From positions 205,741 through 269,740 of IMG/VR virus record IMGVR_UViG_3300017565_000001: DNA of 64,000 bases. The stretch is one strand, 5' to 3'. This DNA comes from a virus (Duplodnaviria; Heunggongvirae; Uroviricota; Caudoviricetes). Under the pieces are notes generated by a model. It was not told the origin of the DNA. It made no database searches and saw only the letters and a program-made list of their open reading frames with translations. Positions 1 through 64,000 of the stretch are shown in pieces (position 1 is the first letter of the stretch; each line of letters opens with the position of its first letter). The position numbers were made by a program, and so were the translations under genes.

Positions 1-32
1 GAATGTGGCACCACTGTTAAGGAGAACACGTT

Positions 33-536
33 ATGTCGCAAGCACGTAATTTCAATGTTGGTGATGTTGTGATCGACTTTCAGGACATGAGTCTCTGGAA
101 CAATCCGTATCACCACAAGAAGACGTTGAATACGTTCCGCAAGTTGGTGGTAGTGGCGGCAAACGACAAATACTTCACCACTGTTCCCGGTATTGATCTG
201 GACAAGTTCAGTGGGCTTTCGGATTACCGAGAAAAGATGGTAGTGTGCGAACAGCGCAACGGTCGTGGTTTTGATGGTTCCCAGGCATTTGTGAATCTCA
301 CCACTCGCCGTCGCGATATCGAAGCGCATCTGCAAAAGTTGTTCGCTGAAGAAACTGCGCGTTTGGACAAAGAAGACGCTGCCGCGATCGCTCAGCTTGA
401 AGCTGAAATTGCTTTCAAGAAACAGCAGATCGAAATCGTCAGAGCCGGCAAGCGCAAGATTTCGTACGATACGAAGTTTGTTGCGCGTGAATTGTCGCAA
501 GAATGCATGGATGATCTCCTGAAGGTCATCCAGTAA
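33..536 (+). CDS. hypothetical phage protein
   Basis: 167-aa ORF with AAGGAG RBS. Confidence 0.8.
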   Translation: MSQARNFNVGDVVIDFQDMSLWNNPYHHKKTLNTFRKLVVVAANDKYFTTVPGIDLDKFSGLSDYREKMVVCEQRNGRGFDGSQAFVNLTTRRRDIEAHLQKLFAEETARLDKEDAAAIAQLEAEIAFKKQQIEIVRAGKRKISYDTKFVARELSQECMDDLLKVIQ

Positions 537-544
537 GAAACAAT

Positions 545-619
545 GGGCTGCTAGTGATAATGGGAGCACGGGGGCTTTGCAAGCCTTAGGTCGGAGTTCG
601 ATCCTCCGGCGGTCCACCA
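545..619 (+). tRNA. tRNA-Ala(TGC), divergent copy
   Basis: GGGCTGC/GCGGTCC acceptor with G3-U70, loop TT-TGC-AA, T-loop TTCGATC, CCA. Confidence 0.9.
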
Positions 620-625
620 AGTTTT

Positions 626-709
626 GCCTGGGTGTTGTAATGGTAGCCAAGCTGGCATGAGAGGCCAGTGCCTTCGGGCGTGAGGGTTCGAGTCCCTCTC
701 CAGGCACCA
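626..709 (+). tRNA. tRNA-Leu(GAG)
   Basis: CTGGC-ATGAGAG-GCCAG anticodon arm, long variable arm, ACCA end. Confidence 0.9.
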
Positions 710-722
710 CTTTTTATACCTT

Positions 723-798
723 GGGGGTGTAGCTCAGCTGGGAGAGCAACTGCTTTGCAAGCAGAAGGTCGTCGGTTCGATCCCGTCCACCTCCACCA
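723..798 (+). tRNA. tRNA-Ala(TGC)
   Basis: canonical cloverleaf, G3-U70, CCA. Confidence 0.95.
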
Positions 799-805
799 AG
801 TTTAT

Positions 806-921
806 GCGTCCACATCCTAGGCTCGTCCGGCGACGACAACATCGAAAGCGAGCCAATTCATGACTGGCCTTAGCTGGAAGACATGATGTTGAGAAGGGTT
901 CAACTCCCCGTGGACGCACCA
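806..921 (+). ncRNA. 116-nt tRNA-like RNA with non-canonical interior
   Basis: 8-bp GCGTCCAC/GTGGACGC stem + ACCA, GGTTCAACTCC T-loop, internal stems GGCTCG/CGAGCC and TCATG/CATGA. Confidence 0.65.
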
Positions 922-1004
922 TATAGGAACGACAAAGGTCTGTTGTTCCGCAGTTGGAGTCGAGAGAACAACCGGCGGACTGGCCGTTCCAACAAGTCAA
1001 CAAT

Positions 1005-1079
1005 GCCTGGGTAACTCAGTGGTAGAGTAGCGGCCCGATAAGCCGTTAGTCGTTGGTTCGATCCCAACTCCAGGTACCA
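1005..1079 (+). tRNA. tRNA-Ile(GAT), C33 variant
   Basis: GCGGC-CCGATAA-GCCGT arm, CCA. Confidence 0.9.
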
Positions 1080-1085
1080 AATATC

Positions 1086-1160
1086 GCTCTTGTGGTCCAA
1101 TGGCTACGACGCATCCCTGGTATGGATGAAATTAGAGTTCGATTCTCTACTTGAGCACCA
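1086..1160 (+). tRNA. tRNA-Thr(GGT)
   Basis: CATCC-CTGGTAT-GGATG arm, CCA; two U-U mismatches in acceptor stem. Confidence 0.85.
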
Positions 1161-1165
1161 GCTTT

Positions 1166-1240
1166 GCCCTATTAGTTCAATGGCCAGAATACCTGTTTCG
1201 TAATCAGGGGATAACAGTTCGATTCCGTTATAGGGCACCA
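1166..1240 (+). tRNA. tRNA-Thr(CGT)
   Basis: loop TT-CGT-AA, GCCCTAT/ATAGGGC acceptor, CCA. Confidence 0.85.
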
Positions 1241-1247
1241 TGTTTGC

Positions 1248-1276
1248 TTGACGTCATGTAGAAATGGCGTTAACAT
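1248..1276 (+). promoter_or_regulatory. sigma70-type promoter of minimal CAGCAA RNA
   Basis: TTGACG-17nt-TAACAT; predicted start near 1284. Confidence 0.6.
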
Positions 1277-1283
1277 TGGTTTT

Positions 1284-1344
1284 GGGATACCTGCAGCAAA
1301 CTCACTTACTTTTTCTTCATGCGAAAAACCCAAGTGTGTATCCC
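1284..1344 (+). ncRNA. minimal CAGCAA-stem RNA (Y-RNA-like)
   Basis: GGGATAC/GTATCCC closing stem, CTGCAGCAA, hairpin TTTTC-TTCATGC-GAAAA. Confidence 0.65.
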
Positions 1345-1464
1345 GTTATTTTCAATTTAACTTTCAGGAGAGCCTGTCATGGCAAGTGACAAATCTGGCA
1401 AACGCCTGGGAGTCATCACCTAATACCCTACTGGGGATTGTGTGGTAGACTCCCGAAACATAAT

Positions 1465-1541
1465 GGGAGTATGGCGCAATTGGTTAGCGCAAGGGACTTT
1501 TAATCCCGAGGTTCTGGGTTCGAATCCCAGTACTCCTACCA
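1465..1541 (+). tRNA. tRNA-Lys(TTT)
   Basis: loop CT-TTT-AA, CCA. Confidence 0.92.
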
Positions 1542-1547
1542 CACATC

Positions 1548-1624
1548 CCCTGTATAGCTCAATGGTTCAGAGCAACCGGCTTTTACCCGGTAGGTTGTCA
1601 GTTCGAGTCTGACTGCAGGGACCA
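1548..1624 (+). tRNA. tRNA-Lys(TTT), second copy
   Basis: ACCGG-CTTTTAC-CCGGT arm, CCA. Confidence 0.9.
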
Positions 1625-1633
1625 ATTTTTCAA

Positions 1634-1707
1634 TGCACGAAATGTCGTCTAGCGGTAAAGACACCGGGAAACCGGAGACGTGGGGTCGGCACCCACCACG
1701 TGCATCA
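1634..1707 (+). ncRNA. anticodon-less tRNA-like element
   Basis: D-arm GTCT/AGAC, CCGG-GAAA-CCGG in place of anticodon arm, GTGGG/CCCAC T-stem, TGCACG/CGTGCA ends. Confidence 0.55.
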
Positions 1708-1709
1708 AG

Positions 1710-1768
1710 TTGTATTTGCTGTACTGACTCTAACCAACGTACCGATTGAGTCAGTACAGCAAATACAA
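1710..1768. repeat. perfect 21-bp inverted repeat containing TACAGCAA
   Basis: TTGTATTTGCTGTACTGACTC ... GAGTCAGTACAGCAAATACAA. Confidence 0.85.
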
Positions 1769-1841
1769 TGAATAAACCGACCATGAACGATAGACATGGT
1801 GAGGGAACTCGTAACCCTCTAGGGCGTCAAACCCCTACTTT

Positions 1842-1916
1842 GGCCCGCTGATCTAATGGCTATGATGCCTCCCTGTCTAGGAGGTCGTCGGAGTTCGATT
1901 CTCCGGCGGGTCGCCA
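1842..1916 (+). tRNA. tRNA-Asp(GTC)
   Basis: CCTCC-CTGTCTA-GGAGG arm, GCCA end. Confidence 0.92.
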
Positions 1917-1947
1917 AAGAATTAACCAGCTAGTACCAGGAGGTATT

Positions 1948-2286
1948 ATGTCGTATAGAAAGATCACTGTTAACGACAAACAGTACGAGTACGTGATTGG
2001 GAAAACCCACACGAAGATCAAAGGCAAGGGCCTGTTCAAGAATTCCGAAGTTGGGGTTCCGCTAAAGCGCAGGGTTGGTGACGAGGTGAAAGAATCCTTC
2101 GTCGTCACCCCAGCGATTGTTGCTGACCTCATTGCCGGAAAGCCAATCAGACCCATGCACAAGTGCTATCATGGCACGGTGACTAGCAAAACGATGATCA
2201 ATCCGTATGATCATGAAGTATATGGTGAACGGAATACAATCGGCAAGTGTCATCTATGTCATGAAGCATTATCTGATGACATTTAA
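1948..2286 (+). CDS. hypothetical protein, C-terminal CxH..CxxC metal-binding motif
   Basis: AGGAGG RBS, 112 aa. Confidence 0.8.
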   Translation: MSYRKITVNDKQYEYVIGKTHTKIKGKGLFKNSEVGVPLKRRVGDEVKESFVVTPAIVADLIAGKPIRPMHKCYHGTVTSKTMINPYDHEVYGERNTIGKCHLCHEALSDDI

Positions 2287-2287
2287 T

Positions 2288-2366
2288 GGACGAGTGAAGG
2301 GAATCTGGTATACCTAGTTAGCTCAAACCTAACTGCTTGTCGGTTCGAATCCGACCTCGTCTACCA
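2288..2366 (+). tRNA. tRNA-Leu(CAA), short variable arm
   Basis: GTTAG-CTCAAAC-CTAAC arm, ACCA. Confidence 0.85.
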
Positions 2367-2374
2367 CAGCTTAT

Positions 2375-2660
2375 GGGCCCTCCCGTCTAGTGGCGCAGAC
2401 ACACCGAAAATCAATGGAGGGTGTGGCGTAATAGCCGAAGTGAAATAAAACTTGTGATAACTGGTTTGTTTCTGCATTGTGGATGATAACCTGGGAAGCA
2501 AGGATAAAATGACGTTCCACAAGGTTCTCAGAAGCACCTATAGCGGCCTCGAAAGGGGTGAGCCTCTAGCAAACAGCAAGGGAAGCGTGGTTTCCAAGGA
2601 ACGCACAGCCGAGTTTGTCGGTATCACTTTTTAGGGGTTCGATTCCCCTAGGGTCCACCA
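2375..2660 (+). ncRNA. 286-nt Ala-acceptor tmRNA-like RNA
   Basis: GGGCCCT/AGGGTCC-ACCA with G3-U70, T-arm AGGGG-TTCGATT-CCCCT, ~200-nt interior with ATAACTG resume-like motif. Confidence 0.6.
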
Positions 2661-2694
2661 ATAAATATAGCATATGACATATCTTGGAGTGTAT

Positions 2695-3057
2695 ATGCGA
2701 TATCAAGAAATTATGGAAGCACCAGCTAATCCGTTGGTGGCTATGTTCAAACCCTACAAAGCTATTCTCGCTGGTGGAAAACCTGTATTTGCAGACCAGG
2801 GTAATGGCGTAACGGCTACCCTATCCAGCAGTGGTGGTGAACCAAAGAAATGGTTCACCAATGCAAAAGCAAATGCCCAAGCTTTGGGGTTCGTTTACAA
2901 TCCAGAGAAGAGCAAAGAATTAAGTCGCGGCAGCAACCTGGGGTATTATTTTGAACACCCCAACGGTGCAGTCCTGATTACGAATGAAAATGATGGTATG
3001 GGTTACAAATATGTAGGCCGTTCTATCAAGTTGTTTGTTCCTCAAACAACTGAATAA
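2695..3057 (+). CDS. hypothetical late protein, possibly virion (MRYQEIME start)
   Basis: TAAATA upstream, GGAG RBS. Confidence 0.7.
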   Translation: MRYQEIMEAPANPLVAMFKPYKAILAGGKPVFADQGNGVTATLSSSGGEPKKWFTNAKANAQALGFVYNPEKSKELSRGSNLGYYFEHPNGAVLITNENDGMGYKYVGRSIKLFVPQTTE

Positions 3058-3067
3058 CCCTTTCAAT

Positions 3068-3146
3068 CTCTGCGTCGCCTAGTCTGGTGATGGCACTTGG
3101 CTGGGGGCCAAGAATAACGTAGGTTCGAATCCTACCGCAGAGACCA
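3068..3146 (+). tRNA. tRNA-Pro(GGG)
   Basis: CTTGG-CTGGGGG-CCAAG arm, C1-G72, CCA. Confidence 0.9.
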
Positions 3147-3155
3147 CCGTTTTAC

Positions 3156-3232
3156 GTATCTCTCAGACTAACTGGCAAGCTACTAGGCTCCAAACCTGGG
3201 TAATGTGGGTTCGAATCCTACGGGGTACGCCA
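3156..3232 (+). tRNA. tRNA-Trp(CCA), divergent copy
   Basis: CTAGG-CTCCAAA-CCTGG arm, GCCA end. Confidence 0.8.
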
Positions 3233-3300
3233 AATAACAGTTGATTCATTTGATTCATCCATGTATCATTTGGTTATACATAAAGAACATGGAGAGAAAG

Positions 3301-3621
3301 ATGGATCACAAAATATTCCATTTTCACGAAACGGTTGTGATGTCAGCTGACGAGAGTGATCCACAGGATTACGATCGTGTTATCAGCACTCACGAACTTC
3401 AAGTCAGTACCCGCAAGCTGGAGGCTTGGATCGCGGAGAACGAAGGCGAGTATCGCTATGTTCAACGCCTGATCGAAGAAGCTCTGGCTGGCAAAACTGA
3501 CCTGACAGCTTCACGGAAATATAGCTTCGGTGACACGCCGGATTGGTTCACTGGTCTGGCTCCCGATGTGGACTGCAAGGATCCCGTGGTTCAGGTTGAT
3601 ATCGAAATACGGGTGTGTTGA
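3301..3621 (+). CDS. hypothetical protein
   Basis: GGAG RBS, 106 aa. Confidence 0.75.
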   Translation: MDHKIFHFHETVVMSADESDPQDYDRVISTHELQVSTRKLEAWIAENEGEYRYVQRLIEEALAGKTDLTASRKYSFGDTPDWFTGLAPDVDCKDPVVQVDIEIRVC

Positions 3622-3625
3622 CATC

Positions 3626-3712
3626 ATGGATCTCCATAGTGCCATCATGCTCGGTGTCCTCGCCTTTGTGATCATTGGTGGGTTGATCATCGCATACCGA
3701 AGTAACAAGTAA
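3626..3712 (+). CDS. small single-pass membrane protein (28 aa)
   Basis: MDLHSAIMLGVLAFVIIGGLIIAYRSNK. Confidence 0.5.
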   Translation: MDLHSAIMLGVLAFVIIGGLIIAYRSNK

Positions 3713-3717
3713 GTTTA

Positions 3718-3796
3718 GGGCGAATGACGGGAATTTGGTATACCTCGTTGGTTTAGATTCAATGGTTTGTCGGTTCGAGTCCGACTTTGCCCACCA
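3718..3796 (+). tRNA. tRNA-Leu(TAG), short variable arm
   Basis: loop TT-TAG-AT, ACCA. Confidence 0.85.
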
Positions 3797-3804
3797 GTTT
3801 TAAT

Positions 3805-3935
3805 GCCCGGTTAGCTCAATTGGTTAGAGCGCGTAGAAGCCGAAAGGCACTATCCTGACAAGGATAGTTACAGCAATCAAACTCACATCCATGCTAAGGA
3901 CGAGGTTGGTGGTTCGAATCCATCACTGGGCACCA
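3805..3935 (+). ncRNA. tRNA body carrying an inserted CAGCAA-stem module
   Basis: normal acceptor, D-arm, T-arm and CCA; interior has ACTATCCT-GACA-AGGATAGT-TACAGCAA then TCC-ATGCTAA-GGA. Confidence 0.75.
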
Positions 3936-3948
3936 TTTTGCAAGACAA

Positions 3949-4086
3949 GTGTTATTTGATGTGGTACCTGGTGTTGGCCCAGTATGAAAGAACGTGGTCG
4001 GAGTCTACTCAACTCTAAGGCTGCCAGTATTTCGGAGCATTCGCAAAGAAGCCAGGATGTGGTAGGAGTATCACATCAAATAGCAT
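3949..4086 (+). ncRNA. structured ncRNA enclosed by long terminal stem
   Basis: GTGTTATTTGATGTGGTAC pairs with GTATCACATCAAATAGCAT; no ORF. Confidence 0.55.
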
Positions 4087-4139
4087 TTAGAATTTGACGC
4101 CATGAATGGCGATTAGTATAGTAGTGGTTCACCGGCAAT

Positions 4140-4226
4140 GCAGGGGTGAACGACGGTGCGTGTGAACAAGTTCCCGAAACGTAGGGAATGAGTTATTCGG
4201 GGTTCGACTCCCACGCCCTTGCACCA
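4140..4226 (+). ncRNA. degenerate tRNA-like RNA with CCA end
   Basis: GCAGGGG/CCCTTGC-ACCA, GGTTCGACTCC T-loop, no canonical D-arm or anticodon; own TTGACG-17-TATAGT promoter. Confidence 0.55.
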
Positions 4227-4239
4227 AAATATTAAGATC

Positions 4240-4362
4240 ATGAAACTGACACCACTAAAGCACAACAAAGACAATCGCATGTTACGAATTGGCTTTGGCA
4301 AAAACGTAGGACGATGGTTTTTCCGCATTGACCTATGGTGGTTTGGTCTCAGGATCACGTAA
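4240..4362 (+). CDS. 40-aa hypothetical protein
   Basis: MKLTPLKHNKDNRMLRIGFGK... fills the gap between RNA genes. Confidence 0.5.
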   Translation: MKLTPLKHNKDNRMLRIGFGKNVGRWFFRIDLWWFGLRIT

Positions 4363-4370
4363 GAACCAAT

Positions 4371-4447
4371 AGCTGGTTAGCTCAGTTGGTCAGAGCAGCT
4401 CTTTCATACGGAGAAGGTCACCAGTTCGAATCTGGTACCAGCTACCA
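4371..4447 (+). tRNA. tRNA-Met/Ile2(CAT)
   Basis: loop TT-CAT-AC, CCA. Confidence 0.88.
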
Positions 4448-4454
4448 TTTTATT

Positions 4455-4530
4455 GCACCCGTAGCTCAGTTGGTAGAGCGCCGCGTTGACATCGCGTAGG
4501 TCAGAGGTTCGAACCCTCTCGGATGCACCA
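4455..4530 (+). tRNA. tRNA-Val(GAC)
   Basis: CGCG-TTGACAT-CGCG, CCA. Confidence 0.93.
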
Positions 4531-4534
4531 TGTC

Positions 4535-4575
4535 TTGACCCCAGTACCAAATGAATGTAGAATGTTCTACATGGT
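4535..4575 (+). promoter_or_regulatory. promoter with CCAAATGAA and ACATGGT boxes
   Basis: TTGACC-17-TAGAAT, motif in spacer. Confidence 0.7.
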
Positions 4576-4591
4576 AACTAGGGAGAACGAT

Positions 4592-4846
4592 ATGAATCTT
4601 TTGAAGCTGAACACGGTTGATTGTGATTTTGACGCTTCAAAGGGCATTCTGAAATGTCGTTCGGGGGTGGGTAACTATCCCCAAGTTGTTGAAGTTACGT
4701 CTCATCATACAGGTAAGGTTGTTCGTTTCGTTCGTGACGAAGAGCTTGCCATTGCTAATGAAGGATGGGATGGTGAAGAGTGCTGGTACAAGCCGCAGGA
4801 GATTCTTCCGCGTGTTGATTACCTGGTTCTCTTTGCGCATTTGTGA
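4592..4846 (+). CDS. hypothetical protein
   Basis: GGAG RBS, MNLLKLNTV start. Confidence 0.75.
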   Translation: MNLLKLNTVDCDFDASKGILKCRSGVGNYPQVVEVTSHHTGKVVRFVRDEELAIANEGWDGEECWYKPQEILPRVDYLVLFAHL

Positions 4847-5037
4847 GTTTTGGTCGTTGAGTGGATGTCACGTCGGAAATATCCCCCATAGGGAGTGAGC
4901 ACTCTGATTTGATGCAGCAACGACATTTTCACCGGGATGATGTACGAGGCGCTGGTTCATGGGCGAATTCGAACAAACATGAACGTGGGGGTAAGTGGTA
5001 GAAACTGCCACAACCCTTCATGACATCATCCACCTAC

Positions 5038-5114
5038 AGGGGTGTAGTTCCAATTGGTAGAACGGCGGTCTCCAAAACCGTATGTTGGGAGTTCGAATCT
5101 CTCCACCCCTGCCA
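5038..5114 (+). tRNA. tRNA-Trp(CCA), host-like copy
   Basis: AGGGGTG acceptor, loop CT-CCA-AA, GCCA. Confidence 0.95.
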
Positions 5115-5203
5115 GAATTTATTGAATGCTTAAACATTCACTTGAGCATGTTGCCACCTTGTTGTAGACTTGGCTTTCCAAGTTTATGATAAATGGAGGC
5201 AAC

Positions 5204-5404
5204 ATGCTCTTTCTCGTTGAAGGCGAAATCTCGATCACCCAATATATGGGCGACACCAAGAAAGAAAAGGTACTCCGTATTGTTCGCGCCGACAATGCCG
5301 ACCAAGCGGAAGAAAAGTTCCGTAAACACTTTGAAGACATGACTGATGAATATTCGGTTTATTACTCCGTGGGTAACATGGAGGTAAACGAAGAAATATC
5401 CTGA
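5204..5404 (+). CDS. hypothetical protein
   Basis: GGAGG RBS. Confidence 0.75.
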   Translation: MLFLVEGEISITQYMGDTKKEKVLRIVRADNADQAEEKFRKHFEDMTDEYSVYYSVGNMEVNEEIS

Positions 5405-5445
5405 CGTAAAGTCAGTGATCCACCTATAACAAGCTGGAGGGCGAT

Positions 5446-5790
5446 ATGGTGAACTGGATCAAGAAATACATCGCATTGTGGAAAGAATCACGCTCAAGTA
5501 ATAATAGACGTGATAAGATGATAGCAATAGCACAAGCCCTCCCGACCCTTCCTACCCTATCAGCAACGCGAGCAGGGAAACGGGTGAACCGCGTATATGT
5601 GAATGACGGAACCTTCTTGGTTCGCACCTCAACCTACCCCAACTACCGTCAATGTTTGTTCATCGTTGACGACATGTTGGTGTGTTCGGTATCCAAATCA
5701 TTCACTGCTGATCTATATGTGGTTCGTATTCATGATGAAGAACGAACTACCGCATTTATCGCGTTCATGGAAACGCATTTGAAGCTCTGA
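5446..5790 (+). CDS. hypothetical protein
   Basis: GGAGG RBS. Confidence 0.7.
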   Translation: MVNWIKKYIALWKESRSSNNRRDKMIAIAQALPTLPTLSATRAGKRVNRVYVNDGTFLVRTSTYPNYRQCLFIVDDMLVCSVSKSFTADLYVVRIHDEERTTAFIAFMETHLKL

Positions 5791-5791
5791 C

Positions 5792-6031
5792 ATGGATACT
5801 TTCGTACTGATTGAAATGGGTGATTGGAATAGGGTGCAATACGTCTATGCTGCAAGAACTGCACATACTTGGTGCATCAGCAACCTAGCCAACGAAGTAA
5901 AGTTGTTGAATCGTGCCAGGACCCGCACAGATTCTGGTCCCTACTATCTGGTCTTCAAAACACCAGAAGAAGCCGTTCAGTTCAAACTGTCAGTTGATAG
6001 AACTATGATGCTGGAAGGCTACTACGACTAA
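5792..6031 (+). CDS. FxxxxxAxxFKL-motif family protein
   Basis: FKTPEEAVQFKLS. Confidence 0.7.
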   Translation: MDTFVLIEMGDWNRVQYVYAARTAHTWCISNLANEVKLLNRARTRTDSGPYYLVFKTPEEAVQFKLSVDRTMMLEGYYD

Positions 6032-6092
6032 GCCATATTCGCTTGATGCAAACCCCTTGATGTCATACAATTTGGCATCAAGGGGTTTCTTC

Positions 6093-6509
6093 ATGTTTAA
6101 TTTTATTCGTAGATGGCTTGACAAATTAGCGGAAGCTAAAGAAACCTATCGCAAATACAAGGCCGCAGAAACTCTAGTTGCCCATTATCGCAAGTTCTGT
6201 GAGGACAACCAGACAACATGCACCATGACGAGTCGATCAGGAGATGTTGGCTATTTTTCATGGATTACGGGTCCGTTTAGAATTGAACAACGAGTGTTTG
6301 AGGGTGCGGGTTTTACCGTTATCGAGGTTTTCCACCAGAACCTCGGGAACAAAATTCTTGATTACACGTACTATGATCGTAAATCACCTTTAACGGATAA
6401 ATGGTGTGTGAACGGTGGTTTTGATCAAAATAGCATAACTATGATGATTTTATCTGGTGAAGAATACGAAATGGGAGGTTACGAGAAATGGCTTTATTCC
6501 ATCGATTGA
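6093..6509 (+). CDS. hypothetical protein (tandem family)
   Basis: ORF in tightly packed run. Confidence 0.7.
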   Translation: MFNFIRRWLDKLAEAKETYRKYKAAETLVAHYRKFCEDNQTTCTMTSRSGDVGYFSWITGPFRIEQRVFEGAGFTVIEVFHQNLGNKILDYTYYDRKSPLTDKWCVNGGFDQNSITMMILSGEEYEMGGYEKWLYSID

Positions 6510-6802
6510 CTGAATGGTTGGATTTTTATCGGACCATCAAAGTCTTAAAGCAGATGACCCTAGAACAGAAGTCTTCTGCTGGCATCCTGAACCTCAAAGA
6601 ATACACGGAATATCAGTGGCTTAAAGGTAGTATCCGGTTCGTCGTCAAAGAATATAAAGATGGTACTACCTACTACCACGTCGCCACCAGCAAGAAGTCG
6701 CTACTGTTTGAGGCCACCGATCGTGGATGGTTGCGCGGCACTTCGGGCCGAATGGAAGCTGGAATGTGCCCCGATGTTCTCATCATGAAGATGTTGAGCT
6801 AA
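6488..6802 (+). CDS. hypothetical protein (tandem family)
   Basis: GGAGG RBS. Confidence 0.7.
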   Translation: MALFHRLTEWLDFYRTIKVLKQMTLEQKSSAGILNLKEYTEYQWLKGSIRFVVKEYKDGTTYYHVATSKKSLLFEATDRGWLRGTSGRMEAGMCPDVLIMKMLS

Positions 6803-7158
6803 TGAAATTCTGGCATCGTATTCATATCTGGTTTAAACATGGTTCCGTGCAGAACTACGAGCGGTGGCGAATAGCCAACTATCTGCATAAGTTTTGTCAA
6901 GAACGTAGACGAAATCCTGAACAATACGATGGCGGGTACCATACTCGAGCGTACTCTGATACTACCATTCGTAGGTGGCGCAAAGGCTATTACGAGATCG
7001 TTGATTATGATTTTGATTCATTTGACAGTTACGAACTGCATTTGCATGGTGACAAGATTTTCGATGTGATTCGTGGAGCTCATGGGTTCCACCATTTCGA
7101 AGGTGACCCCACCATGACCCTTGAAGACATTCTCATGGGTATGCTGTCAAGTGACTGA
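6802..7158 (+). CDS. hypothetical protein (tandem family)
   Basis: TAATG coupling. Confidence 0.7.
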   Translation: MKFWHRIHIWFKHGSVQNYERWRIANYLHKFCQERRRNPEQYDGGYHTRAYSDTTIRRWRKGYYEIVDYDFDSFDSYELHLHGDKIFDVIRGAHGFHHFEGDPTMTLEDILMGMLSSD

Positions 7159-7360
7159 CCCCAACTCCTATTATGTGAAAATAGATGGGCAGTGGCGCCA
7201 TCGTTCACCGCTAAAGCTCATCGTAAATCCCGTGTTGCGCGCGATTCAGTTCTGGCATCTGAAGCCATATGTGATCGCCACAGTCACTGACTTCGTGGAT
7301 GGCAAGCCTCACTTCAGAAAATATCAGTTTACCCGCATAAGATACTTGAAACGAACTTGA
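7151..7360 (+). CDS. hypothetical protein
   Basis: GTG start overlapping previous stop. Confidence 0.55.
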   Translation: MTDPNSYYVKIDGQWRHRSPLKLIVNPVLRAIQFWHLKPYVIATVTDFVDGKPHFRKYQFTRIRYLKRT

Positions 7361-7412
7361 CTCATTGTTTGCCACAATACAGAATGGCACTTTTGAACTT
7401 TTGGGAAATATA

Positions 7413-8009
7413 ATGAAGAAGATTTTGCTGGCTGTTGTTATCACTGTAGCGGTGGTTATGGGATTATGGATGGGTTCCGCTAAGGCACAATCCGCCCCAC
7501 CTGAAGTTGCGACACTTCTCGACCAATTGAGTCCGGAAGTCAAGAAGCAAATTGCGTCAGCCCTGACCAAAGATGTGGCCACTCAAGAAAAGGCCGCCAA
7601 GGCTGAAAAGGAATCCGTCAGCGGCCAAATGGCCGAATGGGGTCGAGCAATTGGTGTTGGCGTAGCAGAAGCCGCAAAAGGCGTAGGTGTTGCAGCCAGC
7701 GACTTTTTCAGCACTAGTGCCGGAACCTTCGTCGCTGTTCTGATCGCTGTAAAGGTTGTAGGGCCGTTCTTCGCCCACATCTTTGGTGGATTGTTTCTGG
7801 GTATTGTGGGTTTCATCATGATTCGCCACTTGGCTCGTCGTATGTGTAATGACTTGTACGAATATGACGAAACCTCCAAGAATGTGTTCGGCAACTATCC
7901 ACTGAAGCGCGTTAAGACTGACAATCTGTCTGAAGGCGGCGCTTTTGGTATTGGCGTCATGTCGGTGATCCTGATTGTTGCCGTGGGTCTGGTCTTCGGA
8001 ACAATCTAA
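7413..8009 (+). CDS. membrane protein with signal peptide
   Basis: MKKILLAVV signal, several hydrophobic helices. Confidence 0.8.
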   Translation: MKKILLAVVITVAVVMGLWMGSAKAQSAPPEVATLLDQLSPEVKKQIASALTKDVATQEKAAKAEKESVSGQMAEWGRAIGVGVAEAAKGVGVAASDFFSTSAGTFVAVLIAVKVVGPFFAHIFGGLFLGIVGFIMIRHLARRMCNDLYEYDETSKNVFGNYPLKRVKTDNLSEGGAFGIGVMSVILIVAVGLVFGTI

Positions 8010-8073
8010 ACCAGGTCTTGACTCCCTGTTCATTTGGTAGCAGAATACGCTATCAGATAACAGGGAGTCACAA

Positions 8074-8376
8074 ATGATCTACTTGCCCTCGAAGTTTTTC
8101 AGCTACAACGCAGCCACACATACGTTCACGGCTGAGGCGAGTGAACTCGATCATACGTCTGAGGGTGGTAACTGGATCGGACGCATTTATCCCGATTCCG
8201 CGGATGCGGGTTTCACCATGGTGAGCGGTAAGACCGGTGAACATGTTGTCTTCTGTGAGAAAGAAGTGACGCGTCAAGATGGCGACATCGTGTCCTGGGA
8301 CTTTGAGCCCACACCCGAAAGCATTCGCAAGTTTCCCCACTTGAAGGGCTGCAAGATTATTGTTTTCAATGACTAA
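8074..8376 (+). CDS. hypothetical protein
   Basis: GGAG RBS, promoter TTGACT-17-CAGAAT with TTCATTTGG. Confidence 0.8.
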   Translation: MIYLPSKFFSYNAATHTFTAEASELDHTSEGGNWIGRIYPDSADAGFTMVSGKTGEHVVFCEKEVTRQDGDIVSWDFEPTPESIRKFPHLKGCKIIVFND

Positions 8377-8442
8377 ATAATCTTGACTTGCGGTACTTGC
8401 CACAATAGATTGATGGTATGGCAACAAGCCATACCAACCCAA

Positions 8443-8517
8443 GGACTGTTATTTCAGCGGTAGAATGGGATCCTTACAAGATCTTGGTCGGCGGTTCGAA
8501 TCCGTCACAGTCCACCA
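8443..8517 (+). tRNA. tRNA-Val(TAC)
   Basis: GGATC-CTTACAA-GATCT, CCA. Confidence 0.9.
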
Positions 8518-8531
8518 CTTTCCCTACTATC

Positions 8532-8741
8532 ATGACTCTGAGCGAAACACCGTTCGAGAACTTGCAAATAGGCAACCGTGTCAAATCTCTTTTGACAGGT
8601 CGGTTAGGGACTATCGAGCGTCTCATCCCCAAGATGAAAGCAAAGCTCGCTAGAGATCACGAAATTGTAATTCGCTGGGATGAACGGGAACTACTTTCCC
8701 ACACCTGGCAGTTCGTTTACAATAACGTCGAGATCATTTAA
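8532..8741 (+). CDS. hypothetical protein (SH3/KOW-like)
   Basis: LQIGNRVKS..G..GTI pattern. Confidence 0.55.
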   Translation: MTLSETPFENLQIGNRVKSLLTGRLGTIERLIPKMKAKLARDHEIVIRWDERELLSHTWQFVYNNVEII

Positions 8742-8816
8742 ATCTCCGTAGTTCAGTGGACAGAACGGGAGCCTCCGAAGCTCCAGGCACAGGTTCGAAT
8801 CCTGTCAGAGATGCCA
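8742..8816 (+). tRNA. tRNA-Arg(CCG)
   Basis: GGAGC-CTCCGAA-GCTCC, GCCA. Confidence 0.9.
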
Positions 8817-8865
8817 AATAGTTATTGACGATCCATATCGTTGATGCCATAATGATTGTCTTGCT

Positions 8866-8952
8866 GCTCCGGTGGCGAAATTGGTAGACGCACTGGATTT
8901 AGGTTCCAGCGGTAGAAATACTGTGTCGGTTCGACTCCGACCCGGAGCACCA
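8866..8952 (+). tRNA. tRNA-Leu(TAG), long variable arm
   Basis: canonical class II cloverleaf, CCA. Confidence 0.95.
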
Positions 8953-8980
8953 CAAAGTTTTGAATTTTTCACAAAAGTTG

Positions 8981-9049
8981 TTGACTAACTGAAATGGTTG
9001 TCCTACAATTGATGTCCGTTAAGAAACTAACGGAAACGCTCTTTAAAAA
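8981..9049 (+). promoter_or_regulatory. rrn-like promoter + hairpin + boxA
   Basis: TTGACT-17-TACAAT, TCCGTT/AACGGA hairpin, CGCTCTTTAAAAA. Confidence 0.75.
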
Positions 9050-9376
9050 TTAGTTTTGGTGTATAGTACCTGGGCTGCAAGCACTGTCGGATGTGCAAGC
9101 TAGGTGATCCTAGATCATCGAACCTCTCAGCGAAACTAAGGTTTGGATAGAAAGCCAAACACTCTAGATCATGGATTAACACCGTGATGTGGTCAATCCG
9201 CCTTAAAGAGATTGACCTCAAGCTTCACTATTGAGGCCTAGCCACAGTAGCAGGAGAACAGTGAGATGATAACGTGGGGTAACGCCCTAATGGTCATCTC
9301 AGGGGTAACCAATGGTTCCTAGTGAACCGCCTGAGACCTTGAAAGCAGGTTGGAGGCACCAAAACTAATTTTTAAA
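9042..9376 (+). ncRNA. ~300-nt unidentified structured ncRNA within 21-bp terminal stem
   Basis: TTTAAAAATTAGTTTTGGTGT pairs with GCACCAAAACTAATTTTTAAA; many internal hairpins, no credible ORF. Confidence 0.7.
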
Positions 9377-9393
9377 ATGTTTGAAAAAAGTTG

Positions 9394-9464
9394 TTGACTG
9401 TATGGCAAAACAGGTTTACAATACTGTTCTGTTGTGTAGCAAAGCAACAACCGTTCTTTAAAAA
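9394..9464 (+). promoter_or_regulatory. second rrn-like promoter + boxA
   Basis: TTGACT-17-TACAAT, CGTTCTTTAAAAA. Confidence 0.75.
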
Positions 9465-9490
9465 CTGATTCAAAAGAGTCCTTATACTAA

Positions 9491-9578
9491 GCGCACTAAG
9501 GCGTAGGCCACGCTAAGTGAGGTCACAGCCGCACTCCTAATAAGAGTGGGGTTGCAGGTTCGAATCCTGTGGTGTGCC
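9491..9578 (+). ncRNA. tRNA-Ile(AAT)-like RNA with expanded D region, no CCA
   Basis: CACTC-CTAATAA-GAGTG arm, GCAGG-TTCGAAT-CCTGT T-arm, inside long stem 9476-9593. Confidence 0.6.
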
Positions 9579-9595
9579 TTAGTATAGGGATTCAA

Positions 9596-9697
9596 GAGTC
9601 CTTATTATTTGACTCATAGCACTAGACCCGTGATGAAGACGCTTGAAACAAGTGGTCCAGATCGGAAGTCGGGAAAGTGAGTCAAATAATAAGGATT
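9596..9697 (+). ncRNA. small ncRNA in long terminal stem
   Basis: AGTCCTTATTATTTGACTCA / TGAGTCAAATAATAAGGATT. Confidence 0.55.
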
Positions 9698-9699
9698 AT

Positions 9700-10594
9700 G
9701 GGACGTCTAAGTTCCAGTTGGTGGCTTCGGTCGCTGACAAAAAGGATAAGTGAGGTAACTCACCCAACGCGGGTAATCCTACATAACCGCGCCATGCTTG
9801 CATGGTCCATTTAGACAAGCCTGCTCACTACCGAAAGGTAGCCATCACTTCCCAACGGGTGGTGGTAATTGTGAAGCAAGTGAAGTGGAAAGAATTGTCG
9901 TTTACACGCCTGTTTTGACTTCGGTCATTACGGGGAACGTGAGCAACAAGAGAGTAACAGGTGGTGCTGACCTCACTTCAAAACCAACTTGCCAACTTGT
10001 ATGAGAAAGGGTAGCTAATTGTTCCGAGGTGTTGCAACCAAGGGGTAGTTAGCAGTTCTAATGGTTGACGGGCATATGCACGTTAATCGTGAAGAACGAC
10101 TGAGTAGTCCGCAAGACGAAAGGTACATGGTGTGTTGTATTTCGTGGCTCAAAAGGTCATGAAGCAACTGAGGCAGCACATCATAGTAGGTTGCAATATA
10201 GCTCATTTGGTAGAGCAATTCCATGTTAAGGAATCGGCGGTGGGTTCAAACCCCACTATTGATAAAAATGCAAAGTCTGCCTCGGTATGTTGTGAAAGTC
10301 ATCTAATGCTCAGAGCTTCGGCTAACTGAGTCCAGGAAAGCTCGCAAGGCCTACTTGGTTTATGTTTAGATTTTCGTAAGTGGTTAGCGCTGCTGAATGG
10401 CCCGCAAGGTCAGCGTAATGAAGAACGTAGAATAGCAACATGCGACAAGCCTACTGCCTGGCTTTAAAAACGGCGATGACGCTAGTGGACAGTATGAGAC
10501 GAAAGTCCGTATTGTGGATGTCGAGAGAAAGTTGCCCGCAAGGTGACCAATAATGCTCGAGGCACTAGTAGGAACCATGTAATCTCAGTGGTCC
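9700..10594 (+). ncRNA. probable GOLLD RNA
   Basis: ~900 nt non-coding, dense GNRA/UUCG hairpins (GCAA, GAAA, TTCG), GGTGGTGCTG and terminal GTAATCTCAG motifs recalled from GOLLD, in a tRNA cluster, followed by hairpin 10602-10620. Confidence 0.7.
10192..10263 (+). tRNA. tRNA-Asn(GTT)-like module embedded in the large ncRNA
   Basis: TAGCTCATTTGGTAGAGC D-arm, TTCC-ATGTTAA-GGAA, GTGGG-TTCAAAC-CCCAC; short acceptor, no CCA. Confidence 0.65.
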
Positions 10595-10696
10595 AAACGA
10601 CAGAACCCGAAAGGGTTCTTCGCCATATCTGGTCGAAAACCAACATCTTTCTGGCAATCTCCGCTATAATGAACAATCATATAGGAGAACATTGAC

Positions 10697-10870
10697 ATGA
10701 AAATCGTACCCAATGACGACGAGAAGGGCCTGGAATGCGAACATTGCGGTAATCACACCGTGTACATGTACCGCTTCACGGGTTGCATGGGTTGCGGGGC
10801 ACCGATCTGCTGCTCGTTCTGTTGCTCAGAAACCACCAAAGCTATGTTCCCCAAGGACGAAGACGAATGA
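10697..10870 (+). CDS. 57-aa Cys-rich (zinc-binding) protein
   Basis: AGGAG RBS; CEHC..CMGC..CCSFCC; not in ORF track. Confidence 0.7.
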   Translation: MKIVPNDDEKGLECEHCGNHTVYMYRFTGCMGCGAPICCSFCCSETTKAMFPKDEDE

Positions 10871-11088
10871 TTCGTTGCATTCGCTCCAGGTGGCGATGGT
10901 GGCGAGAAAAGAAGCGTCTTGAAGATGATGCGCTCTTTCTGGGCATTGAAGAAATGATGCGAGGAACTGGGCGTCCTTCGAGGGATCCATACGTGATCAA
11001 CATGGCTCGGAATTTCCAGCGCAAGTATGCGAAGATGGAAATGTTCCAGATCTATCGAAAAATGAGAAAGCAAGGATTACTCAAGTAA
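10867..11088 (+). CDS. hypothetical protein
   Basis: ATGA coupling. Confidence 0.55.
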   Translation: MIRCIRSRWRWWREKKRLEDDALFLGIEEMMRGTGRPSRDPYVINMARNFQRKYAKMEMFQIYRKMRKQGLLK

Positions 11089-11119
11089 ATAGAATCTGAA
11101 CCATCTTTCGGATTCTATC

Positions 11120-11374
11120 ATGTCCTTTACTCTGCTTTGCTTCATTTCCTTTCTGGCCCTGTTCGTCACTGACCTTTGCTGGGCCTTCTATATTAGTCGT
11201 GTCAAAGACCACCAGCCATTCCGTTCCGCTCTATGGTCAGTTGGATTGTTCTTGACTGGCGCAATTGGCACTATATCATATGTGAACGATCCCTGGTTGC
11301 TGATACCGGCAACTCTAGGGGCTTTTTCTGGAACATATTTGGCTGTCGTCCTGGAGAAACGGAAGGCAGCATAG
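11120..11374 (+). CDS. small 3-TM membrane protein
   Basis: hydrophobic; GAFSGTYLAV motif. Confidence 0.75.
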   Translation: MSFTLLCFISFLALFVTDLCWAFYISRVKDHQPFRSALWSVGLFLTGAIGTISYVNDPWLLIPATLGAFSGTYLAVVLEKRKAA

Positions 11375-11382
11375 GGGGTTAG

Positions 11383-11685
11383 ATGGGTTGGTTCAGTCTT
11401 GCTAAGAAAAACTTCAAGGCGAAGTTTTCCAAGATGGAGGTATGGGATCGTTTTGGTACGATCGCGGCCATCTGGTTCGTTTTCTGGAGTGCATTCAGCA
11501 TCTTTGTTTGGACGCCACTTGCTACTCTGGTTTTTGCTCCGATGTTGTTTGAAGCATTCTCCTTCCGAGTCGCCGGATTCCTGAATATCTGGTTGTTCAT
11601 GTGGCCCATGCTTGTTGCTGTTGCTGGTCTCGTGTGTGGTTTGTTCTATATGACGCTCTTGCGCTCTGAAAACAAGGAATGCTGA
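11383..11685 (+). CDS. membrane protein
   Basis: hydrophobic helices. Confidence 0.7.
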   Translation: MGWFSLAKKNFKAKFSKMEVWDRFGTIAAIWFVFWSAFSIFVWTPLATLVFAPMLFEAFSFRVAGFLNIWLFMWPMLVAVAGLVCGLFYMTLLRSENKEC

Positions 11686-12059
11686 TGGACGTCAAACGAA
11701 ACTTCAGTGACTGGTGCGATCGTAGATACCAAAAGAAAGTTGAACGTCGCGCTGTGATGGCTAAGAAGATCGCCAATGCAAAGCAGCGCTGGGCCCAAAT
11801 ACCAGCGCCGATCAATTACTTCAGCATAATTGGTGTATTTGCTGTGCTGGCATTTATGTTCCAGATCTTTTTCTGGAGTGCATTTGTTGCCGGTGTGATC
11901 GAACCCTGGATCAAAGCATATGATTGGAATTTTGAAGCTACCTGGTACACGTTGCGGGGCTTCAGGAATATTCCATTGTTGTTCATTATCATCCCAGCCC
12001 TTGTGTGCTTGTGGAAGGGAATGACAGCGCCCCTAGACTCCGCGAACAAATCCTCATAA
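11685..12059 (+). CDS. membrane protein
   Basis: TGATG coupling, two TM helices. Confidence 0.7.
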   Translation: MDVKRNFSDWCDRRYQKKVERRAVMAKKIANAKQRWAQIPAPINYFSIIGVFAVLAFMFQIFFWSAFVAGVIEPWIKAYDWNFEATWYTLRGFRNIPLLFIIIPALVCLWKGMTAPLDSANKSS

Positions 12060-12079
12060 AGAACGCCCCAGAGGCGATG

Positions 12080-12104
12080 AAAAGGGCCCCAATGGGGCCC
12101 TTTT
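12080..12104. terminator. bidirectional intrinsic terminator
   Basis: AAAAGGGCCCC-AAT-GGGGCCCTTTT between convergent genes. Confidence 0.85.
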
Positions 12105-12110
12105 GCTTAC

Positions 12111-13169
12111 TTACACACCGTCATCTACTGGTGGTTCTTCATCACCACCAACGTCGGGTTCAGGCTCTTGTGGAGGAGCAGGTTCATCACCTGCTTGATT
12201 CACAACAATGGCCACGCTCAACACATCTTCACCGTCCTGTTGGGCGGTCAGTGTGATGTTGAACGAACCCAATTCGGTTCTCCAGTCAGCCGAGATACCT
12301 TCAGGACGGAAAGCATCCAGGGAAGCCCAGCCCAGATTGAAGATGTTCTGTTCAACCTTGGTGATATCAGCACCCTTTGACGCCAAACCTGGATCCAGTT
12401 CCATGATTTCGGTACCGGAAATAGTCCAAGAACCGTCACCTTGGTGCAACATGTCAACAGGTTCGCCCTCAGCTGTTGGGTCCAAGTTCAGGCTGATCTT
12501 GAAATCATAATCAGCCAACTTGGTGTTAGCACCATTCAAACCAGCCAACAGGCTGAATGCCACTACCCAATCCAGATCACCAGTTGAAGTGTTTTCTGGA
12601 ACGGCAATTGCCAATCCGCCTTCGATGCTTTCAGCCTTATAGTCAGTGTTGACATTGCGCTTATGCACCTTCAGACCAATTTCCAGACCTTGATCTTCGT
12701 CTCGAGCAATTTGATAGTTGACACCGTAGTTACCAGTGCCCATGTACATACGACGAGTCGCTGGTTCAGCGAAAGCGGCAGCATTCAGAATCGAATTCAT
12801 GTATGCACCAACTACTGGACGAGTTACGATGGTCATTGCACTGTCTGATTCTGGATCATCAGACCACGTTACTGTTTCACCCGAGGCAGTACGAGCAGTC
12901 ACGCTTTGCAGAGTTGTGACATATGACACGTTGCCCTCACCGTCTTGAACGGCGATGGTAGCTGAACCTTCGACCAGGTTTTCTGCCTGTTCAACTGTTT
13001 CAGCCAAAGTTACTTCTTTGATGTTGACACCGTCGGCAGTCACTTGATAGCGACGGGTTCCTGTTTGCTTGACGATATAACCGTCAACAACATTGTCACC
13101 GTCGTGAAAAGTAATGACGATCTTGCCAGCACCGGGGCCGAAATTTCGGCTATTGAGTGGACGTCCCAT
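12111..13169 (-). CDS. probable virion structural protein
   Basis: MGRPLNSRNFG N-terminus typical of large-myovirus structural proteins; AGGAGG RBS; TAAATA upstream. Confidence 0.7.
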   Translation of the reverse strand: MGRPLNSRNFGPGAGKIVITFHDGDNVVDGYIVKQTGTRRYQVTADGVNIKEVTLAETVEQAENLVEGSATIAVQDGEGNVSYVTTLQSVTARTASGETVTWSDDPESDSAMTIVTRPVVGAYMNSILNAAAFAEPATRRMYMGTGNYGVNYQIARDEDQGLEIGLKVHKRNVNTDYKAESIEGGLAIAVPENTSTGDLDWVVAFSLLAGLNGANTKLADYDFKISLNLDPTAEGEPVDMLHQGDGSWTISGTEIMELDPGLASKGADITKVEQNIFNLGWASLDAFRPEGISADWRTELGSFNITLTAQQDGEDVLSVAIVVNQAGDEPAPPQEPEPDVGGDEEPPVDDGV

Positions 13170-13288
13170 GTTAATCCTCCTTTTTAGAGATGGTCAAAAT
13201 ATTTAGTGCCAGGTAAAAGTGGTTAAGCCTTGCTATTTGGCAACCGCGCCATTAACCTTTTGGCATCAATAACAGGCGGGGTGCCGAA

Positions 13289-13834
13289 GTGATCGTGCTG
13301 GAAAATTTGACTGACAAGTCGAAAGATAATTTCGAGTGGGAAGGTAAGGGGCTGTTGAAGGGTAATCCCACCAATATCATTGAATTTGGTGATCTCACAT
13401 TGAAGTGCTATGAGAAATACTCAAGTGACTTTGTGTTGATTGAACGTGACGAAGCCCCCTTGGGGTATTTGGCTCTGAACAAGATCAATTTCTACATCAC
13501 TGGGTTTCAAGAGGGTCTCGAAGATCGTACGATCTTCGCATATGTCCCTCATATGCATTTGGAGCCTGAGCTCAGGGGTAAGGGTTTGGGGCCACGACTC
13601 TATCGTTGGATCAACGAAAAAGTTCCCCTCGTGTCCAATTATCAACATAGCAAAATGGCAAGTGGCATGTGGCATAAGCTGATTGAAACGCAGCCCACGC
13701 GAGTTCTGCATAGCCAATGGGTGCATGACAACAGTTACACGATGGAATTGAAACATGACATCGACCCACATGAAATCATGCTTGAGCCTGGCTTTCATGT
13801 CATGCTAAACTATAAATCACCGGAGGGTATATGA
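13289..13834 (+). CDS. GNAT-like acetyltransferase
   Basis: PELRGKGLG acetyl-CoA-binding motif. Confidence 0.55.
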   Translation: MIVLENLTDKSKDNFEWEGKGLLKGNPTNIIEFGDLTLKCYEKYSSDFVLIERDEAPLGYLALNKINFYITGFQEGLEDRTIFAYVPHMHLEPELRGKGLGPRLYRWINEKVPLVSNYQHSKMASGMWHKLIETQPTRVLHSQWVHDNSYTMELKHDIDPHEIMLEPGFHVMLNYKSPEGI

Positions 13835-14034
13835 TGGAACCAGGAACTCGAATGAACGAAGGCGACGTGCCTCACAATCACTTCTACAAATTCTGGGGTA
13901 AGTTGTTCAAGAACATCGGTCCTACTACCGCCATTCCAGTTGATGAAAGTGGCGAACAAAATGGGCCGGCCGAAACCATTCATCCCTTCGATCAAGTAAC
14001 GTATTTGGGGCCCACACCCAAAGCGTAAAGCAAT

Positions 14035-14109
14035 CTCTGATTCGTCTAATGGATAAGACGCGTTCCTCCTAAGAATGAAATAGTGGTTCGATTCCACTAT
14101 CAGAGGCCA
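14035..14109 (+). tRNA. tRNA-Arg(CCT)
   Basis: CGTTC-CTCCTAA-GAATG, GCCA. Confidence 0.9.
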
Positions 14110-14186
14110 TATTCATTCTTCACTTGATTCTTAGACCAGAGTGGTTATATACTGGCAAGGTTAAAAGAGAAAAGAGAGAAGATACG

Positions 14187-14450
14187 ATGTTTATGGTGTA
14201 TTGGTCGGAAGTTGGTGCTTCTGGCGCGACCCCCGAGTCGAAGGATTTCGCAAAGGGTCAACTGAATGAAGTTATGTCCTTCATGGAAGGTTTGCGAAAG
14301 CGTCAGCGTGAAGATGGGACTGTCGCATTCATTGCGATGTCCAGTGAAAATCCTGACTGTGTTTCGTTGCGCGGTGTGGACGTAACGGGTCCCGATTACA
14401 ACTGGACGAAGCGGCGTGATACCCGCTTGAAGAAGGACATGAATCCGTAG
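14187..14450 (+). CDS. hypothetical protein
   Basis: MFMVYWSE start after promoter; followed by terminator 14471-14497. Confidence 0.75.
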   Translation: MFMVYWSEVGASGATPESKDFAKGQLNEVMSFMEGLRKRQREDGTVAFIAMSSENPDCVSLRGVDVTGPDYNWTKRRDTRLKKDMNP

Positions 14451-14579
14451 GAGCTACAAGCTCCCAAATAAGGAAAGGGCCCCAGGGGCCCTTTCCTGCT
14501 ATCCAAACTACATTTTGACGAGTGGTCGAAAAAGTTCTAAACTGGTGAGCGAATTTCGCATCTTTAGAACAACAATAAT

Positions 14580-14909
14580 ATGATCCATTCGTTTGATAAA
14601 ATCAACGGCACCGTAGTTGCCGACAATGAGCGTTACTTGCTGGTTGACAATACAGATCTGAAGAACTTGGTGTTGAGTAAGACCAGCCTTCACGCCGATC
14701 AAGCAACCAGGGGCCACAGTCATCCAGGCCAGGAAGAGGTCTACTTCTTTGTGGCTGGTTTTGGTACTATGGTTGTTGGCGAGGAAACCTTCGCCGTGCA
14801 GGCAGGATCCGTCGTTACTATCCCGGATGGCGCATTCCATCGCGTAATAAACCAGGGGCGGTCTGACCTGGAATTCATCTGCGTTTTTGACGGTAATCGA
14901 AACCACTAA
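14580..14909 (+). CDS. cupin domain protein
   Basis: HSH..QEEVYF..G.G ... IPDGAFHRV.N cupin motifs. Confidence 0.85.
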   Translation: MIHSFDKINGTVVADNERYLLVDNTDLKNLVLSKTSLHADQATRGHSHPGQEEVYFFVAGFGTMVVGEETFAVQAGSVVTIPDGAFHRVINQGRSDLEFICVFDGNRNH

Positions 14910-15001
14910 TCGGTTAATAAGGCGATTTTACATCTGAGGATTTCCCCATAAATAAAAATGAACAATGGCATTTCAGTCATTGTTTTAGTGAGGAAATTCT
15001 T

Positions 15002-15391
15002 ATGAAGACTCTGATCGCTGCAATCATGATGGTGTTCGCATCGTCGGCTATGGCCTGCGACGCCGTTCCAGCTAAGTCCCGTGCCGAAGTTAAGGCCGAA
15101 CTGGCTGCATTCAAGAAGGCATTCCCTCTGAGTGGTCTGACTGAGTCGGGCTACCCAGGTGACTCCATGCCTGCTTTCGTGTCCACAAAGACACGCGCCG
15201 AAGTCAAGGCTGAACTGGCTGCTGCTAAGGCTGCTGGTCTGGTTCAATTCGGTGAAGAAACGCTGGTCCCAGCTGGTGAAAAGAGCACGGTTACTCGTGC
15301 TGAAGTCAAGGCTGAACTGAAGGATGCCAAGGCCAATGGCCAATATTCCTTCGGCGAACTGGACTACCCAGTTCAACTCGGCTGCAAGTAA
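15002..15391 (+). CDS. DUF4148-type exported protein
   Basis: signal peptide + three (S/T)RAEVKAEL repeats. Confidence 0.8.
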   Translation: MKTLIAAIMMVFASSAMACDAVPAKSRAEVKAELAAFKKAFPLSGLTESGYPGDSMPAFVSTKTRAEVKAELAAAKAAGLVQFGEETLVPAGEKSTVTRAEVKAELKDAKANGQYSFGELDYPVQLGCK

Positions 15392-15535
15392 TTTGACGTT
15401 GGTCTGACGCTCCTGGACCAAAGTTGAATAATTAGCAGGTCAGAGCCCAGTAGACCCTGGGCTCTTTCCATGGGCCAAATATCTATTGACACGGTTGCCA
15501 GTTTGCCGTATCTTAATGGCTTAGCGAAACCCGTT

Positions 15536-15620
15536 GCCCGGGTGGTGTAAGAGGTAGATGCAGGGGACTCAAAATCCCCCGCCGAAAGGCGTGTCGGTTC
15601 GAATCCGACCCCGGGCACCA
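15536..15620 (+). tRNA. tRNA-Leu(CAA), long variable arm
   Basis: GGGGA-CTCAAAA-TCCCC, CCA. Confidence 0.95.
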
Positions 15621-15626
15621 TTCAAA

Positions 15627-16214
15627 ATGACTACTCAATATCAATGGATTGAACATTCTGATGCTGTGTTTTCTGTTCCTGGATTCTTTGATCCAGTTGA
15701 AGCAGAAGCTCTTGCACACTTGTCAGAAAGACATGGTTTTGAACCCGCTCAAGTTCGAGTCGGTGCTTTCACGGACCATAACACCCAATCCCTTCCCAAT
15801 ATCCGCAACAATGAGAAGTGTATTATCGAGCTTCCTGGCATCGTCTCGGATATTTGGAAACGTTTGCAAGAACTGCCACTCCCAGAGATAGAAAATCAGA
15901 TTCCGGTTGGTCTCCCGTCATCTCTGCGATTCTACAAATATAGCCCGGGTCAGCGGTTCAAGATGCACAAGGATGGTGCATGGCAGGAAAATGGTTTGTG
16001 GAGCCGCCTCACATTGCTCATTTATTTGAACGACTGGGTGGAGGGTGGCGAAACGGATTTTAAGACATTCAGGATTCAACCCCAAGCTGGTACCTTGGTA
16101 CTATTCAAACATAAAACCTGGCATGAAGGAACGGAAGTGAAAGCGGGGACTAAGCTCGTTCTCAGATCAGATGTTCTTTACGGCCCCAAACAGGAAAAGG
16201 ATTCAAATGAGTAA
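15627..16214 (+). CDS. 2OG-Fe(II) oxygenase (prolyl-hydroxylase-like)
   Basis: FKMHKDG, LIYLND..EGGET.F, HEG, K.VLRSD. Confidence 0.85.
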   Translation: MTTQYQWIEHSDAVFSVPGFFDPVEAEALAHLSERHGFEPAQVRVGAFTDHNTQSLPNIRNNEKCIIELPGIVSDIWKRLQELPLPEIENQIPVGLPSSLRFYKYSPGQRFKMHKDGAWQENGLWSRLTLLIYLNDWVEGGETDFKTFRIQPQAGTLVLFKHKTWHEGTEVKAGTKLVLRSDVLYGPKQEKDSNE

Positions 16215-16467
16215 AACCCTGTATGTTCTCATCAAAGATGGTGGTGATGGTAGCTCATATCCCTGCTACACGCTGGATTCGGATCTGATCGCCAAGTTGC
16301 AGGAAGCTCACGATAACGATCGAATGGATTATGAAAACGGCATCGGTGTTGATGGTGATGGTTTTCATTACGACACCATTCAAGTCCCTGATGATGCCAC
16401 TCCGGAATCCCTGGGAATCAGTGTGATCGATTCGAGTCGCTATTCACATCTGTTTGAAGATCAATAA
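16207..16467 (+). CDS. hypothetical protein
   Basis: AAGGA RBS. Confidence 0.75.
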   Translation: MSKTLYVLIKDGGDGSSYPCYTLDSDLIAKLQEAHDNDRMDYENGIGVDGDGFHYDTIQVPDDATPESLGISVIDSSRYSHLFEDQ

Positions 16468-16475
16468 ATACCCCT

Positions 16476-16571
16476 GGTAGCGAGCATTGGTATGCGGCTG
16501 GAGCTTATACCTCCGGGAGACTGGTCAGATGGGCTGGAACGATGAGGGTTCGATTCCCCACGCTACTACCA
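16476..16571 (+). tRNA. atypical tRNA-Ile(TAT)
   Basis: TGGAG-CTTATAC-CTCCG arm, tiny D-arm, long variable region, ACCA. Confidence 0.65.
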
Positions 16572-16658
16572 TGATTTACCAAGTTTGACAACCAGATGAT
16601 TTGTGTTATCATCTGGCATGTTTCGCGCAATGCGACCGTCAAATACTTGGAGATCGAT

Positions 16659-17057
16659 ATGGAAAAGCTTTTCATCATCACTGAAACTTGGGGTCGCTAC
16701 GAGGAGGCCACTGTGACAAATGTGGGTGTGGCACTCACTGAAGAGCGAGCCCAACAAGAAGTTGAGCGGCTCACACAACTCCAATCCAACGCAATAAAAG
16801 AATACCAGGATTTCGAACAAGAGATCGTGGGCCCGTTGCGAGCAACGCCAGAATATCGTTCGTACGTTTACGGGCCTGGCAAGATCACCATAGACGAACT
16901 CCTTGAGTTTGCTGTGAAGCAGTTGGGCGACAAATGGCGCGAATTTCACGAGAAGTGGGGTCACGAAGTTCCTGAGATCACCTACAATGCGATCTTTATT
17001 CGCCGCCGCCCGAACGATTACGTTTTTGAATATGAAGAGGTGCCAGTAATTGATTAG
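16659..17057 (+). CDS. hypothetical protein
   Basis: GGAG RBS. Confidence 0.75.
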   Translation: MEKLFIITETWGRYEEATVTNVGVALTEERAQQEVERLTQLQSNAIKEYQDFEQEIVGPLRATPEYRSYVYGPGKITIDELLEFAVKQLGDKWREFHEKWGHEVPEITYNAIFIRRRPNDYVFEYEEVPVID

Positions 17058-17448
17058 TGGGCTATTTTCCCTGGTCGAACACGACAGTGATTACGAATGG
17101 TCAACATCACAAGTAATCGCTGTATCGGAATCTTACGAACGGCTTGAGGCTTATAAGGCCGAGAAGGAGGCGTGGCTGGCAATTGAGCGAGCATTTAAGG
17201 ATGAGCTCTACGATGTCGCAAATCAATGCCGTAAAGAAGAGCCCAGTTATGACATTTCAGATTCAGATGAATTTATGTATCAGTTGACGTTGTGGGCCCA
17301 CAACATTCTGAAGCCTGCCTATTTGGAGATTTACGCAAAGTATGGCAAGGAGTTCCCAGTAGAATGGGATTGGATAAATGAAACTCATATTCGTCGATTG
17401 CACAATATGAGATATGAAATCACACAAAACGAAATCATTTTGGTATAG
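17050..17448 (+). CDS. hypothetical protein
   Basis: GAGG RBS, TTG start. Confidence 0.65.
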   Translation: MISGLFSLVEHDSDYEWSTSQVIAVSESYERLEAYKAEKEAWLAIERAFKDELYDVANQCRKEEPSYDISDSDEFMYQLTLWAHNILKPAYLEIYAKYGKEFPVEWDWINETHIRRLHNMRYEITQNEIILV

Positions 17449-17457
17449 GAGAAAATC

Positions 17458-17673
17458 ATGATTGGTGATACGAACAACACGATGGCTGGTCTGATGATTG
17501 GCGGCCCCAATGCCACCATTTATGTGTCGGCTGATATGCATGGACGCGATATCGAGGCCATCATCTACGGCATCTGCAGGCAAAACGGTGATGAACCCGA
17601 CGAATACACGGTCACTGAAGTGAATCTCACAGTTGAGGTATCACCGCAAGCAGTTGTTACTGACGGCGCATAA
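17458..17673 (+). CDS. hypothetical protein
   Basis: AGGAG RBS. Confidence 0.75.
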   Translation: MIGDTNNTMAGLMIGGPNATIYVSADMHGRDIEAIIYGICRQNGDEPDEYTVTEVNLTVEVSPQAVVTDGA

Positions 17674-17747
17674 TTCCGCCATGTAACCTTGACGAGTTGC
17701 TTGAGCTCAATGTACTGTCATTACGGTACTAACCCAAGGAGCTTCAC

Positions 17748-18188
17748 ATGGCAGCTACGCAGGAACGAAAGACCAAGGCATCACCACCCAAGACCATCGA
17801 CCGAGATTCGATTCCGGCCCGAATAGCAACGGGTGTTGGTGATCTGAAAATCCCCTTCCCATCGAAAGCATATTTCGGTGATGCGACGGGGTTTTCGTTT
17901 GATGGATGCAAGAAGCTGCATCGTCAGTTGACTGACATTCTGACCCGCAATAACGTTCATCTTCGTATTGTGGGGGCTGAAGCTGACGGGTCGTTCGTCG
18001 CTGTCCTGGGTGACATTGATCACCCTATCCTGTTGTGGGAAAACTACGTTCAGGACGGGAGGAGTGAACACACCTTGTATTTTGACAAGATGTCCATGCC
18101 CTTGCTTCCTTTCTTGGAAAAGCCTGAGAATGAGCAGGACATTCTACTCAGACCCATCATCCTGCAGGCGTGGGTCCTCCCAGATTGA
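17748..18188 (+). CDS. hypothetical protein (paralog of next)
   Basis: PILLWENY..LYFD motif. Confidence 0.75.
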   Translation: MAATQERKTKASPPKTIDRDSIPARIATGVGDLKIPFPSKAYFGDATGFSFDGCKKLHRQLTDILTRNNVHLRIVGAEADGSFVAVLGDIDHPILLWENYVQDGRSEHTLYFDKMSMPLLPFLEKPENEQDILLRPIILQAWVLPD

Positions 18189-18242
18189 CGCCATGTGAAA
18201 CCTTCAGTATCATCTGGCCTCTAGATCCCTGGAGGTTTCACA

Positions 18243-18683
18243 ATGTTGTATCCCGCTCGCCTGAACGTAAACACTAAAACTAAGAAATCGATAGCGTTCT
18301 ATCAAGCGGAAGTATATGACCCCAAAGAGTTTGACTTTCAGCGTCAAACTACCAACTATGAAAACATTCAAGCCGCATTGGCTCTGATTGGTACCAAGTT
18401 GTCGGTTGTGGGGATCGAATATTTTGATTCTTATACCCGCACTTGGGGTCACCGCGCCGAGATGCGCAAGCAGCGTTTTCGTTTCGTTGCATTTGCTGGG
18501 CCAGCCAGCAACCCCTTCTTTATCTGGCAGAAGTACGAAGGTGCGAATCCCGCAGGTGCTCAAAATATGATTTATTTTGATGGGCAGGAATATCGTTTGT
18601 CTGACTTCCTCAGCCAGATTAATCGAGATGGCGATGCTATACTGGAATGCGTACGGTTCAAAGCCATTATTTGGGAGTCATAG
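18243..18683 (+). CDS. hypothetical protein (paralog of previous)
   Basis: PFFIWQKY..IYFD motif, GGAGG RBS. Confidence 0.75.
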   Translation: MLYPARLNVNTKTKKSIAFYQAEVYDPKEFDFQRQTTNYENIQAALALIGTKLSVVGIEYFDSYTRTWGHRAEMRKQRFRFVAFAGPASNPFFIWQKYEGANPAGAQNMIYFDGQEYRLSDFLSQINRDGDAILECVRFKAIIWES

Positions 18684-18934
18684 TGCCGCCTGATTATTTG
18701 AAGTGGGTTTTCTTTACCATAGTCGCATTCGTGATTGTCTTCACGCAACTGCGAGCAAGACACTACCGTGATAATGGCCCAAAATGGAAGATGCATTCAC
18801 TGCTGTGGGGTGGATACGCTGCCGTATATTTGTCCCTGACCGGTATTATGTGGGTGCAGGGATGGACCAACGGTTATGACCTCCTATGGATCGTTGACGG
18901 GTTCCAAGCCATGTATCACGTATTCACGGCATAA
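18683..18934 (+). CDS. membrane protein
   Basis: GTG start, hydrophobic. Confidence 0.55.
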   Translation: MPPDYLKWVFFTIVAFVIVFTQLRARHYRDNGPKWKMHSLLWGGYAAVYLSLTGIMWVQGWTNGYDLLWIVDGFQAMYHVFTA

Positions 18935-18937
18935 CAA

Positions 18938-19222
18938 ATGAGATTTCGCAACATCTGGTTGGCCTTCAAAGATCAACTACCACTCAGCCGGTTGATCAGA
19001 AACATTCGCAAGGGCCATTTGATTGGTTTGTTGAGTCAACGTTCACACCTGACTGCAAATGGCGCCCCAAAGATCGCCTATTCTTCCAAGGCTAGTGCCA
19101 CGAAGGCCGCTGAAAAGATGAAACAGAAAACTGGCAACTATTTCAGCAACTACAAATGCCTGCATTGTGACGGCTATCATATTGGTAAGAACAGTGAGAA
19201 CAAAGGTATTGATCCCAAGTAA
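18938..19222 (+). CDS. hypothetical protein with YKCxxCxGYHIG motif
   Basis: C-terminal metal-binding motif. Confidence 0.7.
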   Translation: MRFRNIWLAFKDQLPLSRLIRNIRKGHLIGLLSQRSHLTANGAPKIAYSSKASATKAAEKMKQKTGNYFSNYKCLHCDGYHIGKNSENKGIDPK

Positions 19223-19398
19223 ATAATATGCCACACTGATGGCATATAGGGAGCGAGGAAATGAAGGAATTCAAGACGCAGTTGAAGTACATGTGGACCT
19301 TTTTCATGGTCGACGTGAAACTGTACTTTCGCCCCCTGACATGGCTTTATGGTCGTTTACGAGCATTGATTACTCGTAAGTGATCAACCAGAATCCCA

Positions 19399-19513
19399 GG
19401 TTGGTTTCAGCAAACAAAACTTACTCTTCTGCAAAAAGAAAGGCCCAGGTTCGAATCCTGGCGTGGGGTTGGGATCCTACGTGGTGTAGTGGATAGCACA
19501 AAACATACCAACC
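19399..19513 (+). ncRNA. permuted tRNA-like CAGCAA RNA (YrlA-like topology)
   Basis: GGTTGGT/ACCAACC stem, TTCAGCAA, TCTT-CTGCAAA-AAGA hairpin, T-arm CCAGG-TTCGAAT-CCTGG, looped acceptor, D-arm; promoter TTGATT-17-CAGAAT. Confidence 0.8.
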
Positions 19514-19592
19514 AGTTATTAGGAAAACCTTGCTTTGTTCACCAAATGAATGTATTATTTGATACATGGTAAACAACAGCAAGGAGCACAAC

Positions 19593-19901
19593 ATGGCTAA
19601 GAACGTAATCGTCGAATCGGTGTCGAAGACCGATCAAGATGTGTGTTTGCACATTATCGAAGTCATCGAAGGCAAGAAGATCAAGTTCGACATTCGTTCG
19701 AATTCCATCAAGCTGCAATGCCATGCCCGCGTTCACGTGTGGAATGACGTGGCCCAGAACTGGAATCTCATCCACTATATCTTCCCGCAAGTAATGCAAA
19801 CGAGCAAAAGCCTTTGCTACGGTCCTGACGTCTGCACCGTGGAAGACTTCGCAACCGACCTGGCTGAACTGCGTCGTGTTGCTCTTGCGGTGTTATCGTA
19901 A
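19593..19901 (+). CDS. hypothetical protein
   Basis: AAGGAG RBS, CCAAATGAA-type promoter. Confidence 0.8.
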   Translation: MAKNVIVESVSKTDQDVCLHIIEVIEGKKIKFDIRSNSIKLQCHARVHVWNDVAQNWNLIHYIFPQVMQTSKSLCYGPDVCTVEDFATDLAELRRVALAVLS

Positions 19902-19908
19902 TAATCAA

Positions 19909-20000
19909 GCGGGCGTGGCGAAGCTGGTTGAAACGCATGGGACTTAAAATCCCACACTGATAAGGTCACACCGTGGGTTCGATTCCCACCGCCCGCACCA
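19909..20000 (+). tRNA. tRNA-Leu(TAA)
   Basis: TGGGA-CTTAAAA-TCCCA, long variable arm, CCA; terminator 20005-20031. Confidence 0.93.
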
Positions 20001-20090
20001 TTACAAAGGCCAGTCATATGACTGGCCTTTTCTATTGACTCAAAGATGTGAAACGCCATACAATGTGGCAACTATATTTGGAGAACAACA

Positions 20091-20498
20091 ATGAAAATTG
20101 GTTTCAGCTTCGGACGTTGCATTCGTGACATCGTAAACGGTACGGTGAACATCGATGATGTGATGTGCGTCATCGCCCGCACACAAGTCACCCGAGAACA
20201 ACTGGGCTGGCTGGTTGATGAGTACCTGTTCCGTCCAGGTTATCTGGATGGTCTCGAGCGCGAAGCATGTGTGAAGGTGGCGGAAGAGCTTATGGATCGA
20301 GGTTTGATTCATCAACCGCGAGTTTCGGGTTCGTATCGTTCGATGGTGTCTCCGAAGTTTGTGTGGATGGATCTTGTCCCAACTGACGCGGCAAATAACT
20401 ATCCGGCCGTTCAAGAGGCCTGGGAGAGTTATCAGACAGTTCTGCGACTGGCTATTGATGGGCAACTTCCTGATGCCTCCCACGCTCCCAGGAATTGA
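20091..20498 (+). CDS. phage hypothetical protein
   Basis: MKIGFSFGRCIRDIV, GGAG RBS. Confidence 0.8.
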   Translation: MKIGFSFGRCIRDIVNGTVNIDDVMCVIARTQVTREQLGWLVDEYLFRPGYLDGLEREACVKVAEELMDRGLIHQPRVSGSYRSMVSPKFVWMDLVPTDAANNYPAVQEAWESYQTVLRLAIDGQLPDASHAPRN

Positions 20499-20710
20499 TG
20501 CCAACTCCACAAGAAAAGGTGCGAGTCTATGAGCAATTGCTCCATGACTTGCACTTTCATCGCACCGTGACTATGAACCACCAAAAGGTGGTCGAGCTCT
20601 TGGATGCGATTAGCGCCTGGTCTATGGCTCACAGTGATGGTAATGGTGAGCGCTCACAAGGCGAAATAAGAAGAAAAATAAATTCAGCTTTTGAGGCACT
20701 GAAGAAATGA
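20498..20710 (+). CDS. hypothetical protein
   Basis: TGATG coupling. Confidence 0.7.
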   Translation: MPTPQEKVRVYEQLLHDLHFHRTVTMNHQKVVELLDAISAWSMAHSDGNGERSQGEIRRKINSAFEALKK

Positions 20711-20928
20711 CAGCAAGAAATGATATCACGGGCGATCTTATCGCCACTAAGGGTGTGACTGATGCATACCGGGACAATTGGGACCGCATCTTTGGTAAGA
20801 AGGAAGTTCAACAACCAGATGACCAAGGTCCAGAATTCTCAGACGGTTGTGATCACGAGGGATTTCCTGGTGGCTGCCAACGTTTTGGGCATACTGTTGA
20901 AACTTGCCCACACAAAGATACCAAGTAA
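20707..20928 (+). CDS. phage hypothetical protein
   Basis: NDITGD...Y..NWDRIFGKK motif. Confidence 0.75.
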   Translation: MTARNDITGDLIATKGVTDAYRDNWDRIFGKKEVQQPDDQGPEFSDGCDHEGFPGGCQRFGHTVETCPHKDTK

Positions 20929-21000
20929 GCATTGATCTTTGTATCATTTGGTAATAGAGTGGTGATCTGATAGGTCACCATTTTTATAGGAGAACGTTTC

Positions 21001-21444
21001 ATGACGACACTCGCAGAAATCAAATCCCGCCAACTCGCTGCCCGCAAGGCTGGCCTCGATACCGAAAAGAACCTGCTCACGACGCTGATCGGTGAAATCG
21101 AAACCGAACTGCGCAAGCCGGCCGCCAAACCCGAAGCGGAAGTCGTGACATCCACGATCAAGAGCTTCTTGAAGAAGGTCAACGAATTCACGGCCAGCGG
21201 TGTCACGGGTGATCGTCTTGACGCTCTGGTGGCCGAAAAGGCCATCCTGGAGTCCTTCCTGCCTCAGCAACTGGATCGCGATGGTCTGTTCACCAAGCTG
21301 TCGGAACTGGCTGACCAACAGACCGAACTGGGCCCCAAGTTCAAGGGTGTGGCGATGAAGTACCTGAAGGACAACTTCGCCAACCAGTACGACGGCAAGG
21401 AAGCCTCCGGCATCATCGACGAGATCATCAAGGCTGGCGCATGA
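21001..21444 (+). CDS. YqeY/GatB-domain protein
   Basis: AARKA..LLTTLIGEIE..E..ILESFLPQQL..G.AMKYLK. Confidence 0.8.
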   Translation: MTTLAEIKSRQLAARKAGLDTEKNLLTTLIGEIETELRKPAAKPEAEVVTSTIKSFLKKVNEFTASGVTGDRLDALVAEKAILESFLPQQLDRDGLFTKLSELADQQTELGPKFKGVAMKYLKDNFANQYDGKEASGIIDEIIKAGA

Positions 21445-21899
21445 GTAACTGGGTCAATTGCCCCATGTGTGGTGAATCTGATATGCTGAAGGATGGCGAT
21501 CAGGTCCACTGCACGAACATGAACTGCGGTTCGAAGGGTGGAACGAATTTCAAAGGAGTGAAGCCCATGACCCTGTTTCAAGCAGTAAAGACAGCAAGTC
21601 GGAAGGGAGACTTGATTGTTCCGCAGCGTTCGCCCTATGCTGTATTGGCTGCCGCTCAGGCCGAACTCGGTGAAACCGCTGAAGAAATTGCCATCTTGAT
21701 GGGCGACAGCTACAAGGAACCAGGCTACGATGGTCCTTTGGGTGAAGCCCTCGACACCATCATCAGTTTGTTGGATCTCATTCATGTGCTGGAACCCAAC
21801 ATGACGGAAGCAGAGCTGATGATGATCGCTAGTTCCAAGCTCAACAAATGGACTAGCAAACTGGAAGAAAACAAACACAAGTTCAAGAAGCTGCCATGA
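21441..21899 (+). CDS. MazG-like NTP pyrophosphatase with N-terminal Zn ribbon
   Basis: CPMC..C..C; ELGETAEE...EALD. Confidence 0.65.
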   Translation: MSNWVNCPMCGESDMLKDGDQVHCTNMNCGSKGGTNFKGVKPMTLFQAVKTASRKGDLIVPQRSPYAVLAAAQAELGETAEEIAILMGDSYKEPGYDGPLGEALDTIISLLDLIHVLEPNMTEAELMMIASSKLNKWTSKLEENKHKFKKLP

Positions 21900-22285
21900 A
21901 ATCATTCCTCAACAAACTGGAATTGTGGTGGATTCTCAAGTGGAATCCATCACTGAAGCTGAGTGGCATTCATACCAAAGAGTGCGACAAGGTCAACAAA
22001 CACGCACTTGCTGTTCTTTGCACCAAAGAGCAAATGCAATATGCTGGCAAAACCTACGCGCTGACGATGTTGATCGAAGTCAGAATCACGAACGATGGGG
22101 TGGGCCTTGACTGTGCTGGATTTGAATGGATGTGCGTGGATTGGCCGGGAACTGACACAATGCCAGTGTGCATGACCCCCGAACTTGATCGAAAGGCCGA
22201 GCTCCTTATGTACATTCATCTAGAACTTTTTGGAGCTGAAACCGCGGCCGACATTGTCCACCTGTGTGGATTTGAACTTCAGTAA
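21896..22285 (+). CDS. hypothetical protein
   Basis: ATGA coupling. Confidence 0.7.
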   Translation: MKSFLNKLELWWILKWNPSLKLSGIHTKECDKVNKHALAVLCTKEQMQYAGKTYALTMLIEVRITNDGVGLDCAGFEWMCVDWPGTDTMPVCMTPELDRKAELLMYIHLELFGAETAADIVHLCGFELQ

Positions 22286-22296
22286 GGAGAACAATC

Positions 22297-22857
22297 ATGG
22301 AAGCACCCATCATTTACATTCCGAAATTTGTTGCTGATCCTGATGTTGCTTTTCAGCAACTGTGGGATGAACTCGCGTGGGTGCGCCATGACAAGGTTCC
22401 CCGTCGCGAGTACTACTCCAACGACGTACCACAGCCCTACACTTACGGGTTGAAGGATTATGCTCGCACGTACGAGCCGCAGCCCTGGCACCCAGTCATG
22501 AAGACCCTACAGGTCATGCTGAAGGCAGAAACCGGCCATGACTTTGAAGTCTGTTTCTTGAACGGATATGAAGATCAGTCCGATCAGCTGGGTTGGCACT
22601 CCGACGATTCGCCGGAGATGGATGACAACCGTCCCATCGCAATCATCAGCCTGGGTGTTGAGCGTGAAATCCACTTCCGTGAAATCGGCAACAAGAGCAA
22701 CCAGAATGACATTCACAAGGTCAAGCTGGGACACGGCAGTCTGTGCTTGATGAATGCCGGAATGCAGGACACGCATCAGCACCGCATTCCCAAAGCATCG
22801 TTCATGTGCGGTGCTCGTATCAGTTTGACCTTCCGCGGTTACGTACCCAATAACTGA
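22297..22857 (+). CDS. AlkB-family 2OG-Fe(II) dioxygenase
   Basis: LNGY..GWHSDD..SLG.ER..HRIPK..RISLTFR. Confidence 0.9.
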   Translation: MEAPIIYIPKFVADPDVAFQQLWDELAWVRHDKVPRREYYSNDVPQPYTYGLKDYARTYEPQPWHPVMKTLQVMLKAETGHDFEVCFLNGYEDQSDQLGWHSDDSPEMDDNRPIAIISLGVEREIHFREIGNKSNQNDIHKVKLGHGSLCLMNAGMQDTHQHRIPKASFMCGARISLTFRGYVPNN

Positions 22858-22864
22858 GAATAGT

Positions 22865-23059
22865 ATGTCACAAATCGATACGGAACGGTACATTGACAAA
22901 TTCTATCCCGATGGGATTCCGGATAGTGTTCTCATATCCTTGTACTCGTACTACCAGCCTTTCACGGATCATTCCGAAGGTGCTGCGCGAAACATCTGCA
23001 TCTTGATTGAAGAAATCGCCAGGACCCGCGGTGTGATCCTACCCAAGTTGAATACTTGA
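22865..23059 (+). CDS. hypothetical protein (paralog of next)
   Basis: YPDGI..LY.YYQP..IEEIARTRG. Confidence 0.7.
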   Translation: MSQIDTERYIDKFYPDGIPDSVLISLYSYYQPFTDHSEGAARNICILIEEIARTRGVILPKLNT

Positions 23060-23072
23060 TGCGGAGAACCAC

Positions 23073-23291
23073 ATGAGCAAGAAGAACAAGGTACCGTATG
23101 AGCGTCACATTGACAGCATGTTCCCCGATGGCATTGTGGACGAGGCGCTTATCTATTTGTACACCCAATATCAACCTGTGGGGTCAGGACCGCTTGGCCC
23201 CATGAAAATGGTGTGCGTGATGATCGAAGAGATCGCGAAGACTCGTGGCATCGAATTGCCGGCCGCCAAGGGGACAGGATTCAAGGAATGA
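23073..23291 (+). CDS. hypothetical protein (paralog of previous)
   Basis: FPDGI..LY.QYQP..IEEIAKTRG. Confidence 0.75.
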   Translation: MSKKNKVPYERHIDSMFPDGIVDEALIYLYTQYQPVGSGPLGPMKMVCVMIEEIAKTRGIELPAAKGTGFKE

Positions 23292-23329
23292 TTCACACTT
23301 GGGATAAATCGTCGTAACTGGAGAACGTT

Positions 23330-23764
23330 ATGGCGACCCTTGTGGAAATCAATGATGCGGTAAACAGGCTCATAAAGGGCCTGCTTGAACCTGTGGGTGA
23401 AGACTTGTGGCAGACACCGCAAGAAACAATTCAACTTGGTACTGGTGACTGCGAAGACCTGGCTATCCTCAAATATATTCTTGCTCGTAGGGCAGGATAT
23501 GACGCCAAAGTTTTGGCGGTGCAAGTCGCTGGCTATGGTGCCCACGTTGTGTGTTTGATACAAAGCGGGAAGCACAAGTGGATACTAGACAACCTGGCTA
23601 CTGAGATCGTGGAGCTTGATGCCAGACTAGGCGTAGATATCCTGAAGTTGATCTCAGTCTCAAGCGAAGGTATGCCACATAATGATCCACGGTTTGATGA
23701 CATGATGGCTAGGGGTGTTGACCACCAGATCGTTGGTGAGTTCGAAAAGAAAGCCGGCCTATAA
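23330..23764 (+). CDS. transglutaminase-like cysteine peptidase (C93/BTLCP, LapG-like)
   Basis: WQTPQET..G.GDCEDLAILKY, H, ILDN triad motifs. Confidence 0.85.
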   Translation: MATLVEINDAVNRLIKGLLEPVGEDLWQTPQETIQLGTGDCEDLAILKYILARRAGYDAKVLAVQVAGYGAHVVCLIQSGKHKWILDNLATEIVELDARLGVDILKLISVSSEGMPHNDPRFDDMMARGVDHQIVGEFEKKAGL

Positions 23765-23844
23765 TCACCTTCTGAAGTATTGCCACTCCTTTCGTGCTAT
23801 CGTGTACGATATGAGTGGCAATCGCCATATCCAAAAGGACAACA

Positions 23845-25359
23845 ATGACAATCAAGACCGGTGACTATATTGAAATCCCCAAAGGCACTGATGTGTGGCA
23901 TGGTCCATATTTCAATGACTTCCCCATTCCATCGGGAAGAAAGATAGTAACCGAAGTGGTGAAAGTCACATCAGTGACGATCTATCAATACGAGGACCAC
24001 CAGAGCTATTGTGGACGGAATGCATCATCAAATAGTTTTCCTTTGCGGCGCAGTACGTCAAAACCTAGTGGCCACTGCCATTATGGTGCGCTACCCCACA
24101 ACTCCAGCCAAGTAAGTGACTATCCAACTGAGGCGGCGGCAAGAGCGGCATGGCCAAGCAACAGCAATAGCATAAAGGATTGGATGGAAGAATGGCATGC
24201 TTGGCAGGCCGAAGTCGCGTCATGCGTGATTGCTGAACAGTGCGACTTCGTGGAAATCAGTAAGAATCGTTTCGTTCGAGCATCTGATGTAGCTGTAGTG
24301 CCAGCCCCAGAAGTCAAAGCCAAGGAAGTAAAAGTCACCAACTACCAGAAGATGCAACCCAAGTCCGTGTGGAAGAGTGACACTGACATTCAACTGGTGA
24401 CATATGACTGGCGCGCGTTTAATGCGCCAGGTTCTCAGGTTGTTGAAAATAAACTCACACCCATCCCTGCAGGGACTCACTTCACAATCACTGGTAAGGC
24501 CAAGAAGCTCTTTCATCCCAACGGCACAACCGATTCCATATGGTCACAAATGCAGAACGCATTCCCTATCGAATTCGTGGCAGTGACCGGAAAGAAGGTC
24601 AAGTCGTGGGCATTTTATCGACTGATCGAGAATGCGGAAATGGTGAAAGGTCCCGAAGTTGTTCCCGAGTTCGTATTGCTTGATACTGCGACTGGAAAGT
24701 TCTATACCGGTAATCCGTATGGATACGATACCACTCAAGAAATGTGGACAAATGCAGGCCTTTCGTATTCGGATCGCTACTCCAAGGCCAAGAAATTCAA
24801 ACGCCTTTCTGATGTCAGGGCCCACCTGTTGATTCAGAGTGGTTATTATTACGACCTCCATGAAAGCTGGGGAGCCGTTCCTGACTGGATGTGCCAATCC
24901 AAATCATTCGATGTTCCTGATACCTGGGTCATAGTCAAGTACGACAAGCTGACCAAGGTTGAAATGGAACGCATCGAAGCCCTCGACACGTTCAATCGAG
25001 CATGGAAACTTCGTGATCTGACCGTAAAGTATGGTAGTGCGGTCCGAAAGCTATACGGCGACTTGGACAAGAAGGGTGAGGTCGACAAATGGTCGGCTGC
25101 GATGTTCTATGTGGGTAAGAAGGAAGACACCACGTGGAATAGCATTTGGTACGAGGAGTTCTCTGACGAAAAGAAAAAAGAATTCCGAGAACTCACCAAG
25201 CAATTCGACAAGGATACGGCAAAGCTGGTTATGGGTAAGACTTCGGCCGCCATTGCTATCAAGGATCTGGAAACGGCGGTGATGCTCAGGCTTACGATGG
25301 ACACTAGTGAGTGGCTAGTCGTAGATTTCAAAACAATGACAGAGGTAGTGGAAAAGTAA
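23845..25359 (+). CDS. large hypothetical protein (504 aa)
   Basis: long ORF, AAGGA RBS. Confidence 0.85.
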   Translation: MTIKTGDYIEIPKGTDVWHGPYFNDFPIPSGRKIVTEVVKVTSVTIYQYEDHQSYCGRNASSNSFPLRRSTSKPSGHCHYGALPHNSSQVSDYPTEAAARAAWPSNSNSIKDWMEEWHAWQAEVASCVIAEQCDFVEISKNRFVRASDVAVVPAPEVKAKEVKVTNYQKMQPKSVWKSDTDIQLVTYDWRAFNAPGSQVVENKLTPIPAGTHFTITGKAKKLFHPNGTTDSIWSQMQNAFPIEFVAVTGKKVKSWAFYRLIENAEMVKGPEVVPEFVLLDTATGKFYTGNPYGYDTTQEMWTNAGLSYSDRYSKAKKFKRLSDVRAHLLIQSGYYYDLHESWGAVPDWMCQSKSFDVPDTWVIVKYDKLTKVEMERIEALDTFNRAWKLRDLTVKYGSAVRKLYGDLDKKGEVDKWSAAMFYVGKKEDTTWNSIWYEEFSDEKKKEFRELTKQFDKDTAKLVMGKTSAAIAIKDLETAVMLRLTMDTSEWLVVDFKTMTEVVEK

Positions 25360-25872
25360 ATGTTCACATTGAAAATTGGTGGTAAGTTGGATCGCTTCAT
25401 GAAAGAATGCGATGCATGGAAGCAAGCGTCGGCCGACGAAAAGGTAAACGGTTGTTTATTCCTGCGTTCTTTCCTGATCGCTAGTCTCAAGTACCTGATT
25501 GGCATTGCGATCATAGCGATAATGATTGTGGCTTTTTGGGCATTCTTTCGCTTCGCCGGTGAAGCAGTAGTCGCCTTGTGGCTACACTTTGTTCAAGGCA
25601 TGGAAAAAGAACAGATCGATAGCTTCGTGGAAAAACACGTGATATGGTTTTGGTTCGTGCCTCATATATTGGCGGCTGTGTGGTCAGTGATCTATCAAGC
25701 CATAAGAAAATGGCGGGATAATACTCGAAGTGCCCGTATCCGACAAAAGGAACTCCAAGAAGATTTGCGGAAATCCTTGCCACCTCCGCCACCCAGACAG
25801 CCCAATAAGGTGATCTTGATTCTTAAGGCTTTGGCTGGTAGAGCTTGCTTTAAGATCAACGTGGTGAAATAA
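25360..25872 (+). CDS. membrane protein
   Basis: two hydrophobic helices. Confidence 0.75.
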   Translation: MFTLKIGGKLDRFMKECDAWKQASADEKVNGCLFLRSFLIASLKYLIGIAIIAIMIVAFWAFFRFAGEAVVALWLHFVQGMEKEQIDSFVEKHVIWFWFVPHILAAVWSVIYQAIRKWRDNTRSARIRQKELQEDLRKSLPPPPPRQPNKVILILKALAGRACFKINVVK

Positions 25873-26618
25873 TGTCGTACATTGATTGTTTTGATCACTC
25901 GGACGTGGGCTCGTTCCTGGGCCTACGGCTTTATCACCCCCTTGAAATGTTGGACGACGAAGCGTGGCTCGCCGACCAAACTTGCTTGGTGCTGGGTGGT
26001 GGTGGCATTTATGGTAGTGGTGAACATCCGTCAATCGTGTTCAAAAGCCTGGACGAAGTCGTTTACTGGTACCTGGATTTTCTGGTTGACAACAAGCTAC
26101 TGGGTGATATCGATATGGATGACCCCGAGTACAAGACTTTGGAAGCGTTGCAGGATCTCATCCCAACTTTTACGGATAGAGAGTTCCCAGAATGTCAGAT
26201 CCATCACGCCTTATGTATGGGCCATATTGTTGAACTGGCCAAAGAAATTGACAAGGTGTTCGTATTTGACAATCCAGAGGGAAACAATTATCTGGAACCC
26301 AGATATGAACGAAAGCTCGCCATTCTGATGGGTGAGGTTGTATATCACTTGGGTCGCAGATTGTTGACAGCGCCTTTCCTGCAGGCTTTGGATAGGTTTG
26401 AACAGACTATTAGGCACAAGCGGCCATTCATGCGGCGACATTTTGACGTTTTGCAGCCAGCAATCTTGGGCTGGTCCTGTAGTGGACGCATCACGTACAC
26501 GGATGTCAATGGCAGAAAGAACGTCCATCATGGCGTGAGTTTCATAGACGAGGAAGCTATAATCAATATGGCACAAGACTTTCATATTAAGAGGGATAGT
26601 GATGTTAGAAAGGATTAA
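25872..26618 (+). CDS. hypothetical protein
   Basis: TAATG coupling, 248 aa. Confidence 0.8.
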   Translation: MSYIDCFDHSDVGSFLGLRLYHPLEMLDDEAWLADQTCLVLGGGGIYGSGEHPSIVFKSLDEVVYWYLDFLVDNKLLGDIDMDDPEYKTLEALQDLIPTFTDREFPECQIHHALCMGHIVELAKEIDKVFVFDNPEGNNYLEPRYERKLAILMGEVVYHLGRRLLTAPFLQALDRFEQTIRHKRPFMRRHFDVLQPAILGWSCSGRITYTDVNGRKNVHHGVSFIDEEAIINMAQDFHIKRDSDVRKD

Positions 26619-26813
26619 GAGGCCTGGTCGTCAACCAACCAGGTATGAACAACTGGAATTGATTCGCCATATTCCCAAGAGGGCTCCAGATGAGCGAATC
26701 ACAGTGCATCACATCACCGAACATGGCGTCAATACCCTACAACTTGAAATAGTTAGAAATTCCCCAACTTTGGGTCTTGCTTTTGAAAGAATCTTTCTGT
26801 AAACTGTTTTCTG

Positions 26814-26986
26814 TGGTTAGATACAGCAATGTACTCTGAAAATCCGACAAGTGGCGCAAGCCCAGAAGCATTTGAGTCGGTCGCTTGAATGCTTCTTTGA
26901 GGGTTCGACTCCCTCCACTGCTAAGGGTAAAACCTCTGTAGTGTGGTGAAATTGGTAGACACATCGGACTTAGACTCAACTAACCA
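26814..26986 (+). ncRNA. permuted tRNA-Leu-like CAGCAA RNA
   Basis: TGGTTAG/CTAACCA stem, ATACAGCAA, TCCGA..TCGGA stem, long variable arm, GAGGG-TTCGACT-CCCTC, looped acceptor, GGTGAAATTGGTAGACAC D-arm; promoter TTGCTT-17-TAAACT. Confidence 0.8.
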
Positions 26987-27076
26987 GTTTGTTCTCCTTA
27001 TTGGGCTCTGTTTGAAAGAGCAGAGCCCAATTCATAATGTGTTTTGGTATCAGATCACATTATGAATTGCAGTTTT

Positions 27077-27197
27077 GGGTTCGTTACAGCAAACAAACTA
27101 TCCTACTGGAATCAGCTTACCGTGGGTTCGAATCCCACCTGGAGTTTACACTCCAGTAGCCAAGTTGGTAAGGCAGCTGACGGAAAAACACGAACCC
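27077..27197 (+). ncRNA. permuted tRNA-like CAGCAA RNA
   Basis: GGGTTCGT/ACGAACCC stem, TACAGCAA, GTGGG-TTCGAAT-CCCAC, CTGGAGT-TTAC-ACTCCAG acceptor, GCCAAGTTGGTAAGGC D-arm. Confidence 0.85.
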
Positions 27198-27206
27198 GTT
27201 AATTTT

Positions 27207-27338
27207 TGGATCATTACAGCAACATACGATACCTCAAGCTCCGGACACGGGTTCGATTCCCGTAGACCATTAATTTGGTTTTCGTCTAGCGGCAGGATAG
27301 GAGCCTCGCATCGGTGGTAAGGCCCACCGGATGATCCA
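27207..27338 (+). ncRNA. permuted tRNA-Glu-like CAGCAA RNA
   Basis: TGGATCAT/ATGATCCA stem, TACAGCAA, CTCAA-GCTCC..GGAGC, ACGGG-TTCGATT-CCCGT, TCGTCTAGCGGCAGGA D-arm. Confidence 0.85.
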
Positions 27339-27346
27339 GTCATAAG

Positions 27347-27374
27347 TGAAAGCCAGGATTGCTCCTGGCTTTCA
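27347..27374 (+). terminator. terminator closing the permuted-RNA array
   Basis: TGAAAGCCAGGA-TTGC-TCCTGGCTTTCA. Confidence 0.65.
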
Positions 27375-27500
27375 TGCTTTCTGGCTTTCACAAACCAGAT
27401 TCGTCACACAAGATTGTAAAAGTCGTGCCAAATGCTTTGGCACCTCGACATCTTTGCCATTTCTTATCGTATAATTGTGTTCCTTAGTAGCGAACACAGG

Positions 27501-28124
27501 ATGTACGGAAACATGAATGAATTGGTAAAGCGCTTCACTGAAAAATACGGCAACATCGTTGGTGAGGCAACCAATGGTAGCGATGTGGCACCCATCGGCT
27601 TTATCGAAGCAAGCCAAACCTATATTGTGTTTTACCCAGACGCAATGGATCGGCAGGAATATTCCAGGGGTGGCCAAGTCAAATATCGCCCTGGGTATCA
27701 GGGGCCTGCCCTTACCTTCCAATCTCAGGAAGAAATCGACGAAGAAGAGGATGCGATCGATCGCATCCTGCGGGCAAGCCAAACTCTCCGTAAACGGAAG
27801 GGCAGGGAGGTTAAGGCTGCCAACACTCGCGATGTCAAGGAAGCAGTGTGGGACCGCCAAAAGGAATACCGGAATATCGAAATCCCTGATTTCCTGGAAG
27901 AGTTCATCACCAGAGCTGAACTGGCATTTCAAGAAATCATGAGCGCTGTTCAGGGCGACTTCCGAGTCTTTGATACGGCCCAGGCAGCTTTCAACGGCAT
28001 TCTGGACTGTGGCTTCTTCCTGAATGTGGTGTCGGATTTCACAGAAGACGACGTTCGCCAACTGCGCGATCTCCCGGAGAAGTATCATCTGTATCTGGGG
28101 GCAGACTACGTGGGACCTCAATGA
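27501..28124 (+). CDS. hypothetical protein
   Basis: 207-aa ORF. Confidence 0.75.
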   Translation: MYGNMNELVKRFTEKYGNIVGEATNGSDVAPIGFIEASQTYIVFYPDAMDRQEYSRGGQVKYRPGYQGPALTFQSQEEIDEEEDAIDRILRASQTLRKRKGREVKAANTRDVKEAVWDRQKEYRNIEIPDFLEEFITRAELAFQEIMSAVQGDFRVFDTAQAAFNGILDCGFFLNVVSDFTEDDVRQLRDLPEKYHLYLGADYVGPQ

Positions 28125-28501
28125 GCAAAACAGTGGACAGTGGAATCATAGAGAGTATCAAGCACTACGTGATGCACGGCCTTCACCCAGGATCATGTGG
28201 CAGAGCCATCATTCTGGGTGACTACGAATTGGCTAAAGGAACGGCTCATGCTTTGATCCGAAGAATGATGCAATCTTACCCAGAGGATGATCTGATTCAG
28301 AATATGATTGACTGGGTGAATAACACCTTGCCAGAGTTCATGCGATCCTCAGAAGAGAACTTCATCAACTGGGTGGATCATGCTGGTCTTGATGGAGCAG
28401 GAGATGAGATCAGAATGTTCATAAAGTTGAATCCTATCAGGAATATGGATAAGTGGGACTTGAGGTCTGTATGGGTGGAGGAAGGGAAGAAAGTAGTATA
28501 G
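28121..28501 (+). CDS. hypothetical protein
   Basis: ATGA coupling; HYV.HGL.PGS motif. Confidence 0.75.
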   Translation: MSKTVDSGIIESIKHYVMHGLHPGSCGRAIILGDYELAKGTAHALIRRMMQSYPEDDLIQNMIDWVNNTLPEFMRSSEENFINWVDHAGLDGAGDEIRMFIKLNPIRNMDKWDLRSVWVEEGKKVV

Positions 28502-28683
28502 ACATGTTTCACGAATATGTCGTAGATGCTATCACGAACCTTCTGTATGTCGTAGAACTCCAGGTAAGAATATCACAGATTCATGACGAGATTTGGTAAT
28601 CACTCATTGATGATGTGTCAATCTCCAGGTAGACTTCTGCAAACTCAAGCAATGGCAGCTTCAAAACAATAACAGGTTGAATA

Positions 28684-29298
28684 ATGGCAATTGGTTTCAA
28701 TGTAATTCGTTTGGCATCTGGTGGTTGGTTCAACTTTGATGAGCCCGAAAACAACAGGGTTCAGATCCAGGATGTGGCCCATGGTCTGGCGTTTATCTGC
28801 CGATATGGCGCGCAATGTCCTCGTTTCTATTCAGTAGCCAGCCACTCTGTCCTCGTCAGCCAAATTCTGTACCACATGGGTGAATCCATTCATGTACAAT
28901 ACGAAGGATTGATGCATGACTCCAGTGAAGCGTTCATGGGCGATATGGTGACCCCGCTGAAGCGGCTCTGTCCCGAATATGCTGGTATTGAAGGACGAGT
29001 GCTTGCCAACTTGGCTGAGACTTTCGGCTTCAACCATGAGTTTCACTCCAGCATGGACCAGGCTGACAAGACTGCTCTGGCTATGGAGAAATGGACGTTC
29101 TGGCCCGATTCTGAACCATGGGAAATTCTGATCAAATACGGTCTGGAAACTAGGGATGGTGGTCGAAACCAAAAGTGGGCGGCTTTGATGGAAGACCCAA
29201 GCATCAAGCGAGCATTGGTGACTGGTAGCTACGATGAGGCCAGCTATTTTCTGGATCATTACAACAAACTTCGCAAAGAGATTGATAATGGAAATTGA
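28684..29298 (+). CDS. HD-domain phosphohydrolase (YfdR/YfbR-like)
   Basis: DVAHGLA..CRY..YSVASHS..LMHDSSEAFMGDM. Confidence 0.88.
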   Translation: MAIGFNVIRLASGGWFNFDEPENNRVQIQDVAHGLAFICRYGAQCPRFYSVASHSVLVSQILYHMGESIHVQYEGLMHDSSEAFMGDMVTPLKRLCPEYAGIEGRVLANLAETFGFNHEFHSSMDQADKTALAMEKWTFWPDSEPWEILIKYGLETRDGGRNQKWAALMEDPSIKRALVTGSYDEASYFLDHYNKLRKEIDNGN

Positions 29299-29692
29299 AT
29301 CAAAACAAGTCATCGTGGTCCGTAAGGATCTGGGGATGCGCAAAGGCAAGATGATTGCGCAAGGAGCTCACGCCAGCATGGCGGCTGTAATCAACCAAGG
29401 CCACATCACCGAAGGGCAAGATCCCAATACCCATTATCTGGTCATCCCCATGGATCCAGAAATGCATGTGTGGATCAACGGTCGCTTCAAGAAGATTGCC
29501 GTATCGGTAAACAGCGAAGCAGAATTGCTGGCAATTCACCAGAAGGCCCTGGACGCTGGCCTTTACAGTGCCCTGATACAAGACGCAGGTCTGACGGAGT
29601 TTGGGGGCCAGGCGACCTATACGGCGGTGGCAGTCGGTCCCAATAGGGCTGATAAAGTCGACGCGATCACCGGCTCTCTGCCACTGCTCTGA
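29288..29692 (+). CDS. pth2: peptidyl-tRNA hydrolase, Pth2 type
   Basis: KQVIVVRKDL.M.KGK.IAQGAHA..DAGLTEF..T..AVGP..VD.ITG.LPLL. Confidence 0.92.
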   Translation: MEIESKQVIVVRKDLGMRKGKMIAQGAHASMAAVINQGHITEGQDPNTHYLVIPMDPEMHVWINGRFKKIAVSVNSEAELLAIHQKALDAGLYSALIQDAGLTEFGGQATYTAVAVGPNRADKVDAITGSLPLL

Positions 29693-29696
29693 TCAC

Positions 29697-30080
29697 ATGT
29701 TCGGCCGCTTCAAGCTGAATAGAAAGCGACGGCTTGCCCGTCGTATAGCTATCTGGCTTCTTGCTGACCACAAACTGGAGAAGCATTCTTCTCAGCTAAC
29801 AGCTTGGCATTTTCTTCATGAGAATGCGGACTTGTTGTGGACGAGTTTCTCTTCTGGGCGTCTATGGTTGCGGCGAATCAAACACAACAAAGATTTGAGT
29901 GCATCTGATCTGTTGATGAACAACATAAATCTCTGTCATATTCGTGACGGCTTACTATTCAACGACTGTGTTGAATCATCATCTTTTAGTTGGCGCATTC
30001 TGTTCCTTAGGGTGTATATAGGCTTTTTGATTTTCTTTATCTGCGCCCAAATAGCCAATATGATCTTCAACTTCATCTAG
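29697..30080 (+). CDS. hypothetical membrane-anchored protein
   Basis: C-terminal TM helix. Confidence 0.55.
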   Translation: MFGRFKLNRKRRLARRIAIWLLADHKLEKHSSQLTAWHFLHENADLLWTSFSSGRLWLRRIKHNKDLSASDLLMNNINLCHIRDGLLFNDCVESSSFSWRILFLRVYIGFLIFFICAQIANMIFNFI

Positions 30081-30159
30081 GTCAGGTGAATTAAACAACA
30101 CATTTACGAAACCCTGTTCGGCGATAAATACCATTGCTTTAGCTTTGGAGGACACGAAC

Positions 30160-30765
30160 ATGGCTACTCTAGTAGGGCGCTCGCCCAAAGACACGCTGGC
30201 AGAACTGCTCACATACAATAACGCAGCTGGCATCGGGTCAACACTCAACGCAATTGGTGATGGCGTAGGAAACGTCTCTCCATTGCAGCTTTCCACGACC
30301 CAAGTATCAATCAACAACCTGGTGTGGCCCACGACAGGCGCAAACCAAAACCGAGTTCTGGCTATTGGTGCATCCAATCAGCTGGAATGGCGTGATGGTT
30401 ATGTGACCACTACTGGTACCACCTTTACAGGTAATGTGAAGTTCTATACCACGACTGAGACTGTTGTGGCAATTCCTGGTACGACTGGCACTCGCACTAT
30501 TCCAGTCATGACTGGTACATACTTCACCGCAACTATCAGCGGTGCCACCACATTTGCATTCAGTGGCACACCAACTTCTGGTGATGCATACAGCATCACG
30601 ATCGAGATCACCAATGGTGGCTCGGCAAACCTGAACTGGCCCGCCTCAGTTGTGTGGCCAGCCGCCACGGCTCCAGTTTTGAGCACAAGCGGCGTTGACT
30701 ATGTGGTTCTGATCACCCGTAATGGTGGTACAACCTGGTATGGTCGTTCGAGCCTGGGTACTTGA
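30160..30765 (+). CDS. tail fiber-associated structural protein
   Basis: Thr/Gly-rich, ITNGG...WPA...P.L..SGVD...T..GGTTWYG C-terminal domain; TAAATA promoter. Confidence 0.7.
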   Translation: MATLVGRSPKDTLAELLTYNNAAGIGSTLNAIGDGVGNVSPLQLSTTQVSINNLVWPTTGANQNRVLAIGASNQLEWRDGYVTTTGTTFTGNVKFYTTTETVVAIPGTTGTRTIPVMTGTYFTATISGATTFAFSGTPTSGDAYSITIEITNGGSANLNWPASVVWPAATAPVLSTSGVDYVVLITRNGGTTWYGRSSLGT

Positions 30766-30790
30766 TTAAATAGTAGAACAGGAGATAGGA

Positions 30791-31402
30791 ATGTATATCA
30801 AACTTAATGAATCAGGACTTCCAACCGGTGACGTCGTGTCAATCGACGGTATCCGTATGGCAAATCCTTCGACCTCGGTCCCATCAAACCCAACTGACGA
30901 ACATTTGGTAGAATTGGGCTATGGGCGTTTCAAATACGTGGAATACCCAGCAGTTGACGAATTCACAGTCGTCACCGTTGGTGATTACGAACAAGATCAA
31001 GATGGTGTGTGGTTTCAGGACTACGTGCAGAACGACATTTCTCTGGAGACCGCTAAGGCTATCCTGAAGAAGCGCGTTGGTGAACGTCGTTGGGCTGTCG
31101 AAAGCGGTGGTATCACTGTTGGTGGCATTCTGGTTGACACTACCATCGAAGCACAAAACCGTATCAGCAGTGTTGTCCTTAACGGCACTCGTGTTGGTAT
31201 GGAAAGCATCAACTTCAAGTCACCAGATGGTGCATTCAATACCATCACTATGACACAAATGACAGCTATTGCCGACGCTATCGCTGCTCATGTGCAGAAT
31301 TGCTTCACCGCCGAAGCAACTCACTGCGCTGAAGTTGAAGCTCTGACTAGCTTGGCTGAAGTTCGCGAATATATGACTGGTGGCCTGCTGGCAAACTGGT
31401 AA
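30791..31402 (+). CDS. tail fiber assembly-like protein (DUF4376-type)
   Basis: RW..ESGGITV.G..VDT...Q..I..AI..HVQ.CF.AE. Confidence 0.7.
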   Translation: MYIKLNESGLPTGDVVSIDGIRMANPSTSVPSNPTDEHLVELGYGRFKYVEYPAVDEFTVVTVGDYEQDQDGVWFQDYVQNDISLETAKAILKKRVGERRWAVESGGITVGGILVDTTIEAQNRISSVVLNGTRVGMESINFKSPDGAFNTITMTQMTAIADAIAAHVQNCFTAEATHCAEVEALTSLAEVREYMTGGLLANW

Positions 31403-31535
31403 TATATTTCACTTAATGATGGGGAGCAATTGCTCCCCATCATTTTGAATGGTGAACATGAATAAGTGTTTGACGTTTTGAAATGGCGCAATCTATACTG
31501 GTGCCAATTAGCAATTGTCAACACGGACAAAGATC

Positions 31536-32093
31536 ATGAAGATTTCATATCGTATCGGGAACCTGCTCAATCATCCCGACAAATTTATCGCACAAGGATG
31601 CAACGCCCAGGGCCAGATGGGCTCTGGAGTAGCCGCAGCAATCAGGGGTCGATATCCTAAGGCATATGATGTGTATGCCGCCCACCATGAACGTTTTGGG
31701 TTGATCCTGGGCAACGTCATTGTCGCAGACTGTGTCCCCCACACGATACTGAACTGTATCACTCAAGAATTCTTTGGACGTGATGGCGGCCTTTATGTGA
31801 GCTACGACGCAATCGAGCGAGCAATTCAAACGGTCGATGAACTGATGCGTGTGGAGCGCAGCAAAATCTACACCAGCTGTGACATGCAGGGCGACCCCAG
31901 CCTGATCCCCAGGGTTGGTTATCCTCTCATTGGTGGCGATCTGGGTGGTGGTGATTGGGCCGTGATCAGCAAGATCATCGAAGACTTTTCGGATCACCAT
32001 CAACCAATAGTGTACTTGCTGGACCGAAAAGTCATTCAGGACAAGAATATCCCCGTCGAACAAGTTGACGAAACCTATCAGGAAAAGGCTTGA
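31536..32093 (+). CDS. macrodomain (ADP-ribose processing) protein
   Basis: GCNAQGQMGSGVA.AI..P.IGGDLGGGDW. Confidence 0.88.
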   Translation: MKISYRIGNLLNHPDKFIAQGCNAQGQMGSGVAAAIRGRYPKAYDVYAAHHERFGLILGNVIVADCVPHTILNCITQEFFGRDGGLYVSYDAIERAIQTVDELMRVERSKIYTSCDMQGDPSLIPRVGYPLIGGDLGGGDWAVISKIIEDFSDHHQPIVYLLDRKVIQDKNIPVEQVDETYQEKA

Positions 32094-32151
32094 CAAATGG
32101 CAAACCTAGCATAATACTGAAGATAACCCGGCGAACTATTACCAAGCCGGA

Positions 32152-32241
32152 TGGATCAAGACAGCAAAGTTATTTGGCACTTTCCAGCTACAGGCTGGAA
32201 AACAACAAAGATTGCCTAATCTCAAAATAGGCATTGATCCA
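32152..32241 (+). ncRNA. CAGCAA-stem RNA immediately upstream of DUF2828 gene
   Basis: TGGATCAA/TTGATCCA stem, GACAGCAA, two internal hairpins. Confidence 0.7.
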
Positions 32242-32365
32242 GAACGACAAACACACTTATACTATAGATTGAATATTTGAAATGAACTTGGGTGTGTAGA
32301 CCGTTTGTGGCTCATATTAGAGAATAGCCACAAACAACCACCCGTTAACCAAGGAGTAACACACG

Positions 32366-33781
32366 ATGTCCACTTTCGCTCAAGCAGTTGCCGCTCAAAC
32401 CACGACCACCACCAACGGTGCCAAGGCTTACACCTCCACCCTGAGTGCGGCGGTTGATCTGTTCTTCAAGATCGGCGCCAGCCGTGGCAAGAACATCATC
32501 TCGGATTTCACCGCCGCTTATGTGGAGAATCCGGATGTCGCTCTGCGTATCGCGCAATGGGCTCGTGACGTGCGTGGTGGCTCGGGAGAACGCCAAATCT
32601 TCCGTGACATCCTGCAACACCTGGAGAACTCGGCTCCGGCCGACGCCCAGCGTCTGATCAACAACATTCCGGAGATCGGACGCTGGGATGACCTCCTGGT
32701 CCTGACCAACCCCCTGCTGAAGCAACATGCTTTCGGCCTGATCAAGGTTGCGCTGGAAGCCGGCAACGGCCTCTGCGCAAAGTGGATGCCGCGCAAGGGT
32801 AAGGTCGCCGAAGAACTTCGCGCGTTCCTGGGCTATTCGCCCAAGCGTTACCGCAAGACTCTGGTGACGCTGACCCAAGTGGTCGAAACGCAGATGTGCG
32901 CCCAGCAATGGGATGAAATCGAATTCGGTAAGGTGCCCTCGGTCGCCGCTGCTCGTTACAAGAAGGCGTTCAACCGTAACGCGCCGGAAACTTTCGCCGC
33001 TTACGCGGACGCGCTGAGCAAGGGTGAAGCCAAGGTCAACGCTGGTGCGGTGTTCCCGTACGATGTGCTGAAGGGCGCATTCTCGCAGTATGGCCGTAAC
33101 TCCATGCCTCTGCCGGAACGTCAACACGCTATCGCCCAGTGGGCCGCTCTGGAAAACTTCGTGGGCGATGCATCGGTTCTGCCGATGGTCGACGTGTCGG
33201 GTTCCATGTACTGCCCGGCCGGTGGTCACAACTCCAAGTCGAACGTGACTTGTATGCAGGTCGCCGTTTCGCTTGGTCTGTATCTGGCGGAAAAGAACAC
33301 GGGCGCGTTCAAGGACACGTTCCTGACGTTTACCGATCAGCCCAAGCTGTACAACCTGAAGGGTGACGTCTTCCAGAAGATGGATCAGATGACCGGTAAG
33401 GTTGGCTACAGCACCAACATCCAAGCCGCTTTCCGTGAAGTTCTGCGTGTGGCGGTGGAAGGTAAGGTTGCTCAAGCTGACATGCCGGCAAACATCGTGA
33501 TCCTGAGCGATATGCAGTTCGACCAGGTGTCGCGTGACGACGCTACGGCGTTCGACATGATTCGCGAAGAGTACAAGGCCGCCGGCTACGACGCTCCGCG
33601 TATTGTGTTCTGGAACCTGAACGCGCATGGCAACGTTCCGACCCGCTTCAACCAGTCGGGTGTTGCACTGGTTTCGGGCTTCTCGCCCGCGATCGCGAAG
33701 ACCGTTCTGAAGGCCGAGAACTTCGACCCGATGAACATCATGCTGCAAGCTGTGATGGTTGACCGCTACACGCTGGCGTAA
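32366..33781 (+). CDS. DUF2828 family TROVE/Ro60-like RNA-binding protein with vWA domain
   Basis: TNG..ST..VDLFF..GASRG, RDVRGG.GER, GRWDDL, AKWMPR, YRK, VPS.A, vWA MIDAS DVSGSM, ILSDMQFD, FWNL, VSGFSP; strongly biased codons. Confidence 0.85.
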   Translation: MSTFAQAVAAQTTTTTNGAKAYTSTLSAAVDLFFKIGASRGKNIISDFTAAYVENPDVALRIAQWARDVRGGSGERQIFRDILQHLENSAPADAQRLINNIPEIGRWDDLLVLTNPLLKQHAFGLIKVALEAGNGLCAKWMPRKGKVAEELRAFLGYSPKRYRKTLVTLTQVVETQMCAQQWDEIEFGKVPSVAAARYKKAFNRNAPETFAAYADALSKGEAKVNAGAVFPYDVLKGAFSQYGRNSMPLPERQHAIAQWAALENFVGDASVLPMVDVSGSMYCPAGGHNSKSNVTCMQVAVSLGLYLAEKNTGAFKDTFLTFTDQPKLYNLKGDVFQKMDQMTGKVGYSTNIQAAFREVLRVAVEGKVAQADMPANIVILSDMQFDQVSRDDATAFDMIREEYKAAGYDAPRIVFWNLNAHGNVPTRFNQSGVALVSGFSPAIAKTVLKAENFDPMNIMLQAVMVDRYTLA

Positions 33782-33864
33782 GCTGGTTCCCTAGGGCGAT
33801 GGATAATCCATCGCCCTACCTTTGCCCAAAAGAATAACGTCCCAATCAATTTGAAGGTAACAAT

Positions 33865-35142
33865 ATGAATGCAGCATTTGATAGTCTGTACAAGAAAGCC
33901 GTTCTGAAGAACGTGGTGTCATGGGATGTGGCCACCAACCCGTTGTCTGACGCGCAGTCGTTGGAGGAGCAACTTGACGTTGAATACAACGATCAATTGG
34001 TGGCATTCATTGCTGCGAATCCAGATCATCCGGTGTCAAAGTTTGTTGGGCAGAATACCCTGAACAGTGACTTGATTGCTCGTAGCAGCACTATTACGAA
34101 TCGTCTCAGCAACAAGTACAAGGAGATGAAGAAGACCAGGGCTCCTGCTGACGCTGAATATTTCCGTCTCTTCCAGGATGCAATCGAGATCAGCAAGGAG
34201 GCATTGGCTTATTTGGGCCGAACCTCTGGTGATGCATTTACATTTCAGGATCCCATCCTGGGTACCAAGAAGCAAGTTTACGACTTGGTTCGTGGTATGG
34301 CTGACATCAGTAGGGAGTTCATGCAGAGTGGTCGCACGAATGTGAACGAGCAAAAGCTTACGAAAACGTTCCAGGATGGTCTCCAATACATGGATGCCAT
34401 TCAGGGTATCTCCTACAAGATCTCCGATGAAAACGGGTCGTTCATGACAGCTTTGGACAAGAACAATTCTCGGATCCACATTGCGAAGACTGACAAGAGC
34501 GATTTCGAGAAACTGTCGAGTGTCACCCACGAAGTCGGCCACGCTCTTTACCAGAATATGTTCTTGAACAAGCTACCCATCGGCCAATTGGGTGACTGTC
34601 TGTCCCTGTCATTGCATGAGAGCTCGTCCATCTTCAACGAGATTTCTCTGAGCGGCATCAATCCTGAGATCAAACTGGAACCCGCCTCCCTGTATCGCCT
34701 GGGTTCCAACAAACTGGCCTACATCATCCACATCTTCATCCGTATGGAAGTTGAACGGATGTTGTTCGAGGAGAATATGCCAGCAAGCGATATCCCGCAA
34801 GCATGGAACAAGCTGGTTGAGTCATACATCGGGTTGACTCCCAGTAACGACTGGGAAGGCTTCCTGCAGGATGTTCACTGGAATCACGGCATGTTTGGTT
34901 ACTTCCACAGCTATGCCATCGGATTCCTGAATGCCACTCTGATGTATAGTGACGTGAAAGACCAACTGACTGGTGACATGTTGCGCGACACTATGGAAGT
35001 GGTGATGCCCAAGATCGGCAAGGAATATGGTGATCGTTTTGACGAAATGTCATCTAACATCCTGTCGACCGTTCACCCTGACATCCAGGAAACTTTGACT
35101 CGTTATCGTGCATTTGTCTTTGATACCTTCTCAAACGCCTAA
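33865..35142 (+). CDS. M32 family metallocarboxypeptidase
   Basis: HEVGHALY, LHESSS, LQDVHW..G.FGYF.SY. Confidence 0.88.
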   Translation: MNAAFDSLYKKAVLKNVVSWDVATNPLSDAQSLEEQLDVEYNDQLVAFIAANPDHPVSKFVGQNTLNSDLIARSSTITNRLSNKYKEMKKTRAPADAEYFRLFQDAIEISKEALAYLGRTSGDAFTFQDPILGTKKQVYDLVRGMADISREFMQSGRTNVNEQKLTKTFQDGLQYMDAIQGISYKISDENGSFMTALDKNNSRIHIAKTDKSDFEKLSSVTHEVGHALYQNMFLNKLPIGQLGDCLSLSLHESSSIFNEISLSGINPEIKLEPASLYRLGSNKLAYIIHIFIRMEVERMLFEENMPASDIPQAWNKLVESYIGLTPSNDWEGFLQDVHWNHGMFGYFHSYAIGFLNATLMYSDVKDQLTGDMLRDTMEVVMPKIGKEYGDRFDEMSSNILSTVHPDIQETLTRYRAFVFDTFSNA

Positions 35143-35175
35143 CTAAATACCGGCGTCATTTTGAAGGAGATTTAA

Positions 35176-35415
35176 ATGGCAAAGAAGATCGATGAATCGA
35201 AGGTAGTACCAGGTTTCACTGGGCCCTTCCATCCTGTTGACGAAGGCAAGGCAGGCGGCTTCTGCGGCGTATGGTATAAGCGTGATGATGGCAAGTGGTC
35301 ACACATTTGCTCTGGTCTCGCCCCAGAAAACGCGAAGGCAATTGCTGGTGCTCTGAATAAACGCGGATTGTTTGGTGGACTCAATGAGTTTGCCAAGAGC
35401 GTAAAGCTCGTGTAA
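35176..35415 (+). CDS. hypothetical late protein
   Basis: TAAATA, AAGGAG; terminator 35433-35460. Confidence 0.75.
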   Translation: MAKKIDESKVVPGFTGPFHPVDEGKAGGFCGVWYKRDDGKWSHICSGLAPENAKAIAGALNKRGLFGGLNEFAKSVKLV

Positions 35416-35574
35416 AGGCTACTGGCCTCTGAGAAAGGTGATCTTCGGATCACCTTTTTTGTAACCATGTGAAATATTTCTTCATTTGGTGTTGACTTGT
35501 CCAACCACGTATGTACAATGTGATACATGGCGGTAACGCACAAACAACTGAAGCAAACACAAGAAGAGTTAAAC

Positions 35575-35988
35575 ATGGCAAACGCACAAACGGTCGAAAT
35601 CCTGAAGGTTGGTCACGCTCTGGTCGCTGGCACCCGTGGTGAAAATGGCGGCGCTCCTAGCAAGGACAGCATCTGGGGTTTGGCGCGTATCCAAGGCAAC
35701 CTGGTCAAGTTCTACGGTCGTCGCGGTGGTGTGCTGCGCTACAAGACGGCTCGTAAGGTCGATCTGGAACTGGTCCTCGCGCAATACGACAGCAAGCTGA
35801 ACGGCACCGACGGCAAGGGCATCCAATACAAGGACCTCACGGCCGACGAACAAGCGATCGTGGTCCCCGGTCTGCAAGACTTCGTGAAGAAGGGCTTCTA
35901 CAAGGCCATGGGCTGCGGCAAGCTGAACAACCGTGACACCAAGAAGCCGGCCAAGGCTGCTCCGGTGGCAGACGCTGCGACGGCCTAA
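35575..35988 (+). CDS. hypothetical protein, highly expressed codon bias
   Basis: TTCATTTGG promoter; terminator 36008-36032. Confidence 0.8.
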   Translation: MANAQTVEILKVGHALVAGTRGENGGAPSKDSIWGLARIQGNLVKFYGRRGGVLRYKTARKVDLELVLAQYDSKLNGTDGKGIQYKDLTADEQAIVVPGLQDFVKKGFYKAMGCGKLNNRDTKKPAKAAPVADAATA

Positions 35989-36049
35989 ACAAACAGGATA
36001 CAAACAACAAAGGGACCCCTGGGGTCCCTTTTCGTTGTATAATGGCACC

Positions 36050-36343
36050 ATGCAAAAGACCATCTCCAACGGTGTCATTACCGATCGGGCAAGTTATCAC
36101 ATTGTCAACCAATATGGTTGGGAGCCTCGTGCTTGTTTTGAAATCCTCTATACACTTCCAGGATTTGGTGCCAACGAGTCTGCCGCGCTCGCTGACATCG
36201 AGGCTACGTTGTGGCAAACTGTAAATGGGCGAGTCTATCACTACTACGAAACCCTTTTGCGCGACTACGAGTTCTGTATAACATTCACCATTTACTTTGA
36301 ACACCAGGAAGATGCCCTATTGTTCAAATTGGCAGCCGCCTGA
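36050..36343 (+). CDS. FExxEDAxxFKL family protein
   Basis: FEHQEDALLFKL. Confidence 0.75.
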   Translation: MQKTISNGVITDRASYHIVNQYGWEPRACFEILYTLPGFGANESAALADIEATLWQTVNGRVYHYYETLLRDYEFCITFTIYFEHQEDALLFKLAAA

Positions 36344-36642
36344 TGGACCAACGTGATATCGTTATGAGCGACATGGTGCTACCGTCGTCGCCTATCTATA
36401 TGGTTGGTAATGAACAAGTCACTATGGTGGCCGGACTTGTTATCGACTGTCATTGTGACTTCATGCAAGCACTCGACTATCGTCTTGAAATGGAAACGTG
36501 GCTCAAAAATAATGGCCAAGCCAGATTTAACGTCATTATGAATTCAGCTCATAAAGAATACGATAGACCTTGCTATCGTGTTCGAATATTATTCGAAAGC
36601 ATCGAAGACGCCATCTATATCAAGTTGAAATACGGTGGGTGA
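36343..36642 (+). CDS. FExxEDAxxFKL family protein
   Basis: FESIEDAIYIKLKY. Confidence 0.75.
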   Translation: MDQRDIVMSDMVLPSSPIYMVGNEQVTMVAGLVIDCHCDFMQALDYRLEMETWLKNNGQARFNVIMNSAHKEYDRPCYRVRILFESIEDAIYIKLKYGG

Positions 36643-36717
36643 ACTGAAGTTTGATTGGTGTTGATCCAAACGAATTTTCATGTAGAATGAATACTTCATC
36701 AAACAAGGAGGATCACC

Positions 36718-37104
36718 ATGCACGCTCGCGTCACCGCCTACAAGGGCCATATTGTCATCGAACTGTTGACGCTGGTTTCCATCCCCAACGAAACCTCCGT
36801 GTCGATGGACAACCCCGGCAACTTCGGTCAAGTCATCATGAACACCGAAAAGAACCTGGGCGTGTCCCAAGAAGCCATCGAACTCCTGAAAACCGTCAAA
36901 AGTGGTCCTGACGGCATTGGTGCTGTTGACTGGTTCGCCACTGAAACTGCCGCAGGCAAGGGCCATGCGTTTTCGTGGATCGGTGGACAATATGCGTTGG
37001 TTCTCGCAGCCGAGGCTGTCGCTAGCCGTCAATGGGAAATGGGCAAGTATGTGTCTATCCCCAACGACGTGCCACAAGGTGCAATGGAAGCTATCGACGG
37101 CTGA
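36718..37104 (+). CDS. hypothetical protein
   Basis: AGGAGG RBS. Confidence 0.8.
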   Translation: MHARVTAYKGHIVIELLTLVSIPNETSVSMDNPGNFGQVIMNTEKNLGVSQEAIELLKTVKSGPDGIGAVDWFATETAAGKGHAFSWIGGQYALVLAAEAVASRQWEMGKYVSIPNDVPQGAMEAIDG

Positions 37105-37409
37105 TGTTGAAACCAACAACGATCAAGACAGTTGAACCCAGTTGTGTTCCGGCTGGGTTGATCAACCTCTATGCCAAGACTTTGCGGCCCAGCTCTTGTG
37201 TGTACATGCAATTTAAGAAGAATTCTTCGCCAAAAGCCAAGGATCAATATCACGACTACAAGAAGCAGTTGAAGAAGTGGCTTCAGGCTAACATCTCTGG
37301 CAAGAATTGTTGCATCACATCAACGGGCGGTCGATCTATTCAAATGTGGATTTTATTTGAAAGCGATAGTGATGCAATGGTGTTCAGACTGTCGTGGGAA
37401 ACGTCATGA
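37104..37409 (+). CDS. FExxEDAxxFKL family protein
   Basis: FESDSDAMVFRLSW. Confidence 0.75.
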   Translation: MLKPTTIKTVEPSCVPAGLINLYAKTLRPSSCVYMQFKKNSSPKAKDQYHDYKKQLKKWLQANISGKNCCITSTGGRSIQMWILFESDSDAMVFRLSWETS

Positions 37410-37705
37410 TTCTAGTTCCCAAAAAGATTAAGATAGTTGATCCAAAGGACGTCCATAAAGGCTTCTGGATGCGGCGTGGGCTGACGACCTTGGAGTATTG
37501 CCTATACATGAAAGTCACCAGAACAGTCAGCATTGTGGGTGATGACAGTTTTCATGTCTACAAGAAGGCTTTGAAAAAATGGTTGCGGACCAACCCATCA
37601 GGGCGGGCAAACTATGTATCAGGTACCTACAACAAAAATTATCGCATCTGGGTGCTGTTTGAAAAAGAAGAAGATGGTATGATGTTCAGACTTTCTTGGG
37701 GCTGA
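37406..37705 (+). CDS. FExxEDAxxFKL family protein
   Basis: FEKEEDGMMFRLSW. Confidence 0.75.
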   Translation: MILVPKKIKIVDPKDVHKGFWMRRGLTTLEYCLYMKVTRTVSIVGDDSFHVYKKALKKWLRTNPSGRANYVSGTYNKNYRIWVLFEKEEDGMMFRLSWG

Positions 37706-37708
37706 CTT

Positions 37709-38008
37709 ATGAAGCCTGGATTCACTTGTTCAATCAATACCTATTGTAGAGGCCAGGTATTATTCCTACCTGACGGGCGGCGAAAAACGCCCCGAGCCAC
37801 TATGCAGCTTTCTTGGAGGGCGAAATCTCCCAGCGAACATTTTGCGTTCAAGGACGAGATCATGCGGTGGGCAAAAGACAGTTGTCTGGGGGCTATCAAT
37901 TTTTATGGAGGCAGTGCCACGCCACAATCCAATGGTTTCTGGTGTACGCTTCGGTTTCGCTTTGAACTGCTGGAAGACGTGGCAACTTTTAAGCTGGCTT
38001 GGTGTTGA
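37709..38008 (+). CDS. FExxEDAxxFKL family protein
   Basis: FELLEDVATFKLAW. Confidence 0.75.
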   Translation: MKPGFTCSINTYCRGQVLFLPDGRRKTPRATMQLSWRAKSPSEHFAFKDEIMRWAKDSCLGAINFYGGSATPQSNGFWCTLRFRFELLEDVATFKLAWC

Positions 38009-38102
38009 CTTTAAACCAAACTGGCATTATCATTTGCCTTGTAGTAACTCAATGGTAGCGGATGGGGCTCGAAAATCCATTCACAACTATTGGGAGATTT
38101 AC

Positions 38103-38675
38103 ATGAAGAAGATTGTTTCGCTGTTCGTGCGTGACTTTACTGGTAATCGCAAGGTCATGGACCAGGTTTCGCCTGGAGCGGAATGGGTAGCTGATGGAGA
38201 AGGCGTTGCCACTCGTAAATGGGATGGTATCGCCGTAATGGTGAGGGGAGGCCAATATTTCCGGCGTTACGACGCCAAGACCGGTCGAACCCCTCCCCAG
38301 GACTTCATCCCGGCCCAACCGCAACCTGACCCGAAGAGTGGGCATTGGCCTGGTTGGGTCCCTGCTGTTCTACCCGAGTCCAAGTACATCTTGGCAGGAA
38401 TCGAGTGGGGCAAGCGGAATCTGTTCCAGGACGGCGCGATCCCTGATGGGACCTACGAAGTTTGTGGGCCTCGTATCGGAACCCGCCATGGTGCCAACCC
38501 TGAGGGACTGACTGAGCACATCTTGGTTCGTCATGGCCAAGATGAACTGGCTGATTGCCCGCGAGACTTTCAAGGCTTGATGACTTACTTGTCTGATAAG
38601 TGCATTGAAGGAATTGTGTGGCACCATCCAGATGGTCGTATGGTGAAGATCAAGAAAGCTGACTTCCCATACTAA
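38103..38675 (+). CDS. ATP-dependent RNA ligase-like protein (DUF5565/RLIG1-type)
   Basis: ATRKWDG (KxDG), HWPGWVP, GTYEVCG, EGIVW, KIK nucleotidyltransferase motifs. Confidence 0.75.
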   Translation: MKKIVSLFVRDFTGNRKVMDQVSPGAEWVADGEGVATRKWDGIAVMVRGGQYFRRYDAKTGRTPPQDFIPAQPQPDPKSGHWPGWVPAVLPESKYILAGIEWGKRNLFQDGAIPDGTYEVCGPRIGTRHGANPEGLTEHILVRHGQDELADCPRDFQGLMTYLSDKCIEGIVWHHPDGRMVKIKKADFPY

Positions 38676-38723
38676 TATTGGTGGTTGAGATTTCTCTCAA
38701 CCACCATTTTCATAGGACAAAAT

Positions 38724-39020
38724 ATGACCGAGAATCAAATTGACCAACCTTCCAACGAAGCCCTTGCGGAAGCGGAGTACCTGATCGTCAAGATCAAGAA
38801 GCTGAACGGCAATGATTATTCGGGTCTGAGGGCCGAGATCGCCCTGTTCTTCGACAATTTCCTGTGGCAAGGCAATTGGGACTGCACCCTGGCTATCGAT
38901 ACGGAGCTCCCCAATCTGCGCTTCATCCAAGAAGATGAATACGATCAACACATGGATGAAAGTGATGACAAGCCCGATTATGACCTGTACGCTTGCGGTC
39001 ATTACGTCATCTTTGTCTGA
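38724..39020 (+). CDS. hypothetical protein
   Basis: AGGA RBS. Confidence 0.7.
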   Translation: MTENQIDQPSNEALAEAEYLIVKIKKLNGNDYSGLRAEIALFFDNFLWQGNWDCTLAIDTELPNLRFIQEDEYDQHMDESDDKPDYDLYACGHYVIFV

Positions 39021-39098
39021 TCATTCATTTGGTGCTTGACTCTGAGTGAAACCATGTTTATCATTTGATACATGGTAAGCAAACACAAGGAGCAGTAA

Positions 39099-39389
39099 AT
39101 GAATGTGACTTTCATCAAGCGCGACAAGGACCAAGTTGAAGCTGATCTGAAAGCAAAGGCTGCTGTCTATGCCCGTGAAGCATTGGGTAAGTCACTCACC
39201 ATTCGTCTCGCTGCTCAGAACCGCCCCTCGCGTGCTGCCGTGTCCACTGCCACGGGCATCATCGTTGAATGCGAGTTTGGGCGCTTCGACTACACCCTGG
39301 CGAAGGCTACGGTGGTCTTCCGCGTGGTGATGGAATGTGGCCCCAACAAAGTGCGCCGCGAAACGTTCGTGAAGAACTTGCCGGCATAA
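39099..39389 (+). CDS. hypothetical protein
   Basis: AAGGAG RBS, TTCATTTGG promoter. Confidence 0.8.
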   Translation: MNVTFIKRDKDQVEADLKAKAAVYAREALGKSLTIRLAAQNRPSRAAVSTATGIIVECEFGRFDYTLAKATVVFRVVMECGPNKVRRETFVKNLPA

Positions 39390-39398
39390 GGTGAGCAA

Positions 39399-39722
39399 GT
39401 GTTCGACGTGTCATTACCCTGGCTAGACCAAATAACGGATTACGATCCAATTTGGTGGGAGTGGGAAAACTACAGTTTCAAAATCAGGGCAGTCTTCATG
39501 TTGGCATCAACACATGAAATGAATCTCGCCTTGGATGAAGTTGAGCGGGCCATGATTCATATTGATGCGACGAAATACAGCATCAATCAACATCCGAGTT
39601 TCGCTTCGATTGTGGTTTACTTTGATGCGGACGACCTGGACTGGTTGACGATTCTCAGGCTGCAAACCAGTTCTGATGATCCAGTGCAAAAACATTTGAT
39701 GCAGATCGAGAAATTAGCTTGA
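39399..39722 (+). CDS. hypothetical protein
   Basis: GTG start, AAGGTG RBS. Confidence 0.65.
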   Translation: MFDVSLPWLDQITDYDPIWWEWENYSFKIRAVFMLASTHEMNLALDEVERAMIHIDATKYSINQHPSFASIVVYFDADDLDWLTILRLQTSSDDPVQKHLMQIEKLA

Positions 39723-39781
39723 CGCCAAATGAATCCATGTTTATCATTTGATACATGGTAAACAACACGCAGGAGAAACAA

Positions 39782-40096
39782 ATGGCCCGTAAACAAATGT
39801 CCGAAGCTGAACAAGTCGATGCGTTCTTCGCCAAGATCGAAAAGCAGAACCAGGAACGTGATGCCAAGGTCAAGGTCACCCAGGAAGATGTGGTGAAGGA
39901 AGCCAAGTTTCTGCTGGACTGGGCCAAGAGCAAGGAAGTCGTGATCGATCTCAACATGACCAACTACTACCGTTGCGGTAAGTACATGTCCAAGATCTTG
40001 CCCAAGGTGGTTGATGCTATGCTGGAACAGGGCCTGATCACCGGTTCCAAGACCCGCTTCAAGATGAACAAAGCCGCCGTCAAAGCTCTGGGTTAA
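39782..40096 (+). CDS. hypothetical protein
   Basis: AGGAG RBS, CCAAATGAA promoter. Confidence 0.8.
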   Translation: MARKQMSEAEQVDAFFAKIEKQNQERDAKVKVTQEDVVKEAKFLLDWAKSKEVVIDLNMTNYYRCGKYMSKILPKVVDAMLEQGLITGSKTRFKMNKAAVKALG

Positions 40097-40106
40097 GGAG
40101 AAACAC

Positions 40107-40400
40107 ATGGAACTCAAAGTCACCAGAATCGAAGAACAAGCCACGTACTGCGGTTTCAAGTTCAAGGTGATCACTGACGGTAACGGTGAAGTGACCGTGT
40201 TCCGCGTCACTGCTGACCGTCCCTGGATCCCACCCAGCACCTTCGTCCTGACCCTTCGGGATGGTGAAGTTGCTTGGGCGCATTCGTTCAAGGTCAATAC
40301 CCCGTTCAAGTTCAACAGCAAGGTCGAGGCCATGGATTGGCTGACCCGCACTGGCCCTGATGGCATCAAGAATGCCGTGATGGCTGCGATTGTTCTGTAA
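40107..40400 (+). CDS. hypothetical protein
   Basis: AAGGAG RBS. Confidence 0.8.
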   Translation: MELKVTRIEEQATYCGFKFKVITDGNGEVTVFRVTADRPWIPPSTFVLTLRDGEVAWAHSFKVNTPFKFNSKVEAMDWLTRTGPDGIKNAVMAAIVL

Positions 40401-40410
40401 GGAGAGCATC

Positions 40411-40602
40411 ATGCCTGAAATCACCGAAGACGAAACCTATTTCGGTCGTGGAGTCTACGTTTACTGCGATCAACATATGCGTCCGCATTCCACGGGCTGG
40501 TGTACGGTCGGTCTGAAGCACAAACAGAAGCTGGATGCCGATAACATCCAGGACGCCTACGTGGAATGCGAAGCCAAAGAACTGAAAGTTTTCAAGGGGT
40601 AA
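40411..40602 (+). CDS. hypothetical protein, CxxHxxPHxTGWC motif
   Basis: AAGGAG RBS. Confidence 0.75.
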   Translation: MPEITEDETYFGRGVYVYCDQHMRPHSTGWCTVGLKHKQKLDADNIQDAYVECEAKELKVFKG

Positions 40603-40605
40603 AAC

Positions 40606-40908
40606 ATGGAAGATAAGATCATCATTCGTGAAAACGAAAAACTGCTGGAAGCTGCCAAGAATCTGTTCGGCCCGGAACTCGTGGCCAATGCGTGGCTGTG
40701 TACTGATTGTGAAGATTTCTACACGGTCGCCGACTACAAGGAACAGTTGGACAATCGCGAAACTTATCTGCGCACCGACGACACCAAGATCGACCTGGAT
40801 GCAATTTCGTTCATCATCAAACTGGTAAACGGCAATTGTCTGGAGTTCACGGCTTCGGAATGGGGAGCTATCACCAAGATTCCGGAAGCCAACCTGCAAA
40901 GGGAGTGA
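40606..40908 (+). CDS. hypothetical protein
   Basis: operonic ORF. Confidence 0.75.
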   Translation: MEDKIIIRENEKLLEAAKNLFGPELVANAWLCTDCEDFYTVADYKEQLDNRETYLRTDDTKIDLDAISFIIKLVNGNCLEFTASEWGAITKIPEANLQRE

Positions 40909-41096
40909 TTTGCGCTTGATTGCCAATTGTTCTATAATTGGCAATATGCAAAACGTAGATTACATCGTCCAAGCAGCGGGATATTTTGGTGTTGGTGCCG
41001 TGATCGGCATGTTCACTTACCTGCTGGTTGAGTACACCCGTGTCGCCATTCGATACTTCAAGCGGCGCTTGCCGCAAGATCACAAGGAGTAACTCC

Positions 41097-41330
41097 ATGC
41101 AAGCTCAACAAGTCCTGAACCAAGCCCTGAACCTTCTGCAGACTGGTGAGCAACTGTTCGCCGAAGAAGCGGTGAAGTGTGTGGAACTCCGTCACGCGGT
41201 TTCCACCAACGCCCTGCAAATCCTAGCTCTGGCTCCCGGCAACGAGCAAGAACGCATCCAGAACGCAATCAACATGGCTCCGTACACCATTGCTGTTGGT
41301 GAACCTGGTCCGGTAGCAGTCGCAGCCTAA
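41097..41330 (+). CDS. hypothetical protein
   Basis: AAGGAG RBS. Confidence 0.7.
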   Translation: MQAQQVLNQALNLLQTGEQLFAEEAVKCVELRHAVSTNALQILALAPGNEQERIQNAINMAPYTIAVGEPGPVAVAA

Positions 41331-41376
41331 ATGAATAGCGATGATCAAAAGTCATCGCTATTCATTTGAATAGATC

Positions 41377-41673
41377 ATGGAACTAAAAGAAATCTCATTG
41401 ATTTCGTTGATCTCACACGATTGTTCAAATGGCTTTGGGTACTATGATTTCAATAGATCAGGAACGCGCTGGCTGATAGCAAAGTACATTGAACTGACTG
41501 ACGCTGTACATTACCGTGTGGACGACAGATTGGCAGTTATATTTGCCGATCAACACGACCAATGGTGGATTGGCGCGTATTGGCAAGACGATCAAGAATG
41601 GTTTGATATCATGGGCCCGTACGATACCAGCGCTGACGCTTATGTCATGTTGACCCTAGTCGGAAGTAAATAA
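41377..41673 (+). CDS. W..A...DxGPF family protein
   Basis: WWIGA..DIMGPYDT. Confidence 0.7.
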   Translation: MELKEISLISLISHDCSNGFGYYDFNRSGTRWLIAKYIELTDAVHYRVDDRLAVIFADQHDQWWIGAYWQDDQEWFDIMGPYDTSADAYVMLTLVGSK

Positions 41674-41743
41674 AGCAGCACACAACAGGCTCATTTGGCG
41701 TTTTAAATAAGAACAGTATTTGATGTTCTTATGGTGAAAGGCT

Positions 41744-42370
41744 ATGAGCTGGTTGTTCTGTTATTACGTGGAAACTCGATACGGTTGCATTTATCGCTTC
41801 CCAAATCCGTGGTTCAACCAAGAAGCCATTCTGGATGCCTGTCCAGGAGCCATCTTTCACTGCTCTGAATCCCACCAAATCCACGCTATCGGCGGTTTCC
41901 TGAAAAACTTCGGTCTGCGAACATGCATGATTATTGAAGTCAAGAGCGACGCTGAGGCAATGATTCTTCGTTTGATGGATGATCAGGTTGTTTCAATGAA
42001 TCATAGCATGAAGAGTAAACCACCTTCCTTGCAGTTGATTCTTGAGAACCCTGATATGAAAACACTAGACGAACTATCCCAACCCCTCATAGAGTACAAG
42101 AAAGGGGACACCAAGCGACGTTCTGACAATAGGGCTTGTCAGACCCTTCAGAAACAAGTTGATCGCGTGGTGATGACCTTAGAGGACCTGGAGGGGTCTA
42201 TCAGTACTGAGTTCATTGAGAAAGCTTCTGCATTCGTTGATGACAGCCTTCAGGAAATTGAACGCATCCGCAATGAAGGTCGAGTTGAATCCCGTAAAGC
42301 CACCGCCGCCCGAAAGGCGCTTCAAAAGAAACTCTTAAGTTTCTCCACATATATCAAACCAGCCCCTTGA
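41744..42370 (+). CDS. hypothetical protein
   Basis: 208-aa ORF. Confidence 0.75.
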   Translation: MSWLFCYYVETRYGCIYRFPNPWFNQEAILDACPGAIFHCSESHQIHAIGGFLKNFGLRTCMIIEVKSDAEAMILRLMDDQVVSMNHSMKSKPPSLQLILENPDMKTLDELSQPLIEYKKGDTKRRSDNRACQTLQKQVDRVVMTLEDLEGSISTEFIEKASAFVDDSLQEIERIRNEGRVESRKATAARKALQKKLLSFSTYIKPAP

Positions 42371-42786
42371 TTGCCAGTTTGCCATACTCTATACTGATGT
42401 GGCAAATACAGGCCAAGCATGTGACTGACATCGATTCAAAACCCATCACCGTAAACTGTCCAACTGACAAGTTATCTTCAGCAGACCATGAAGTCGTTAC
42501 TCTGCGCCTGCTTGGTGAGCAGAAAACGATCCTGGACATAGATTGGCGATTCAAGCATCGAAGTCATCACATCAAATACGTGATATCAGGCAATGAACCA
42601 CACTGGTATGTAAATGGCTTCCGCACCTTGGTGGCCTTCATCAGTACGGGTCAGTGGTGGATCGTTGCTGACGATCCATTGTATGACTTGATGTTTAAAG
42701 ACATTGGACCATTCGTCACCGCCACGGCTGCCTTAGATTTCTTGAAAGCAGAACACGAACATCGTTTGGATGGACAAATCGAATGA
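42367..42786 (+). CDS. W..A...DxGPF family protein (start uncertain)
   Basis: WWIVA..DIGPF. Confidence 0.65.
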   Translation: MIASLPYSILMWQIQAKHVTDIDSKPITVNCPTDKLSSADHEVVTLRLLGEQKTILDIDWRFKHRSHHIKYVISGNEPHWYVNGFRTLVAFISTGQWWIVADDPLYDLMFKDIGPFVTATAALDFLKAEHEHRLDGQIE

Positions 42787-43094
42787 ATCCATATACCATT
42801 GCGGAAGTAAAAGAACAATTCGATACATTGCCTGAGGGTGTTTATTCCTTAGTTACCGCGTTCAACATTGAGCGGCATCGAGGCAATAAGATGCTTGCGG
42901 TTGTAAGTCCCACGCATCGATCATTTTACATTGATGGTATGGCCTGTGTGGTTCTCTCCCTAGTGGACAAGCCAGGATGGCTCATCGTGGCCAATTACTA
43001 TGGCGATGATGCGAAATTTACAGACATCGGTCCCTTCAACGACTTGCACGAAGCTTTGACTTATGTGCATCTGCGCAAGGATGTACTGGAATGA
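42783..43094 (+). CDS. W..A...DxGPF family protein
   Basis: WLIVAN..DIGPFNDLHEA. Confidence 0.75.
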   Translation: MNPYTIAEVKEQFDTLPEGVYSLVTAFNIERHRGNKMLAVVSPTHRSFYIDGMACVVLSLVDKPGWLIVANYYGDDAKFTDIGPFNDLHEALTYVHLRKDVLE

Positions 43095-43447
43095 CTGTGA
43101 TCGACCAAACGATTTTGGATCTTCATGATCAATTGGAGCAAGATATCATATGGTTCAAATTGCTCGATTCCGACCAATTGACGATGGATTCATATCCTGG
43201 GCGTCGTCACCGCCAGTATTTGTTTGACTACACGGTCGCTCATAGTGGAAATAATTCGTTTTGGGTGAAGCAGGAGATTGAATTCATAATCGTGCATTTG
43301 ACTGATCTAGAAGTCACCGGATGGTGGCTGGTCGCCAATTCTCGAAATGAGGATGAGTTGTTTGACGATCAAGGGCCATTCACAAACCTGCATGACGCTA
43401 TTGTGGCTGCGAACGAATATTCAGACATGGATGTACCCAATGAGTGA
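43091..43447 (+). CDS. W..A...DxGPF family protein
   Basis: WWLVAN..DQGPFTNLHDA. Confidence 0.75.
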   Translation: MTVIDQTILDLHDQLEQDIIWFKLLDSDQLTMDSYPGRRHRQYLFDYTVAHSGNNSFWVKQEIEFIIVHLTDLEVTGWWLVANSRNEDELFDDQGPFTNLHDAIVAANEYSDMDVPNE

Positions 43448-43763
43448 GCCACTATTGACTCAACTGTTGTGGCTCAAGAAGCACACTAATTGGGAATATG
43501 ACATTGTTCTTGATGATGAAAGCAAAAACAAACATCGAGAAACCATGACAGCTTTGGTGTTCCTGATACCGTACACGGATCAAGATGAAATGCTGAACAT
43601 CATGATTGGTGATGTTCCCATGAATGCAGTAATTCTTGAACACGATCCTCATAAGTGGTATCTGATTCCGGCTGAACCATCAGATGATTGTCGTCAAGAT
43701 GATGTGGGTCCGTTTGATACAATTCAAGACATAATCTTTCACTCCAGCTTGCTATTCGCTTGA
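43440..43763 (+). CDS. W..A...DxGPF family protein
   Basis: WYLIPA..DVGPFDT. Confidence 0.7.
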   Translation: MSEPLLTQLLWLKKHTNWEYDIVLDDESKNKHRETMTALVFLIPYTDQDEMLNIMIGDVPMNAVILEHDPHKWYLIPAEPSDDCRQDDVGPFDTIQDIIFHSSLLFA

Positions 43764-43816
43764 CTTGGTAGCCAAATGAATTTACCATCACAACATGGTA
43801 AAGACAGGAGAGCTAA

Positions 43817-44989
43817 ATGGAAGCGATTGAAAGCAATGGCACGTTTCTGATCCCGGAAGCGAACTTCCCCAAGTTTGAGGCCGAGATGGCCAAGCTCAAC
43901 AAGCGGTCCCTGAAGCTTACTGGTGATGATATCACCTATGTGGTCTTTGGCTACGAGATGAAGGAGTTCGAGAAGGGTCAAGCAGTCAAGTGCTTCAATG
44001 TGCTGCTTACCGCCGAGGCTCCCAAGCTGAATGGCTGGACATTCCTGGCTCGCATCGACCATGCCAACAAAGAAGTTGGCAACATCGTTCACGTGGTACC
44101 CGGTCAAGTCCTGGATACCAAATATCGTGACGCTGGTAGCGTTTGCGAACATTGCAACGTGAATCGTTTCCGTCGTGATACGTTCGTGGTTCACAACGAA
44201 ACCACCCAGGAAACCAAGCAAGTGGGTCGAACCTGCTTGAAGGACTTCCTGGGTCACGAAAATCCCGAAGCCATGGCAAAGCGTGCCGAATTCCTGGGCT
44301 TTGCCGCTCAGCTGGGCCAAGTTCACAGCTACTCGAAGCCTGGTGAAGGATTCGTCCTGTACTTGAACATTCCTACCTTGCTGGAAAAGTTTGCCTACAC
44401 GGCCCGCGTTGAAGGTTACGTGAGCCGCAAGATGGCCATGGCGAATGAGAACCTGGAGACCACTGGTGGCCGTGCTTTTACGAGCAAGGATCTCCCAGTC
44501 GAAGAACAGGACGTATTGCTTGCGGAGCAGGCTCTGGAATGGGCAAAGAACCTGGGTGATGACGGCAGGGAGCTCTCGGATTACGAGCACAATATCAAGA
44601 CCCTGGCTGTCAGTGGTTACTGCACTCTGCGCTCAGTCAACTACGTGATGTCCATTATCCCCGCGTGGAGCCGTGCAACCGGCAATCTGTTTGCCAAGGG
44701 TCAAGCAAACGTCCCCCGCTATGTGAGCCAGTTTGTGGGTGCTGAGAAGGACAAGATCGAATTCCAGGGTACGATCGGCCGTATCACAGTCTGCGAAACG
44801 CAGTTTGGTTCTTCCCTGCGTGTTGCACTCAAGGACCTTACTGGTAACGAGTTTGTGTGGTTTACGGGCTCTGAAGTGAAAGCCAGTGAAGGCCAGAGCG
44901 TCAAGGTTCGTGCAACGGTTAAGGGGCACGAAGAATTCAACAACGTGCGTCGTACCCAGCTGACGCGCTGCAAGATCGAAATCGTCTAA
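43817..44989 (+). CDS. phage protein with CxxC..R.R..C motif and C-terminal OB-fold
   Basis: CEHCNVNR.R..QVG.TCL.DF; ATVK.H..F...TQLTR. Confidence 0.8.
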   Translation: MEAIESNGTFLIPEANFPKFEAEMAKLNKRSLKLTGDDITYVVFGYEMKEFEKGQAVKCFNVLLTAEAPKLNGWTFLARIDHANKEVGNIVHVVPGQVLDTKYRDAGSVCEHCNVNRFRRDTFVVHNETTQETKQVGRTCLKDFLGHENPEAMAKRAEFLGFAAQLGQVHSYSKPGEGFVLYLNIPTLLEKFAYTARVEGYVSRKMAMANENLETTGGRAFTSKDLPVEEQDVLLAEQALEWAKNLGDDGRELSDYEHNIKTLAVSGYCTLRSVNYVMSIIPAWSRATGNLFAKGQANVPRYVSQFVGAEKDKIEFQGTIGRITVCETQFGSSLRVALKDLTGNEFVWFTGSEVKASEGQSVKVRATVKGHEEFNNVRRTQLTRCKIEIV

Positions 44990-45000
44990 GGAGATCAACA

Positions 45001-45210
45001 ATGAATACTTTTATCGCCGCAGCTTTCCTGGTCATCAATTTTGGTGGCTACCAAAATGCCGCTGCTGTTCAAATTCCCATGCCGTCCTTGCTGGCATGTC
45101 AGACACGTCTTGCTGAGATTTACAAGGTGAATCCCACACCCATCCGCTACGCCATGTGCATTTCGACTGACATCAACGCACCCATCGTACCGTCCAAGAA
45201 TCTCTGGTAA
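45001..45210 (+). CDS. small exported protein
   Basis: hydrophobic N-terminus, two Cys, AAGGAG. Confidence 0.65.
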   Translation: MNTFIAAAFLVINFGGYQNAAAVQIPMPSLLACQTRLAEIYKVNPTPIRYAMCISTDINAPIVPSKNLW

Positions 45211-45258
45211 AACGTAACAGTCAGTTGATTATGGCGCTGAAAGGCGCCATAATGCTTT

Positions 45259-45849
45259 ATGGAATCAATGGGAGGAAGGATGACGTTCGATTTTGCGCCC
45301 ACATATGTTGCGAGCATCGATGCCGCCAGCCAAGCTACGACACGAAGCCGTAGCGCCTTGGGCTGTGAAGTTCTTACTCCAGAACTGCAACAGGCATTGG
45401 TACCTTTCCTGAACTTCATCAATGACAATATGGTCATCAATGAAGGCTATATGGGCCTGGAGCGGTCACGTCGTCAAGATATTCCAGAGTATATGCGCCA
45501 GCGTCTTGCCTTGATTTTCCATAAACGATCAAATCTCATCACAGTCAGTTGGATGTGGGAGCATATGGGTACGACTTATATGGTCGATGAATATGCGGCT
45601 GGTTCCCCTGGAGAATCTACGGATGTGGTGATCCGGGTCTCAACCGAAGACTGGATGATCTCCTTCTCCACCTCTAAATTCCTGGGATTCTGGCGTGATT
45701 CTGAACCCCGGGTTACCCTTTACACTGGTTGGGTTGATAACGAGCCTTTCTTCAAGAGGCGCCGTGTCAACGACACCATCGACTTCAAAATTCACAACGG
45801 TGAAGAAGCATTCTATCGCGACCTCATCATGCTGAAACTTTCCCTCTAA
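45259..45849 (+). CDS. hypothetical protein
   Basis: 196-aa ORF ending LKLSL. Confidence 0.7.
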   Translation: MESMGGRMTFDFAPTYVASIDAASQATTRSRSALGCEVLTPELQQALVPFLNFINDNMVINEGYMGLERSRRQDIPEYMRQRLALIFHKRSNLITVSWMWEHMGTTYMVDEYAAGSPGESTDVVIRVSTEDWMISFSTSKFLGFWRDSEPRVTLYTGWVDNEPFFKRRRVNDTIDFKIHNGEEAFYRDLIMLKLSL

Positions 45850-45858
45850 AGGAGCTTT

Positions 45859-47115
45859 ATGCAAACCAAAGTAGTAACCATCGCCAATGGCATTCGTGTC
45901 CTGATCGTCAACAATCCCAACGTCCAGAGCGTGACTGTTGGGGCCTTCACCAACGTTGGTGCCCGAAATGAAACCAAGAAGCTCAACGGCATCAGCCACT
46001 TCCTGGAGCATATGGCGTTCAAGGGTACGACCACTCGTGACTACCTGAAGATCGCCACTGATGCCGAGCGCCTGGGTGCCAGCATGAACGCCTACACGAG
46101 TCGCGATCGCACTGCCTACCATATGGGTGGGTTGGCCAAGCATCTGCCCACTTTCGTAGAAATCATCGGTGACATTCTGAGCAATTCAGTGTTGCCCGAA
46201 GATGAAATCGAACGTGAACGCGGCGTCATCGTACAAGAGTTCGAACGCTACCAGGACAATCCCTCGGCCATCGCGTACTACCAGTTCGAGAAGGCTCGCT
46301 ACGGTGACAGCTCGTACGGTCGCACTATCCTGGGTCCCAAGGCTAACATCCTGCGTTTCACCCGCGATGACTTCAAGGGGTACATGGACAAGCATTACAC
46401 TGGTCGAAACATCATCGTTGCCATCGCCGGCAATGTTGACGAAGACCAGGCAGTGAAGCTCGTCGAACAACACTTCGGCAGCATTCCGGAAGGTCAGGAA
46501 GCTGTGGTCGAACTGCCCAAGTTCGTGGGTGGCATTCAACCCCTGAAGCGTTCATTCAAGCAAAGCCACGTGGTGATCGGCTTCGAAGCCGCTAACCTGC
46601 AGGAAGACTTCTACGCCGATTTGGTGGCTGGTGAACTTCTGGGTGGTGGTATGAGCTCCCCGCTGTTCGTTGAAGTCCGCGAAAAGCGTGGCCTGGCATA
46701 TAGCATCGCCAGTAGCACGGATTTCTCGGACAACAATGGCCAGATGTACATGTTCGCAGGCACCACGGAAGAACATCTGGATCAAATGTTCGACACCATC
46801 GGCGACGTACTGTTGAGCCACACCCAGACGATCACTCCCATGGATCTGGAACGCGCCATCAACTCCCTGCTGGTTTACGAGATCCGCAAGACTGAGCGTC
46901 CTTTCGCAGTTGCCACCAATGCTGCTGAGGATCTGTTCACTCACGGTAAAATCAGCGACGCGAGCGAATTCGTTCGTCGCGTTGAGGCAGTCACCGCTGA
47001 AGACGTGAAGGCTAGTATTGCCCGCATGATCGCCTCACCCGCCAGCGTTGCGGTTGTGGGTAAGGGTGCAGACGATCGCTTCCTGGCAAGCCTGGAAACC
47101 AAGCTGAAGGGTTAA
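45859..47115 (+). CDS. M16 (pitrilysin/insulinase-family) zinc peptidase
   Basis: GISHFLEHMAFKGT, NAYTS, LGGGMSS.LF.EVREKRGLAY. Confidence 0.93.
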   Translation: MQTKVVTIANGIRVLIVNNPNVQSVTVGAFTNVGARNETKKLNGISHFLEHMAFKGTTTRDYLKIATDAERLGASMNAYTSRDRTAYHMGGLAKHLPTFVEIIGDILSNSVLPEDEIERERGVIVQEFERYQDNPSAIAYYQFEKARYGDSSYGRTILGPKANILRFTRDDFKGYMDKHYTGRNIIVAIAGNVDEDQAVKLVEQHFGSIPEGQEAVVELPKFVGGIQPLKRSFKQSHVVIGFEAANLQEDFYADLVAGELLGGGMSSPLFVEVREKRGLAYSIASSTDFSDNNGQMYMFAGTTEEHLDQMFDTIGDVLLSHTQTITPMDLERAINSLLVYEIRKTERPFAVATNAAEDLFTHGKISDASEFVRRVEAVTAEDVKASIARMIASPASVAVVGKGADDRFLASLETKLKG

Positions 47116-47255
47116 TCCTTAGCTACATGACCGGGAGCCCACTTCGGTGGGCTTTTTCTTGAGTTCATGATTCGTCCAGCCATAGAAAAGGCCCCTTGCT
47201 GACTTAGGGGCCTGAGGGATGGGTATCAGCGGGGGTTGCTGATACCCTTGCCCGA

Positions 47256-47738
47256 TTAGGCTGCGGCTTGGGCCGCTTGGCTTTTGCCGCGACGGGCACC
47301 GGTGGTCTTCTTGGCGACGGCCTTGGTCTTCGTGGCGCGGGAAGCACGGGGAGCCTTCTTGGGAGCATCTGCGGCCATGGAGCCTGCTTCGTCGCGAACG
47401 CGCCAGAGGCGAGCGGTCGGGATGATCTTGCTGGGCTTCTCGCCCGGTTCGCCGTGGACGTCTGCCGCCAACCACTTGTAGCTGGTGGGTTCCAGGGTCA
47501 GGTGGGTGCCACGTTGCAGGCCGGCGTCGTTCAGGAAAGCTTCGGCCATGCGACCGTTCACGGTCACGCCGACACCACCACGGGTGCGCGACGACAGGGG
47601 GAACGTGTCACGTCCGCCTTCGGAAGCGACGGGCTTGATCATCAGTTTGCCGTCCACGATCTTCAGCTTCAGGGCCTTGGTGGTGCCGTCGATGAAGTTG
47701 GTGACAGCGGGCTTGTTCAGGGTCAGGTTGAATTGCAT
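47256..47738 (-). CDS. probable DNA-binding protein with basic Lys/Ala tail
   Basis: AAGGAG RBS, extreme codon bias, APKKAPRASRATKTKAVAKK tail. Confidence 0.75.
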   Translation of the reverse strand: MQFNLTLNKPAVTNFIDGTTKALKLKIVDGKLMIKPVASEGGRDTFPLSSRTRGGVGVTVNGRMAEAFLNDAGLQRGTHLTLEPTSYKWLAADVHGEPGEKPSKIIPTARLWRVRDEAGSMAADAPKKAPRASRATKTKAVAKKTTGARRGKSQAAQAAA

Positions 47739-48087
47739 GTTGGTGCTCCTTCAAAAGTTTATCGAGAGTGCTACAAAGGTGAATGGAGTTGCTTACCACA
47801 TCACAAAGTTGTTTTGTCTTTGCGTACAACCATAATAGTTGCGAACTACGTGCCAAGTCAACCTTTATGGCGATCTCTGGTAGTCAGAAGAATACCTAGA
47901 TAAAACAAGAACCTACGTAGTTCTATGAATATTCTGGTTGAAATTATTTGACTTTTTCAAGACAAATTTTTCATCAAATGTTGTTTGTGCCACACGAAAT
48001 CGAAGAATAAAATGTTGACTTCAAACAAACTGTAAAAAGTGTATGAATAAATACCACTTATAACGATGGCACTTTACAGGCAAATTG

Positions 48088-48414
48088 ATGGCAATAATTT
48101 CATTTACTGACGCAGCAAGGCGGCAACTCATCTCCTATATGGAGCAGAATGATATCACTGCATTGCGTCTGAGTGTTCGAAACTCAGGATGCAGTGGATG
48201 GCGATGCTCATTTGAGCACTTTGTTGGTGATTCATCCTCTATGGCATCCGTTCCGGTGATTGAAGGCCGGCATGTCGTAATGTCTGAACATGACCTGTTT
48301 GTTCTAGATGGTATGACTGTGGATTACGAACGCAATGGTTTGTCATCTCAATATAAGTTCAATACCAGAACGCCCCAAACATATTGTGGATGTGGTGAGA
48401 GCTTTACTTTCTAA
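48088..48414 (+). CDS. A-type Fe-S carrier (IscA/HesB family)
   Basis: I.FT.AA, SGCSG, CGCGESF. Confidence 0.9.
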   Translation: MAIISFTDAARRQLISYMEQNDITALRLSVRNSGCSGWRCSFEHFVGDSSSMASVPVIEGRHVVMSEHDLFVLDGMTVDYERNGLSSQYKFNTRTPQTYCGCGESFTF

Positions 48415-48417
48415 TCC

Positions 48418-48636
48418 ATGTTTGATCATCTACCCTTTAAAACCCATCGGGTTGTCACTGGAGAGCAGCTATTTCTAGCGGAATTCTGGGACGAACCAAT
48501 AAGAGAATGGTGTGCAAATAATTGTGAAGGAGCCTGGGAAACTTCCCTGGAATCCGTTGAGTCATTGCACTCCGTCATGATTGCTATTCATTTTGAAGAA
48601 GAGGATGACGCGCTGTTGTTTCAGCTGTCATATTGA
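48418..48636 (+). CDS. FExxEDAxxFKL family protein
   Basis: WCANNC.G.W..FEEEDDALLFQLSY. Confidence 0.75.
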   Translation: MFDHLPFKTHRVVTGEQLFLAEFWDEPIREWCANNCEGAWETSLESVESLHSVMIAIHFEEEDDALLFQLSY

Positions 48637-48639
48637 AAT

Positions 48640-48861
48640 ATGAGCAAAGATTACGAATATCAGGTTTCAATTGATTTTGACGTAAATCGATCCGTTCAGG
48701 AAGAAGAAGGGATGGCGTCTGCTATTCATAGTTGGTGCAATTCCTATTGCAGTGGTGAATGGGCGTGCTCATTCAATTTCAGCAACACTAGACACCTGGG
48801 CTCTGTCAACATGAGCTTCAGGGAAGAAATGGATGCTTGTCTGTTCAAGCTTTCATTTTAA
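48640..48861 (+). CDS. FExxEDAxxFKL family protein
   Basis: WCNSYC.G.W..FREEMDACLFKLSF. Confidence 0.75.
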   Translation: MSKDYEYQVSIDFDVNRSVQEEEGMASAIHSWCNSYCSGEWACSFNFSNTRHLGSVNMSFREEMDACLFKLSF

Positions 48862-48925
48862 ATGAGTATTTTGCCTACTGAGGCTCACAAATAAATATTT
48901 GGACTAGGGAACCTTGGAGGCGATT

Positions 48926-49168
48926 GTGAGCAATGTTATTAAATTCCCAAGAAGCGAAGAACGTAAAGCTCTGTTGAAGGAGCAAACAGAACAAAATTCA
49001 ATGTTCATGGGAGCGTTCAGCTTTACTTGTCCATGTGGTACTGTGGCGCATATTCAGCCACAGAATATGATATTCAGGACTATGGAGTTCTACTGCAAGG
49101 ACTGTGGTACAGCTCACAAGGTTACAAACCCAGCCTTCACCCCACCCAAACCTACAAAATCTCGTTAA
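48926..49168 (+). CDS. zinc-ribbon protein
   Basis: CPCG..CKDCG, GGAGG RBS. Confidence 0.7.
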   Translation: MSNVIKFPRSEERKALLKEQTEQNSMFMGAFSFTCPCGTVAHIQPQNMIFRTMEFYCKDCGTAHKVTNPAFTPPKPTKSR

Positions 49169-49256
49169 TCTTGTTGCCAATTTTTGCGCTAAAGCGTGAT
49201 GGCGTTTAATATATGTCATCACGTTTAGCCTTAAATAGAGGCAAGGAGATTTACGC

Positions 49257-49715
49257 ATGTCAGCAGTAAAAGTTCGAGTGTTGGACGCTCGTATTCAGGA
49301 ACATCTTCCCAAGTATCAAACACCAGGTTCAGCAGGCTTTGATCTGCGTGCCGCCATCGATGCTCCCCTAGTCATCGAAGCAGGCCAAACGGTTCTGGTC
49401 CCAACTGGTTTGTCAATCTATCTGCAGGATCCAAACCTTGTTGGTATCATTGCTCCTCGCTCTGGTCTGGGCCACAAGAATGGCATTGTGTTGGGTAACT
49501 TGGTTGGTGTGATCGACTCCGACTATCAAGGTCAGCTCATGGTTTCGGTGTGGAATCGAAACGCAAAGGGATCTGAACCTTTCACAATTAACCCGCTTGA
49601 TCGCATTGCTCAATATTTGGTTATGCCAGTCGTTCAAGCAACTTTTGAAGTGGTTGACGAATTCCAAGCTACTGAACGTGGCGAAGGTGGATTCGGCTCC
49701 ACGGGCAAACAATAA
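49257..49715 (+). CDS. dut: dUTPase
   Basis: [36 protein letters not shown]. Confidence 0.97.
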
Positions 49716-50069
49716 ATGGACTACCCAGGACTTGACGCTTCTAAATTAACAGACGACCAGTTGATGAATAAGATTGCCGAAATTCACGGCAAACTTATCT
49801 ACGCTTATAACTTCAGCAACGCCCAGGAATTCGTTGAACAACTTCAATGGATTCTGGAGACTTTGCAATTTGAACAGAGCGATAGAGCGAACCGCCGAGC
49901 CTGGGATCTGATGTCCAGAAAGCAACCACAAGTGATTGAAACTGAACCCGATTTGGTCGTCAAGCAGAAAGATGATTCCCTTCCAAGCAAAAAGAAGGGT
50001 GGTGTTTCTGGTGGCGGCAGCCTACTCAAACGCTCAAGAAGCTCCACTGCTGGAACTACGGACCTTTAA
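49716..50069 (+). CDS. hypothetical protein
   Basis: adjacent to dut. Confidence 0.75.
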   Translation: MDYPGLDASKLTDDQLMNKIAEIHGKLIYAYNFSNAQEFVEQLQWILETLQFEQSDRANRRAWDLMSRKQPQVIETEPDLVVKQKDDSLPSKKKGGVSGGGSLLKRSRSSTAGTTDL

Positions 50070-50191
50070 CCTGAGTGTTAATAAATAAAGTTGGTAGCTT
50101 GGTGGGGATCCTTAATAAGGCCGCTCAAACCCACCAAGCGAAGTCGGGCCCGGCTACCATTTGCTTGCAATGAAGTATCAATCAAAGGTGT

Positions 50192-50902
50192 ATGATGAGT
50201 GAAGTTAACGATGATATTTTGGGTGAAAGTTACACCTGGGTAAACTTCAAGTTCAAGACTATCCGTATAGTTGGCAATACGATCACTAGTCACAATAGTT
50301 CCATCAAGGCAGAAATGCTCGTTGATGACGATGCATCAGATCAAGATGTAATGATTGCATTGGAGAAAATTCATTTCTGGTTCGACCAGATTGTTCCATT
50401 GAGCGTATTGTTTTGCCGAGACAATGAATTTGCGTTCAATGTTATGTTTGGTGCTGACGGTACCCTGCAGTCAGCAAACTTCCCTATGGCCATCCCAGAA
50501 GAGCCCACAGACGATTATTTGGCATTGGTGTTCCACAGCAAGCTGAATGCTCTAGCGGGTGATTCCTTGGCCTTTGGTATGATTGAAATTCAAAGTGATA
50601 CCAGGGAACAACTTACCTGTACCTTCACTGGATATGGTGAATTGTTCTTACCTGATATGGACGAATGGGTGGGTGAACGCGCATTTCATTCAAAGCCCTG
50701 GTGGGCGCGCAATGACGGGTCAACCCTAGATATTGTGCCACCTGAGGATGCGGATCTCAAACATCCGCCACTCGTTGGTGTTGACTTGTCTTTTATTGAA
50801 CAAAGATTTAGGCAACCTGAGTCCGGAACTGCTATCGTAATCAGACCTGAAAAATTCAAGCCTGAGGTCATTATCGGTGGAAAGGACAAACCAGAGAATT
50901 GA
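50192..50902 (+). CDS. phage hypothetical protein
   Basis: 236 aa, KPWW.R.D motif. Confidence 0.8.
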   Translation: MMSEVNDDILGESYTWVNFKFKTIRIVGNTITSHNSSIKAEMLVDDDASDQDVMIALEKIHFWFDQIVPLSVLFCRDNEFAFNVMFGADGTLQSANFPMAIPEEPTDDYLALVFHSKLNALAGDSLAFGMIEIQSDTREQLTCTFTGYGELFLPDMDEWVGERAFHSKPWWARNDGSTLDIVPPEDADLKHPPLVGVDLSFIEQRFRQPESGTAIVIRPEKFKPEVIIGGKDKPEN

Positions 50903-51413
50903 TAATTGGGGTCGAGTGGTCCTTGACGAACAAGGGCTACTTGAACTCTTTTATAAGGGGATTGAAAATCCCCAGGATGTTCTTATTGAAAGAACTCCAG
51001 AAGTTGAAGCATACAATCAGTGGTGTCAAACATTTGATGCCGCGGATAAGAAAGTGATCATTTTCCAGGATATGGACAAATCTCCTGAAGAATATCACGC
51101 AGAACGACAAGCCAATTGGCTGATTCCTCAAGAATATTTGGATCTGGATGTGGAATCATGGCTCTATGCCAAATGCAACAACCAGATCCAGATTGATCGA
51201 GTCAAGACTGAACTGGAATTGTTCAACAAACATCAGATGTACGACGTATTGCGTTTGTTCATCTACATTACTGAAACACTTCGAACCAACAACGTATGGT
51301 GGGGAGTGGGGCGTGGTAGTAGCGTCTCCAGTTATTGTTTATTCCTGATAGGTGTCCATAAGATTGATTCAATCAAATATGATCTCGATATCAAAGAGTT
51401 CATAAGGGACTGA
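50877..51413 (+). CDS. stand-alone fragment of DNA polymerase III alpha (DnaE-like)
   Basis: RV..EL..F...WGVGRGSSVSS..L.LIGVH.ID.IKYDL. Confidence 0.8.
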   Translation: MERTNQRIDNWGRVVLDEQGLLELFYKGIENPQDVLIERTPEVEAYNQWCQTFDAADKKVIIFQDMDKSPEEYHAERQANWLIPQEYLDLDVESWLYAKCNNQIQIDRVKTELELFNKHQMYDVLRLFIYITETLRTNNVWWGVGRGSSVSSYCLFLIGVHKIDSIKYDLDIKEFIRD

Positions 51414-51453
51414 AAATTAAGTGCATAAATAATGCATGAACGGAGGGATTTCA

Positions 51454-51777
51454 ATGAAACTCAAAACTATGCGTGGTAAGGTGCTTGATATCACTCAAGT
51501 CTATGCGCAGAACGAAACGTCAATTGCCATTGGTAATGCAAACATGAACGCCCGTGGCGATATCGTGGGGCCTGGCGGTAAGGTTGTGAAGCGCAAGGAA
51601 CAAGTGGCTCAAGAATATCATAAGAGCAACCCCAATGCCGTGAAACGTACGAGCATCAAGGAAGTTCAACCCGATGTGTTCTTGACACCACAAGAAGTTA
51701 TGGCCGAACTCAACAATCAAGCTCCCCAGGCAGCAACACCAGCTCCTAAGGGTCGCCGCATTGTAGACAAGCCCTAA
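51454..51777 (+). CDS. phage protein, probably late
   Basis: TMRGKVLD..AIGN.NMNARGD..G.GG; TAAATA. Confidence 0.8.
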   Translation: MKLKTMRGKVLDITQVYAQNETSIAIGNANMNARGDIVGPGGKVVKRKEQVAQEYHKSNPNAVKRTSIKEVQPDVFLTPQEVMAELNNQAPQAATPAPKGRRIVDKP

Positions 51778-51909
51778 ACTCCAGTCACCTTCCATTAAAA
51801 GGCCACCATGTTTTGGTGGCCTTTTATTTTGAGTAAATCATGTCATTTCTATTTTGACGACAATAAGACTGGCAAATACAATGATATGACTTTAAGGAGT
51901 TTTCAAAAC

Positions 51910-52254
51910 ATGATGGCAGTTACAGGAAAGCTGAAGCCGATGCCTGGGAAGGTATTTGTTGAACAGCTGGAAAATGGTCAAAGAGTGTCGATGGGTGGTA
52001 TTTTGATCCCTGATGACAACATGAAGAACCATGGTATCCGCCCACGCTGGGGTAAGGTTTGGGCAGTTGGTAATGGGGTTGAGGGTATCGAAGTCGGTGA
52101 ATGGATTCTGATCGAACATGGTCGTTGGTCTTTCGGTGTTGACATTCGGGGCGAAGACGGCGAAACGTTCAAGGTCTGGATGGTCGAATATCCCAAGAGT
52201 GTTTTGCTGGCAAGCGACGTATTCCCCTCCGAACTCAAGCCCACAGGAAAGTAA
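51910..52254 (+). CDS. groES: GroES-like co-chaperonin
   Basis: LKP...V.V....GGILIPD...GKVWAVG.G...IEVGE. Confidence 0.8.
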   Translation: MMAVTGKLKPMPGKVFVEQLENGQRVSMGGILIPDDNMKNHGIRPRWGKVWAVGNGVEGIEVGEWILIEHGRWSFGVDIRGEDGETFKVWMVEYPKSVLLASDVFPSELKPTGK

Positions 52255-53193
52255 ATGGCAATCGATCTATGGACTGAAAAGTATCGCCCTACCACTCTTG
52301 ATGAGTATGTATGGCGGGAACCCGCACAGAGGGCTCAGGTAGAGTCCTGGCTGCAAGATAAGGTGTTGCCTCACCTCTTGCTGTCTGGTGTGCAAGGTAG
52401 TGGCAAAACGTCTTTGGCGAAGCTCATGCTACGTCTTCTAAACGTTAATCCAGGTGACATTTTGGAAGTGAATGCCAGTCGCGAACGTAAGGTCGAAGAT
52501 GTTCAGACTAAGATCCTGAACTTTGTCAGCACTTGGCCTATTGGTGACTTCAAGTATGTGTTGCTGGACGAAGCTGATTCCATGAGTCAGTTGGCTCAAC
52601 GGATGCTGCGTGGTGAAATGGAGAAGTATGCTGATTCATGTCGCTTCATCCTGACTTGCAACTATCCCAACAAGATCATTCCAGCTCTCCATAGTCGTTG
52701 CCAGGGTTTCCACTTTGATGCCTTGGATCAAAACGAATTCATGGTACGTTGCGCAACCATTCTTTCGAATGAGGGTGTGGCTATGGAAACTGAGGAAGAC
52801 ATTATGGTCTTGAACGAGTTCGTGGAGATGACCCATCCCGACTTGCGCAAGTGTATCAACCTCATGCAACAAAACGTTCTGGGTGGCAAACTTCGCAAAC
52901 CAGAAGTCCGTGATAGTGGTGGCAAGGACTATCTGTTGGAAATGGTTGGGTTGTTCCAACAAGGTCAATATCTGGCAGCCAGAAAGTTGATCGTTGGGCA
53001 AGCACAACCCGAAGAATACGAAGAGATTTACCGCTTCATGTATCAAAACTTGCAGGTTTGGGGAGATACTGAGGAACAACAGAACGAAGCTCTGTTGATT
53101 ATTCGTAAGGGTTTGGTAAATCACGGGCTGGTGGCCGATGTTGAGATTAACTTGGCTGCAACTATTGTTGAACTTACCCAGCTGAAGAAATGA
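52255..53193 (+). CDS. sliding-clamp loader AAA+ subunit (RFC small / T4 gp44-like)
   Basis: WTEKYRP, G..GSGKT, NAS, LDEAD, SRC, DLRK.IN. Confidence 0.93.
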   Translation: MAIDLWTEKYRPTTLDEYVWREPAQRAQVESWLQDKVLPHLLLSGVQGSGKTSLAKLMLRLLNVNPGDILEVNASRERKVEDVQTKILNFVSTWPIGDFKYVLLDEADSMSQLAQRMLRGEMEKYADSCRFILTCNYPNKIIPALHSRCQGFHFDALDQNEFMVRCATILSNEGVAMETEEDIMVLNEFVEMTHPDLRKCINLMQQNVLGGKLRKPEVRDSGGKDYLLEMVGLFQQGQYLAARKLIVGQAQPEEYEEIYRFMYQNLQVWGDTEEQQNEALLIIRKGLVNHGLVADVEINLAATIVELTQLKK

Positions 53194-53438
53194 GCAAGAA
53201 GTTCGTGGATAAGGTGGCAACAAGCGCCATATTGGATTTCATAACCTATATGTCGGCGTCGGATCAACCATTGTCAATTTCTCGCAATCATGAGATTCCT
53301 GCGGCACTAAATCGTGTCAAAGAATTCTTGGAGTTGCGGGATTGTGCTAAGGCTTATGATGATGGTGATCCGGATTATTGGCGATTCCTTAATCCAGAAC
53401 GCAAGCACAACAAAAAGAAAAATAAACGAAGGAAATAA
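53190..53438 (+). CDS. hypothetical protein
   Basis: ATGA coupling. Confidence 0.65.
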   Translation: MSKKFVDKVATSAILDFITYMSASDQPLSISRNHEIPAALNRVKEFLELRDCAKAYDDGDPDYWRFLNPERKHNKKKNKRRK

Positions 53439-53440
53439 TC

Positions 53441-53848
53441 ATGTACAACAAGCAATATCTGGCGAAGCGTCCTTTCATGGTCATCACCGCCTCTTACAAG
53501 CCTGCTCCTGGTGCTCGCACTGAAAAGGCTGGTTGGTCGGAAGTTTCTGGCTGGGAAGTCAACGAGCAACTGTCACTGGTTGATCGCGTCACTCACAAGC
53601 ATCTGGTGAATGCCACCGTCATTGTTGACGTTCTGGAAGCCAGCATTGTCGTGAATCGCCTGCGTGGCGCCTCGGATGAGGAAGCTCTGCAGCACTTCAT
53701 GACCAAGTACAAGGATCAGGTTTCTCAAGCTCTGGGCATCTGGATGGAAGGCGAGGCCCGTAAGCGTGCTTCGACTCTGACCGTTGACCCGGTTGCTGAA
53801 GCTGTGACTGAAGTCACAGAAACCACCGTGGAAAATGAAACGGCCTAA
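53441..53848 (+). CDS. hypothetical protein
   Basis: AAGGA RBS. Confidence 0.8.
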   Translation: MYNKQYLAKRPFMVITASYKPAPGARTEKAGWSEVSGWEVNEQLSLVDRVTHKHLVNATVIVDVLEASIVVNRLRGASDEEALQHFMTKYKDQVSQALGIWMEGEARKRASTLTVDPVAEAVTEVTETTVENETA

Positions 53849-54059
53849 GAATCTTCCCGGCGCACCTGACCCCAAGAAGCTCGCAGAGCTTAGGGCTAGG
53901 CTACCACGTCCAGTCTCTCCAGAAATCCTAGATGGAGTGAAGCGAACTATAGCAAAGCTGGACAAGATTCGCGCCAGATTCGAAACCGACGAAGAATTTC
54001 GCGAATATATGAAACGTAGAAGCGAACGAGAATTCGAACGCCTCAACCGTTTTCGTTAA
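53835..54059 (+). CDS. basic hypothetical protein
   Basis: operonic ORF. Confidence 0.55.
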   Translation: MKRPKNLPGAPDPKKLAELRARLPRPVSPEILDGVKRTIAKLDKIRARFETDEEFREYMKRRSEREFERLNRFR

Positions 54060-54172
54060 AGAAGGCAAATGGTGGTGAACTCAAGACCACCATTTGTCGG
54101 TAGCACCAGGCCCAACTGAACATAAATATTGTCGAGCGGCCTGTTTATAAAAGTCCTTATTGGAGACTGAAA

Positions 54173-54991
54173 TTGGGTAACAAAAGAAACTCCTCGCGTC
54201 GCGATGGTCAAGGTCAACGCAGCGAGCGCGGCAATTTTCACGGCAATTCAAACCCTTCTCAATTCAGAGAGCAACGTAATCAACAACAATTTCCCCAAGA
54301 TCAAGGCCATGAACCGCCAAAGCGTCCCCGCAAACGCATTGATCTGATCCCCAGAAACCTAACACAAGAGCAATACGTCAAGGCTCTTTCCAAATCTGAC
54401 CAGTACATCGTTTTTGCGATGGGCCCTGCAGGATGCGGCAAAACCCTTCTAGCTACCCAATACGCCATTAAGGCGCTGATTGAAGGCACGTTTGACAAGA
54501 TTGTTATCACTCGACCAGCAGTAAGTGTTGATGAGCAACACGGATTCCTGCCTGGTTCTCTGTATCAAAAGATGGAACCCTGGATCCTTCCTATCCTGGA
54601 CGTATTCAAAGAACATTTCATGCCATACCAGATTGAAAAGATGATCGCTGATGGCGTAATCGAAATCAGTCCCCTGGCCTATATGCGTGGTCGCACATTC
54701 AAGAATGCTATCGTCATCGCGGACGAAATGCAGAACAGCACGATTTCGCAAACCAAGATGGTCCTAACTCGTATCGGTGAAAACTCCCGTATTGTGATGA
54801 CTGGTGACTTGAACCAGCACGATCGTGGTTTCAACGACAACGGTCTCAAGGACTTTGTTGCTCGTTTCTCTGCGGCGCCCAGCCGTTGCGAGAATATCAG
54901 CGTGATCAACTTCGCACAAGGCGATGTTGAACGTCACCCCGTCATCGAACAGATCCTGAGTCTGTACGAAGACGATCAATCGGGCGAGTAA
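54173..54991 (+). CDS. phoH: PhoH-family ATPase
   Basis: GPAGCGKT, TRPAV, GFLPG, YMRGRTF, DEMQN, GD..Q.D, RHP. Confidence 0.95.
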   Translation: MGNKRNSSRRDGQGQRSERGNFHGNSNPSQFREQRNQQQFPQDQGHEPPKRPRKRIDLIPRNLTQEQYVKALSKSDQYIVFAMGPAGCGKTLLATQYAIKALIEGTFDKIVITRPAVSVDEQHGFLPGSLYQKMEPWILPILDVFKEHFMPYQIEKMIADGVIEISPLAYMRGRTFKNAIVIADEMQNSTISQTKMVLTRIGENSRIVMTGDLNQHDRGFNDNGLKDFVARFSAAPSRCENISVINFAQGDVERHPVIEQILSLYEDDQSGE

Positions 54992-55051
54992 CCTGATAGT
55001 GGGGTGGCAAGTCCACCCCACTATAAATACACTGAAATTATAGGTGTAGTT

Positions 55052-55531
55052 ATGGAACTCGACATCAAAAATATCGAAGAAACCCCTCATCTGCTGGAAT
55101 TGCTTCTGGAAGTGGAAGACGTCTTGGATTCCCTGGATGTCTACGTATTCAGAAACTGGTTTGACGGAGAAGTCGTAAGCGGCCCATCAGTCAAGCGTTA
55201 TTGGGTTTCAATCAAGCTCAAATTCGAAGAGCATAAAATGCCCGATCCGAGGGCAGCCAAACGTCTGTTGAAACATGGCGTTATGGTCGAATATCAGAAA
55301 GAACAAGAAGAAGATATAAGTGAACACGGCCAGGAAGGCGACACCAAAACCGTTTGGATCGTAACCATTGACGTCCCTCGCAAACTACTGAATGGTATGA
55401 ACGATTCAGGTACCGACTTCTATGATGATGAAATCGACATAGAAGACATCGAAAGTGCCAAAGATCTGGGCGTGGATCAAGAATCTGGTTACGACCAGAG
55501 TGGTGATACTGGAGCACAATCCAATGCATAA
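55052..55531 (+). CDS. phage protein, probably late
   Basis: TATAAATA promoter; LD.YVF.NW..GE...GP...RYW..MPDP. Confidence 0.8.
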   Translation: MELDIKNIEETPHLLELLLEVEDVLDSLDVYVFRNWFDGEVVSGPSVKRYWVSIKLKFEEHKMPDPRAAKRLLKHGVMVEYQKEQEEDISEHGQEGDTKTVWIVTIDVPRKLLNGMNDSGTDFYDDEIDIEDIESAKDLGVDQESGYDQSGDTGAQSNA

Positions 55532-56228
55532 GTTGATGGAAGGTCTACGCCCCCATGATCTAAAGGGGATGCTAGACAATTACGTGAGTGTAGATGAATA
55601 CGAGAGCAAGATTGATGAAGCTGCTCTTGTTATCGCCTTCTACGTTTCTGACCGACACGCCGCCCAAGATGTTAGTCGCTTCATCCAGAAGAGTTTTGTT
55701 GAGCTTCTGGATTCGGAGGTGAGTGCTTCACCTGATCAGAACGGTCGATACCTAGTGTTCGTTGAACTTCCAATGAACAGTAAGGTAGGTGCGGAGATTG
55801 CAGAGCTATGCGATGACCTGTCCTCTTTGGGTGACATTGACACTTGGAGAGTGAAGGTTAGGGGTGAACCCGAAACGAAGGGTATCCCAGCGAAAGAGAT
55901 TCAAAAGATCGTTGACCAAGGGCTTTCTGATGCCCTGCGTGAATATTTTAAAGACACGACTGCGACGAACATCTTGGTTGAGGGACGTTGCACGGTTCAT
56001 TTCGACGCGCAGGAGATGCAATTTTCTGTAACCGACCACGGTCCACTAGAAGATGTTGCAAGGCGTAAGAATTTAGATGAGCGCGCAGTGGACTTATGTA
56101 TTGTTTCGCAAAGAACTTGTAGAAATATCAACAATTTGCTGGGGATACACTGGACCGTAGAGAAGCTAGGTGAACAATACTTGCTTGTGAATACCCAAAC
56201 AGACCGAGCTATCCTTATTGAACCCTAA
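55524..56228 (+). CDS. phage protein
   Basis: EGL...DL..VSVDEY.SK..A.D..RFI..LD.EVS. Confidence 0.8.
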   Translation: MHKLMEGLRPHDLKGMLDNYVSVDEYESKIDEAALVIAFYVSDRHAAQDVSRFIQKSFVELLDSEVSASPDQNGRYLVFVELPMNSKVGAEIAELCDDLSSLGDIDTWRVKVRGEPETKGIPAKEIQKIVDQGLSDALREYFKDTTATNILVEGRCTVHFDAQEMQFSVTDHGPLEDVARRKNLDERAVDLCIVSQRTCRNINNLLGIHWTVEKLGEQYLLVNTQTDRAILIEP

Positions 56229-56567
56229 ACAAAAGCTCTGAGAAGTCTCAGAGCTTTTCTTGCTTTTGGGGTAGATGAATGTGTTGTAATTTCGCGTACA
56301 TAAAATTTTTCTATCGTGGCTATTGTGAAAGCTCATCGTTACGTTTAATATTATCCTGCCATCGCAAATTTGTTAGCTGTTCATGCGTGGTGCCCTGCTT
56401 TACTCCCCAGCAAGTCCTAATAGGAGCCTGATTTTGAGCAAGAAAGTAACTTTGTTCTGCGTGGTACTTGCAGGACTTTACCAACAGTAAGCAGGCCTTC
56501 ATTTGCTACACCTCCGCAATACAAACCAACAAGAAGCATCGCAAACCGTCTTCATCATGGAGTCGAA

Positions 56568-56861
56568 ATGAGGGTCAAAGTTCCGTTCAATTGGCGCCAA
56601 GCGTCGTCCACTAAATTCAACCAAGATGCGGTACGACGTGACGGGCTGCCCTATCGCACAAAACGCCTCAAGGGGTTCATTAGCAAAAAATCCGAAAGCG
56701 ACATGAATGTCGTGAAGCAATGGATTGAGGACAACGGTATTGTCCTGAAACGGCTCTTGGGTGTGTTCATTGTCCACCCTGACCGTGTGTATTACGATGG
56801 TGTCGCACTGGAATTCACTAACGACGACGATATGCTGATGTTTAAGCTGCGTTTCGACTGA
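56568..56861 (+). CDS. FExxEDAxxFKL family protein
   Basis: FTNDDDMLMFKLRF; terminator 56882-56907. Confidence 0.75.
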   Translation: MRVKVPFNWRQASSTKFNQDAVRRDGLPYRTKRLKGFISKKSESDMNVVKQWIEDNGIVLKRLLGVFIVHPDRVYYDGVALEFTNDDDMLMFKLRFD

Positions 56862-56977
56862 ATCCTCCTCACATAAACAAGAAAAGGCCCGGGAAACCGG
56901 GCCTTTTCGCCATTAAAAGCAAGTAGTTTAAACCTTCATCTGCGCCAATAAATACCAGGTACGTGAGGGTACCTACC

Positions 56978-57223
56978 GTGGATTCTGTAATTGAACAACT
57001 TCTATTGGCGCTGGTAAGTGGCGGACCTAACGCAATCATTGCGGTTCTGGTCCTAGTCATCATCATGCTGGTGCTTGAGCGCCGCCGCCTGCTGAAAAAG
57101 CTGGACAAGAACGAAGAAAAGATCGACAAGATCATTGATGATTACTATAAGGGCAACATGACGTTAAGCGAAGCCCTTAATAGCTTGAAACTGGTTCTGT
57201 ATGAAATCAAGGGTAAGCTATAA
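56978..57223 (+). CDS. small membrane protein with coiled coil (holin-like candidate)
   Basis: TM helix then charged coil; TAAATA promoter. Confidence 0.65.
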   Translation: MDSVIEQLLLALVSGGPNAIIAVLVLVIIMLVLERRRLLKKLDKNEEKIDKIIDDYYKGNMTLSEALNSLKLVLYEIKGKL

Positions 57224-58152
57224 TGAAATTCAGATGGTGGCGCAAAGATAAGCCACTCGACCCTCGCGAAGAAGAACGTATGCGCAAGGTTCAGGAGAGT
57301 CAGTTTGCTCTCCTGAATGCCGCCACCACTACGGCCGATGTAGCGCAAGACGTTACCCTCAAACTCAAGGCGCGCCTGGATGACAGTCTTCGCCAACTAG
57401 AACTCACCAGCAATCTGCTGAGTGACGCTCTAATTACTTGCACCAGCTCTGGTGTTATCACCACATTCAATCCAGCAGCAGAACGAATCTTCAATTGGAC
57501 TGCTCAAGATATCGTTGGCAAAGATCTGTCCATACTGTTCAGGGACCAGACGGGTAAGAAGAAAACGAACGACGAGATCATTGATTGTCTGAATTCAGAA
57601 CCAAGCGAACTTGATTCTATGACACGCATCGAATGTGTTCGTGGACGCCGCCGTTCGGGCGAACCGTTTTATGTGGACGGGGATCTTACGTTCTTGGAAC
57701 GCCAAGATGGAACAACCATTGTGATGATTCTCATCAAGGATATCACCACTCGAGTTGAACTCCAGAAACAATTACAGTTGAGTGAAACTCGCTACCGTGG
57801 CATTTTTGAAAGCTCCTTTGACGGGATTCTTGTAGTTCAGAATTTCTATGTTGTGGCAGCTAATCCAGCCGTTGGAAGTATGCTGGGATACGAAACAGAT
57901 GAAATGATCGCAAAGCCGGCCACTTCATTCTTTCATCAAGATTCACAACAGAAACTCAACACACTCATCATGCAATATCTGAACGGTGACGTCAGCAGCC
58001 ATTGCTCGGTGGTAGGGGCCATAGCGTCAAACGGCCAAACAGTAGACTTACTACTCAGTTGCGCTCCCATGCAGTGGGAAGGGAAACCAGCCAGCCTTAT
58101 AGGGCTCAAGGACATAACTGAGATCATGAAAACGATTTCAGCAGCCAAATAG
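57223..58152 (+). CDS. tandem PAS-domain protein without output domain
   Basis: DALI...G.I..FNPAAERIF.W..DITTR; FESSFDGI...NPA...LGY...DITE. Confidence 0.88.
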   Translation: MKFRWWRKDKPLDPREEERMRKVQESQFALLNAATTTADVAQDVTLKLKARLDDSLRQLELTSNLLSDALITCTSSGVITTFNPAAERIFNWTAQDIVGKDLSILFRDQTGKKKTNDEIIDCLNSEPSELDSMTRIECVRGRRRSGEPFYVDGDLTFLERQDGTTIVMILIKDITTRVELQKQLQLSETRYRGIFESSFDGILVVQNFYVVAANPAVGSMLGYETDEMIAKPATSFFHQDSQQKLNTLIMQYLNGDVSSHCSVVGAIASNGQTVDLLLSCAPMQWEGKPASLIGLKDITEIMKTISAAK

Positions 58153-58180
58153 AAAAGGCCCCGAATATTCGGGGCCTTTT
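58153..58180. terminator. bidirectional intrinsic terminator
   Basis: AAAAGGCCCCGAAT-ATTCGGGGCCTTTT. Confidence 0.85.
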
Positions 58181-58194
58181 GCTGAGTGGTGACC

Positions 58195-59685
58195 TTACTT
58201 GATCAGCGTGTACCAGGTGAAGCCATCACGCATGACAGGCTTGACCTTACCTGCGCGAATAGCCGCATCCACTGCCGCAAAGTTGGCACTATTTCCACCA
58301 ATCAATGATGCCATTTGGCTCTTGGAAAGCAGGACTTCGCTAGGAAGCGTAGTGTCAGCAACCGCTTCCTTCACAACAGGCTTGGTGACTTTCGACGCAG
58401 TACCAGTGGGGAAAGGCCATGTTGTGTCCACGGGGTTGGTGGCAGGAATATGCGGTGCCGTGGGAGCCCTATAGGCCGGATTGCGCGACTCACTCATAAT
58501 CTGACCGTCCGAGCAACGAACAATCCTTGAAGAGTAAATGTGGCTGGGAACACCGGCCTTGATTTCGTTCTTCAGATCGTCAAAGTCATAATCCATACCA
58601 GCGTATTCATAATCAGCATCGGCTGAAGTACGTTGCTCCAAAGTGTATTGCGCATCCACTACCGTGGGACGATTTTCCTCCCACGTAAGGTTTTCAGCTT
58701 CGTACACGGTAGCACCGGTCTCGGAATTGATAACACAAACCGAGAACACGTTGTCCTCTTCCAGAAGATCTTCTGCCATTTCAAGAGCCGAATCCTTGTC
58801 CAGATAATCTGATTCTAGACGGTATTCAGCATCGGGCGAATTGCGATAACAAACCTTGAAGTCATCTTCATCACAAGTGTGATCTCCAAATGCATCAAAG
58901 CCCTCTTCGTCATCAAATTCAGGATCGTCGGGATCCTGGGTATTGTAAACGACGCGGTTCTTACCCAGATCTAGATCGTCAACTGGTACTTCACCAATGA
59001 CTTCGTACTTGCAAGTACGCCCCTTGGCATTGTTGTAGTCAGTCGGAATGGCTACCACATCGGCGGGGTTGATCTTCACCAACACAACACGAACATGTTC
59101 GGGATCAGACGAGCCATAATAGGGCAGGTACGACATGGAGCAGAAGTGTAGGCCGGCCGAACAAGTGCGGGACTTTTCTTCGTCAACCAGATTACGGCGC
59201 ATCGTAACTACCTGTCCGATTGCATTGCTAATCTTTCCAGTGTAGATGTCCGTGTAATCAGCGTTTACCTTCTTGTATGCCACAAAGTGACCATCATCTG
59301 TGATTGGCAGATCACACGCTTCCAGGAAGCCATACAGTTCATCAACTGCTCGCTTGCTGGGGTTCAGCATCAAGTTATCCAGGAACGCAACCATGGGCTT
59401 GATGTCGAAGCCTTCAGCTTGCATCTCCAGAATGCGTTGAGTCAGAGTGTTGTGTACTGCGAAGTCATCGTAATAGACAACACCATCCGCGACACGGATG
59501 AGGCCTTGAGAAAAGCTCACGATCGCGCGGCTGATATTGATGAGTTCTTCAACCAGATCAAAATCACCAACCTTCAGTGCTTCACGAATTTCGTGATACT
59601 TTTGGTGGGAATCTTCCGTGATTGTGTATGTCTTGCCCTTCAACATCACATTGATGGACGTGGGAGTTAGTCGATATGGAATCAT
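58195..59685 (-). CDS. rIIB: RIIB-like protein
   Basis: NPS.RAV.ELYGFL...ITDDG.F.AYK.V..CS.GLH.C..P.DVV.IP.DY...K.R.C.Y. Confidence 0.92.
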   Translation of the reverse strand: MIPYRLTPTSINVMLKGKTYTITEDSHQKYHEIREALKVGDFDLVEELINISRAIVSFSQGLIRVADGVVYYDDFAVHNTLTQRILEMQAEGFDIKPMVAFLDNLMLNPSKRAVDELYGFLEACDLPITDDGHFVAYKKVNADYTDIYTGKISNAIGQVVTMRRNLVDEEKSRTCSAGLHFCSMSYLPYYGSSDPEHVRVVLVKINPADVVAIPTDYNNAKGRTCKYEVIGEVPVDDLDLGKNRVVYNTQDPDDPEFDDEEGFDAFGDHTCDEDDFKVCYRNSPDAEYRLESDYLDKDSALEMAEDLLEEDNVFSVCVINSETGATVYEAENLTWEENRPTVVDAQYTLEQRTSADADYEYAGMDYDFDDLKNEIKAGVPSHIYSSRIVRCSDGQIMSESRNPAYRAPTAPHIPATNPVDTTWPFPTGTASKVTKPVVKEAVADTTLPSEVLLSKSQMASLIGGNSANFAAVDAAIRAGKVKPVMRDGFTWYTLIK

Positions 59686-59733
59686 GTTTGATCCTGTTAT
59701 TGTTTATTGTTGTTCTGGTGCTTTGTTGCCATT

Positions 59734-61926
59734 TTACAACGAACTGTCATCACTCTGCAATGCTTGTTCATCAACACTCTTAACATAGTTGATGACCGTC
59801 ATACGATCTTTCTGATCATACGAATATTTCGTCAAGAGCTTCAACATGGGATAATTGTCAGTGATGGCATTCCACTCACTCACAAAGTCGATTTCAACCA
59901 AAGTCTGCGAATCTTCTTTGAAATTAAGGAGTTTGGCCAGTTGATGCAATTCGACCTGGGTAGCTGTCTGAATTTGATTTGCTTCTTCGATCCGTTCACG
60001 GAACTTGCGAATTGGGTGGTCTTCAGACAACTCATTTACTGCCACAGCAGCCCATGAAGAGTAATGTGACTCGGACGAATGGCGCCAGGCTTGATATGCT
60101 TGACGACGTACAACCGCGCCTGCCACATCAACCTTACTGAGCTTCTTCTTCAAACGATCTTTGATATCGTCGTAAAAATTAATCCACTTGTCACTTTCGT
60201 CAAATTCTTTGGTCTTGGAACGCAATACGCCAAGCACCACTTCATTATCGGCATATAGACCAGTTGACCTCGCCATAGTCAACACATCAGCAAATCGTTG
60301 ATCCTTACGATCGCCATCGCACGGGTAATTACGCAGAATTGGCAAGTAAACGCCACCATCTTCAAAATCCAAATCGTCCGGTTCGAGGTCAGAACTGCCG
60401 TAATGTGGATTCAAGAATTCCTGATAAATCGTGCGCTTGCCACCGCTGGACGGAGTGCTACGCGATGGCAATGGATCAAGCGTTGACGTGTTGGTAGTTT
60501 GCGGGTCACCAAGCGCATTCAACAGTTTCTTGACATCAGCATCAGAACCCTTGATGGTGTATCCTGATGCCAGCGTTCCGCTCTTCTTGATGTGTTGTTT
60601 GACTCGAGTGGCGCCACCGCGCTTCAAGTCATCAATGAAGATTCCCACCGTGCCACTGGGGCTAACAGCATAGGTTTCTTTGACGTTAGCAGTGGCAAAG
60701 GTTGCCCGACGATTCGCACGGTAACTAGTCGACAGTGTTACTTCGACTGATGGATAGTTAGCCATGGACAATTTAATGACATTGTCGTATGGCAAAAACC
60801 GTTTGTTCTTCCACATGAACGGATTGTCATTTGTGATGACAGAACTCAATACTGAAACCTGGCTGAGGATTGCGCTAAACTTGCAACGAGCTTCCCATTC
60901 AGTCGTGCAAGCATCAATCACGTCCTTGAACTTCAGGGGGAGTTCAGCCGCAACAACCTTCAGAGCATTCTTGATATTCTGAATTGTGGGGCCCTTGTAG
61001 CTGAGGGTTTCGCGCGAAGCGGTTACGTCCAGATCACCGATGGGAAATTGGATAACCAAGTGCGAACGCAGCAGGTTCCAATAAAGTTGACCTTCAGTGG
61101 TGCTATGATCCAAATCCAGAGCGTATGCATCAATGGGGTAGGCAACCTTGCCTTGAATGGCCATGGCACCGTGCGAACCATACGGTGATGCGGTGTTTAG
61201 CACCCAGTTGGAGCCTGAGACCTTGGGGTTCAGAGTAGCCACTTGCCAGTTGTGGGCACCAGTGACAACAGGTTGCGGGTCAAACCATTGCAGGACCAGC
61301 TTGGCCTTCTCAGCAAACACGTGATAATCGTTCTTCTTGACGGGCATGGACACTTCAAGGCCATTGCCTTCATCCGTGGGTTCACGACCCAGCTCAACAA
61401 TTTCAGGTTCATCCTGTTCGTTGATGTAAGCGGTGAAGCTATACTTCATGCCATCTTTACGGCTGATTACCGTGAAGCTGTCCACATAGCTGAAAGGAGA
61501 CTTTGAGCCCAGACCCAATGCACCGATGAAATCGTTGCTGGTGGTCTTGGTGGATTTGAAGAACGTATTGTAGATACCACCAACAAAGACTCGTTCTTCC
61601 TTACCATCCTCATTCGTGACCGTCTTCCAGTAACCACACATTTCTTCTGGAGTGAGGCCAATACCGTAATCACGGATGGTCAGCCAGGGTTCCAGAGCTG
61701 TGGGGAGATGTACAGAGAAGGGCTTGTCAGGGCATCCCGCGGCGATGTGAGCATCGTACGCATTGCAGGACAATTCACGCAGAATTGCCTTGGGCTTATC
61801 GGGATACAGGGAGTCACTGAGGACGCGAAAGGCTTTGCCGTTTGCTTCAATGGTGAACTTGCTTTCGTTCAACCCGCCACTTCTTTCGATGGCGTTTACT
61901 TTACCTTCAATGATCATGCTGGGCAC
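59734..61926 (-). CDS. rIIA: RIIA-like protein (GHKL ATPase N-terminus)
   Basis: LY..K..A.LRELSCNAYDAH, IRDYGIGL, STK, G.LGLGSKSPF.Y; adjacent to rIIB. Confidence 0.92.
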   Translation of the reverse strand: MPSMIIEGKVNAIERSGGLNESKFTIEANGKAFRVLSDSLYPDKPKAILRELSCNAYDAHIAAGCPDKPFSVHLPTALEPWLTIRDYGIGLTPEEMCGYWKTVTNEDGKEERVFVGGIYNTFFKSTKTTSNDFIGALGLGSKSPFSYVDSFTVISRKDGMKYSFTAYINEQDEPEIVELGREPTDEGNGLEVSMPVKKNDYHVFAEKAKLVLQWFDPQPVVTGAHNWQVATLNPKVSGSNWVLNTASPYGSHGAMAIQGKVAYPIDAYALDLDHSTTEGQLYWNLLRSHLVIQFPIGDLDVTASRETLSYKGPTIQNIKNALKVVAAELPLKFKDVIDACTTEWEARCKFSAILSQVSVLSSVITNDNPFMWKNKRFLPYDNVIKLSMANYPSVEVTLSTSYRANRRATFATANVKETYAVSPSGTVGIFIDDLKRGGATRVKQHIKKSGTLASGYTIKGSDADVKKLLNALGDPQTTNTSTLDPLPSRSTPSSGGKRTIYQEFLNPHYGSSDLEPDDLDFEDGGVYLPILRNYPCDGDRKDQRFADVLTMARSTGLYADNEVVLGVLRSKTKEFDESDKWINFYDDIKDRLKKKLSKVDVAGAVVRRQAYQAWRHSSESHYSSWAAVAVNELSEDHPIRKFRERIEEANQIQTATQVELHQLAKLLNFKEDSQTLVEIDFVSEWNAITDNYPMLKLLTKYSYDQKDRMTVINYVKSVDEQALQSDDSSL

Positions 61927-62022
61927 TCAATGTTTTTATGGTTTATGCCCATCATACTAAATGGCAAGATGGCTAGTGTCAAGCACTAGCCATCTTTTAT
62001 TTTGAAACCTGGTTGTTTCGTG

Positions 62023-62325
62023 TTACTTACTCATGCGCTGTTCGTTGATTTCACGAACCGTATCGATGATTTTCTGCAGGGTTTCTTCACCCGTCCCTTC
62101 AACTTTGCGATTTGCACCATAGAACGTGTAGTGCGTAACCTCTTGTTCAGCGTCTGTGTGAACTTCGAAGTGGCTAATGCAAGCAAGATTCTTGTGCAGC
62201 AGGCCAACCTTGGGCACATACTCAGCAATGAAGTACAGACCACGCGAGCCACCGCTCTTGTATTTGTAGCCCAGCTTGCTGATCTCTTTGCCGAATTCCA
62301 TTTGCTTCTCCGTTTGTTTTACCAT
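62023..62325 (-). CDS. hypothetical protein
   Basis: TTCATTTGG promoter upstream; true start may be the downstream ATG after GGAG. Confidence 0.7.
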   Translation of the reverse strand: MVKQTEKQMEFGKEISKLGYKYKSGGSRGLYFIAEYVPKVGLLHKNLACISHFEVHTDAEQEVTHYTFYGANRKVEGTGEETLQKIIDTVREINEQRMSK

Positions 62326-62357
62326 GTTTCACATTATGGTACCAAATGAACTAGGAG

Positions 62358-62930
62358 TCAAGGCTTCGACACTACTCGTATGGCTTCTCGCAATTGCTTG
62401 ATGGAATGCTCCAGGCCGCAAGAGCAATACAGGTCTTGCTTAACTACGAGACCCGTGGGATGAATGGCGCAGAATTCTGAATGTTCGCCTCGAGTCTGGA
62501 GGATTTCCTGAGCGTCTTTCATTACATCTAGGACAGTGACATTGGTGTTCGTTTGCATTGATCGCAAAAACGAATTATAGATGATGCTGAACCATCCGAC
62601 CTGATAACCAACTAGCAACGATATGAGGACCACCGCATACACGGGGATATCCAAGCTGACATTCAGAAAAATCATCCCCATGGCACTGAATAACAGTAGT
62701 GGAGAAGCATAGGTGGCTGCTCGATTGAATTTGTATGGGCGATCATACAAATGAAGCATGTCTTGGGTTGTATGCGCCATTACGACCCCAGTCACAGCCG
62801 CAAGCACGTAACCCAATTGGCCGGTATCACCAGGTAGCAAATACGCTAGTATGATTGATACTATCAACATCACAACCGCAAATGCAATCGTTCCATTGAC
62901 TTTGGCAAGAACAGCCTTGAAAACCTTCAT
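62358..62930 (-). CDS. 4-TM membrane protein with C-terminal HxxxC..CxCG motif
   Basis: hydrophobic helices, GGAG RBS. Confidence 0.7.
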   Translation of the reverse strand: MKVFKAVLAKVNGTIAFAVVMLIVSIILAYLLPGDTGQLGYVLAAVTGVVMAHTTQDMLHLYDRPYKFNRAATYASPLLLFSAMGMIFLNVSLDIPVYAVVLISLLVGYQVGWFSIIYNSFLRSMQTNTNVTVLDVMKDAQEILQTRGEHSEFCAIHPTGLVVKQDLYCSCGLEHSIKQLREAIRVVSKP

Positions 62931-62983
62931 TCAACTCTCCATAGAATAGATTGTTGAATATTACACATTATGGCATCTAGTAG

Positions 62984-63526
62984 TCAATTGCCATGTGATC
63001 CACAACATACGGTCATCAGGAGTGGTGTGGGATCCAGTAAGGTAGCGGGTCGCTCTTCCATAACGTCCCAGGGAGGGCATGACCTAGTTCCAGGTTGGTG
63101 CAACTCCACGTGAAGCATTGACATAGGACGACCTTTGAAATTCTTCAGCACTCGTTTGACTGACCCAATGCGATCACCCGTCTGCAGGACTTTGCCTACC
63201 TCTACGCATGAAATGATTTCACCGTATGCGACGACACCGCTTTCGCCTTCAACTAGGACTACTTGGGTGTCTTCCCACCACGGAAGACCAGCCAGAGGCC
63301 CTGTAAAGGGGAGTACGGCGACAACCGTACCCGACTCTACGGCGAATACCTTGGAATATTCAGGACAATAAAGGTCGACGCCTTCGTGTACGTGATGAGT
63401 ACGTTGGACGCCAAAGGCACCGCAATGGTCACCGACCGGTAGGCCCGTATAACCACATGGCATTGTTTTGAACGATTCACTGTCATCTGTAGATAACAGT
63501 TTCAGTTCAAGAGGATTGGACCACAT
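62984..63526 (-). CDS. M23 family peptidase
   Basis: HEGVDL, V.AV..G.V, LHVE. Confidence 0.85.
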   Translation of the reverse strand: MWSNPLELKLLSTDDSESFKTMPCGYTGLPVGDHCGAFGVQRTHHVHEGVDLYCPEYSKVFAVESGTVVAVLPFTGPLAGLPWWEDTQVVLVEGESGVVAYGEIISCVEVGKVLQTGDRIGSVKRVLKNFKGRPMSMLHVELHQPGTRSCPPWDVMEERPATLLDPTPLLMTVCCGSHGN

Positions 63527-63610
63527 AACGTGATTTCTCTCAGTGAAGACTACACTTCATCTATTTACGTCCATCATATTACAGGATGGTTACCATTCAT
63601 GCAAATGGCA

Positions 63611-64000
63611 TTAGATGTCGTATAAGCCAACAGCTTCACGTATCTTCTGAACCCGCTCAGACACTAGGTTTCTTGCTCTGGATGCACCAGCCAGAAGAAT
63701 GTCACGGACCTTGCTGGGTGCGGCCATGTAATATTCATACTTGTCACGCATAGGGCTGAGCTCGCGTTCCAACAAGGCAACGAGATCTTTCTTGGCGTCT
63801 CCCCATCCCAACCCATTATCAAGGCTGTCTTTGAATGCTTGAGCTTCGTCATCTGTGGAGAATGCACGATAGATTTTGTAAACGTTTGAATTCAACGCAT
63901 CTTTTGGTTCTCCTGGTAACAAAGAATCGGTGACAATCCGCATCACGTTTTTCTTCAATGCCTTACTACCACCAGCAAACAACGGGATGGTGTTGTTGTA
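63611..64000 (-). CDS. trpS: tryptophanyl-tRNA synthetase, C-terminal part (5' end beyond window)
   Basis: YNNTIPLF, I.TDS..PGEPKD, G.GWGDAKK.L, L..GA..AR, IREAVGL. Confidence 0.88.
   Translation of the reverse strand, partial: YNNTIPLFAGGSKALKKNVMRIVTDSLLPGEPKDALNSNVYKIYRAFSTDDEAQAFKDSLDNGLGWGDAKKDLVALLERELSPMRDKYEYYMAAPSKVRDILLAGASRARNLVSERVQKIREAVGLYDI

What the first reader, a model, noticed from the sequence alone, without database searches (positions are those of the whole stretch)
1284..33781. Candidate Ro/Y-like system: a family of CAGCAA-stem RNAs plus a DUF2828 (TROVE-vWA) protein
Seen: seven dispersed non-coding elements (1284, 3805, 19399, 26814, 27077, 27207, 32152) share a 7-8 bp stem whose strand runs directly into a (T/G/A)CAGCAA motif, usually followed by an A/C-rich linker. 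The stem sequences differ but stay complementary. Three begin at the predicted start site of their own sigma70 promoter (1284, 19399, 26814), and one precedes the DUF2828 gene at 32366. Known: bacterial Ro60 (TROVE+vWA) proteins bind Y RNAs through the stem formed by the RNA ends, Y RNA genes usually lie near the Ro gene, and YrlA RNAs carry a tRNA-like module. The canonical Ro-binding GGUCCGA-type helix is absent here. Inference: DUF2828 is a divergent Ro whose cognate RNAs use a stem-CAGCAA handle carrying interchangeable tRNA-mimic cargo.
Basis: partly seen in the sequence, partly recalled or inferred. Interest (0 to 1): 0.93.

Follow-up and report, generated by a model that had tools for sequence, protein, structure and literature searches.

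The report
Phage Ro60-like protein with partner RNAs
A 424-kb phage encodes a ring-shaped relative of the RNA-binding protein Ro60 plus ten small RNAs that share one conserved "handle" and carry tRNA look-alike parts; the same pairing recurs in hundreds of viruses, I found no paper or Rfam family describing it, and it gives a very large protein family of unknown function a likely RNA partner.

Summary
A signature taken from unrelated loci finds the six ordinary copies in the window. It finds none on the other strand and 0.3 on average in shuffles. The seventh (3805-3935) is the same module circularly permuted inside a CCA-ending tRNA body. Three more copies lie just upstream of the window in this complete 424,529-bp phage genome.

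The DUF2828 protein (32366-33781) is predicted with high confidence to have the full Ro60 architecture: Z 21.6 to Xenopus Ro60, and all top hits are Ro60 proteins. It does not match Pfam's TROVE profile.

The handle RNA and the gene travel together in both directions. It occurs in 74 of 80 viral loci chosen by the protein, always on the gene's strand. It also occurs in more than 120 viral stretches chosen by the RNA pattern alone, most of which encode the protein.

Rfam has no family for these RNAs. One cargo matches only the tRNA-like core of YrlA. The handle has the same build as the Class I RNAs of Dictyostelium.

Binding and expression are untested. Only one of the three promoters claimed to start an element passes the promoter scan.

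This scan has reported the same pairing many times on other DNA.

The parts
1283..1348 (+). E1: short family member. It has a terminal 7-bp stem, CAGCAA at 1294-1299, and a cargo hairpin whose 7-nt loop has the anticodon-loop pattern (UU-CAU-GC).
   Evidence: Model R1 scores it 31.7 bits, E 1e-5. It has no Rfam match even at E 10. A promoter-like site at 1248-1276 ends 7 nt upstream.
3805..3935 (+). E2: the circularly permuted form. It is a tRNA-shaped RNA with an open acceptor stem and ACCA. The handle is a closed hairpin (3849-3868) running into TA-CAGCAA (3869-3876). It is inserted between the D arm and an anticodon-like hairpin.
   Evidence: The Rfam tRNA model scores it 45.5 bits with a long insertion. 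ARAGORN does not call it. Sequence, fold.
19397..19518 (+). E3: handle (stem 19399-19405 with 19507-13, CAGCAA 19408-13) carrying a permuted whole tRNA-like body. The order is anticodon-like hairpin (loop CU-GCA-AA), T arm, loop-closed acceptor stem, D arm.
   Evidence: ARAGORN's tRNA-Cys at 19393-19470 is a miscall of this element.
26813..26990 (+). E4: handle (stem 26814-20 with 26980-86, CAGCAA 26824-29) carrying a permuted type-II (long variable arm, Leu-like) tRNA body.
   Evidence: Its D and T arms are closest to the phage's tRNA-Leu genes.
27076..27200 (+). E5: handle (stem 27077-84 with 27190-97, CAGCAA 27087-92) carrying a YrlA-type tRNA mimic: T arm, acceptor stem closed by a 4-nt loop, D arm.
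   Evidence: Rfam YrlA RF02553 positions 23-89, 35.5 bits, E 5.8e-6, below the threshold of 69. Fold.
27206..27342 (+). E6: handle (stem 27207-14 with 27331-38, CAGCAA 27217-22) carrying a third permuted tRNA-like body plus an extra hairpin. A strong hairpin follows at about 27345-27380.
32151..32245 (+). E7: handle (8-bp stem 32152-59 with 32234-41, CAGCAA 32162-67) carrying two plain hairpins. It ends 125 nt upstream of the DUF2828 start codon.
   Evidence: Promoter-like sites lie at 32090-32118 and 32234-32263.
32366..33781 (+). The DUF2828/DUF7788 protein (471 aa). Its predicted architecture is Ro60-like: a helical-repeat ring plus a vWA domain carrying a DxSxS...T...D metal-site pattern. 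It is the only copy in the genome.
   Evidence: Pfam. Invariant residues in 41 homologues. Model with pLDDT 88. Foldseek and VIA-align both put Ro60 proteins first. Single copy.

Best explanation
The phage makes a ribonucleoprotein of the Ro60/Y-RNA kind from parts that differ from the canonical ones. The protein is a DUF2828-type Ro60 look-alike. Its partners are a family of small RNAs built as follows: a terminal stem joins the 5' and 3' ends; a single-stranded (U)UA/UU-CAGCAA lies just inside the 5' strand; a short G-U-rich tail follows the 3' strand.

This handle is the likely protein-binding site. It stands in the place of the stem-plus-CGAA bulge of YrlA and phage Yrl RNAs. Between the two stem strands sits an exchangeable cargo. 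In this genome four cargos are circularly permuted tRNA bodies, one is a CCA-ending tRNA body, and the rest are hairpins, some with anticodon-type loops.

The cargo probably presents tRNA features to enzymes that act on tRNA, either recruiting them to the ring or baiting them. A counter-defence role in the contest over tRNAs is plausible.

Shown here: the RNA family and its covarying stem, its strand-specific linkage to the gene, and the protein's predicted fold. Inferred: binding, the role of CAGCAA, stable expression, and the function of the cargo.
For: Protein.
- The model has pLDDT 88 and pTM 0.87.
- The 13 best Foldseek hits are all full-length Ro60/TROVE proteins.
- VIA-align gives Z 21.6, rmsd 4.0 A over 408 residues to Xenopus Ro60. 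vWA-only proteins come next at Z 10.7 or less.
- D276, S278, S280, T350, D382 and many Arg/Lys in the helical half are invariant in 41 homologues.
- Some eukaryotic relatives are fused to zinc-knuckle or KH RNA-binding domains.

RNA.
- 34 short members align with an 8-bp stem in which 6 pairs show compensatory changes.
- On 88 model hits 94% of cells pair. The covariation score is 0.65, against 0.18 shuffled and 0.15 or less when slid.

Linkage.
- CAGCAA lies within 400 nt upstream of the gene in most of 80 loci holding proteins 51-68% identical to the window's.
- Model R1 gives 156 hits at E 0.01 or less in 74 of 80 loci, all on the gene's strand.
- An exact handle pattern finds at least 120 viral stretches. 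My estimate of the chance expectation is about one.
- 27 of 80 fetched stretches encode the protein. So do 12 of 15 longer contigs among the rest.
- No other window gene recurs in more than 3 of the 80 loci.

This genome. Ten members all lie on the + strand within the tRNA-rich 181-238 kb region.

Precedent.
- Canonical phage Ro60 binds two upstream Yrl RNAs, each a 5'-3' stem with a CGAA bulge (PMC12135203).
- YrlA carries a tRNA-like domain (PMC4201824).
- A preprint reports that the Ro60-like gp130 of the Felix O1-type phage Bas63 counters the Ppl defence, and guesses that some neighbouring tRNA genes are Y RNAs (10.1101/2024.10.10.617714).
- A Felixounavirus record holds a homologue of the window's protein followed by two R1 hits in its tRNA array.
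Against: No binding or expression data could be obtained.

The protein fails Pfam's TROVE profile. It has no significant sequence match to any solved Ro60. Kinship therefore rests on a predicted fold.

Co-occurrence does not say which protein binds the handle. Many family members end 10-25 nt before the gene's start codon, which also fits a cis-acting leader.

In Dictyostelium the only proven direct binder of the look-alike Class I RNA is an RRM protein, not a Ro-like one (PMC7919456).

The 34 training sequences were picked by a detector that required a paired stem. Their 100% pairing is partly built in. Only the outermost pair, the conserved flanks and the later model hits are independent of that choice.
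Confidence: 0.7

Rival explanations
1. The handle elements are cis-acting RNA signals, not free partner RNAs. They could be a leader through which the DUF2828 gene is autoregulated, or processing and spacer signals within long tRNA-array transcripts.
For: In many loci the last element ends 10-25 nt before the gene's start codon and lies on the same strand. In this genome the elements sit among tRNA genes and mostly lack a scan-passing promoter of their own.
Against: Copies lie up to 57 kb from the single DUF2828 gene. E7 is separated from the gene by 125 nt that contain a promoter-like site. The cargos are elaborate tRNA mimics, which a leader would not need. An autoregulatory leader would still imply that the protein binds the handle, so this rival partly overlaps the main reading.
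Confidence: 0.12
2. The RNAs are real small RNAs, but the handle is bound by some other phage or host factor. The Ro-like protein merely works in the same pathway, for example on the same tRNA-related substrates.
For: Linkage cannot identify the binder. The one proven direct binder of the similarly built Dictyostelium Class I RNA is the RRM protein Rnp1A/CIBP (PMC7919456).
Against: No other gene near the window's copy recurs in the related loci. The handle follows the DUF2828 gene across very different viruses. Ro60 proteins are known to bind stem-plus-bulge RNAs encoded beside them (PMC12135203, PMC4201824).
Confidence: 0.12
3. E3-E6 are true permuted tRNA genes, as in the red alga Cyanidioschyzon. 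Their transcripts would be circularised at the terminal stem and then opened in the acceptor loop to give working tRNAs.
For: The order T arm, acceptor, D arm is that of permuted tRNA genes. The bodies have good T and D arms.
Against: The acceptor stem of E5 is closed by only 4 nt, with no discriminator or CCA. The junction carries an invariant CAGCAA rather than differing anticodons. The same handle carries non-tRNA hairpins (E1, E7). The family tracks a Ro-like gene, not a splicing endonuclease.
Confidence: 0.03
4. The similarity is chance, or the remains of a repeated or mobile DNA element with no RNA-level role.
For: CAGCAA is generally over-represented in the window. Loose stem scans give many false hits.
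Against: The specific signature is found 6 times against 0.3 expected and never on the other strand. The stems covary. The family recurs beside the same gene in viruses whose proteins are only 30-68% identical to the window's.
Confidence: 0.01

Closest known systems
Ro60 (Rsr/TROVE2) with Y RNAs: bacterial and mycobacteriophage YrlA/YrlB (Rfam RF02553; Chen et al. 2014, PMC4201824) and Thermus phage phiLo Ro60 with Yrl1/Yrl2 (PMC12135203; PDB 9KOP, 9L5Y)
   Same: The predicted protein has the same ring-plus-vWA architecture. The RNAs are encoded beside the gene. Their 5' and 3' ends form a stem next to a conserved single-stranded motif. At least one RNA per genome carries a tRNA-like domain of the same permuted order, and E5 matches the YrlA core.
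   Different: The protein belongs to Pfam DUF2828/DUF7788 and fails the TROVE profile. The RNA motif is CAGCAA directly after the 5' stem strand, not GNCGAA/CGAA. No member reaches the YrlA threshold. There are many copies per genome, with far more varied cargo: anticodon-arm mimics, whole permuted tRNAs and a CCA-ending form.
Class I RNAs of dictyostelid social amoebae (Rfam RF01414; Kjellin et al. 2021, PMC7919456)
   Same: They are small RNAs of about 55 nt with the same layout. A short covarying stem joins the ends. A conserved motif ending in UUACAGCAA lies directly after the 5' strand. The middle is variable. The termini are conserved, AAG at the start and CUGU at the end. RF01414 is the best Rfam hit for short viral members (21.4 and 24.4 bits). 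Felixounavirus members read AAG-stem-UACAGCAA...stem-CUGGU.
   Different: The scores are below the threshold of 41.5, and E1 gives no hit. Class I RNAs were reported as unique to Dictyostelia and have their own DUSE promoter. Their proven binder is an RRM protein. I could not find a Dictyostelium DUF2828 protein with the tools at hand.
Bas63 gp130 (Felix O1-type phage), a Ro60-like counter-defence gene (PhageMaP preprint, 10.1101/2024.10.10.617714)
   Same: It is a Ro60-like protein by structure comparison, encoded directly upstream of the phage tRNA array. The authors suggest that some of the 'tRNA' genes are Y RNAs. Felix O1-type phages hold homologues of the window's protein at about 40% identity, with handle RNAs in the array.
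   Different: The preprint defines no RNA family or motif. I did not verify that gp130 itself is the DUF2828-type homologue; I checked only a related Felixounavirus. The window's phage is a 424-kb environmental virus with no known host.

Membership tests
Ro60 / TROVE proteins | Helical-repeat (HEAT-like) ring closed by a C-terminal vWA domain | tested here: met
   This is a predicted model only. VIA-align gives Z 21.6, rmsd 4.0 A over 408 residues, model 9-453 against Xenopus Ro60 12-537. All ten best entries are Ro60/TROVE proteins.
Ro60 / TROVE proteins | Match to the TROVE sequence profile (Pfam PF05731), or significant sequence similarity to a solved Ro60 | tested here: not met
   Pfam gives only DUF2828 and DUF7788. 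phmmer against PDB sequences gives nothing. The family profile touches TROVE chains only at the vWA metal site, E 1.2.
Ro60 / TROVE proteins | [quoted passage not shown] | tested here: met
   D276, S278, S280, T350 and D382 are invariant in 41 homologues. Their assignment to the site is by pattern.
Ro60 / TROVE proteins | Binds Y RNAs encoded nearby | not testable with these tools
   Only linkage is shown.
YrlA (Rfam RF02553) | Score at or above the curated threshold (69 bits) | tested here: not met
   There is no match in the window at the gathering threshold. E5 scores 35.5 bits on positions 23-89 only. Related loci score 39-41 bits.
YrlA (Rfam RF02553) | tRNA-like domain in the order T arm, loop-closed acceptor stem, D arm | tested here: met
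   For E5 by alignment to the model. For E3, E4 and E6 by sequence and fold.
YrlA (Rfam RF02553) | GNCGAA(N)G motif near the 5' end, the putative Ro60 site (PMC4201824) | tested here: not met
   All members carry CAGCAA at that place instead.
Dictyostelid Class I RNAs (Rfam RF01414) | Score at or above the curated threshold (41.5 bits) | tested here: not met
   21.4 and 24.4 bits for short members in related loci. There is no hit for E1.
Dictyostelid Class I RNAs (Rfam RF01414) | Short terminal stem, 11-nt motif right after its 5' strand, variable body, conserved AAG and CUGU termini | tested here: inconclusive
   The layout and 8 of the 11 motif bases agree. In related loci the termini read (U/A)AGG...CCUGUU. 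In this window the first stem pair varies and the tail is G(U/A)N. Homology as against convergence is not resolved.
Dictyostelid Class I RNAs (Rfam RF01414) | DUSE promoter about 60 nt upstream; dictyostelid genome | tested here: not met
   This is a phage genome. The flanks are bacterial-type promoters or tRNA genes.
tRNA (Rfam RF00005), for E2 only | Cloverleaf with acceptor, D, anticodon and T arms at the curated threshold | tested here: inconclusive
   E2 scores 45.5 bits against a threshold of 29, but with an insertion of about 55 nt that holds the handle. ARAGORN does not call it. Whether it is charged is unknown.

The most novel reading that the evidence does not exclude
The stem-CAGCAA handle is an ancient RNP module shared across domains. 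On this reading the Class I RNAs of Dictyostelium, so far unexplained and reported as unique to social amoebae, are its eukaryotic members, and they work with a DUF2828-type Ro60-like protein. [quoted passage not shown] The last is a protein of unknown function conserved in all Dictyostelia (bioRxiv 10.1101/2020.04.05.026054). If DDB_G0281243 is the amoeba's DUF2828 protein, experimental evidence for the pairing already exists.
Probability: 0.3. Interest if true: 0.92.

Novelty: new variant of a known kind. Interest (0 to 1): 0.8.

Why it matters
DUF2828 is a very large family with no known function. A eukaryote-based profile finds 9,611 representatives at 50% identity. Homologues of the window's protein occur in 711 cultured-phage records. 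The lists also name plants, fungi, dinoflagellates and Naegleria.

A defined RNA partner turns this family into a testable RNP and roughly doubles the known reach of the Ro60/Y-RNA principle. The cargos copy tRNA parts, often anticodon loops of Lys, Thr, Arg, Ser, Asn and Tyr type. From my own knowledge, several of these tRNAs are targets of anticodon nucleases. This points to a role in the tRNA-centred arms race between phages and hosts. It fits the one genetic result in print, a preprint reporting that Bas63 gp130 counters the Ppl defence.

If the Dictyostelium link holds, it would also explain a 20-year-old orphan RNA class.

Tried and rejected
- Megablast of 26700-34000 against cultured phages gave no match.
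- Rfam at gathering thresholds gave nothing at any element except the tRNA model on E2.
- Model R1 was built from short members. It finds E1 cleanly but mis-aligns or misses the long-cargo members E3-E7. Those rest on my script and on folds.
- A loose stem+CAGCAA scan is too noisy to be evidence.
- Four extra signature hits elsewhere in the genome (18339, 160497, 277054, 359533) lie within what look like coding sequences, have 6-bp stems, and were rejected.
- I searched for a Dictyostelium DUF2828 protein. Three word-index searches, one exhaustive profile search and a look-up of ten AT-rich candidates named many eukaryotes but no dictyostelid. Only the top 120-150 rows of thousands are visible, so this is inconclusive. 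One AT-rich-looking candidate (P0246) sits on a 42% GC contig and is not Dictyostelium.
- The Avesson 2011 and Burroughs & Aravind 2016 papers are not held.
- I guessed a GenBank accession for Bas63. It turned out to be another phage, and I dropped the attempt.
- BLAST of the tRNA-like cargos against the phage's own 56 tRNAs gave only generic T- and D-arm matches. No donor tRNA can be named except a Leu-like type for E4.

Full report
**Setting**

The window is bases 205741-269740 of a complete 424,529-bp virus record with direct terminal repeats. It is 48% G+C. ARAGORN tRNAs in the window and 56 tRNAs plus a tmRNA in the genome. Megablast finds no close relative among cultured phages.

**The observation**

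I read the seven sites and folded them. Six of them (E1 1283-1348, E3 19397-19518, E4 26813-26990, E5 27076-27200, E6 27206-27342, E7 32151-32245) share one build:
- a 7-8 bp stem joins the two ends and begins xGG(A/T)T;
- 2-3 nt after its 5' strand comes CAGCAA;
- its 3' strand is followed by G(T/A)N.

The stems differ in sequence but stay complementary. Unconstrained folds recover the terminal stem in all six. The motif is left fully unpaired in E1, E3, E5 and E6 and only partly in E4 and E7.

The seventh, E2 (3805-3935), is the same module turned inside out. The handle is a closed hairpin (3849-3868) that runs into TA-CAGCAA, while the tRNA acceptor stem is open and ends in ACCA. Rfam's tRNA model accepts it with a long insertion (45.5 bits). 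ARAGORN does not call it.

Bare CAGCAA is common in this window (83 against 45 expected), and a loose stem scan is noisy. I therefore took the signature from unrelated viral loci and counted it here. It occurs six times on the + strand, exactly the six elements, and never on the - strand. In 200 dinucleotide shuffles the mean is 0.3 and the maximum 2.

Three further members lie outside the window, at genome 181165-181224, 181229-181294 (60.5 bits with my model) and about 202364-202615. All ten are on the + strand in the tRNA-rich 181-238 kb region.

Of the three promoters said to start an element, only the one before E1 passes the scan. A promoter-like site also precedes E7.

**The protein**

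Pfam assigns 32366-33781 to DUF2828 plus DUF7788 and gives no TROVE match. Sequence searches against solved structures find nothing significant.

An AlphaFold2 model built on 41 homologues is confident (pLDDT 88, pTM 0.87). Its 13 best Foldseek matches are all full-length Ro60 proteins. VIA-align results:
- Xenopus Ro60: Z 21.6, rmsd 4.0 A over 408 residues, spanning model residues 9-453.
- Human Ro60 complexes: Z 19-20.8.
- Thermus phage phiLo Ro60: Z 16-17.6.
- Deinococcus Rsr: Z 12.
- The next entries are vWA domains alone, at Z 10.7 or less.

The DxSxS...T...D metal-site pattern and many basic residues of the helical half are invariant. The protein therefore works like, and is probably distantly related to, Ro60, but it is not a member of Pfam's TROVE family.

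This likeness is partly recognised already. Mycobacteriophage records call the homologue a 'Ro-like RNA binding protein' and other records call it an 'RNA-binding protein'. UniRef names some plant and fungal members TROVE proteins. A preprint notes the Ro60-like fold of Bas63 gp130.

**The RNA family and its link to the gene**

A scan of viral contigs with the protein gave 260 relatives, of which 80 loci were kept; their proteins are 51-68% identical to the window's. In most of them CAGCAA lies within 400 nt upstream of the gene. The contexts show one architecture: (U/A)AGG-stem, UU or UA, CAGCAA, a variable insert, stem-CCU, GUU.

Thirty-four short members align with an 8-bp stem in which six pairs show compensatory changes. 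My detector required seven of those pairs, so their pairing is partly built in. The outermost pair and the flanks were not required, and they are conserved.

The covariance model R1 then found 156 matches at E 0.01 or less in 74 of the 80 loci. Every one is on the strand of the gene. On 88 distinct hits 94% of cells pair. The covariation score is 0.65, against 0.18 for shuffles and 0.15 or less for slid partners.

I estimate about one match by chance. Of 80 fetched stretches, 27 encode the protein. Of 15 longer contigs among the rest, 12 encode it elsewhere, and the three without it are 15-32% complete fragments. No other gene around the window's copy recurs in more than 3 of the 80 loci.

**Cargo**

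- E5 matches the tRNA-like core of YrlA (positions 23-89, 35.5 bits, below the threshold of 69).
- E3, E4 and E6 have the same permuted order: T arm, loop-closed acceptor stem, D arm.
- E3 also keeps an anticodon-like hairpin, which is why ARAGORN miscalls it tRNA-Cys.
- E4 is of the long-variable-arm, Leu-like type.
- E1 and two of the outside members carry hairpins whose 7-nt loops have the anticodon-loop pattern.

Across the family, a crude count finds that more than half of the non-T-loop 7-nt hairpin loops have that pattern, against 6% expected. Lys-UUU, Thr-UGU, Arg-UCU, Ser-UGA, Asn-GUU and Tyr-GUA are the commonest.

**Comparison with what is known**

Canonical Ro60 partners (YrlA, phiLo Yrl1/2) are also encoded beside the gene. 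They also have a 5'-3' stem next to a conserved single-stranded motif, but that motif is GNCGAA/CGAA (PMC4201824, PMC12135203). Rfam 15 holds no family for the handle. A full-text search for DUF2828 returned only five unrelated papers.

The best Rfam hit for short members is the Class I RNA of Dictyostelium (21-24 bits against a threshold of 41.5). The resemblance covers every conserved feature of that class: the terminal stem, the UUACAGCAA motif directly after the 5' strand, the variable body, and the AAG and CUGU termini. Felixounavirus members read AAG-stem-UACAGCAA...stem-CUGGU.

The 2021 paper states that Class I RNAs exist only in Dictyostelia. Its preprint version lists the four proteins pulled down with DdR-21. 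One of them, DDB_G0281243, has no known function. I could not obtain that protein or find a dictyostelid DUF2828 member. The link therefore stays a lead.

**Earlier notes of this scan**

I opened the earlier notes only after reaching the reading above. The scan has reported this same protein-RNA pairing on other DNA more than 150 times, including the Class I resemblance and the tRNA-part cargos. These are unchecked AI notes that agree with mine and are not independent evidence. None mentions DDB_G0281243.

**Verdict**

The finding is a new variant of the Ro60/Y-RNA kind. Binding, expression and function are still to be shown.

Noticed in passing
window 10127-10591: A full-length GOLLD RNA (Rfam RF02032, 199.9 bits, E 6e-55) with a tRNA-Asn gene (10191-10265) embedded in its 5' half. 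It lies in the same tRNA-rich region as the handle RNAs.
   Followed up: no
window 19393-19470: ARAGORN's tRNA-Cys (anticodon at position 39) is a miscall. It spans the handle, the anticodon-like hairpin and the T arm of element E3.
   Followed up: yes
window 9491-9578: ARAGORN reports a tRNA-like gene with a four-base anticodon (caca) and no assigned amino acid.
   Followed up: no
window 26991-27075 and 27345-27380: Two strong hairpins fill the spacer between E4 and E5. Another G+C-rich hairpin follows E6. E4-E6 may therefore form one transcription unit, with structured spacers and a terminator that the simple scan does not call.
   Followed up: no
window 33865-35142: The gene directly downstream of the DUF2828 gene encodes a 425-aa protein with a partial match to carboxypeptidase Taq (Peptidase_M32, E 1e-42). 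It is not conserved in the 80 related loci.
   Followed up: partly
genome 181165-181294 and about 202364-202615 (24.5 and 3.4 kb upstream of the window): Three more family members lie here. One is a close paralogue of E1. One carries a Lys-type (CU-UUU-AA) anticodon-arm mimic. One carries a cargo of about 230 nt.
   Followed up: partly
related proteins P0003, P0031, P0044: Eukaryotic or metagenomic DUF2828 proteins fused to a CCHC zinc knuckle or to KH domains. Both are RNA-binding modules.
   Followed up: no
genome 41648-42040 and 53129 (outside the window): The phage encodes its own tmRNA and a tRNA with a CUA (amber-reading) anticodon, which ARAGORN labels tRNA-Pyl.
   Followed up: no
L204 (Escherichia phage REP7, OQ174506) 6288-6418: The record annotates a 131-nt 'tRNA-Thr' and a 'tRNA-OTHER' in the array just after the Ro-like gene. 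These oversized calls may be further handle or tRNA-mimic RNAs.
   Followed up: no

Follow-up and report, generated by a model that had tools for sequence, protein, structure and literature searches.

What kind of RNA is encoded by a gene that has the acceptor stem, D arm, T arm and CCA end of a tRNA, and whose anticodon stem is opened on one strand by a 55-nt branch? The gene in question (hereafter the element) lies in a 64,000-nt stretch of viral DNA (the window), taken from an IMG/VR phage genome that has terminal repeats and measures 424,529 bp (bases 205741-269740); Megablast returned no cultured-phage match to the region. ARAGORN finds 56 tRNA genes in the 424-kb genome, and the element sits within a same-strand tRNA array, its start 8 nt past a tRNA-Leu gene (3718-3796), with no terminator-like site between the two and none directly 3′ of the element. 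A search for a close paralogue of its body among the 56 tRNAs of the phage gave generic similarity only, and the element is therefore not a recent duplicate of one of them.

A tRNA-shaped gene with a branched anticodon stem

The original prediction, made from sequence, described a tRNA with normal acceptor, D and T arms and an encoded ACCA, whose anticodon region holds a stem closed by a GACA loop, followed immediately by a conserved motif and then by a small TCC-ATGCTAA-GGA hairpin. Each of these modules was found in place (Table 1): the acceptor forms seven of seven pairs, the GACA-closed stem eight of eight, UACAGCAA follows directly, and the 3-bp hairpin lies beyond it at 3888-3900. The minimum-energy fold recovers all helices (z = -3.3), and the Rfam tRNA model (RF00005) matches 3805-3932 over model positions 1-71 with 45.5 bits against a threshold of 29, the alignment placing 65 nt in the anticodon region where 11 are expected. 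Acceptor, D and T arms and the conserved core bases are thus those of a tRNA; an unbroken 5-bp anticodon stem in an RNA of 70-95 nt is not what we find, as the 5′ strand of that stem is split by the 55-nt branch and the RNA measures 131 nt.

Table 1. Features of the element and of related loci, in positions of the window.
Feature	Position	Strand	Remarks
Whole element	3805-3935	+	tRNA-shaped RNA gene in normal module order, with 55-nt anticodon-stem branch and encoded ACCA; 131 nt in total
Acceptor stem, 5′ strand	3805-3811	+	7/7 pairs with 3925-3931
D arm	3814-3830	+	4-bp stem, 9-nt loop, G18 G19; U8, A14 and A21 present
"Far" piece, anticodon-stem 5′ strand (CGU)	3832-3834	+	pairs with 3900-3902; 3 pairs kept in the Rfam alignment
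A-rich spacer and 3-bp mini-hairpin with GAAA loop (3839-3848)	3835-3848	+	from the minimum-energy fold
Handle helix, 8/8 bp	3849-3856 / loop GACA 3857-3860 / 3861-3868	+	
Conserved single-stranded motif UACAGCAA	3869-3876	+	directly 3′ of the handle helix
A/C-rich linker	3877-3887	+	
Small hairpin, 3 bp and 7-nt loop	3888-3900	+	distal part of the anticodon stem-loop
"Near" piece, anticodon stem	3888-3890	+	
7-nt anticodon-type loop	3891-3897	+	U33, GCU at 3893-3895, A37, A38
Continuous 3′ strand, anticodon stem	3898-3902	+	
5-nt variable loop and T arm	3903-3924	+	T arm 3908-3924, standard T loop, G53-C61 pair
Acceptor 3′ strand, discriminator A and encoded CCA	3925-3935	+	A73 and CCA at 3932-3935
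Permuted sibling	27077-27197	+	handle open, acceptor closed by 4-nt loop
Permuted sibling	27208-27337	+	
Permuted sibling with long extra arm	26814-26987	+	
Permuted sibling, motif variant UCAGCAA	19399-19513	+	ARAGORN miscall as tRNA-Cys
Small handle RNA: stem, UGCAGCAA and one hairpin, without tRNA body	1284-1347	+	
Handle RNA without tRNA body	32153-32241	+	~125 nt upstream of the DUF2828 start codon
DUF2828 + DUF7788 protein, 471 aa, vWA DxSxS motif, predicted Ro60 fold	32366-33781	+	putative partner

What changes is the reading of the anticodon region. The handle (helix and motif) is indeed inserted there, but the anticodon arm is not replaced by it, since a canonical 7-nt loop survives; likewise the small hairpin is present, but it forms the outer end of a composite anticodon stem-loop and is no separate decoration. 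As comparison with relatives shows, the "far" and "near" pieces together with the continuous 3′ strand form a composite 5-bp anticodon stem, and the handle with its flanking single strands is a three-way-junction side branch off the 5′ strand of that stem. The covarying helix of 5-9 bp, then N-A-CAGCAA, with a G after the 3′ strand, by which handle RNAs are recognized, is present in the element.

As had been anticipated, standard tools misread such genes. Default ARAGORN does not call the element, and its intron mode reports a tRNA-Val(cac) with a 45-nt intron, a call that we rejected because neither the conservation of the 7-nt loop nor the covariation of the composite stem is taken into account. 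Two relatives in an Erwinia phage have been entered in GenBank as tRNAs, 116 and 122 nt long. No intron family in Rfam matches the element at E <= 10; group I introns in bacterial or phage tRNA genes measure ~200 nt or more and interrupt the anticodon loop, whereas the insert here has 55 nt and lies in the stem; and no archaeal-type bulge-helix-bulge, in which a 4-bp helix with a 3-nt bulge on either side marks the exon-intron borders, is evident in the minimum-energy fold.

Other RNAs and RNA-like features were recorded along the way. Directly 3′ of the element, 3947-4088 (+) folds into a multi-branched structure of ~140 nt with a closing stem of ~21 bp (z -2.1), has neither an Rfam match nor an obvious ORF, and may represent a further small RNA in this array. 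A tRNA-Asn (10191-10265) is embedded in a full-length GOLLD RNA (10127-10591, +; Rfam 199.9 bits), and at 9491-9578 (+) ARAGORN reports a tRNA with a four-base anticodon (caca), which could be frameshift-suppressor-like or otherwise aberrant. Outside the window, at genome positions 53129-53203, lies a tRNA with anticodon CUA (amber-suppressor type; labelled Pyl by ARAGORN), and a similar tRNA occurs at 290410-290485 of Erwinia phage pEa_SNUABM_49. Finally, a long near-perfect hairpin at 1705-1770 has UACAGCAA in one arm and the complementary sequence in the other; this inverted pair (1716-1762) was rejected as a handle, the motif being base-paired within the long perfect hairpin.

A recurrent, covarying class in two topologies

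Is the element an isolated oddity? UACAGCAA followed by the standard T-loop sequence was found at more than 118 viral loci among the matches listed, in both normal-order and permuted topologies, compared with 10 for a composition-matched 8-mer and 37 for a control pattern of ordinary D arm and T loop. (A scan of the genome for a 7-bp stem beside CAGCAA was uninformative, as ~40% of the occurrences of any hexamer pass it.) A covariance model built on the normal-order architecture, R1, gives normal-order relatives 62-118 bits and ordinary tRNAs no more than 61; the element reaches 105.6 bits and is the sole such element in the 424-kb genome. In all we count ~45 normal-order elements in ~30 phage records, several of them in some phages, a total that includes three from records selected by protein and four in the cultured Erwinia phage pEa_SNUABM_49. 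In the latter (MW879344.1) the four lie at positions 277331, 295663, 296109 and 297312. Two of these normal-order handle elements carry GenBank tRNA labels: tRNA-Lys(ttt) of 122 nt at 297312-297433, and a 116-nt tRNA-Phe(aaa) at 295663-295778 that is wrongly labelled, its actual body being Glu-like with a UUC loop triplet.

In a covariance-model alignment of 38 normal-order relatives, 94.3% of the structural cells are paired overall, a figure somewhat inflated by the fitting of the alignment to the model, against at most 48% when the partners are slid, and all six helices covary; because of these slid controls and the many compensatory changes, we regard the structure as secure despite the model-fitted alignment. 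The acceptor stem is paired in 100% of cases with compensatory changes at all seven pairs, of the far pairs, the two included in the model are 96% paired, with compensatory cells numbering 17 and 23, the near pairs are 83.5% paired with 12-15 such cells each, and the eight handle pairs are 87% paired with both-side changes in all. A G starts the handle loop in 38/38 relatives, and the first base of the GACA loop is the counterpart of the conserved G that follows the 3′ strand of the helix in the open, permuted forms. By comparison, the mini-hairpin at 3839-3848 is confined to this copy, the spacer of its aligned relatives being A-rich and unstructured. The anticodon-type loop has 7 nt in 32/38 relatives, with 8-9-nt loops also occurring, and among those 32 it bears U33 in 29, a purine at 37 in 25, A38 in 26 and A34 in none. 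Homologues thus keep both the stem and CAGCAA, on the conservation of which the original prediction had staked itself beforehand, and with ~45 members in a recurrent covarying class the element is not the one-off intermediate that it might have been.

These data bear directly on whether the gene is simply a decaying pseudo-tRNA that has suffered a chance insertion and has no function, a reading that would fit its omission by default ARAGORN and its interrupted anticodon stem. We consider this highly improbable: decay would not be expected to leave ~45 relatives in ~30 phages that share an invariant motif and keep the loop frame while every helix shows compensatory changes, nor would it leave an acceptor with seven of seven pairs, the full set of core tertiary bases and the tight link to one protein family described below.

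The same stem and CAGCAA module recurs in the window in a second topology. The element had been described as the circular permutation of elements at 19399, 26814, 27077 and 27207, and the order of modules bears this out exactly: in the element a loop caps the handle and the acceptor stays open, and the permuted siblings show the reverse, with a closed acceptor and an open handle. Among 45 permuted relatives, the near stem with a 7-nt loop is seen in 22, of which 20 have U33 and 20 a purine at 37. The acceptor-closing loop contains NCCA in 7/45, and many such loops are tight (4-6 nt); a free CCA is thus a trait of the normal-order topology and not of the whole family. Furthermore, the handle also closes two RNAs in the window that have no tRNA body at all (Table 1), and in some phages of 75-84 kb a compact operon runs from one normal-order element through two small handle RNAs to the DUF2828 gene, the last handle RNA ending at the ribosome-binding site of that gene.

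One might nevertheless suppose that the element is a new kind of intron-bearing tRNA, from which the 55-nt insert would be excised and the pieces of the 5′ strand joined to leave a 76-nt tRNA with anticodon GCU. The handle helix and motif would then be a processing signal, and the permuted genes would undergo the same cutting and joining, followed by opening of the acceptor loop. Such a scheme would account for the far and near pieces always totalling a 5-bp stem and both covarying with the 3′ strand, for the canonical loop, for a body type that matches the anticodon in several relatives and for a CCA that tracks that of tRNA genes (see below); an RNA-ligase-like gene is at hand at 37842-38675, and in small phages some triplets are missing from the canonical tRNA set. 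The distribution of the handle speaks against it, however. The same handle closes RNAs without tRNA exons (1284-1347, 32153-32241) and is shared by permuted forms in which a tight loop of 4-6 nt seals the acceptor, with NCCA in only 7/45; the position of the branch varies between nucleotides 28/29 and 29/30, and 8-9-nt loops exist; and no group I intron was matched in Rfam. Bodies without a long arm bear Ser, Leu and Tyr triplets, a canonical tRNA-Ser(GCU) is already present in this genome, and one body type carries four triplets across phages. Finally, the tightly linked protein is a predicted Ro60-fold RNA-binding protein and no nuclease. On balance we hold excision of the insert to be improbable.

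Linkage of the handle to a Ro60-like protein and comparison with known systems

The protein gene in question encodes a DUF2828 protein whose AlphaFold2 model (pLDDT 89.6) has 13 fold matches in the PDB at E <= 0.001, all of them Ro60/TROVE proteins matched over the full length with TM 0.38-0.64, including those of Thermus phage phiLo (the best), Xenopus, Deinococcus and human. At the level of sequence this kinship is faint, with no match to the TROVE profile, nothing in a sequence search of the PDB and a marginal signal to Ro60 in a profile search (E about 0.1), confined to the vWA region. The family is very large, comprising more than 6,000 clusters at 50% identity and 711 cultured-phage records.

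The gene and the handle occur together. DUF2828 is encoded in 31/40 motif-bearing viral records, and in 22/24 of those that are at least 90% complete, against 3/32 control records with tRNA genes (2/10 when complete). Conversely, when 62 DUF2828 loci were picked by protein similarity alone, CAGCAA was present on the coding strand within 500 nt upstream in 56 of them, and that 500-nt interval holds 96 occurrences, compared with ~8 in each 250-nt bin of the more distant upstream sequence. In the window, the handle RNA at 32153-32241, which has no tRNA body, occupies this position. In four separate record groups the DUF2828 gene is immediately preceded by normal-order elements; in the present phage the element is 28 kb from it, and a search with R1 within 1.5 kb of the 80 DUF2828 genes closest to that of this phage recovered ordinary tRNAs only, so that adjacency of the normal-order form to DUF2828 is limited to some phage groups. 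We infer a partnership between the protein and the handle from this gene linkage together with the similarity in fold. The gene has RNA- and tRNA-related neighbours on the same strand, which encode an AlkB-type 2OG oxygenase (22297-22857), a PTH2 peptidyl-tRNA hydrolase (29234-29692), an M32 carboxypeptidase (33865-35142) and an RNA-ligase-1-like protein (37842-38675).

A close parallel is YrlA (RF02553), the Y RNA of bacteria and mycobacteriophages that partners Ro60/Rsr. As in YrlA, a tRNA-like module of D arm, T arm and acceptor is joined to a putative protein-binding helix, and a short conserved motif lies on the strand just 3′ of the 5′ half of that helix. YrlA genes adjoin that of a Ro60 protein; the gene of the protein with the predicted Ro60 fold is adjacent to relatives of the same topology in other phages and 28 kb distant from this element. 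In Mycobacterium smegmatis, YrlA is cleaved by RNase P and receives a CCA (Chen et al. 2014, PMC4201824). The differences are nonetheless clear: UACAGCAA occupies the position of GNCGAAN0-1G in the Ro-binding stem of YrlA (PMC4201824); the protein is DUF2828, has no TROVE profile match and is Ro60-like in fold only; and the element ends at the acceptor, has its handle closed by a loop and retains a full anticodon-type stem-loop, whereas the ends of YrlA pair in the protein-binding stem. In Rfam, the YrlA model reaches 35.5 bits, below threshold, on the tRNA-like part only of a permuted sibling (27114-27182), and 21.5 bits against a threshold of 69 near the element, in a hit that spans the T arm of tRNA-Leu and the D arm of the element.

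Phage and bacterial Ro60 genes are known to have Y-like RNAs, with a stem and an internal-loop motif, directly upstream (PMC12135203, PMC4201824). Thermus phage phiLo resembles the present case in pairing a phage Ro60-fold protein with partner RNAs encoded directly upstream, Yrl1 and Yrl2 (PMC12135203; PDB 9KOP, 9L5Y), which have been proposed to capture host PNPase for counter-defence (PMC12135203); unlike the handle RNAs, they bear a CGAA motif and have no reported tRNA body, and the protein is TROVE by sequence. The handle itself resembles the Class I RNAs of Dictyostelium (RF01414; PMC7919456), where a short covarying stem is likewise followed directly by an 11-nt motif containing UACAGCAA and where the Rfam consensus also has a conserved 3′ end, an unpaired G after the stem and a variable cargo. 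Those RNAs differ from the element in being eukaryotic, ~60 nt long, without a tRNA body, with ends at the stem and with an RRM binding protein, and the element is not one of them: the Rfam model Dicty_Class_I_RNA has no match to the element at E <= 10 and gives the small RNA at 1284-1347 only 12.6 bits (threshold 41.5), and only the motif core is shared. The coexistence of one architecture in two topologies, with the chain ends moved, recalls one-piece and two-piece (circularly permuted) tmRNA and the permuted tRNA genes of Cyanidioschyzon (PMC3978253), with the differences that there is no mRNA-like module, that no bulge-helix-bulge is evident and that both topologies reside in one genome.

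A functional lead comes from Bas63 gp130, a Ro60-like protein of a Felix O1-type phage, which is reported to counter the Ppl defence and whose Y RNAs the authors supposed to be among the neighbouring "tRNAs", no RNA partner having been tested there (bioRxiv 10.1101/2024.10.10.617714). In Felixounavirus a DUF2828 homologue with 41% identity heads the tRNA array, at the same place as gp130, and from genus and gene position we infer membership of gp130 in the DUF2828 family. The phage handle RNAs and their normal-order form are absent from Rfam 15 and from the literature that we searched, and searches on DUF2828, on the text of the motif and on Ro60-like anti-defence likewise yielded no description of handle RNAs.

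tRNA-type ends, loop triplets and a putative role

If the handle is the protein-binding part, why should the rest of the RNA be a tRNA? The 3′ end is informative. Of 13 loci with CCA-encoding tRNA genes, 9 have a normal-order element that ends in NCCA, and at loci whose tRNA genes are without it NCCA is found in 0/15 loci and 0/21 elements. The CCA of these elements tracks that of neighbouring tRNA genes and their 3′ end therefore behaves in evolution like that of a tRNA, which favours the assignment of a tRNA-type terminus.

The loop triplets are more ambiguous. There are ~20 different ones, and they vary among the elements of one phage. In some relatives the triplet fits the body (Glu-like D arm with UUC, Lys-like with UUU, Pro-like with NGG and G37), but Ser, Leu and Tyr triplets, the GCU of this element included, sit on bodies without a long variable arm, and one body type is found with UUC, GUC, UCG or GCC in different phages. 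SerRS recognises the long variable arm, and this genome already encodes a canonical long-arm tRNA-Ser(GCU). When the triplet was compared with the canonical tRNAs of the same phage, it duplicated one of them in 7 of 12 cases and did not in 5. This pattern suits a mimic that needs a real-looking anticodon loop, suits a plain decoder less well and is compatible with charging. At the same time the strictness of the loop (U33, purine 37, no A34) and the matches between body and triplet exceed what a passive scaffold would need, a hint of real tRNA function.

That function could in principle be decoding, with the insert kept, the tRNA charged and the branch serving only for the Ro60-like protein to bind, protect, sequester or deliver it. 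The complete set of core tertiary nucleotides, the canonical loop without A34, the CCA that follows the tRNA genes and the differing triplets within one phage are all as one would wish. Yet the GCU body lacks the long variable arm of the phage's own tRNA-Ser, the triplet is redundant in 7/12 cases with no clear gap-filling, a 55-nt branch at base pairs 28-30 would likely clash with the decoding sites of the ribosome, and the permuted siblings with closed acceptors are not chargeable as transcribed while sharing all else. We therefore judge a working decoder unlikely.

We favour the view that the element is a Y-RNA-like partner of the Ro60-like DUF2828 protein of the phage, with a tRNA topology and a tRNA-like maturation, and hold this to be probable from the comparative and modelling data: the same handle is found in small RNAs beside the gene of a Ro60-shaped protein, so that the element is probably the tRNA-shaped partner RNA. 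It would be co-transcribed with the tRNA array, as suggested by its position 8 nt from tRNA-Leu with no terminator between; RNase P would cut its 5′ end, and the RNA would end in CCA. The insert would stay in the mature RNA and the handle would dock into the ring of the Ro60-like protein, leaving the L-shaped body, which bears the anticodon-type loop and the CCA end, to be presented to a tRNA-binding partner, for which a synthetase, an elongation factor, a modification or repair enzyme and a host tRNA-cutting defence nuclease are candidates. The RNA may thereby act as a tether or as a decoy, and because Bas63 gp130 is reported to counter Ppl, an anti-defence role appears the most likely setting.

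A true hybrid is also conceivable, in which a charged tRNA that engages synthetases, EF-Tu or the ribosome would permanently carry a Ro60-like docking site; we find this unlikely. Were it so, the phage would be tagging chosen tRNA species with a protein, the tag might shield anticodon loops from host tRNA-cutting defences or bring a Ro-like particle to the translation machinery, and the permuted genes would yield the same particle with its nick elsewhere.

Under the favoured reading, that of a tRNA-shaped partner RNA, the element has implications beyond this phage. Ro60/Y-RNA particles are known from animals, some bacteria and a few phages. Here, a very large phage protein family with a predicted Ro60 fold is accompanied by its own handle-bearing RNAs, among which the normal-order handle tRNA appears to be a form of Y-like RNA absent from Rfam and from the literature searched. 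A complete tRNA can receive the handle and still retain the anticodon loop and CCA end; the tRNA features therefore seem to be under selection themselves, which would suggest a tRNA-binding target and not simply the stability of a scaffold. In practical terms, handle elements explain the odd "tRNAs" of 115-130 nt in phage annotations, and a cultured model is available in Erwinia phage pEa_SNUABM_49 with its four normal-order genes. Finally, the motif held in common with the Class I RNAs of Dictyostelium hints at a much wider family of RNPs.

Follow-up and report, generated by a model that had tools for sequence, protein, structure and literature searches.

Complex-folded non-coding RNAs of at least 300 nt are rare, and such large RNAs often proved to be ribozymes, ribonucleoprotein cores, or self-assembling cages (GOLLD, ROOL, OLE). 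The locus described here raises the question of whether a megaphage encodes a further RNA of this kind and, if so, how it would be produced and what it would be for. The stretch of DNA that was analyzed (hereafter, the window) comprises 64,000 nucleotides, which span positions 205741-269740 of a virus record of 424,529 bp; this record carries direct terminal repeats and is rated complete. Its first 20 kb constitute an RNA island with 25 tRNAs called by ARAGORN, and within this island, at 9042-9376 on the + strand, a preliminary description had placed a large structured RNA, for which we use the name RNA-X. As that description had noted, RNA-X adjoins GOLLD: an Rfam scan of the whole window identified a bona fide GOLLD (RF02032) at 10127-10591 with 199.9 bits, within whose linker a tRNA-Asn is located.

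Genes similar to rIIA and rIIB are located at 58195-61926, and no cultured phage close to the megaphage was found, the top rIIA match having less than 34% identity over the full length. A 471-aa protein encoded at 32366-33781 contains DUF2828 and DUF7788 domains and was found to have no sequence relative in the PDB. The ORFs flanking RNA-X yielded nothing informative when 9 short ORFs were compared to Pfam and a subset of them also to PHROGs. Directly 3' of GOLLD, a 57-aa cysteine-rich ORF (10697-10870) is conserved with at least 90% identity in related contigs; it forms 1 cluster with 4 members and lacks a family match.

The predicted fold of RNA-X is considerably more stable than expected for its composition, with a minimum free energy (MFE) of -124.1 kcal/mol compared to -88.2 +/- 5.0 kcal/mol for dinucleotide shuffles (z -7.1), none of 100 shuffles equaling it. 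The minus strand of the same region folds as well (z -6.0). On the + strand, a folded core of approximately 293 nt (9063-9355), which is delineated by the RNAalifold consensus, pair counts, and the covariance model, is enclosed by a closing helix, P1, and both together amount to a length of approximately 335 nt. The leader strand of P1 spans 9042-9062 and the trailer strand 9356-9376, the latter being supported by sequence reading, the MFE fold, and the consensus. The 21-bp closing helix that had been proposed previously can be read directly from the sequence, extending from U9042-A9376 to U9062-G9356, and 20 of its 21 bp are formed in the MFE fold.

In order to reach homologs, we made use of the neighboring gene at 7365-8009, the protein of which has counterparts with 72-77% identity on Logan metagenome contigs. 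This led to 3 syntenic loci (L004, L005, and L006), all of which contain RNA-X and have also retained the cassette that follows it (described below) as well as GOLLD. A fourth locus, L018, originates from the sample set of L006 and reached the same model score (370 bits); based on the equal score and the common samples, rather than on a direct alignment, it was counted as a duplicate of L006. The RNA-X family analyzed here therefore consists of 4 sequences that are approximately 90% identical and belong to a single megaphage lineage. Across L004, L005, and L006, identity over the RNA cassette amounts to 88.8-92.7% compared to 68-80% in the flanking coding DNA, which indicates a stronger constraint on the RNA than on the surrounding proteins.

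Within the model-based alignment of these 4 sequences, all 352 cells of the 88-pair consensus form standard pairs; 20 of the 88 pairs are variable, yet pairing is never lost. Changes on both sides were observed for 8 pairs distributed over 4 helices (9077-9100, 9103-9119, 9192-9216, and 9314-9328). When partners were slid by 1-3 columns as a control, only 34-39% of cells remained paired, with 0-1 double changes, and the observed pairing values were matched by 0-2 of 500 shuffles. The rewritten hairpin 9192-9216 is common to L004 and L005, L006 harbors a rewritten hairpin 9103-9119 with a new loop, and changes in the other 2 covarying helices (9077-9100 and 9314-9328) are confined to L004. The changes thus trace to at least 3 lineages, so that they do not go back to a single inherited event. 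Furthermore, 36 cells (10%) are G-U pairs, and 12 variable pairs interconvert via G-U; since such cells would be A-C mismatches on the opposite strand, the + strand is the RNA strand. Taken together, substitutions on the + strand that are compensatory or mediated by G-U preserve the structure of RNA-X.

These data also bear on whether the region could act as DNA, for instance, as an origin, a packaging site, or inverted repeats for recombination, or could code for a small minus-strand protein. The 21-bp inverted repeats flanking the region and the stable fold of its minus strand would fit such a reading, as would a minus frame of approximately 60 codons that is open in all 4 sequences. However, the G-U cells and interconversions work only for an RNA transcribed from the + strand, and the promoter, the boxA-like element, and the leader hairpin described below are all oriented for + strand transcription. 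The reading frames point in the same direction. Two ORFs of at least 40 aa overlap 9042-9376, both on the minus strand (64 and 43 aa), and the sole sizeable one (9027-9221) is frameshifted in L006 by a 5-nt insertion, and its L004 counterpart contains a stop and differs at the N-terminus; that the frame stays open at all can mostly be ascribed to the fact that the RNA-X sequence barely changes. We therefore regard a DNA-level or minus-strand coding role as extremely improbable. Translation, which the preliminary description had named as an observation that would speak against an RNA, left no sign, and judged by its reading frames, RNA-X is non-coding.

The consensus structure (RNAalifold) allowed us to draw the architecture of RNA-X from the outside to the inside, with all elements on the + strand. 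P1 is followed by 2 long-range helices, P2 (9068-9072/9346-9350) and P3 (9125-9131/9329-9336), and hairpins 9077-9100 and 9103-9119 are located between them. Inside P3, a junction with 6 or 7 radiating hairpins is predicted, comprising hairpins 9139-9163, 9165-9191, 9192-9216, and 9223-9256 in its first part and 9262-9301 (with an apical portion at 9275-9289) and 9314-9328 in its second part. Among the 4 sequences, P1 to P3, their junctions, hairpin 9139-9163, and the tip 9275-9289 are sequence-invariant. As P1, P2, and P3 do not vary, their conservation attests to constraint on the sequence, and covariation provides no proof of their pairing.

Out of the internal helices that had been suggested from a single sequence, 2 are in agreement with the alignment: GGTCAATC/GATTGACC (helix 8) holds with 4 compensatory pairs, and TGAGATGAT/GTCATCTCA (helix 10) holds with 4 one-sided changes that keep the pairing. 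The third, ACCTGGGC/GCTAGGT, which corresponds to a register slide of +2, is disfavored, since only 26 of 28 cells pair and 2 breaking substitutions are accompanied by no compensating ones. In the alternative, ACCUG pairs over a long range with CAGGU (9346-9350), while GGUGAUC/GAUCAUC forms a local hairpin; this arrangement is paired in 100% of cells, shows covariation in the local hairpin, and was preferred because of the 2 uncompensated substitutions in ACCTGGGC/GCTAGGT.

Does this structure correspond to a known RNA? At Rfam 15 gathering scores, a scan of the whole window assigned no family to RNA-X, and nothing credible was obtained for it at E<=10 either, when 8950-10150 and, with the laxest filters, 9036-9382 (347 nt) were searched. 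The models for GOLLD (RF02032, which represents the conserved 3' domain and has a gathering score of 150 bits; searched on 9036-9382 down to E<=10) and ROOL (RF03087; at the gathering score or E<=10) did not match. The same holds at E<=10 for the RNase P models (bacterial A and B, archaeal, and type T), in which P4 and the conserved-region core are encoded, and for those of group I introns, 6S RNA, Y RNA, tRNA, and small self-cleaving RNAs, and neither ARAGORN nor Rfam identified a tmRNA in 9042-9376. These scans agree with the earlier reading that hallmarks of RNase P, tmRNA, and group I introns are missing, and the comparison to Rfam proposed at that time has thereby been carried out with no refuting match, even at E<=10. 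The only hit among the intron models, to group-II-D1D4-5, was rejected as chance level: its 13.3 bits (E 4.7) fall short of the gathering score, which is 34.5, and it extends into the next promoter.

Individual resemblances to well-characterized RNAs deserve to be mentioned. RNA-X is similar to RNase P RNA (M1) in its size, its paired 5' and 3' ends, its multi-helix core, and its tRNA-rich context, yet it differs from M1 in matching no Rfam RNase P model; likewise, conserved-region motifs (P4 strands of the CR-I/CR-V type) were not recognized when the sequence was read by eye. With the Y RNA/YrlA-Ro60 (Rsr) system, RNA-X shares the long stem in which it ends and a context rich in tRNA-like RNAs, but it is approximately 3 times larger and matches no Y RNA model. 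A relation to Ro was rejected, as the model for the TROVE domain (PF05731) matched control genomes but nothing in the 424-kb genome. Mimicry of rRNA was rejected as well: RNA-X has an 11-nt identity with E. coli 16S rRNA, but 63 of 200 shuffles reached such a score, so that the similarity does not exceed chance.

RNA-X could also be catalytic, i.e., a new ribozyme that processes its own ends or acts on tRNA or tRNA-like precursors of the phage. Several of its traits are those of a typical large ribozyme, namely its size, a multi-helix junction with invariant nucleotides surrounded by stems that vary at the periphery, and its position within an island that contains more than 25 tRNA genes. However, similarity to Rfam ribozymes, including RNase P types, group I and II introns, and small self-cleavers, was not detected, and among the unpaired columns of RNA-X, the search for a pseudoknot or a conserved tertiary pairing returned a single weak 5-bp candidate and nothing convincing. 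A catalytic function is therefore considered very improbable.

The proposal that RNA-X represents a candidate for a new class of non-coding RNA is thus supported by the lack of an Rfam 15 family on the one hand and by structure-preserving covariation in homologs on the other. GOLLD and ROOL are large ornate RNAs of phages and prophages that are found next to tRNA islands and form RNA-only nanocages of unknown function (10.1101/2024.12.08.627333). Like these, RNA-X is phage-encoded, non-coding, highly structured, and located in a tRNA island, and it lies in the region of the transcription unit of a bona fide GOLLD. In contrast, it has a length of approximately 300 nt, whereas GOLLD and ROOL comprise roughly 600-800 nt or more; and it is confined to 1 megaphage lineage, whereas they occur in many phages. 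RNA-X is a real new family of structured non-coding RNA of the GOLLD/ROOL kind, of which 1 lineage is known.

The distribution of this family was determined with a covariance model of 311 positions (R1), which scored 357-381 bits in the 4 members of the lineage and gave no further hit among the sequences searched. Within the 424-kb genome, RNA-X is present as a single copy (blastn and R1), and blastn revealed no close DNA relative among INPHARED phages and E. coli genomes. Searches in IMG/VR for loci encoding single proteins, namely a 352-aa neighbor and rIIA, did not widen the set of RNA-X homologs: a profile of the 352-aa family obtained 3 weak N-terminal matches on short contigs without RNA-X, and for distant relatives of this protein with 39-42% identity (L010-L013), no RNA-X was found within 10 kb. 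The 57-aa protein encoded downstream of GOLLD, when used as a query, returned only contigs already known to contain RNA-X. Exact and degenerate motifs of the invariant blocks gave chance matches only in IMG/VR, JGI metagenomes, and GTDB genomes; these (L009, L024, and L025) were rejected by sequence reading, blastn, and the covariance model. A catalogue of structured RNAs from IMG/VR required at least 3 IMG/VR regions per candidate, and its candidates have an average length of 67 nt (PMC10690425); we infer that RNA-X would not have qualified for it.

When R1 was run over 6 whole phage records (Phosso, MD18, XacN1, LR756511.1, DSS3_MAL1, and XM05), no RNA-X was found, although 5 of the 6 gave blastn matches to the GOLLD region of this phage. 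The association of RNA-X with GOLLD therefore amounts to synteny within 1 lineage. As a separate observation, these blastn matches, with 68-78% identity over approximately 75-260 nt, probably represent unannotated GOLLD RNAs, as they fall in unannotated or tRNA-annotated stretches of 5 phage records (PV764938.1, MT270409.1, MN602268.1, PV416404.1, and AP018399.1), which belong to Sinorhizobium phage Phosso (469 kb), Phaeobacter phage MD18, DSS3_MAL1, Erythrobacter phage XM05, and Xanthomonas phage XacN1.

How would such an RNA be made? The strong promoter of its own that had been attributed to RNA-X is borne out by a sigma-70-type promoter on the + strand at 8981-9009 (TTGACT-17-TACAAT), which agrees with the consensus at 10 of 12 positions; its two hexamers do not change among the 4 homologs, unlike the 17-bp spacer. 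A transcript predicted to start at approximately 9016 would begin with a 5'-terminal leader hairpin (CCGUUA/UAACGG, 9016-9033, + strand), which was identified from the fold, occupies the position of boxB in rrn leaders, and, through a C-to-U change, becomes a 7-bp stem with a GAAA loop in the relatives. This hairpin is followed by a boxA-like element, GCTCTTTAAAA (9038-9048, + strand), which perfectly matches GYTCTTTAANA and is invariant in the 4 homologs. The P1 leader strand follows directly and, at its beginning, overlaps the 3' part of boxA. In the relatives, P1 consists of 16 bp, a 2x2 loop, and approximately 7 further bp in which boxA itself is paired, amounting to approximately 23 bp in total.

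This order of elements resembles that of rRNA operons. The P2 leader of E. coli rrnH comprises a TTGACT promoter, a structured leader, boxA, and, after a few bases, the leader strand to which the 16S trailer pairs; likewise, RNA-X displays a promoter with a TTGACT -35 element, a hairpin, a consensus boxA, and a leader strand pairing with a trailer. The 2 systems differ in that boxA and the leader strand are adjacent in E. coli but overlapping in RNA-X, and in that rrn leaders and trailers enclose rRNA, whereas the RNA-X core of approximately 293 nt is unrelated to rRNA; furthermore, boxC was not recognized. In rrn operons, boxA is both required and sufficient for the Nus-factor antitermination complex, which withstands Rho and is believed to retain the leader until the emerging trailer pairs with it (PMC10250234). 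A leader-trailer helix of more than 17 bp is critical for 16S rRNA, and RNase III cleaves inside this helix (PMC10250234). At the sequence level, RNA-X shows both a match to the boxA consensus and a leader-trailer helix exceeding this length (21 bp).

With respect to the boxA assignment, it should be noted that the consensus GYTCTTTAANA is gamma-proteobacterial (PMC5725501). Perfect matches to it occur 3 times in the 424-kb genome, all on the + strand and all within RNA islands, whereas the 9-nt boxA core is not enriched genome-wide (5 observed compared to approximately 3 expected), so that the case for boxA rests on its position and conservation. The third perfect match, GCTCTTTAACA, is located 24.7 kb upstream of the window start (G000:C1:181034) inside another tRNA island and contains the same core as boxA of E. 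coli rrn; tRNA-like elements and others of the CAGCAA type come after it. Several stable-RNA transcription units of the phage may thus rely on boxA.

The remaining perfect match belongs to a second rrn-style cassette (9387-9700), which contains a promoter (9394-9422) with the AAAGTTGTTGACT block, a hairpin, and the boxA GTTCTTTAAAA at 9453, the position at which the relatives carry GCTCTTTAAAA. The AAAGTTGTTGACT -35 block of the RNA-X promoter recurs here at 9387. The cassette comprises 2 units, each of which opens with GAGTCCTTAT and is closed by a long helix: a tRNA-like RNA at 9491-9578, the D region of which is expanded (31 bits with the Rfam tRNA model and a 4-base anticodon according to ARAGORN), and an element of approximately 100 nt bracketed by a 21-bp stem (9596-9698). 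The stretch 9387-9700 folds with a z of -8.1, and the closing helices of the 2 units comprise approximately 16-23 bp each; that every unit has a closing helix of its own fits serial excision from 1 transcript. Base-pairing of RNA-X with the tRNA-like and GOLLD transcripts downstream of it that would be conserved in all 4 genomes did not exceed chance, the longest run being 9 compared to 9-14 in column shuffles. In L005, a gene of the T5orf172/MUG113 type, a putative homing-endonuclease family, is found at 6464-6904 (approximately window 9485-9805), where it takes the place of the tRNA-like unit together with the first part of the GOLLD 5' region, while RNA-X and the 3' domain of GOLLD are kept.

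The proximity of the 2 cassettes suggests another possibility, namely that RNA-X is a cis-acting 5' leader module of 1 long stable-RNA operon transcript that is discarded after processing. It could serve as a platform for folding or processing, or as an upstream promoter unit comparable to rrn P1/P2, and thereby boost or time the production of the tRNA-like RNA and GOLLD. In line with this, no intrinsic terminator was found between 9376 and the next promoter, which follows 18 nt 3' of RNA-X, the same -35 block is used by both promoters, and RNA-X is syntenic with GOLLD in 4 of 4 genomes. However, a discarded spacer would need neither approximately 290 nt with invariant junctions nor 8 kept hairpins, the second cassette owns a complete promoter and boxA, and the 5 other phages with matches to the GOLLD region lack such a module. 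We consider such a role as a leader unlikely.

Instead, we favor, with a probability of approximately 0.6, that RNA-X is a stable, structured non-coding RNA that is encoded by a gene of the phage, acts in trans, and is made in an rrn-like manner. By analogy to rRNA operons, we infer antitermination by boxA and Nus factors followed by RNase III-type excision of the stable RNA. According to this model, the sigma-70 RNA polymerase of the host would initiate at approximately 9016, and the nascent leader with its 5' hairpin and boxA would recruit host Nus factors into a complex similar to the rrn transcription antitermination complex (rrnTAC). This complex would shield the untranslated transcript from Rho and keep the leader strand next to the RNA exit channel until the trailer, emerging 293 nt later, pairs with it to form the 21-bp leader-trailer helix, with the folded core looped out. 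Cleavage of P1 by the RNase III of the host or a similar double-strand nuclease would then free RNA-X from a read-through transcript that would run on into the second cassette and thus include the tRNA-like RNA, the small stem-bracketed RNA, and GOLLD. The excision is assigned to the host enzyme because no RNase III gene was found in the phage genome. The overlap of boxA with the leader strand counts against such an rrn-like biogenesis. The mature RNA would probably serve as a scaffold for a partner, either protein or RNA, and contribute to the infection-stage biology in which the tRNA island and GOLLD take part; this is the weakest step of the explanation.

An invariant core combined with a covarying periphery and with expression of the rrn type speaks for a stable RNA that is abundant and the core of which is recognized sequence-specifically. 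RNA-X could also be a decoy, i.e., a sponge by which a host factor is titrated during infection, for instance, a defense nuclease, an RNA-binding regulator, the RNA polymerase, or a ribosomal component. The strong promoter and the rrn-type signals would imply high abundance, the invariant stems in 2 hairpins suggest sequence-specific recognition, and the island is rich in unusual tRNA-like RNAs. Mimicry of a known host RNA was, however, not found: its likeness to E. coli 16S rRNA does not exceed that of shuffled sequences, blastn gave no match in E. coli genomes, models for 6S RNA, Y RNA, and tRNA did not match, and a TROVE/Ro gene is lacking in the genome. Titration of a host factor is thus quite improbable.

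Beyond the favored reading as a stable trans-acting RNA, it is conceivable, albeit unlikely and speculative, that RNA-X founds a new class of large RNAs that assembles into an RNA-only particle, either by itself or together with GOLLD, or that acts as a ribozyme on tRNA or tRNA-like transcripts of the phage, which in either case would have adopted the way in which bacteria transcribe, fold, and process rRNA for stable RNAs of its own. The significance of these findings is bounded by the narrow distribution of RNA-X, of which 4 sequences from 1 lineage are available. Within these bounds, the presence of RNA-X in an operon-like block with GOLLD provides a second handle on the role of the RNAs encoded in phage tRNA islands. 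Furthermore, the cassette suggests that a megaphage reuses the boxA/Nus antitermination of its host, together with the logic of the leader-trailer helix, for the production of long untranslated RNAs.
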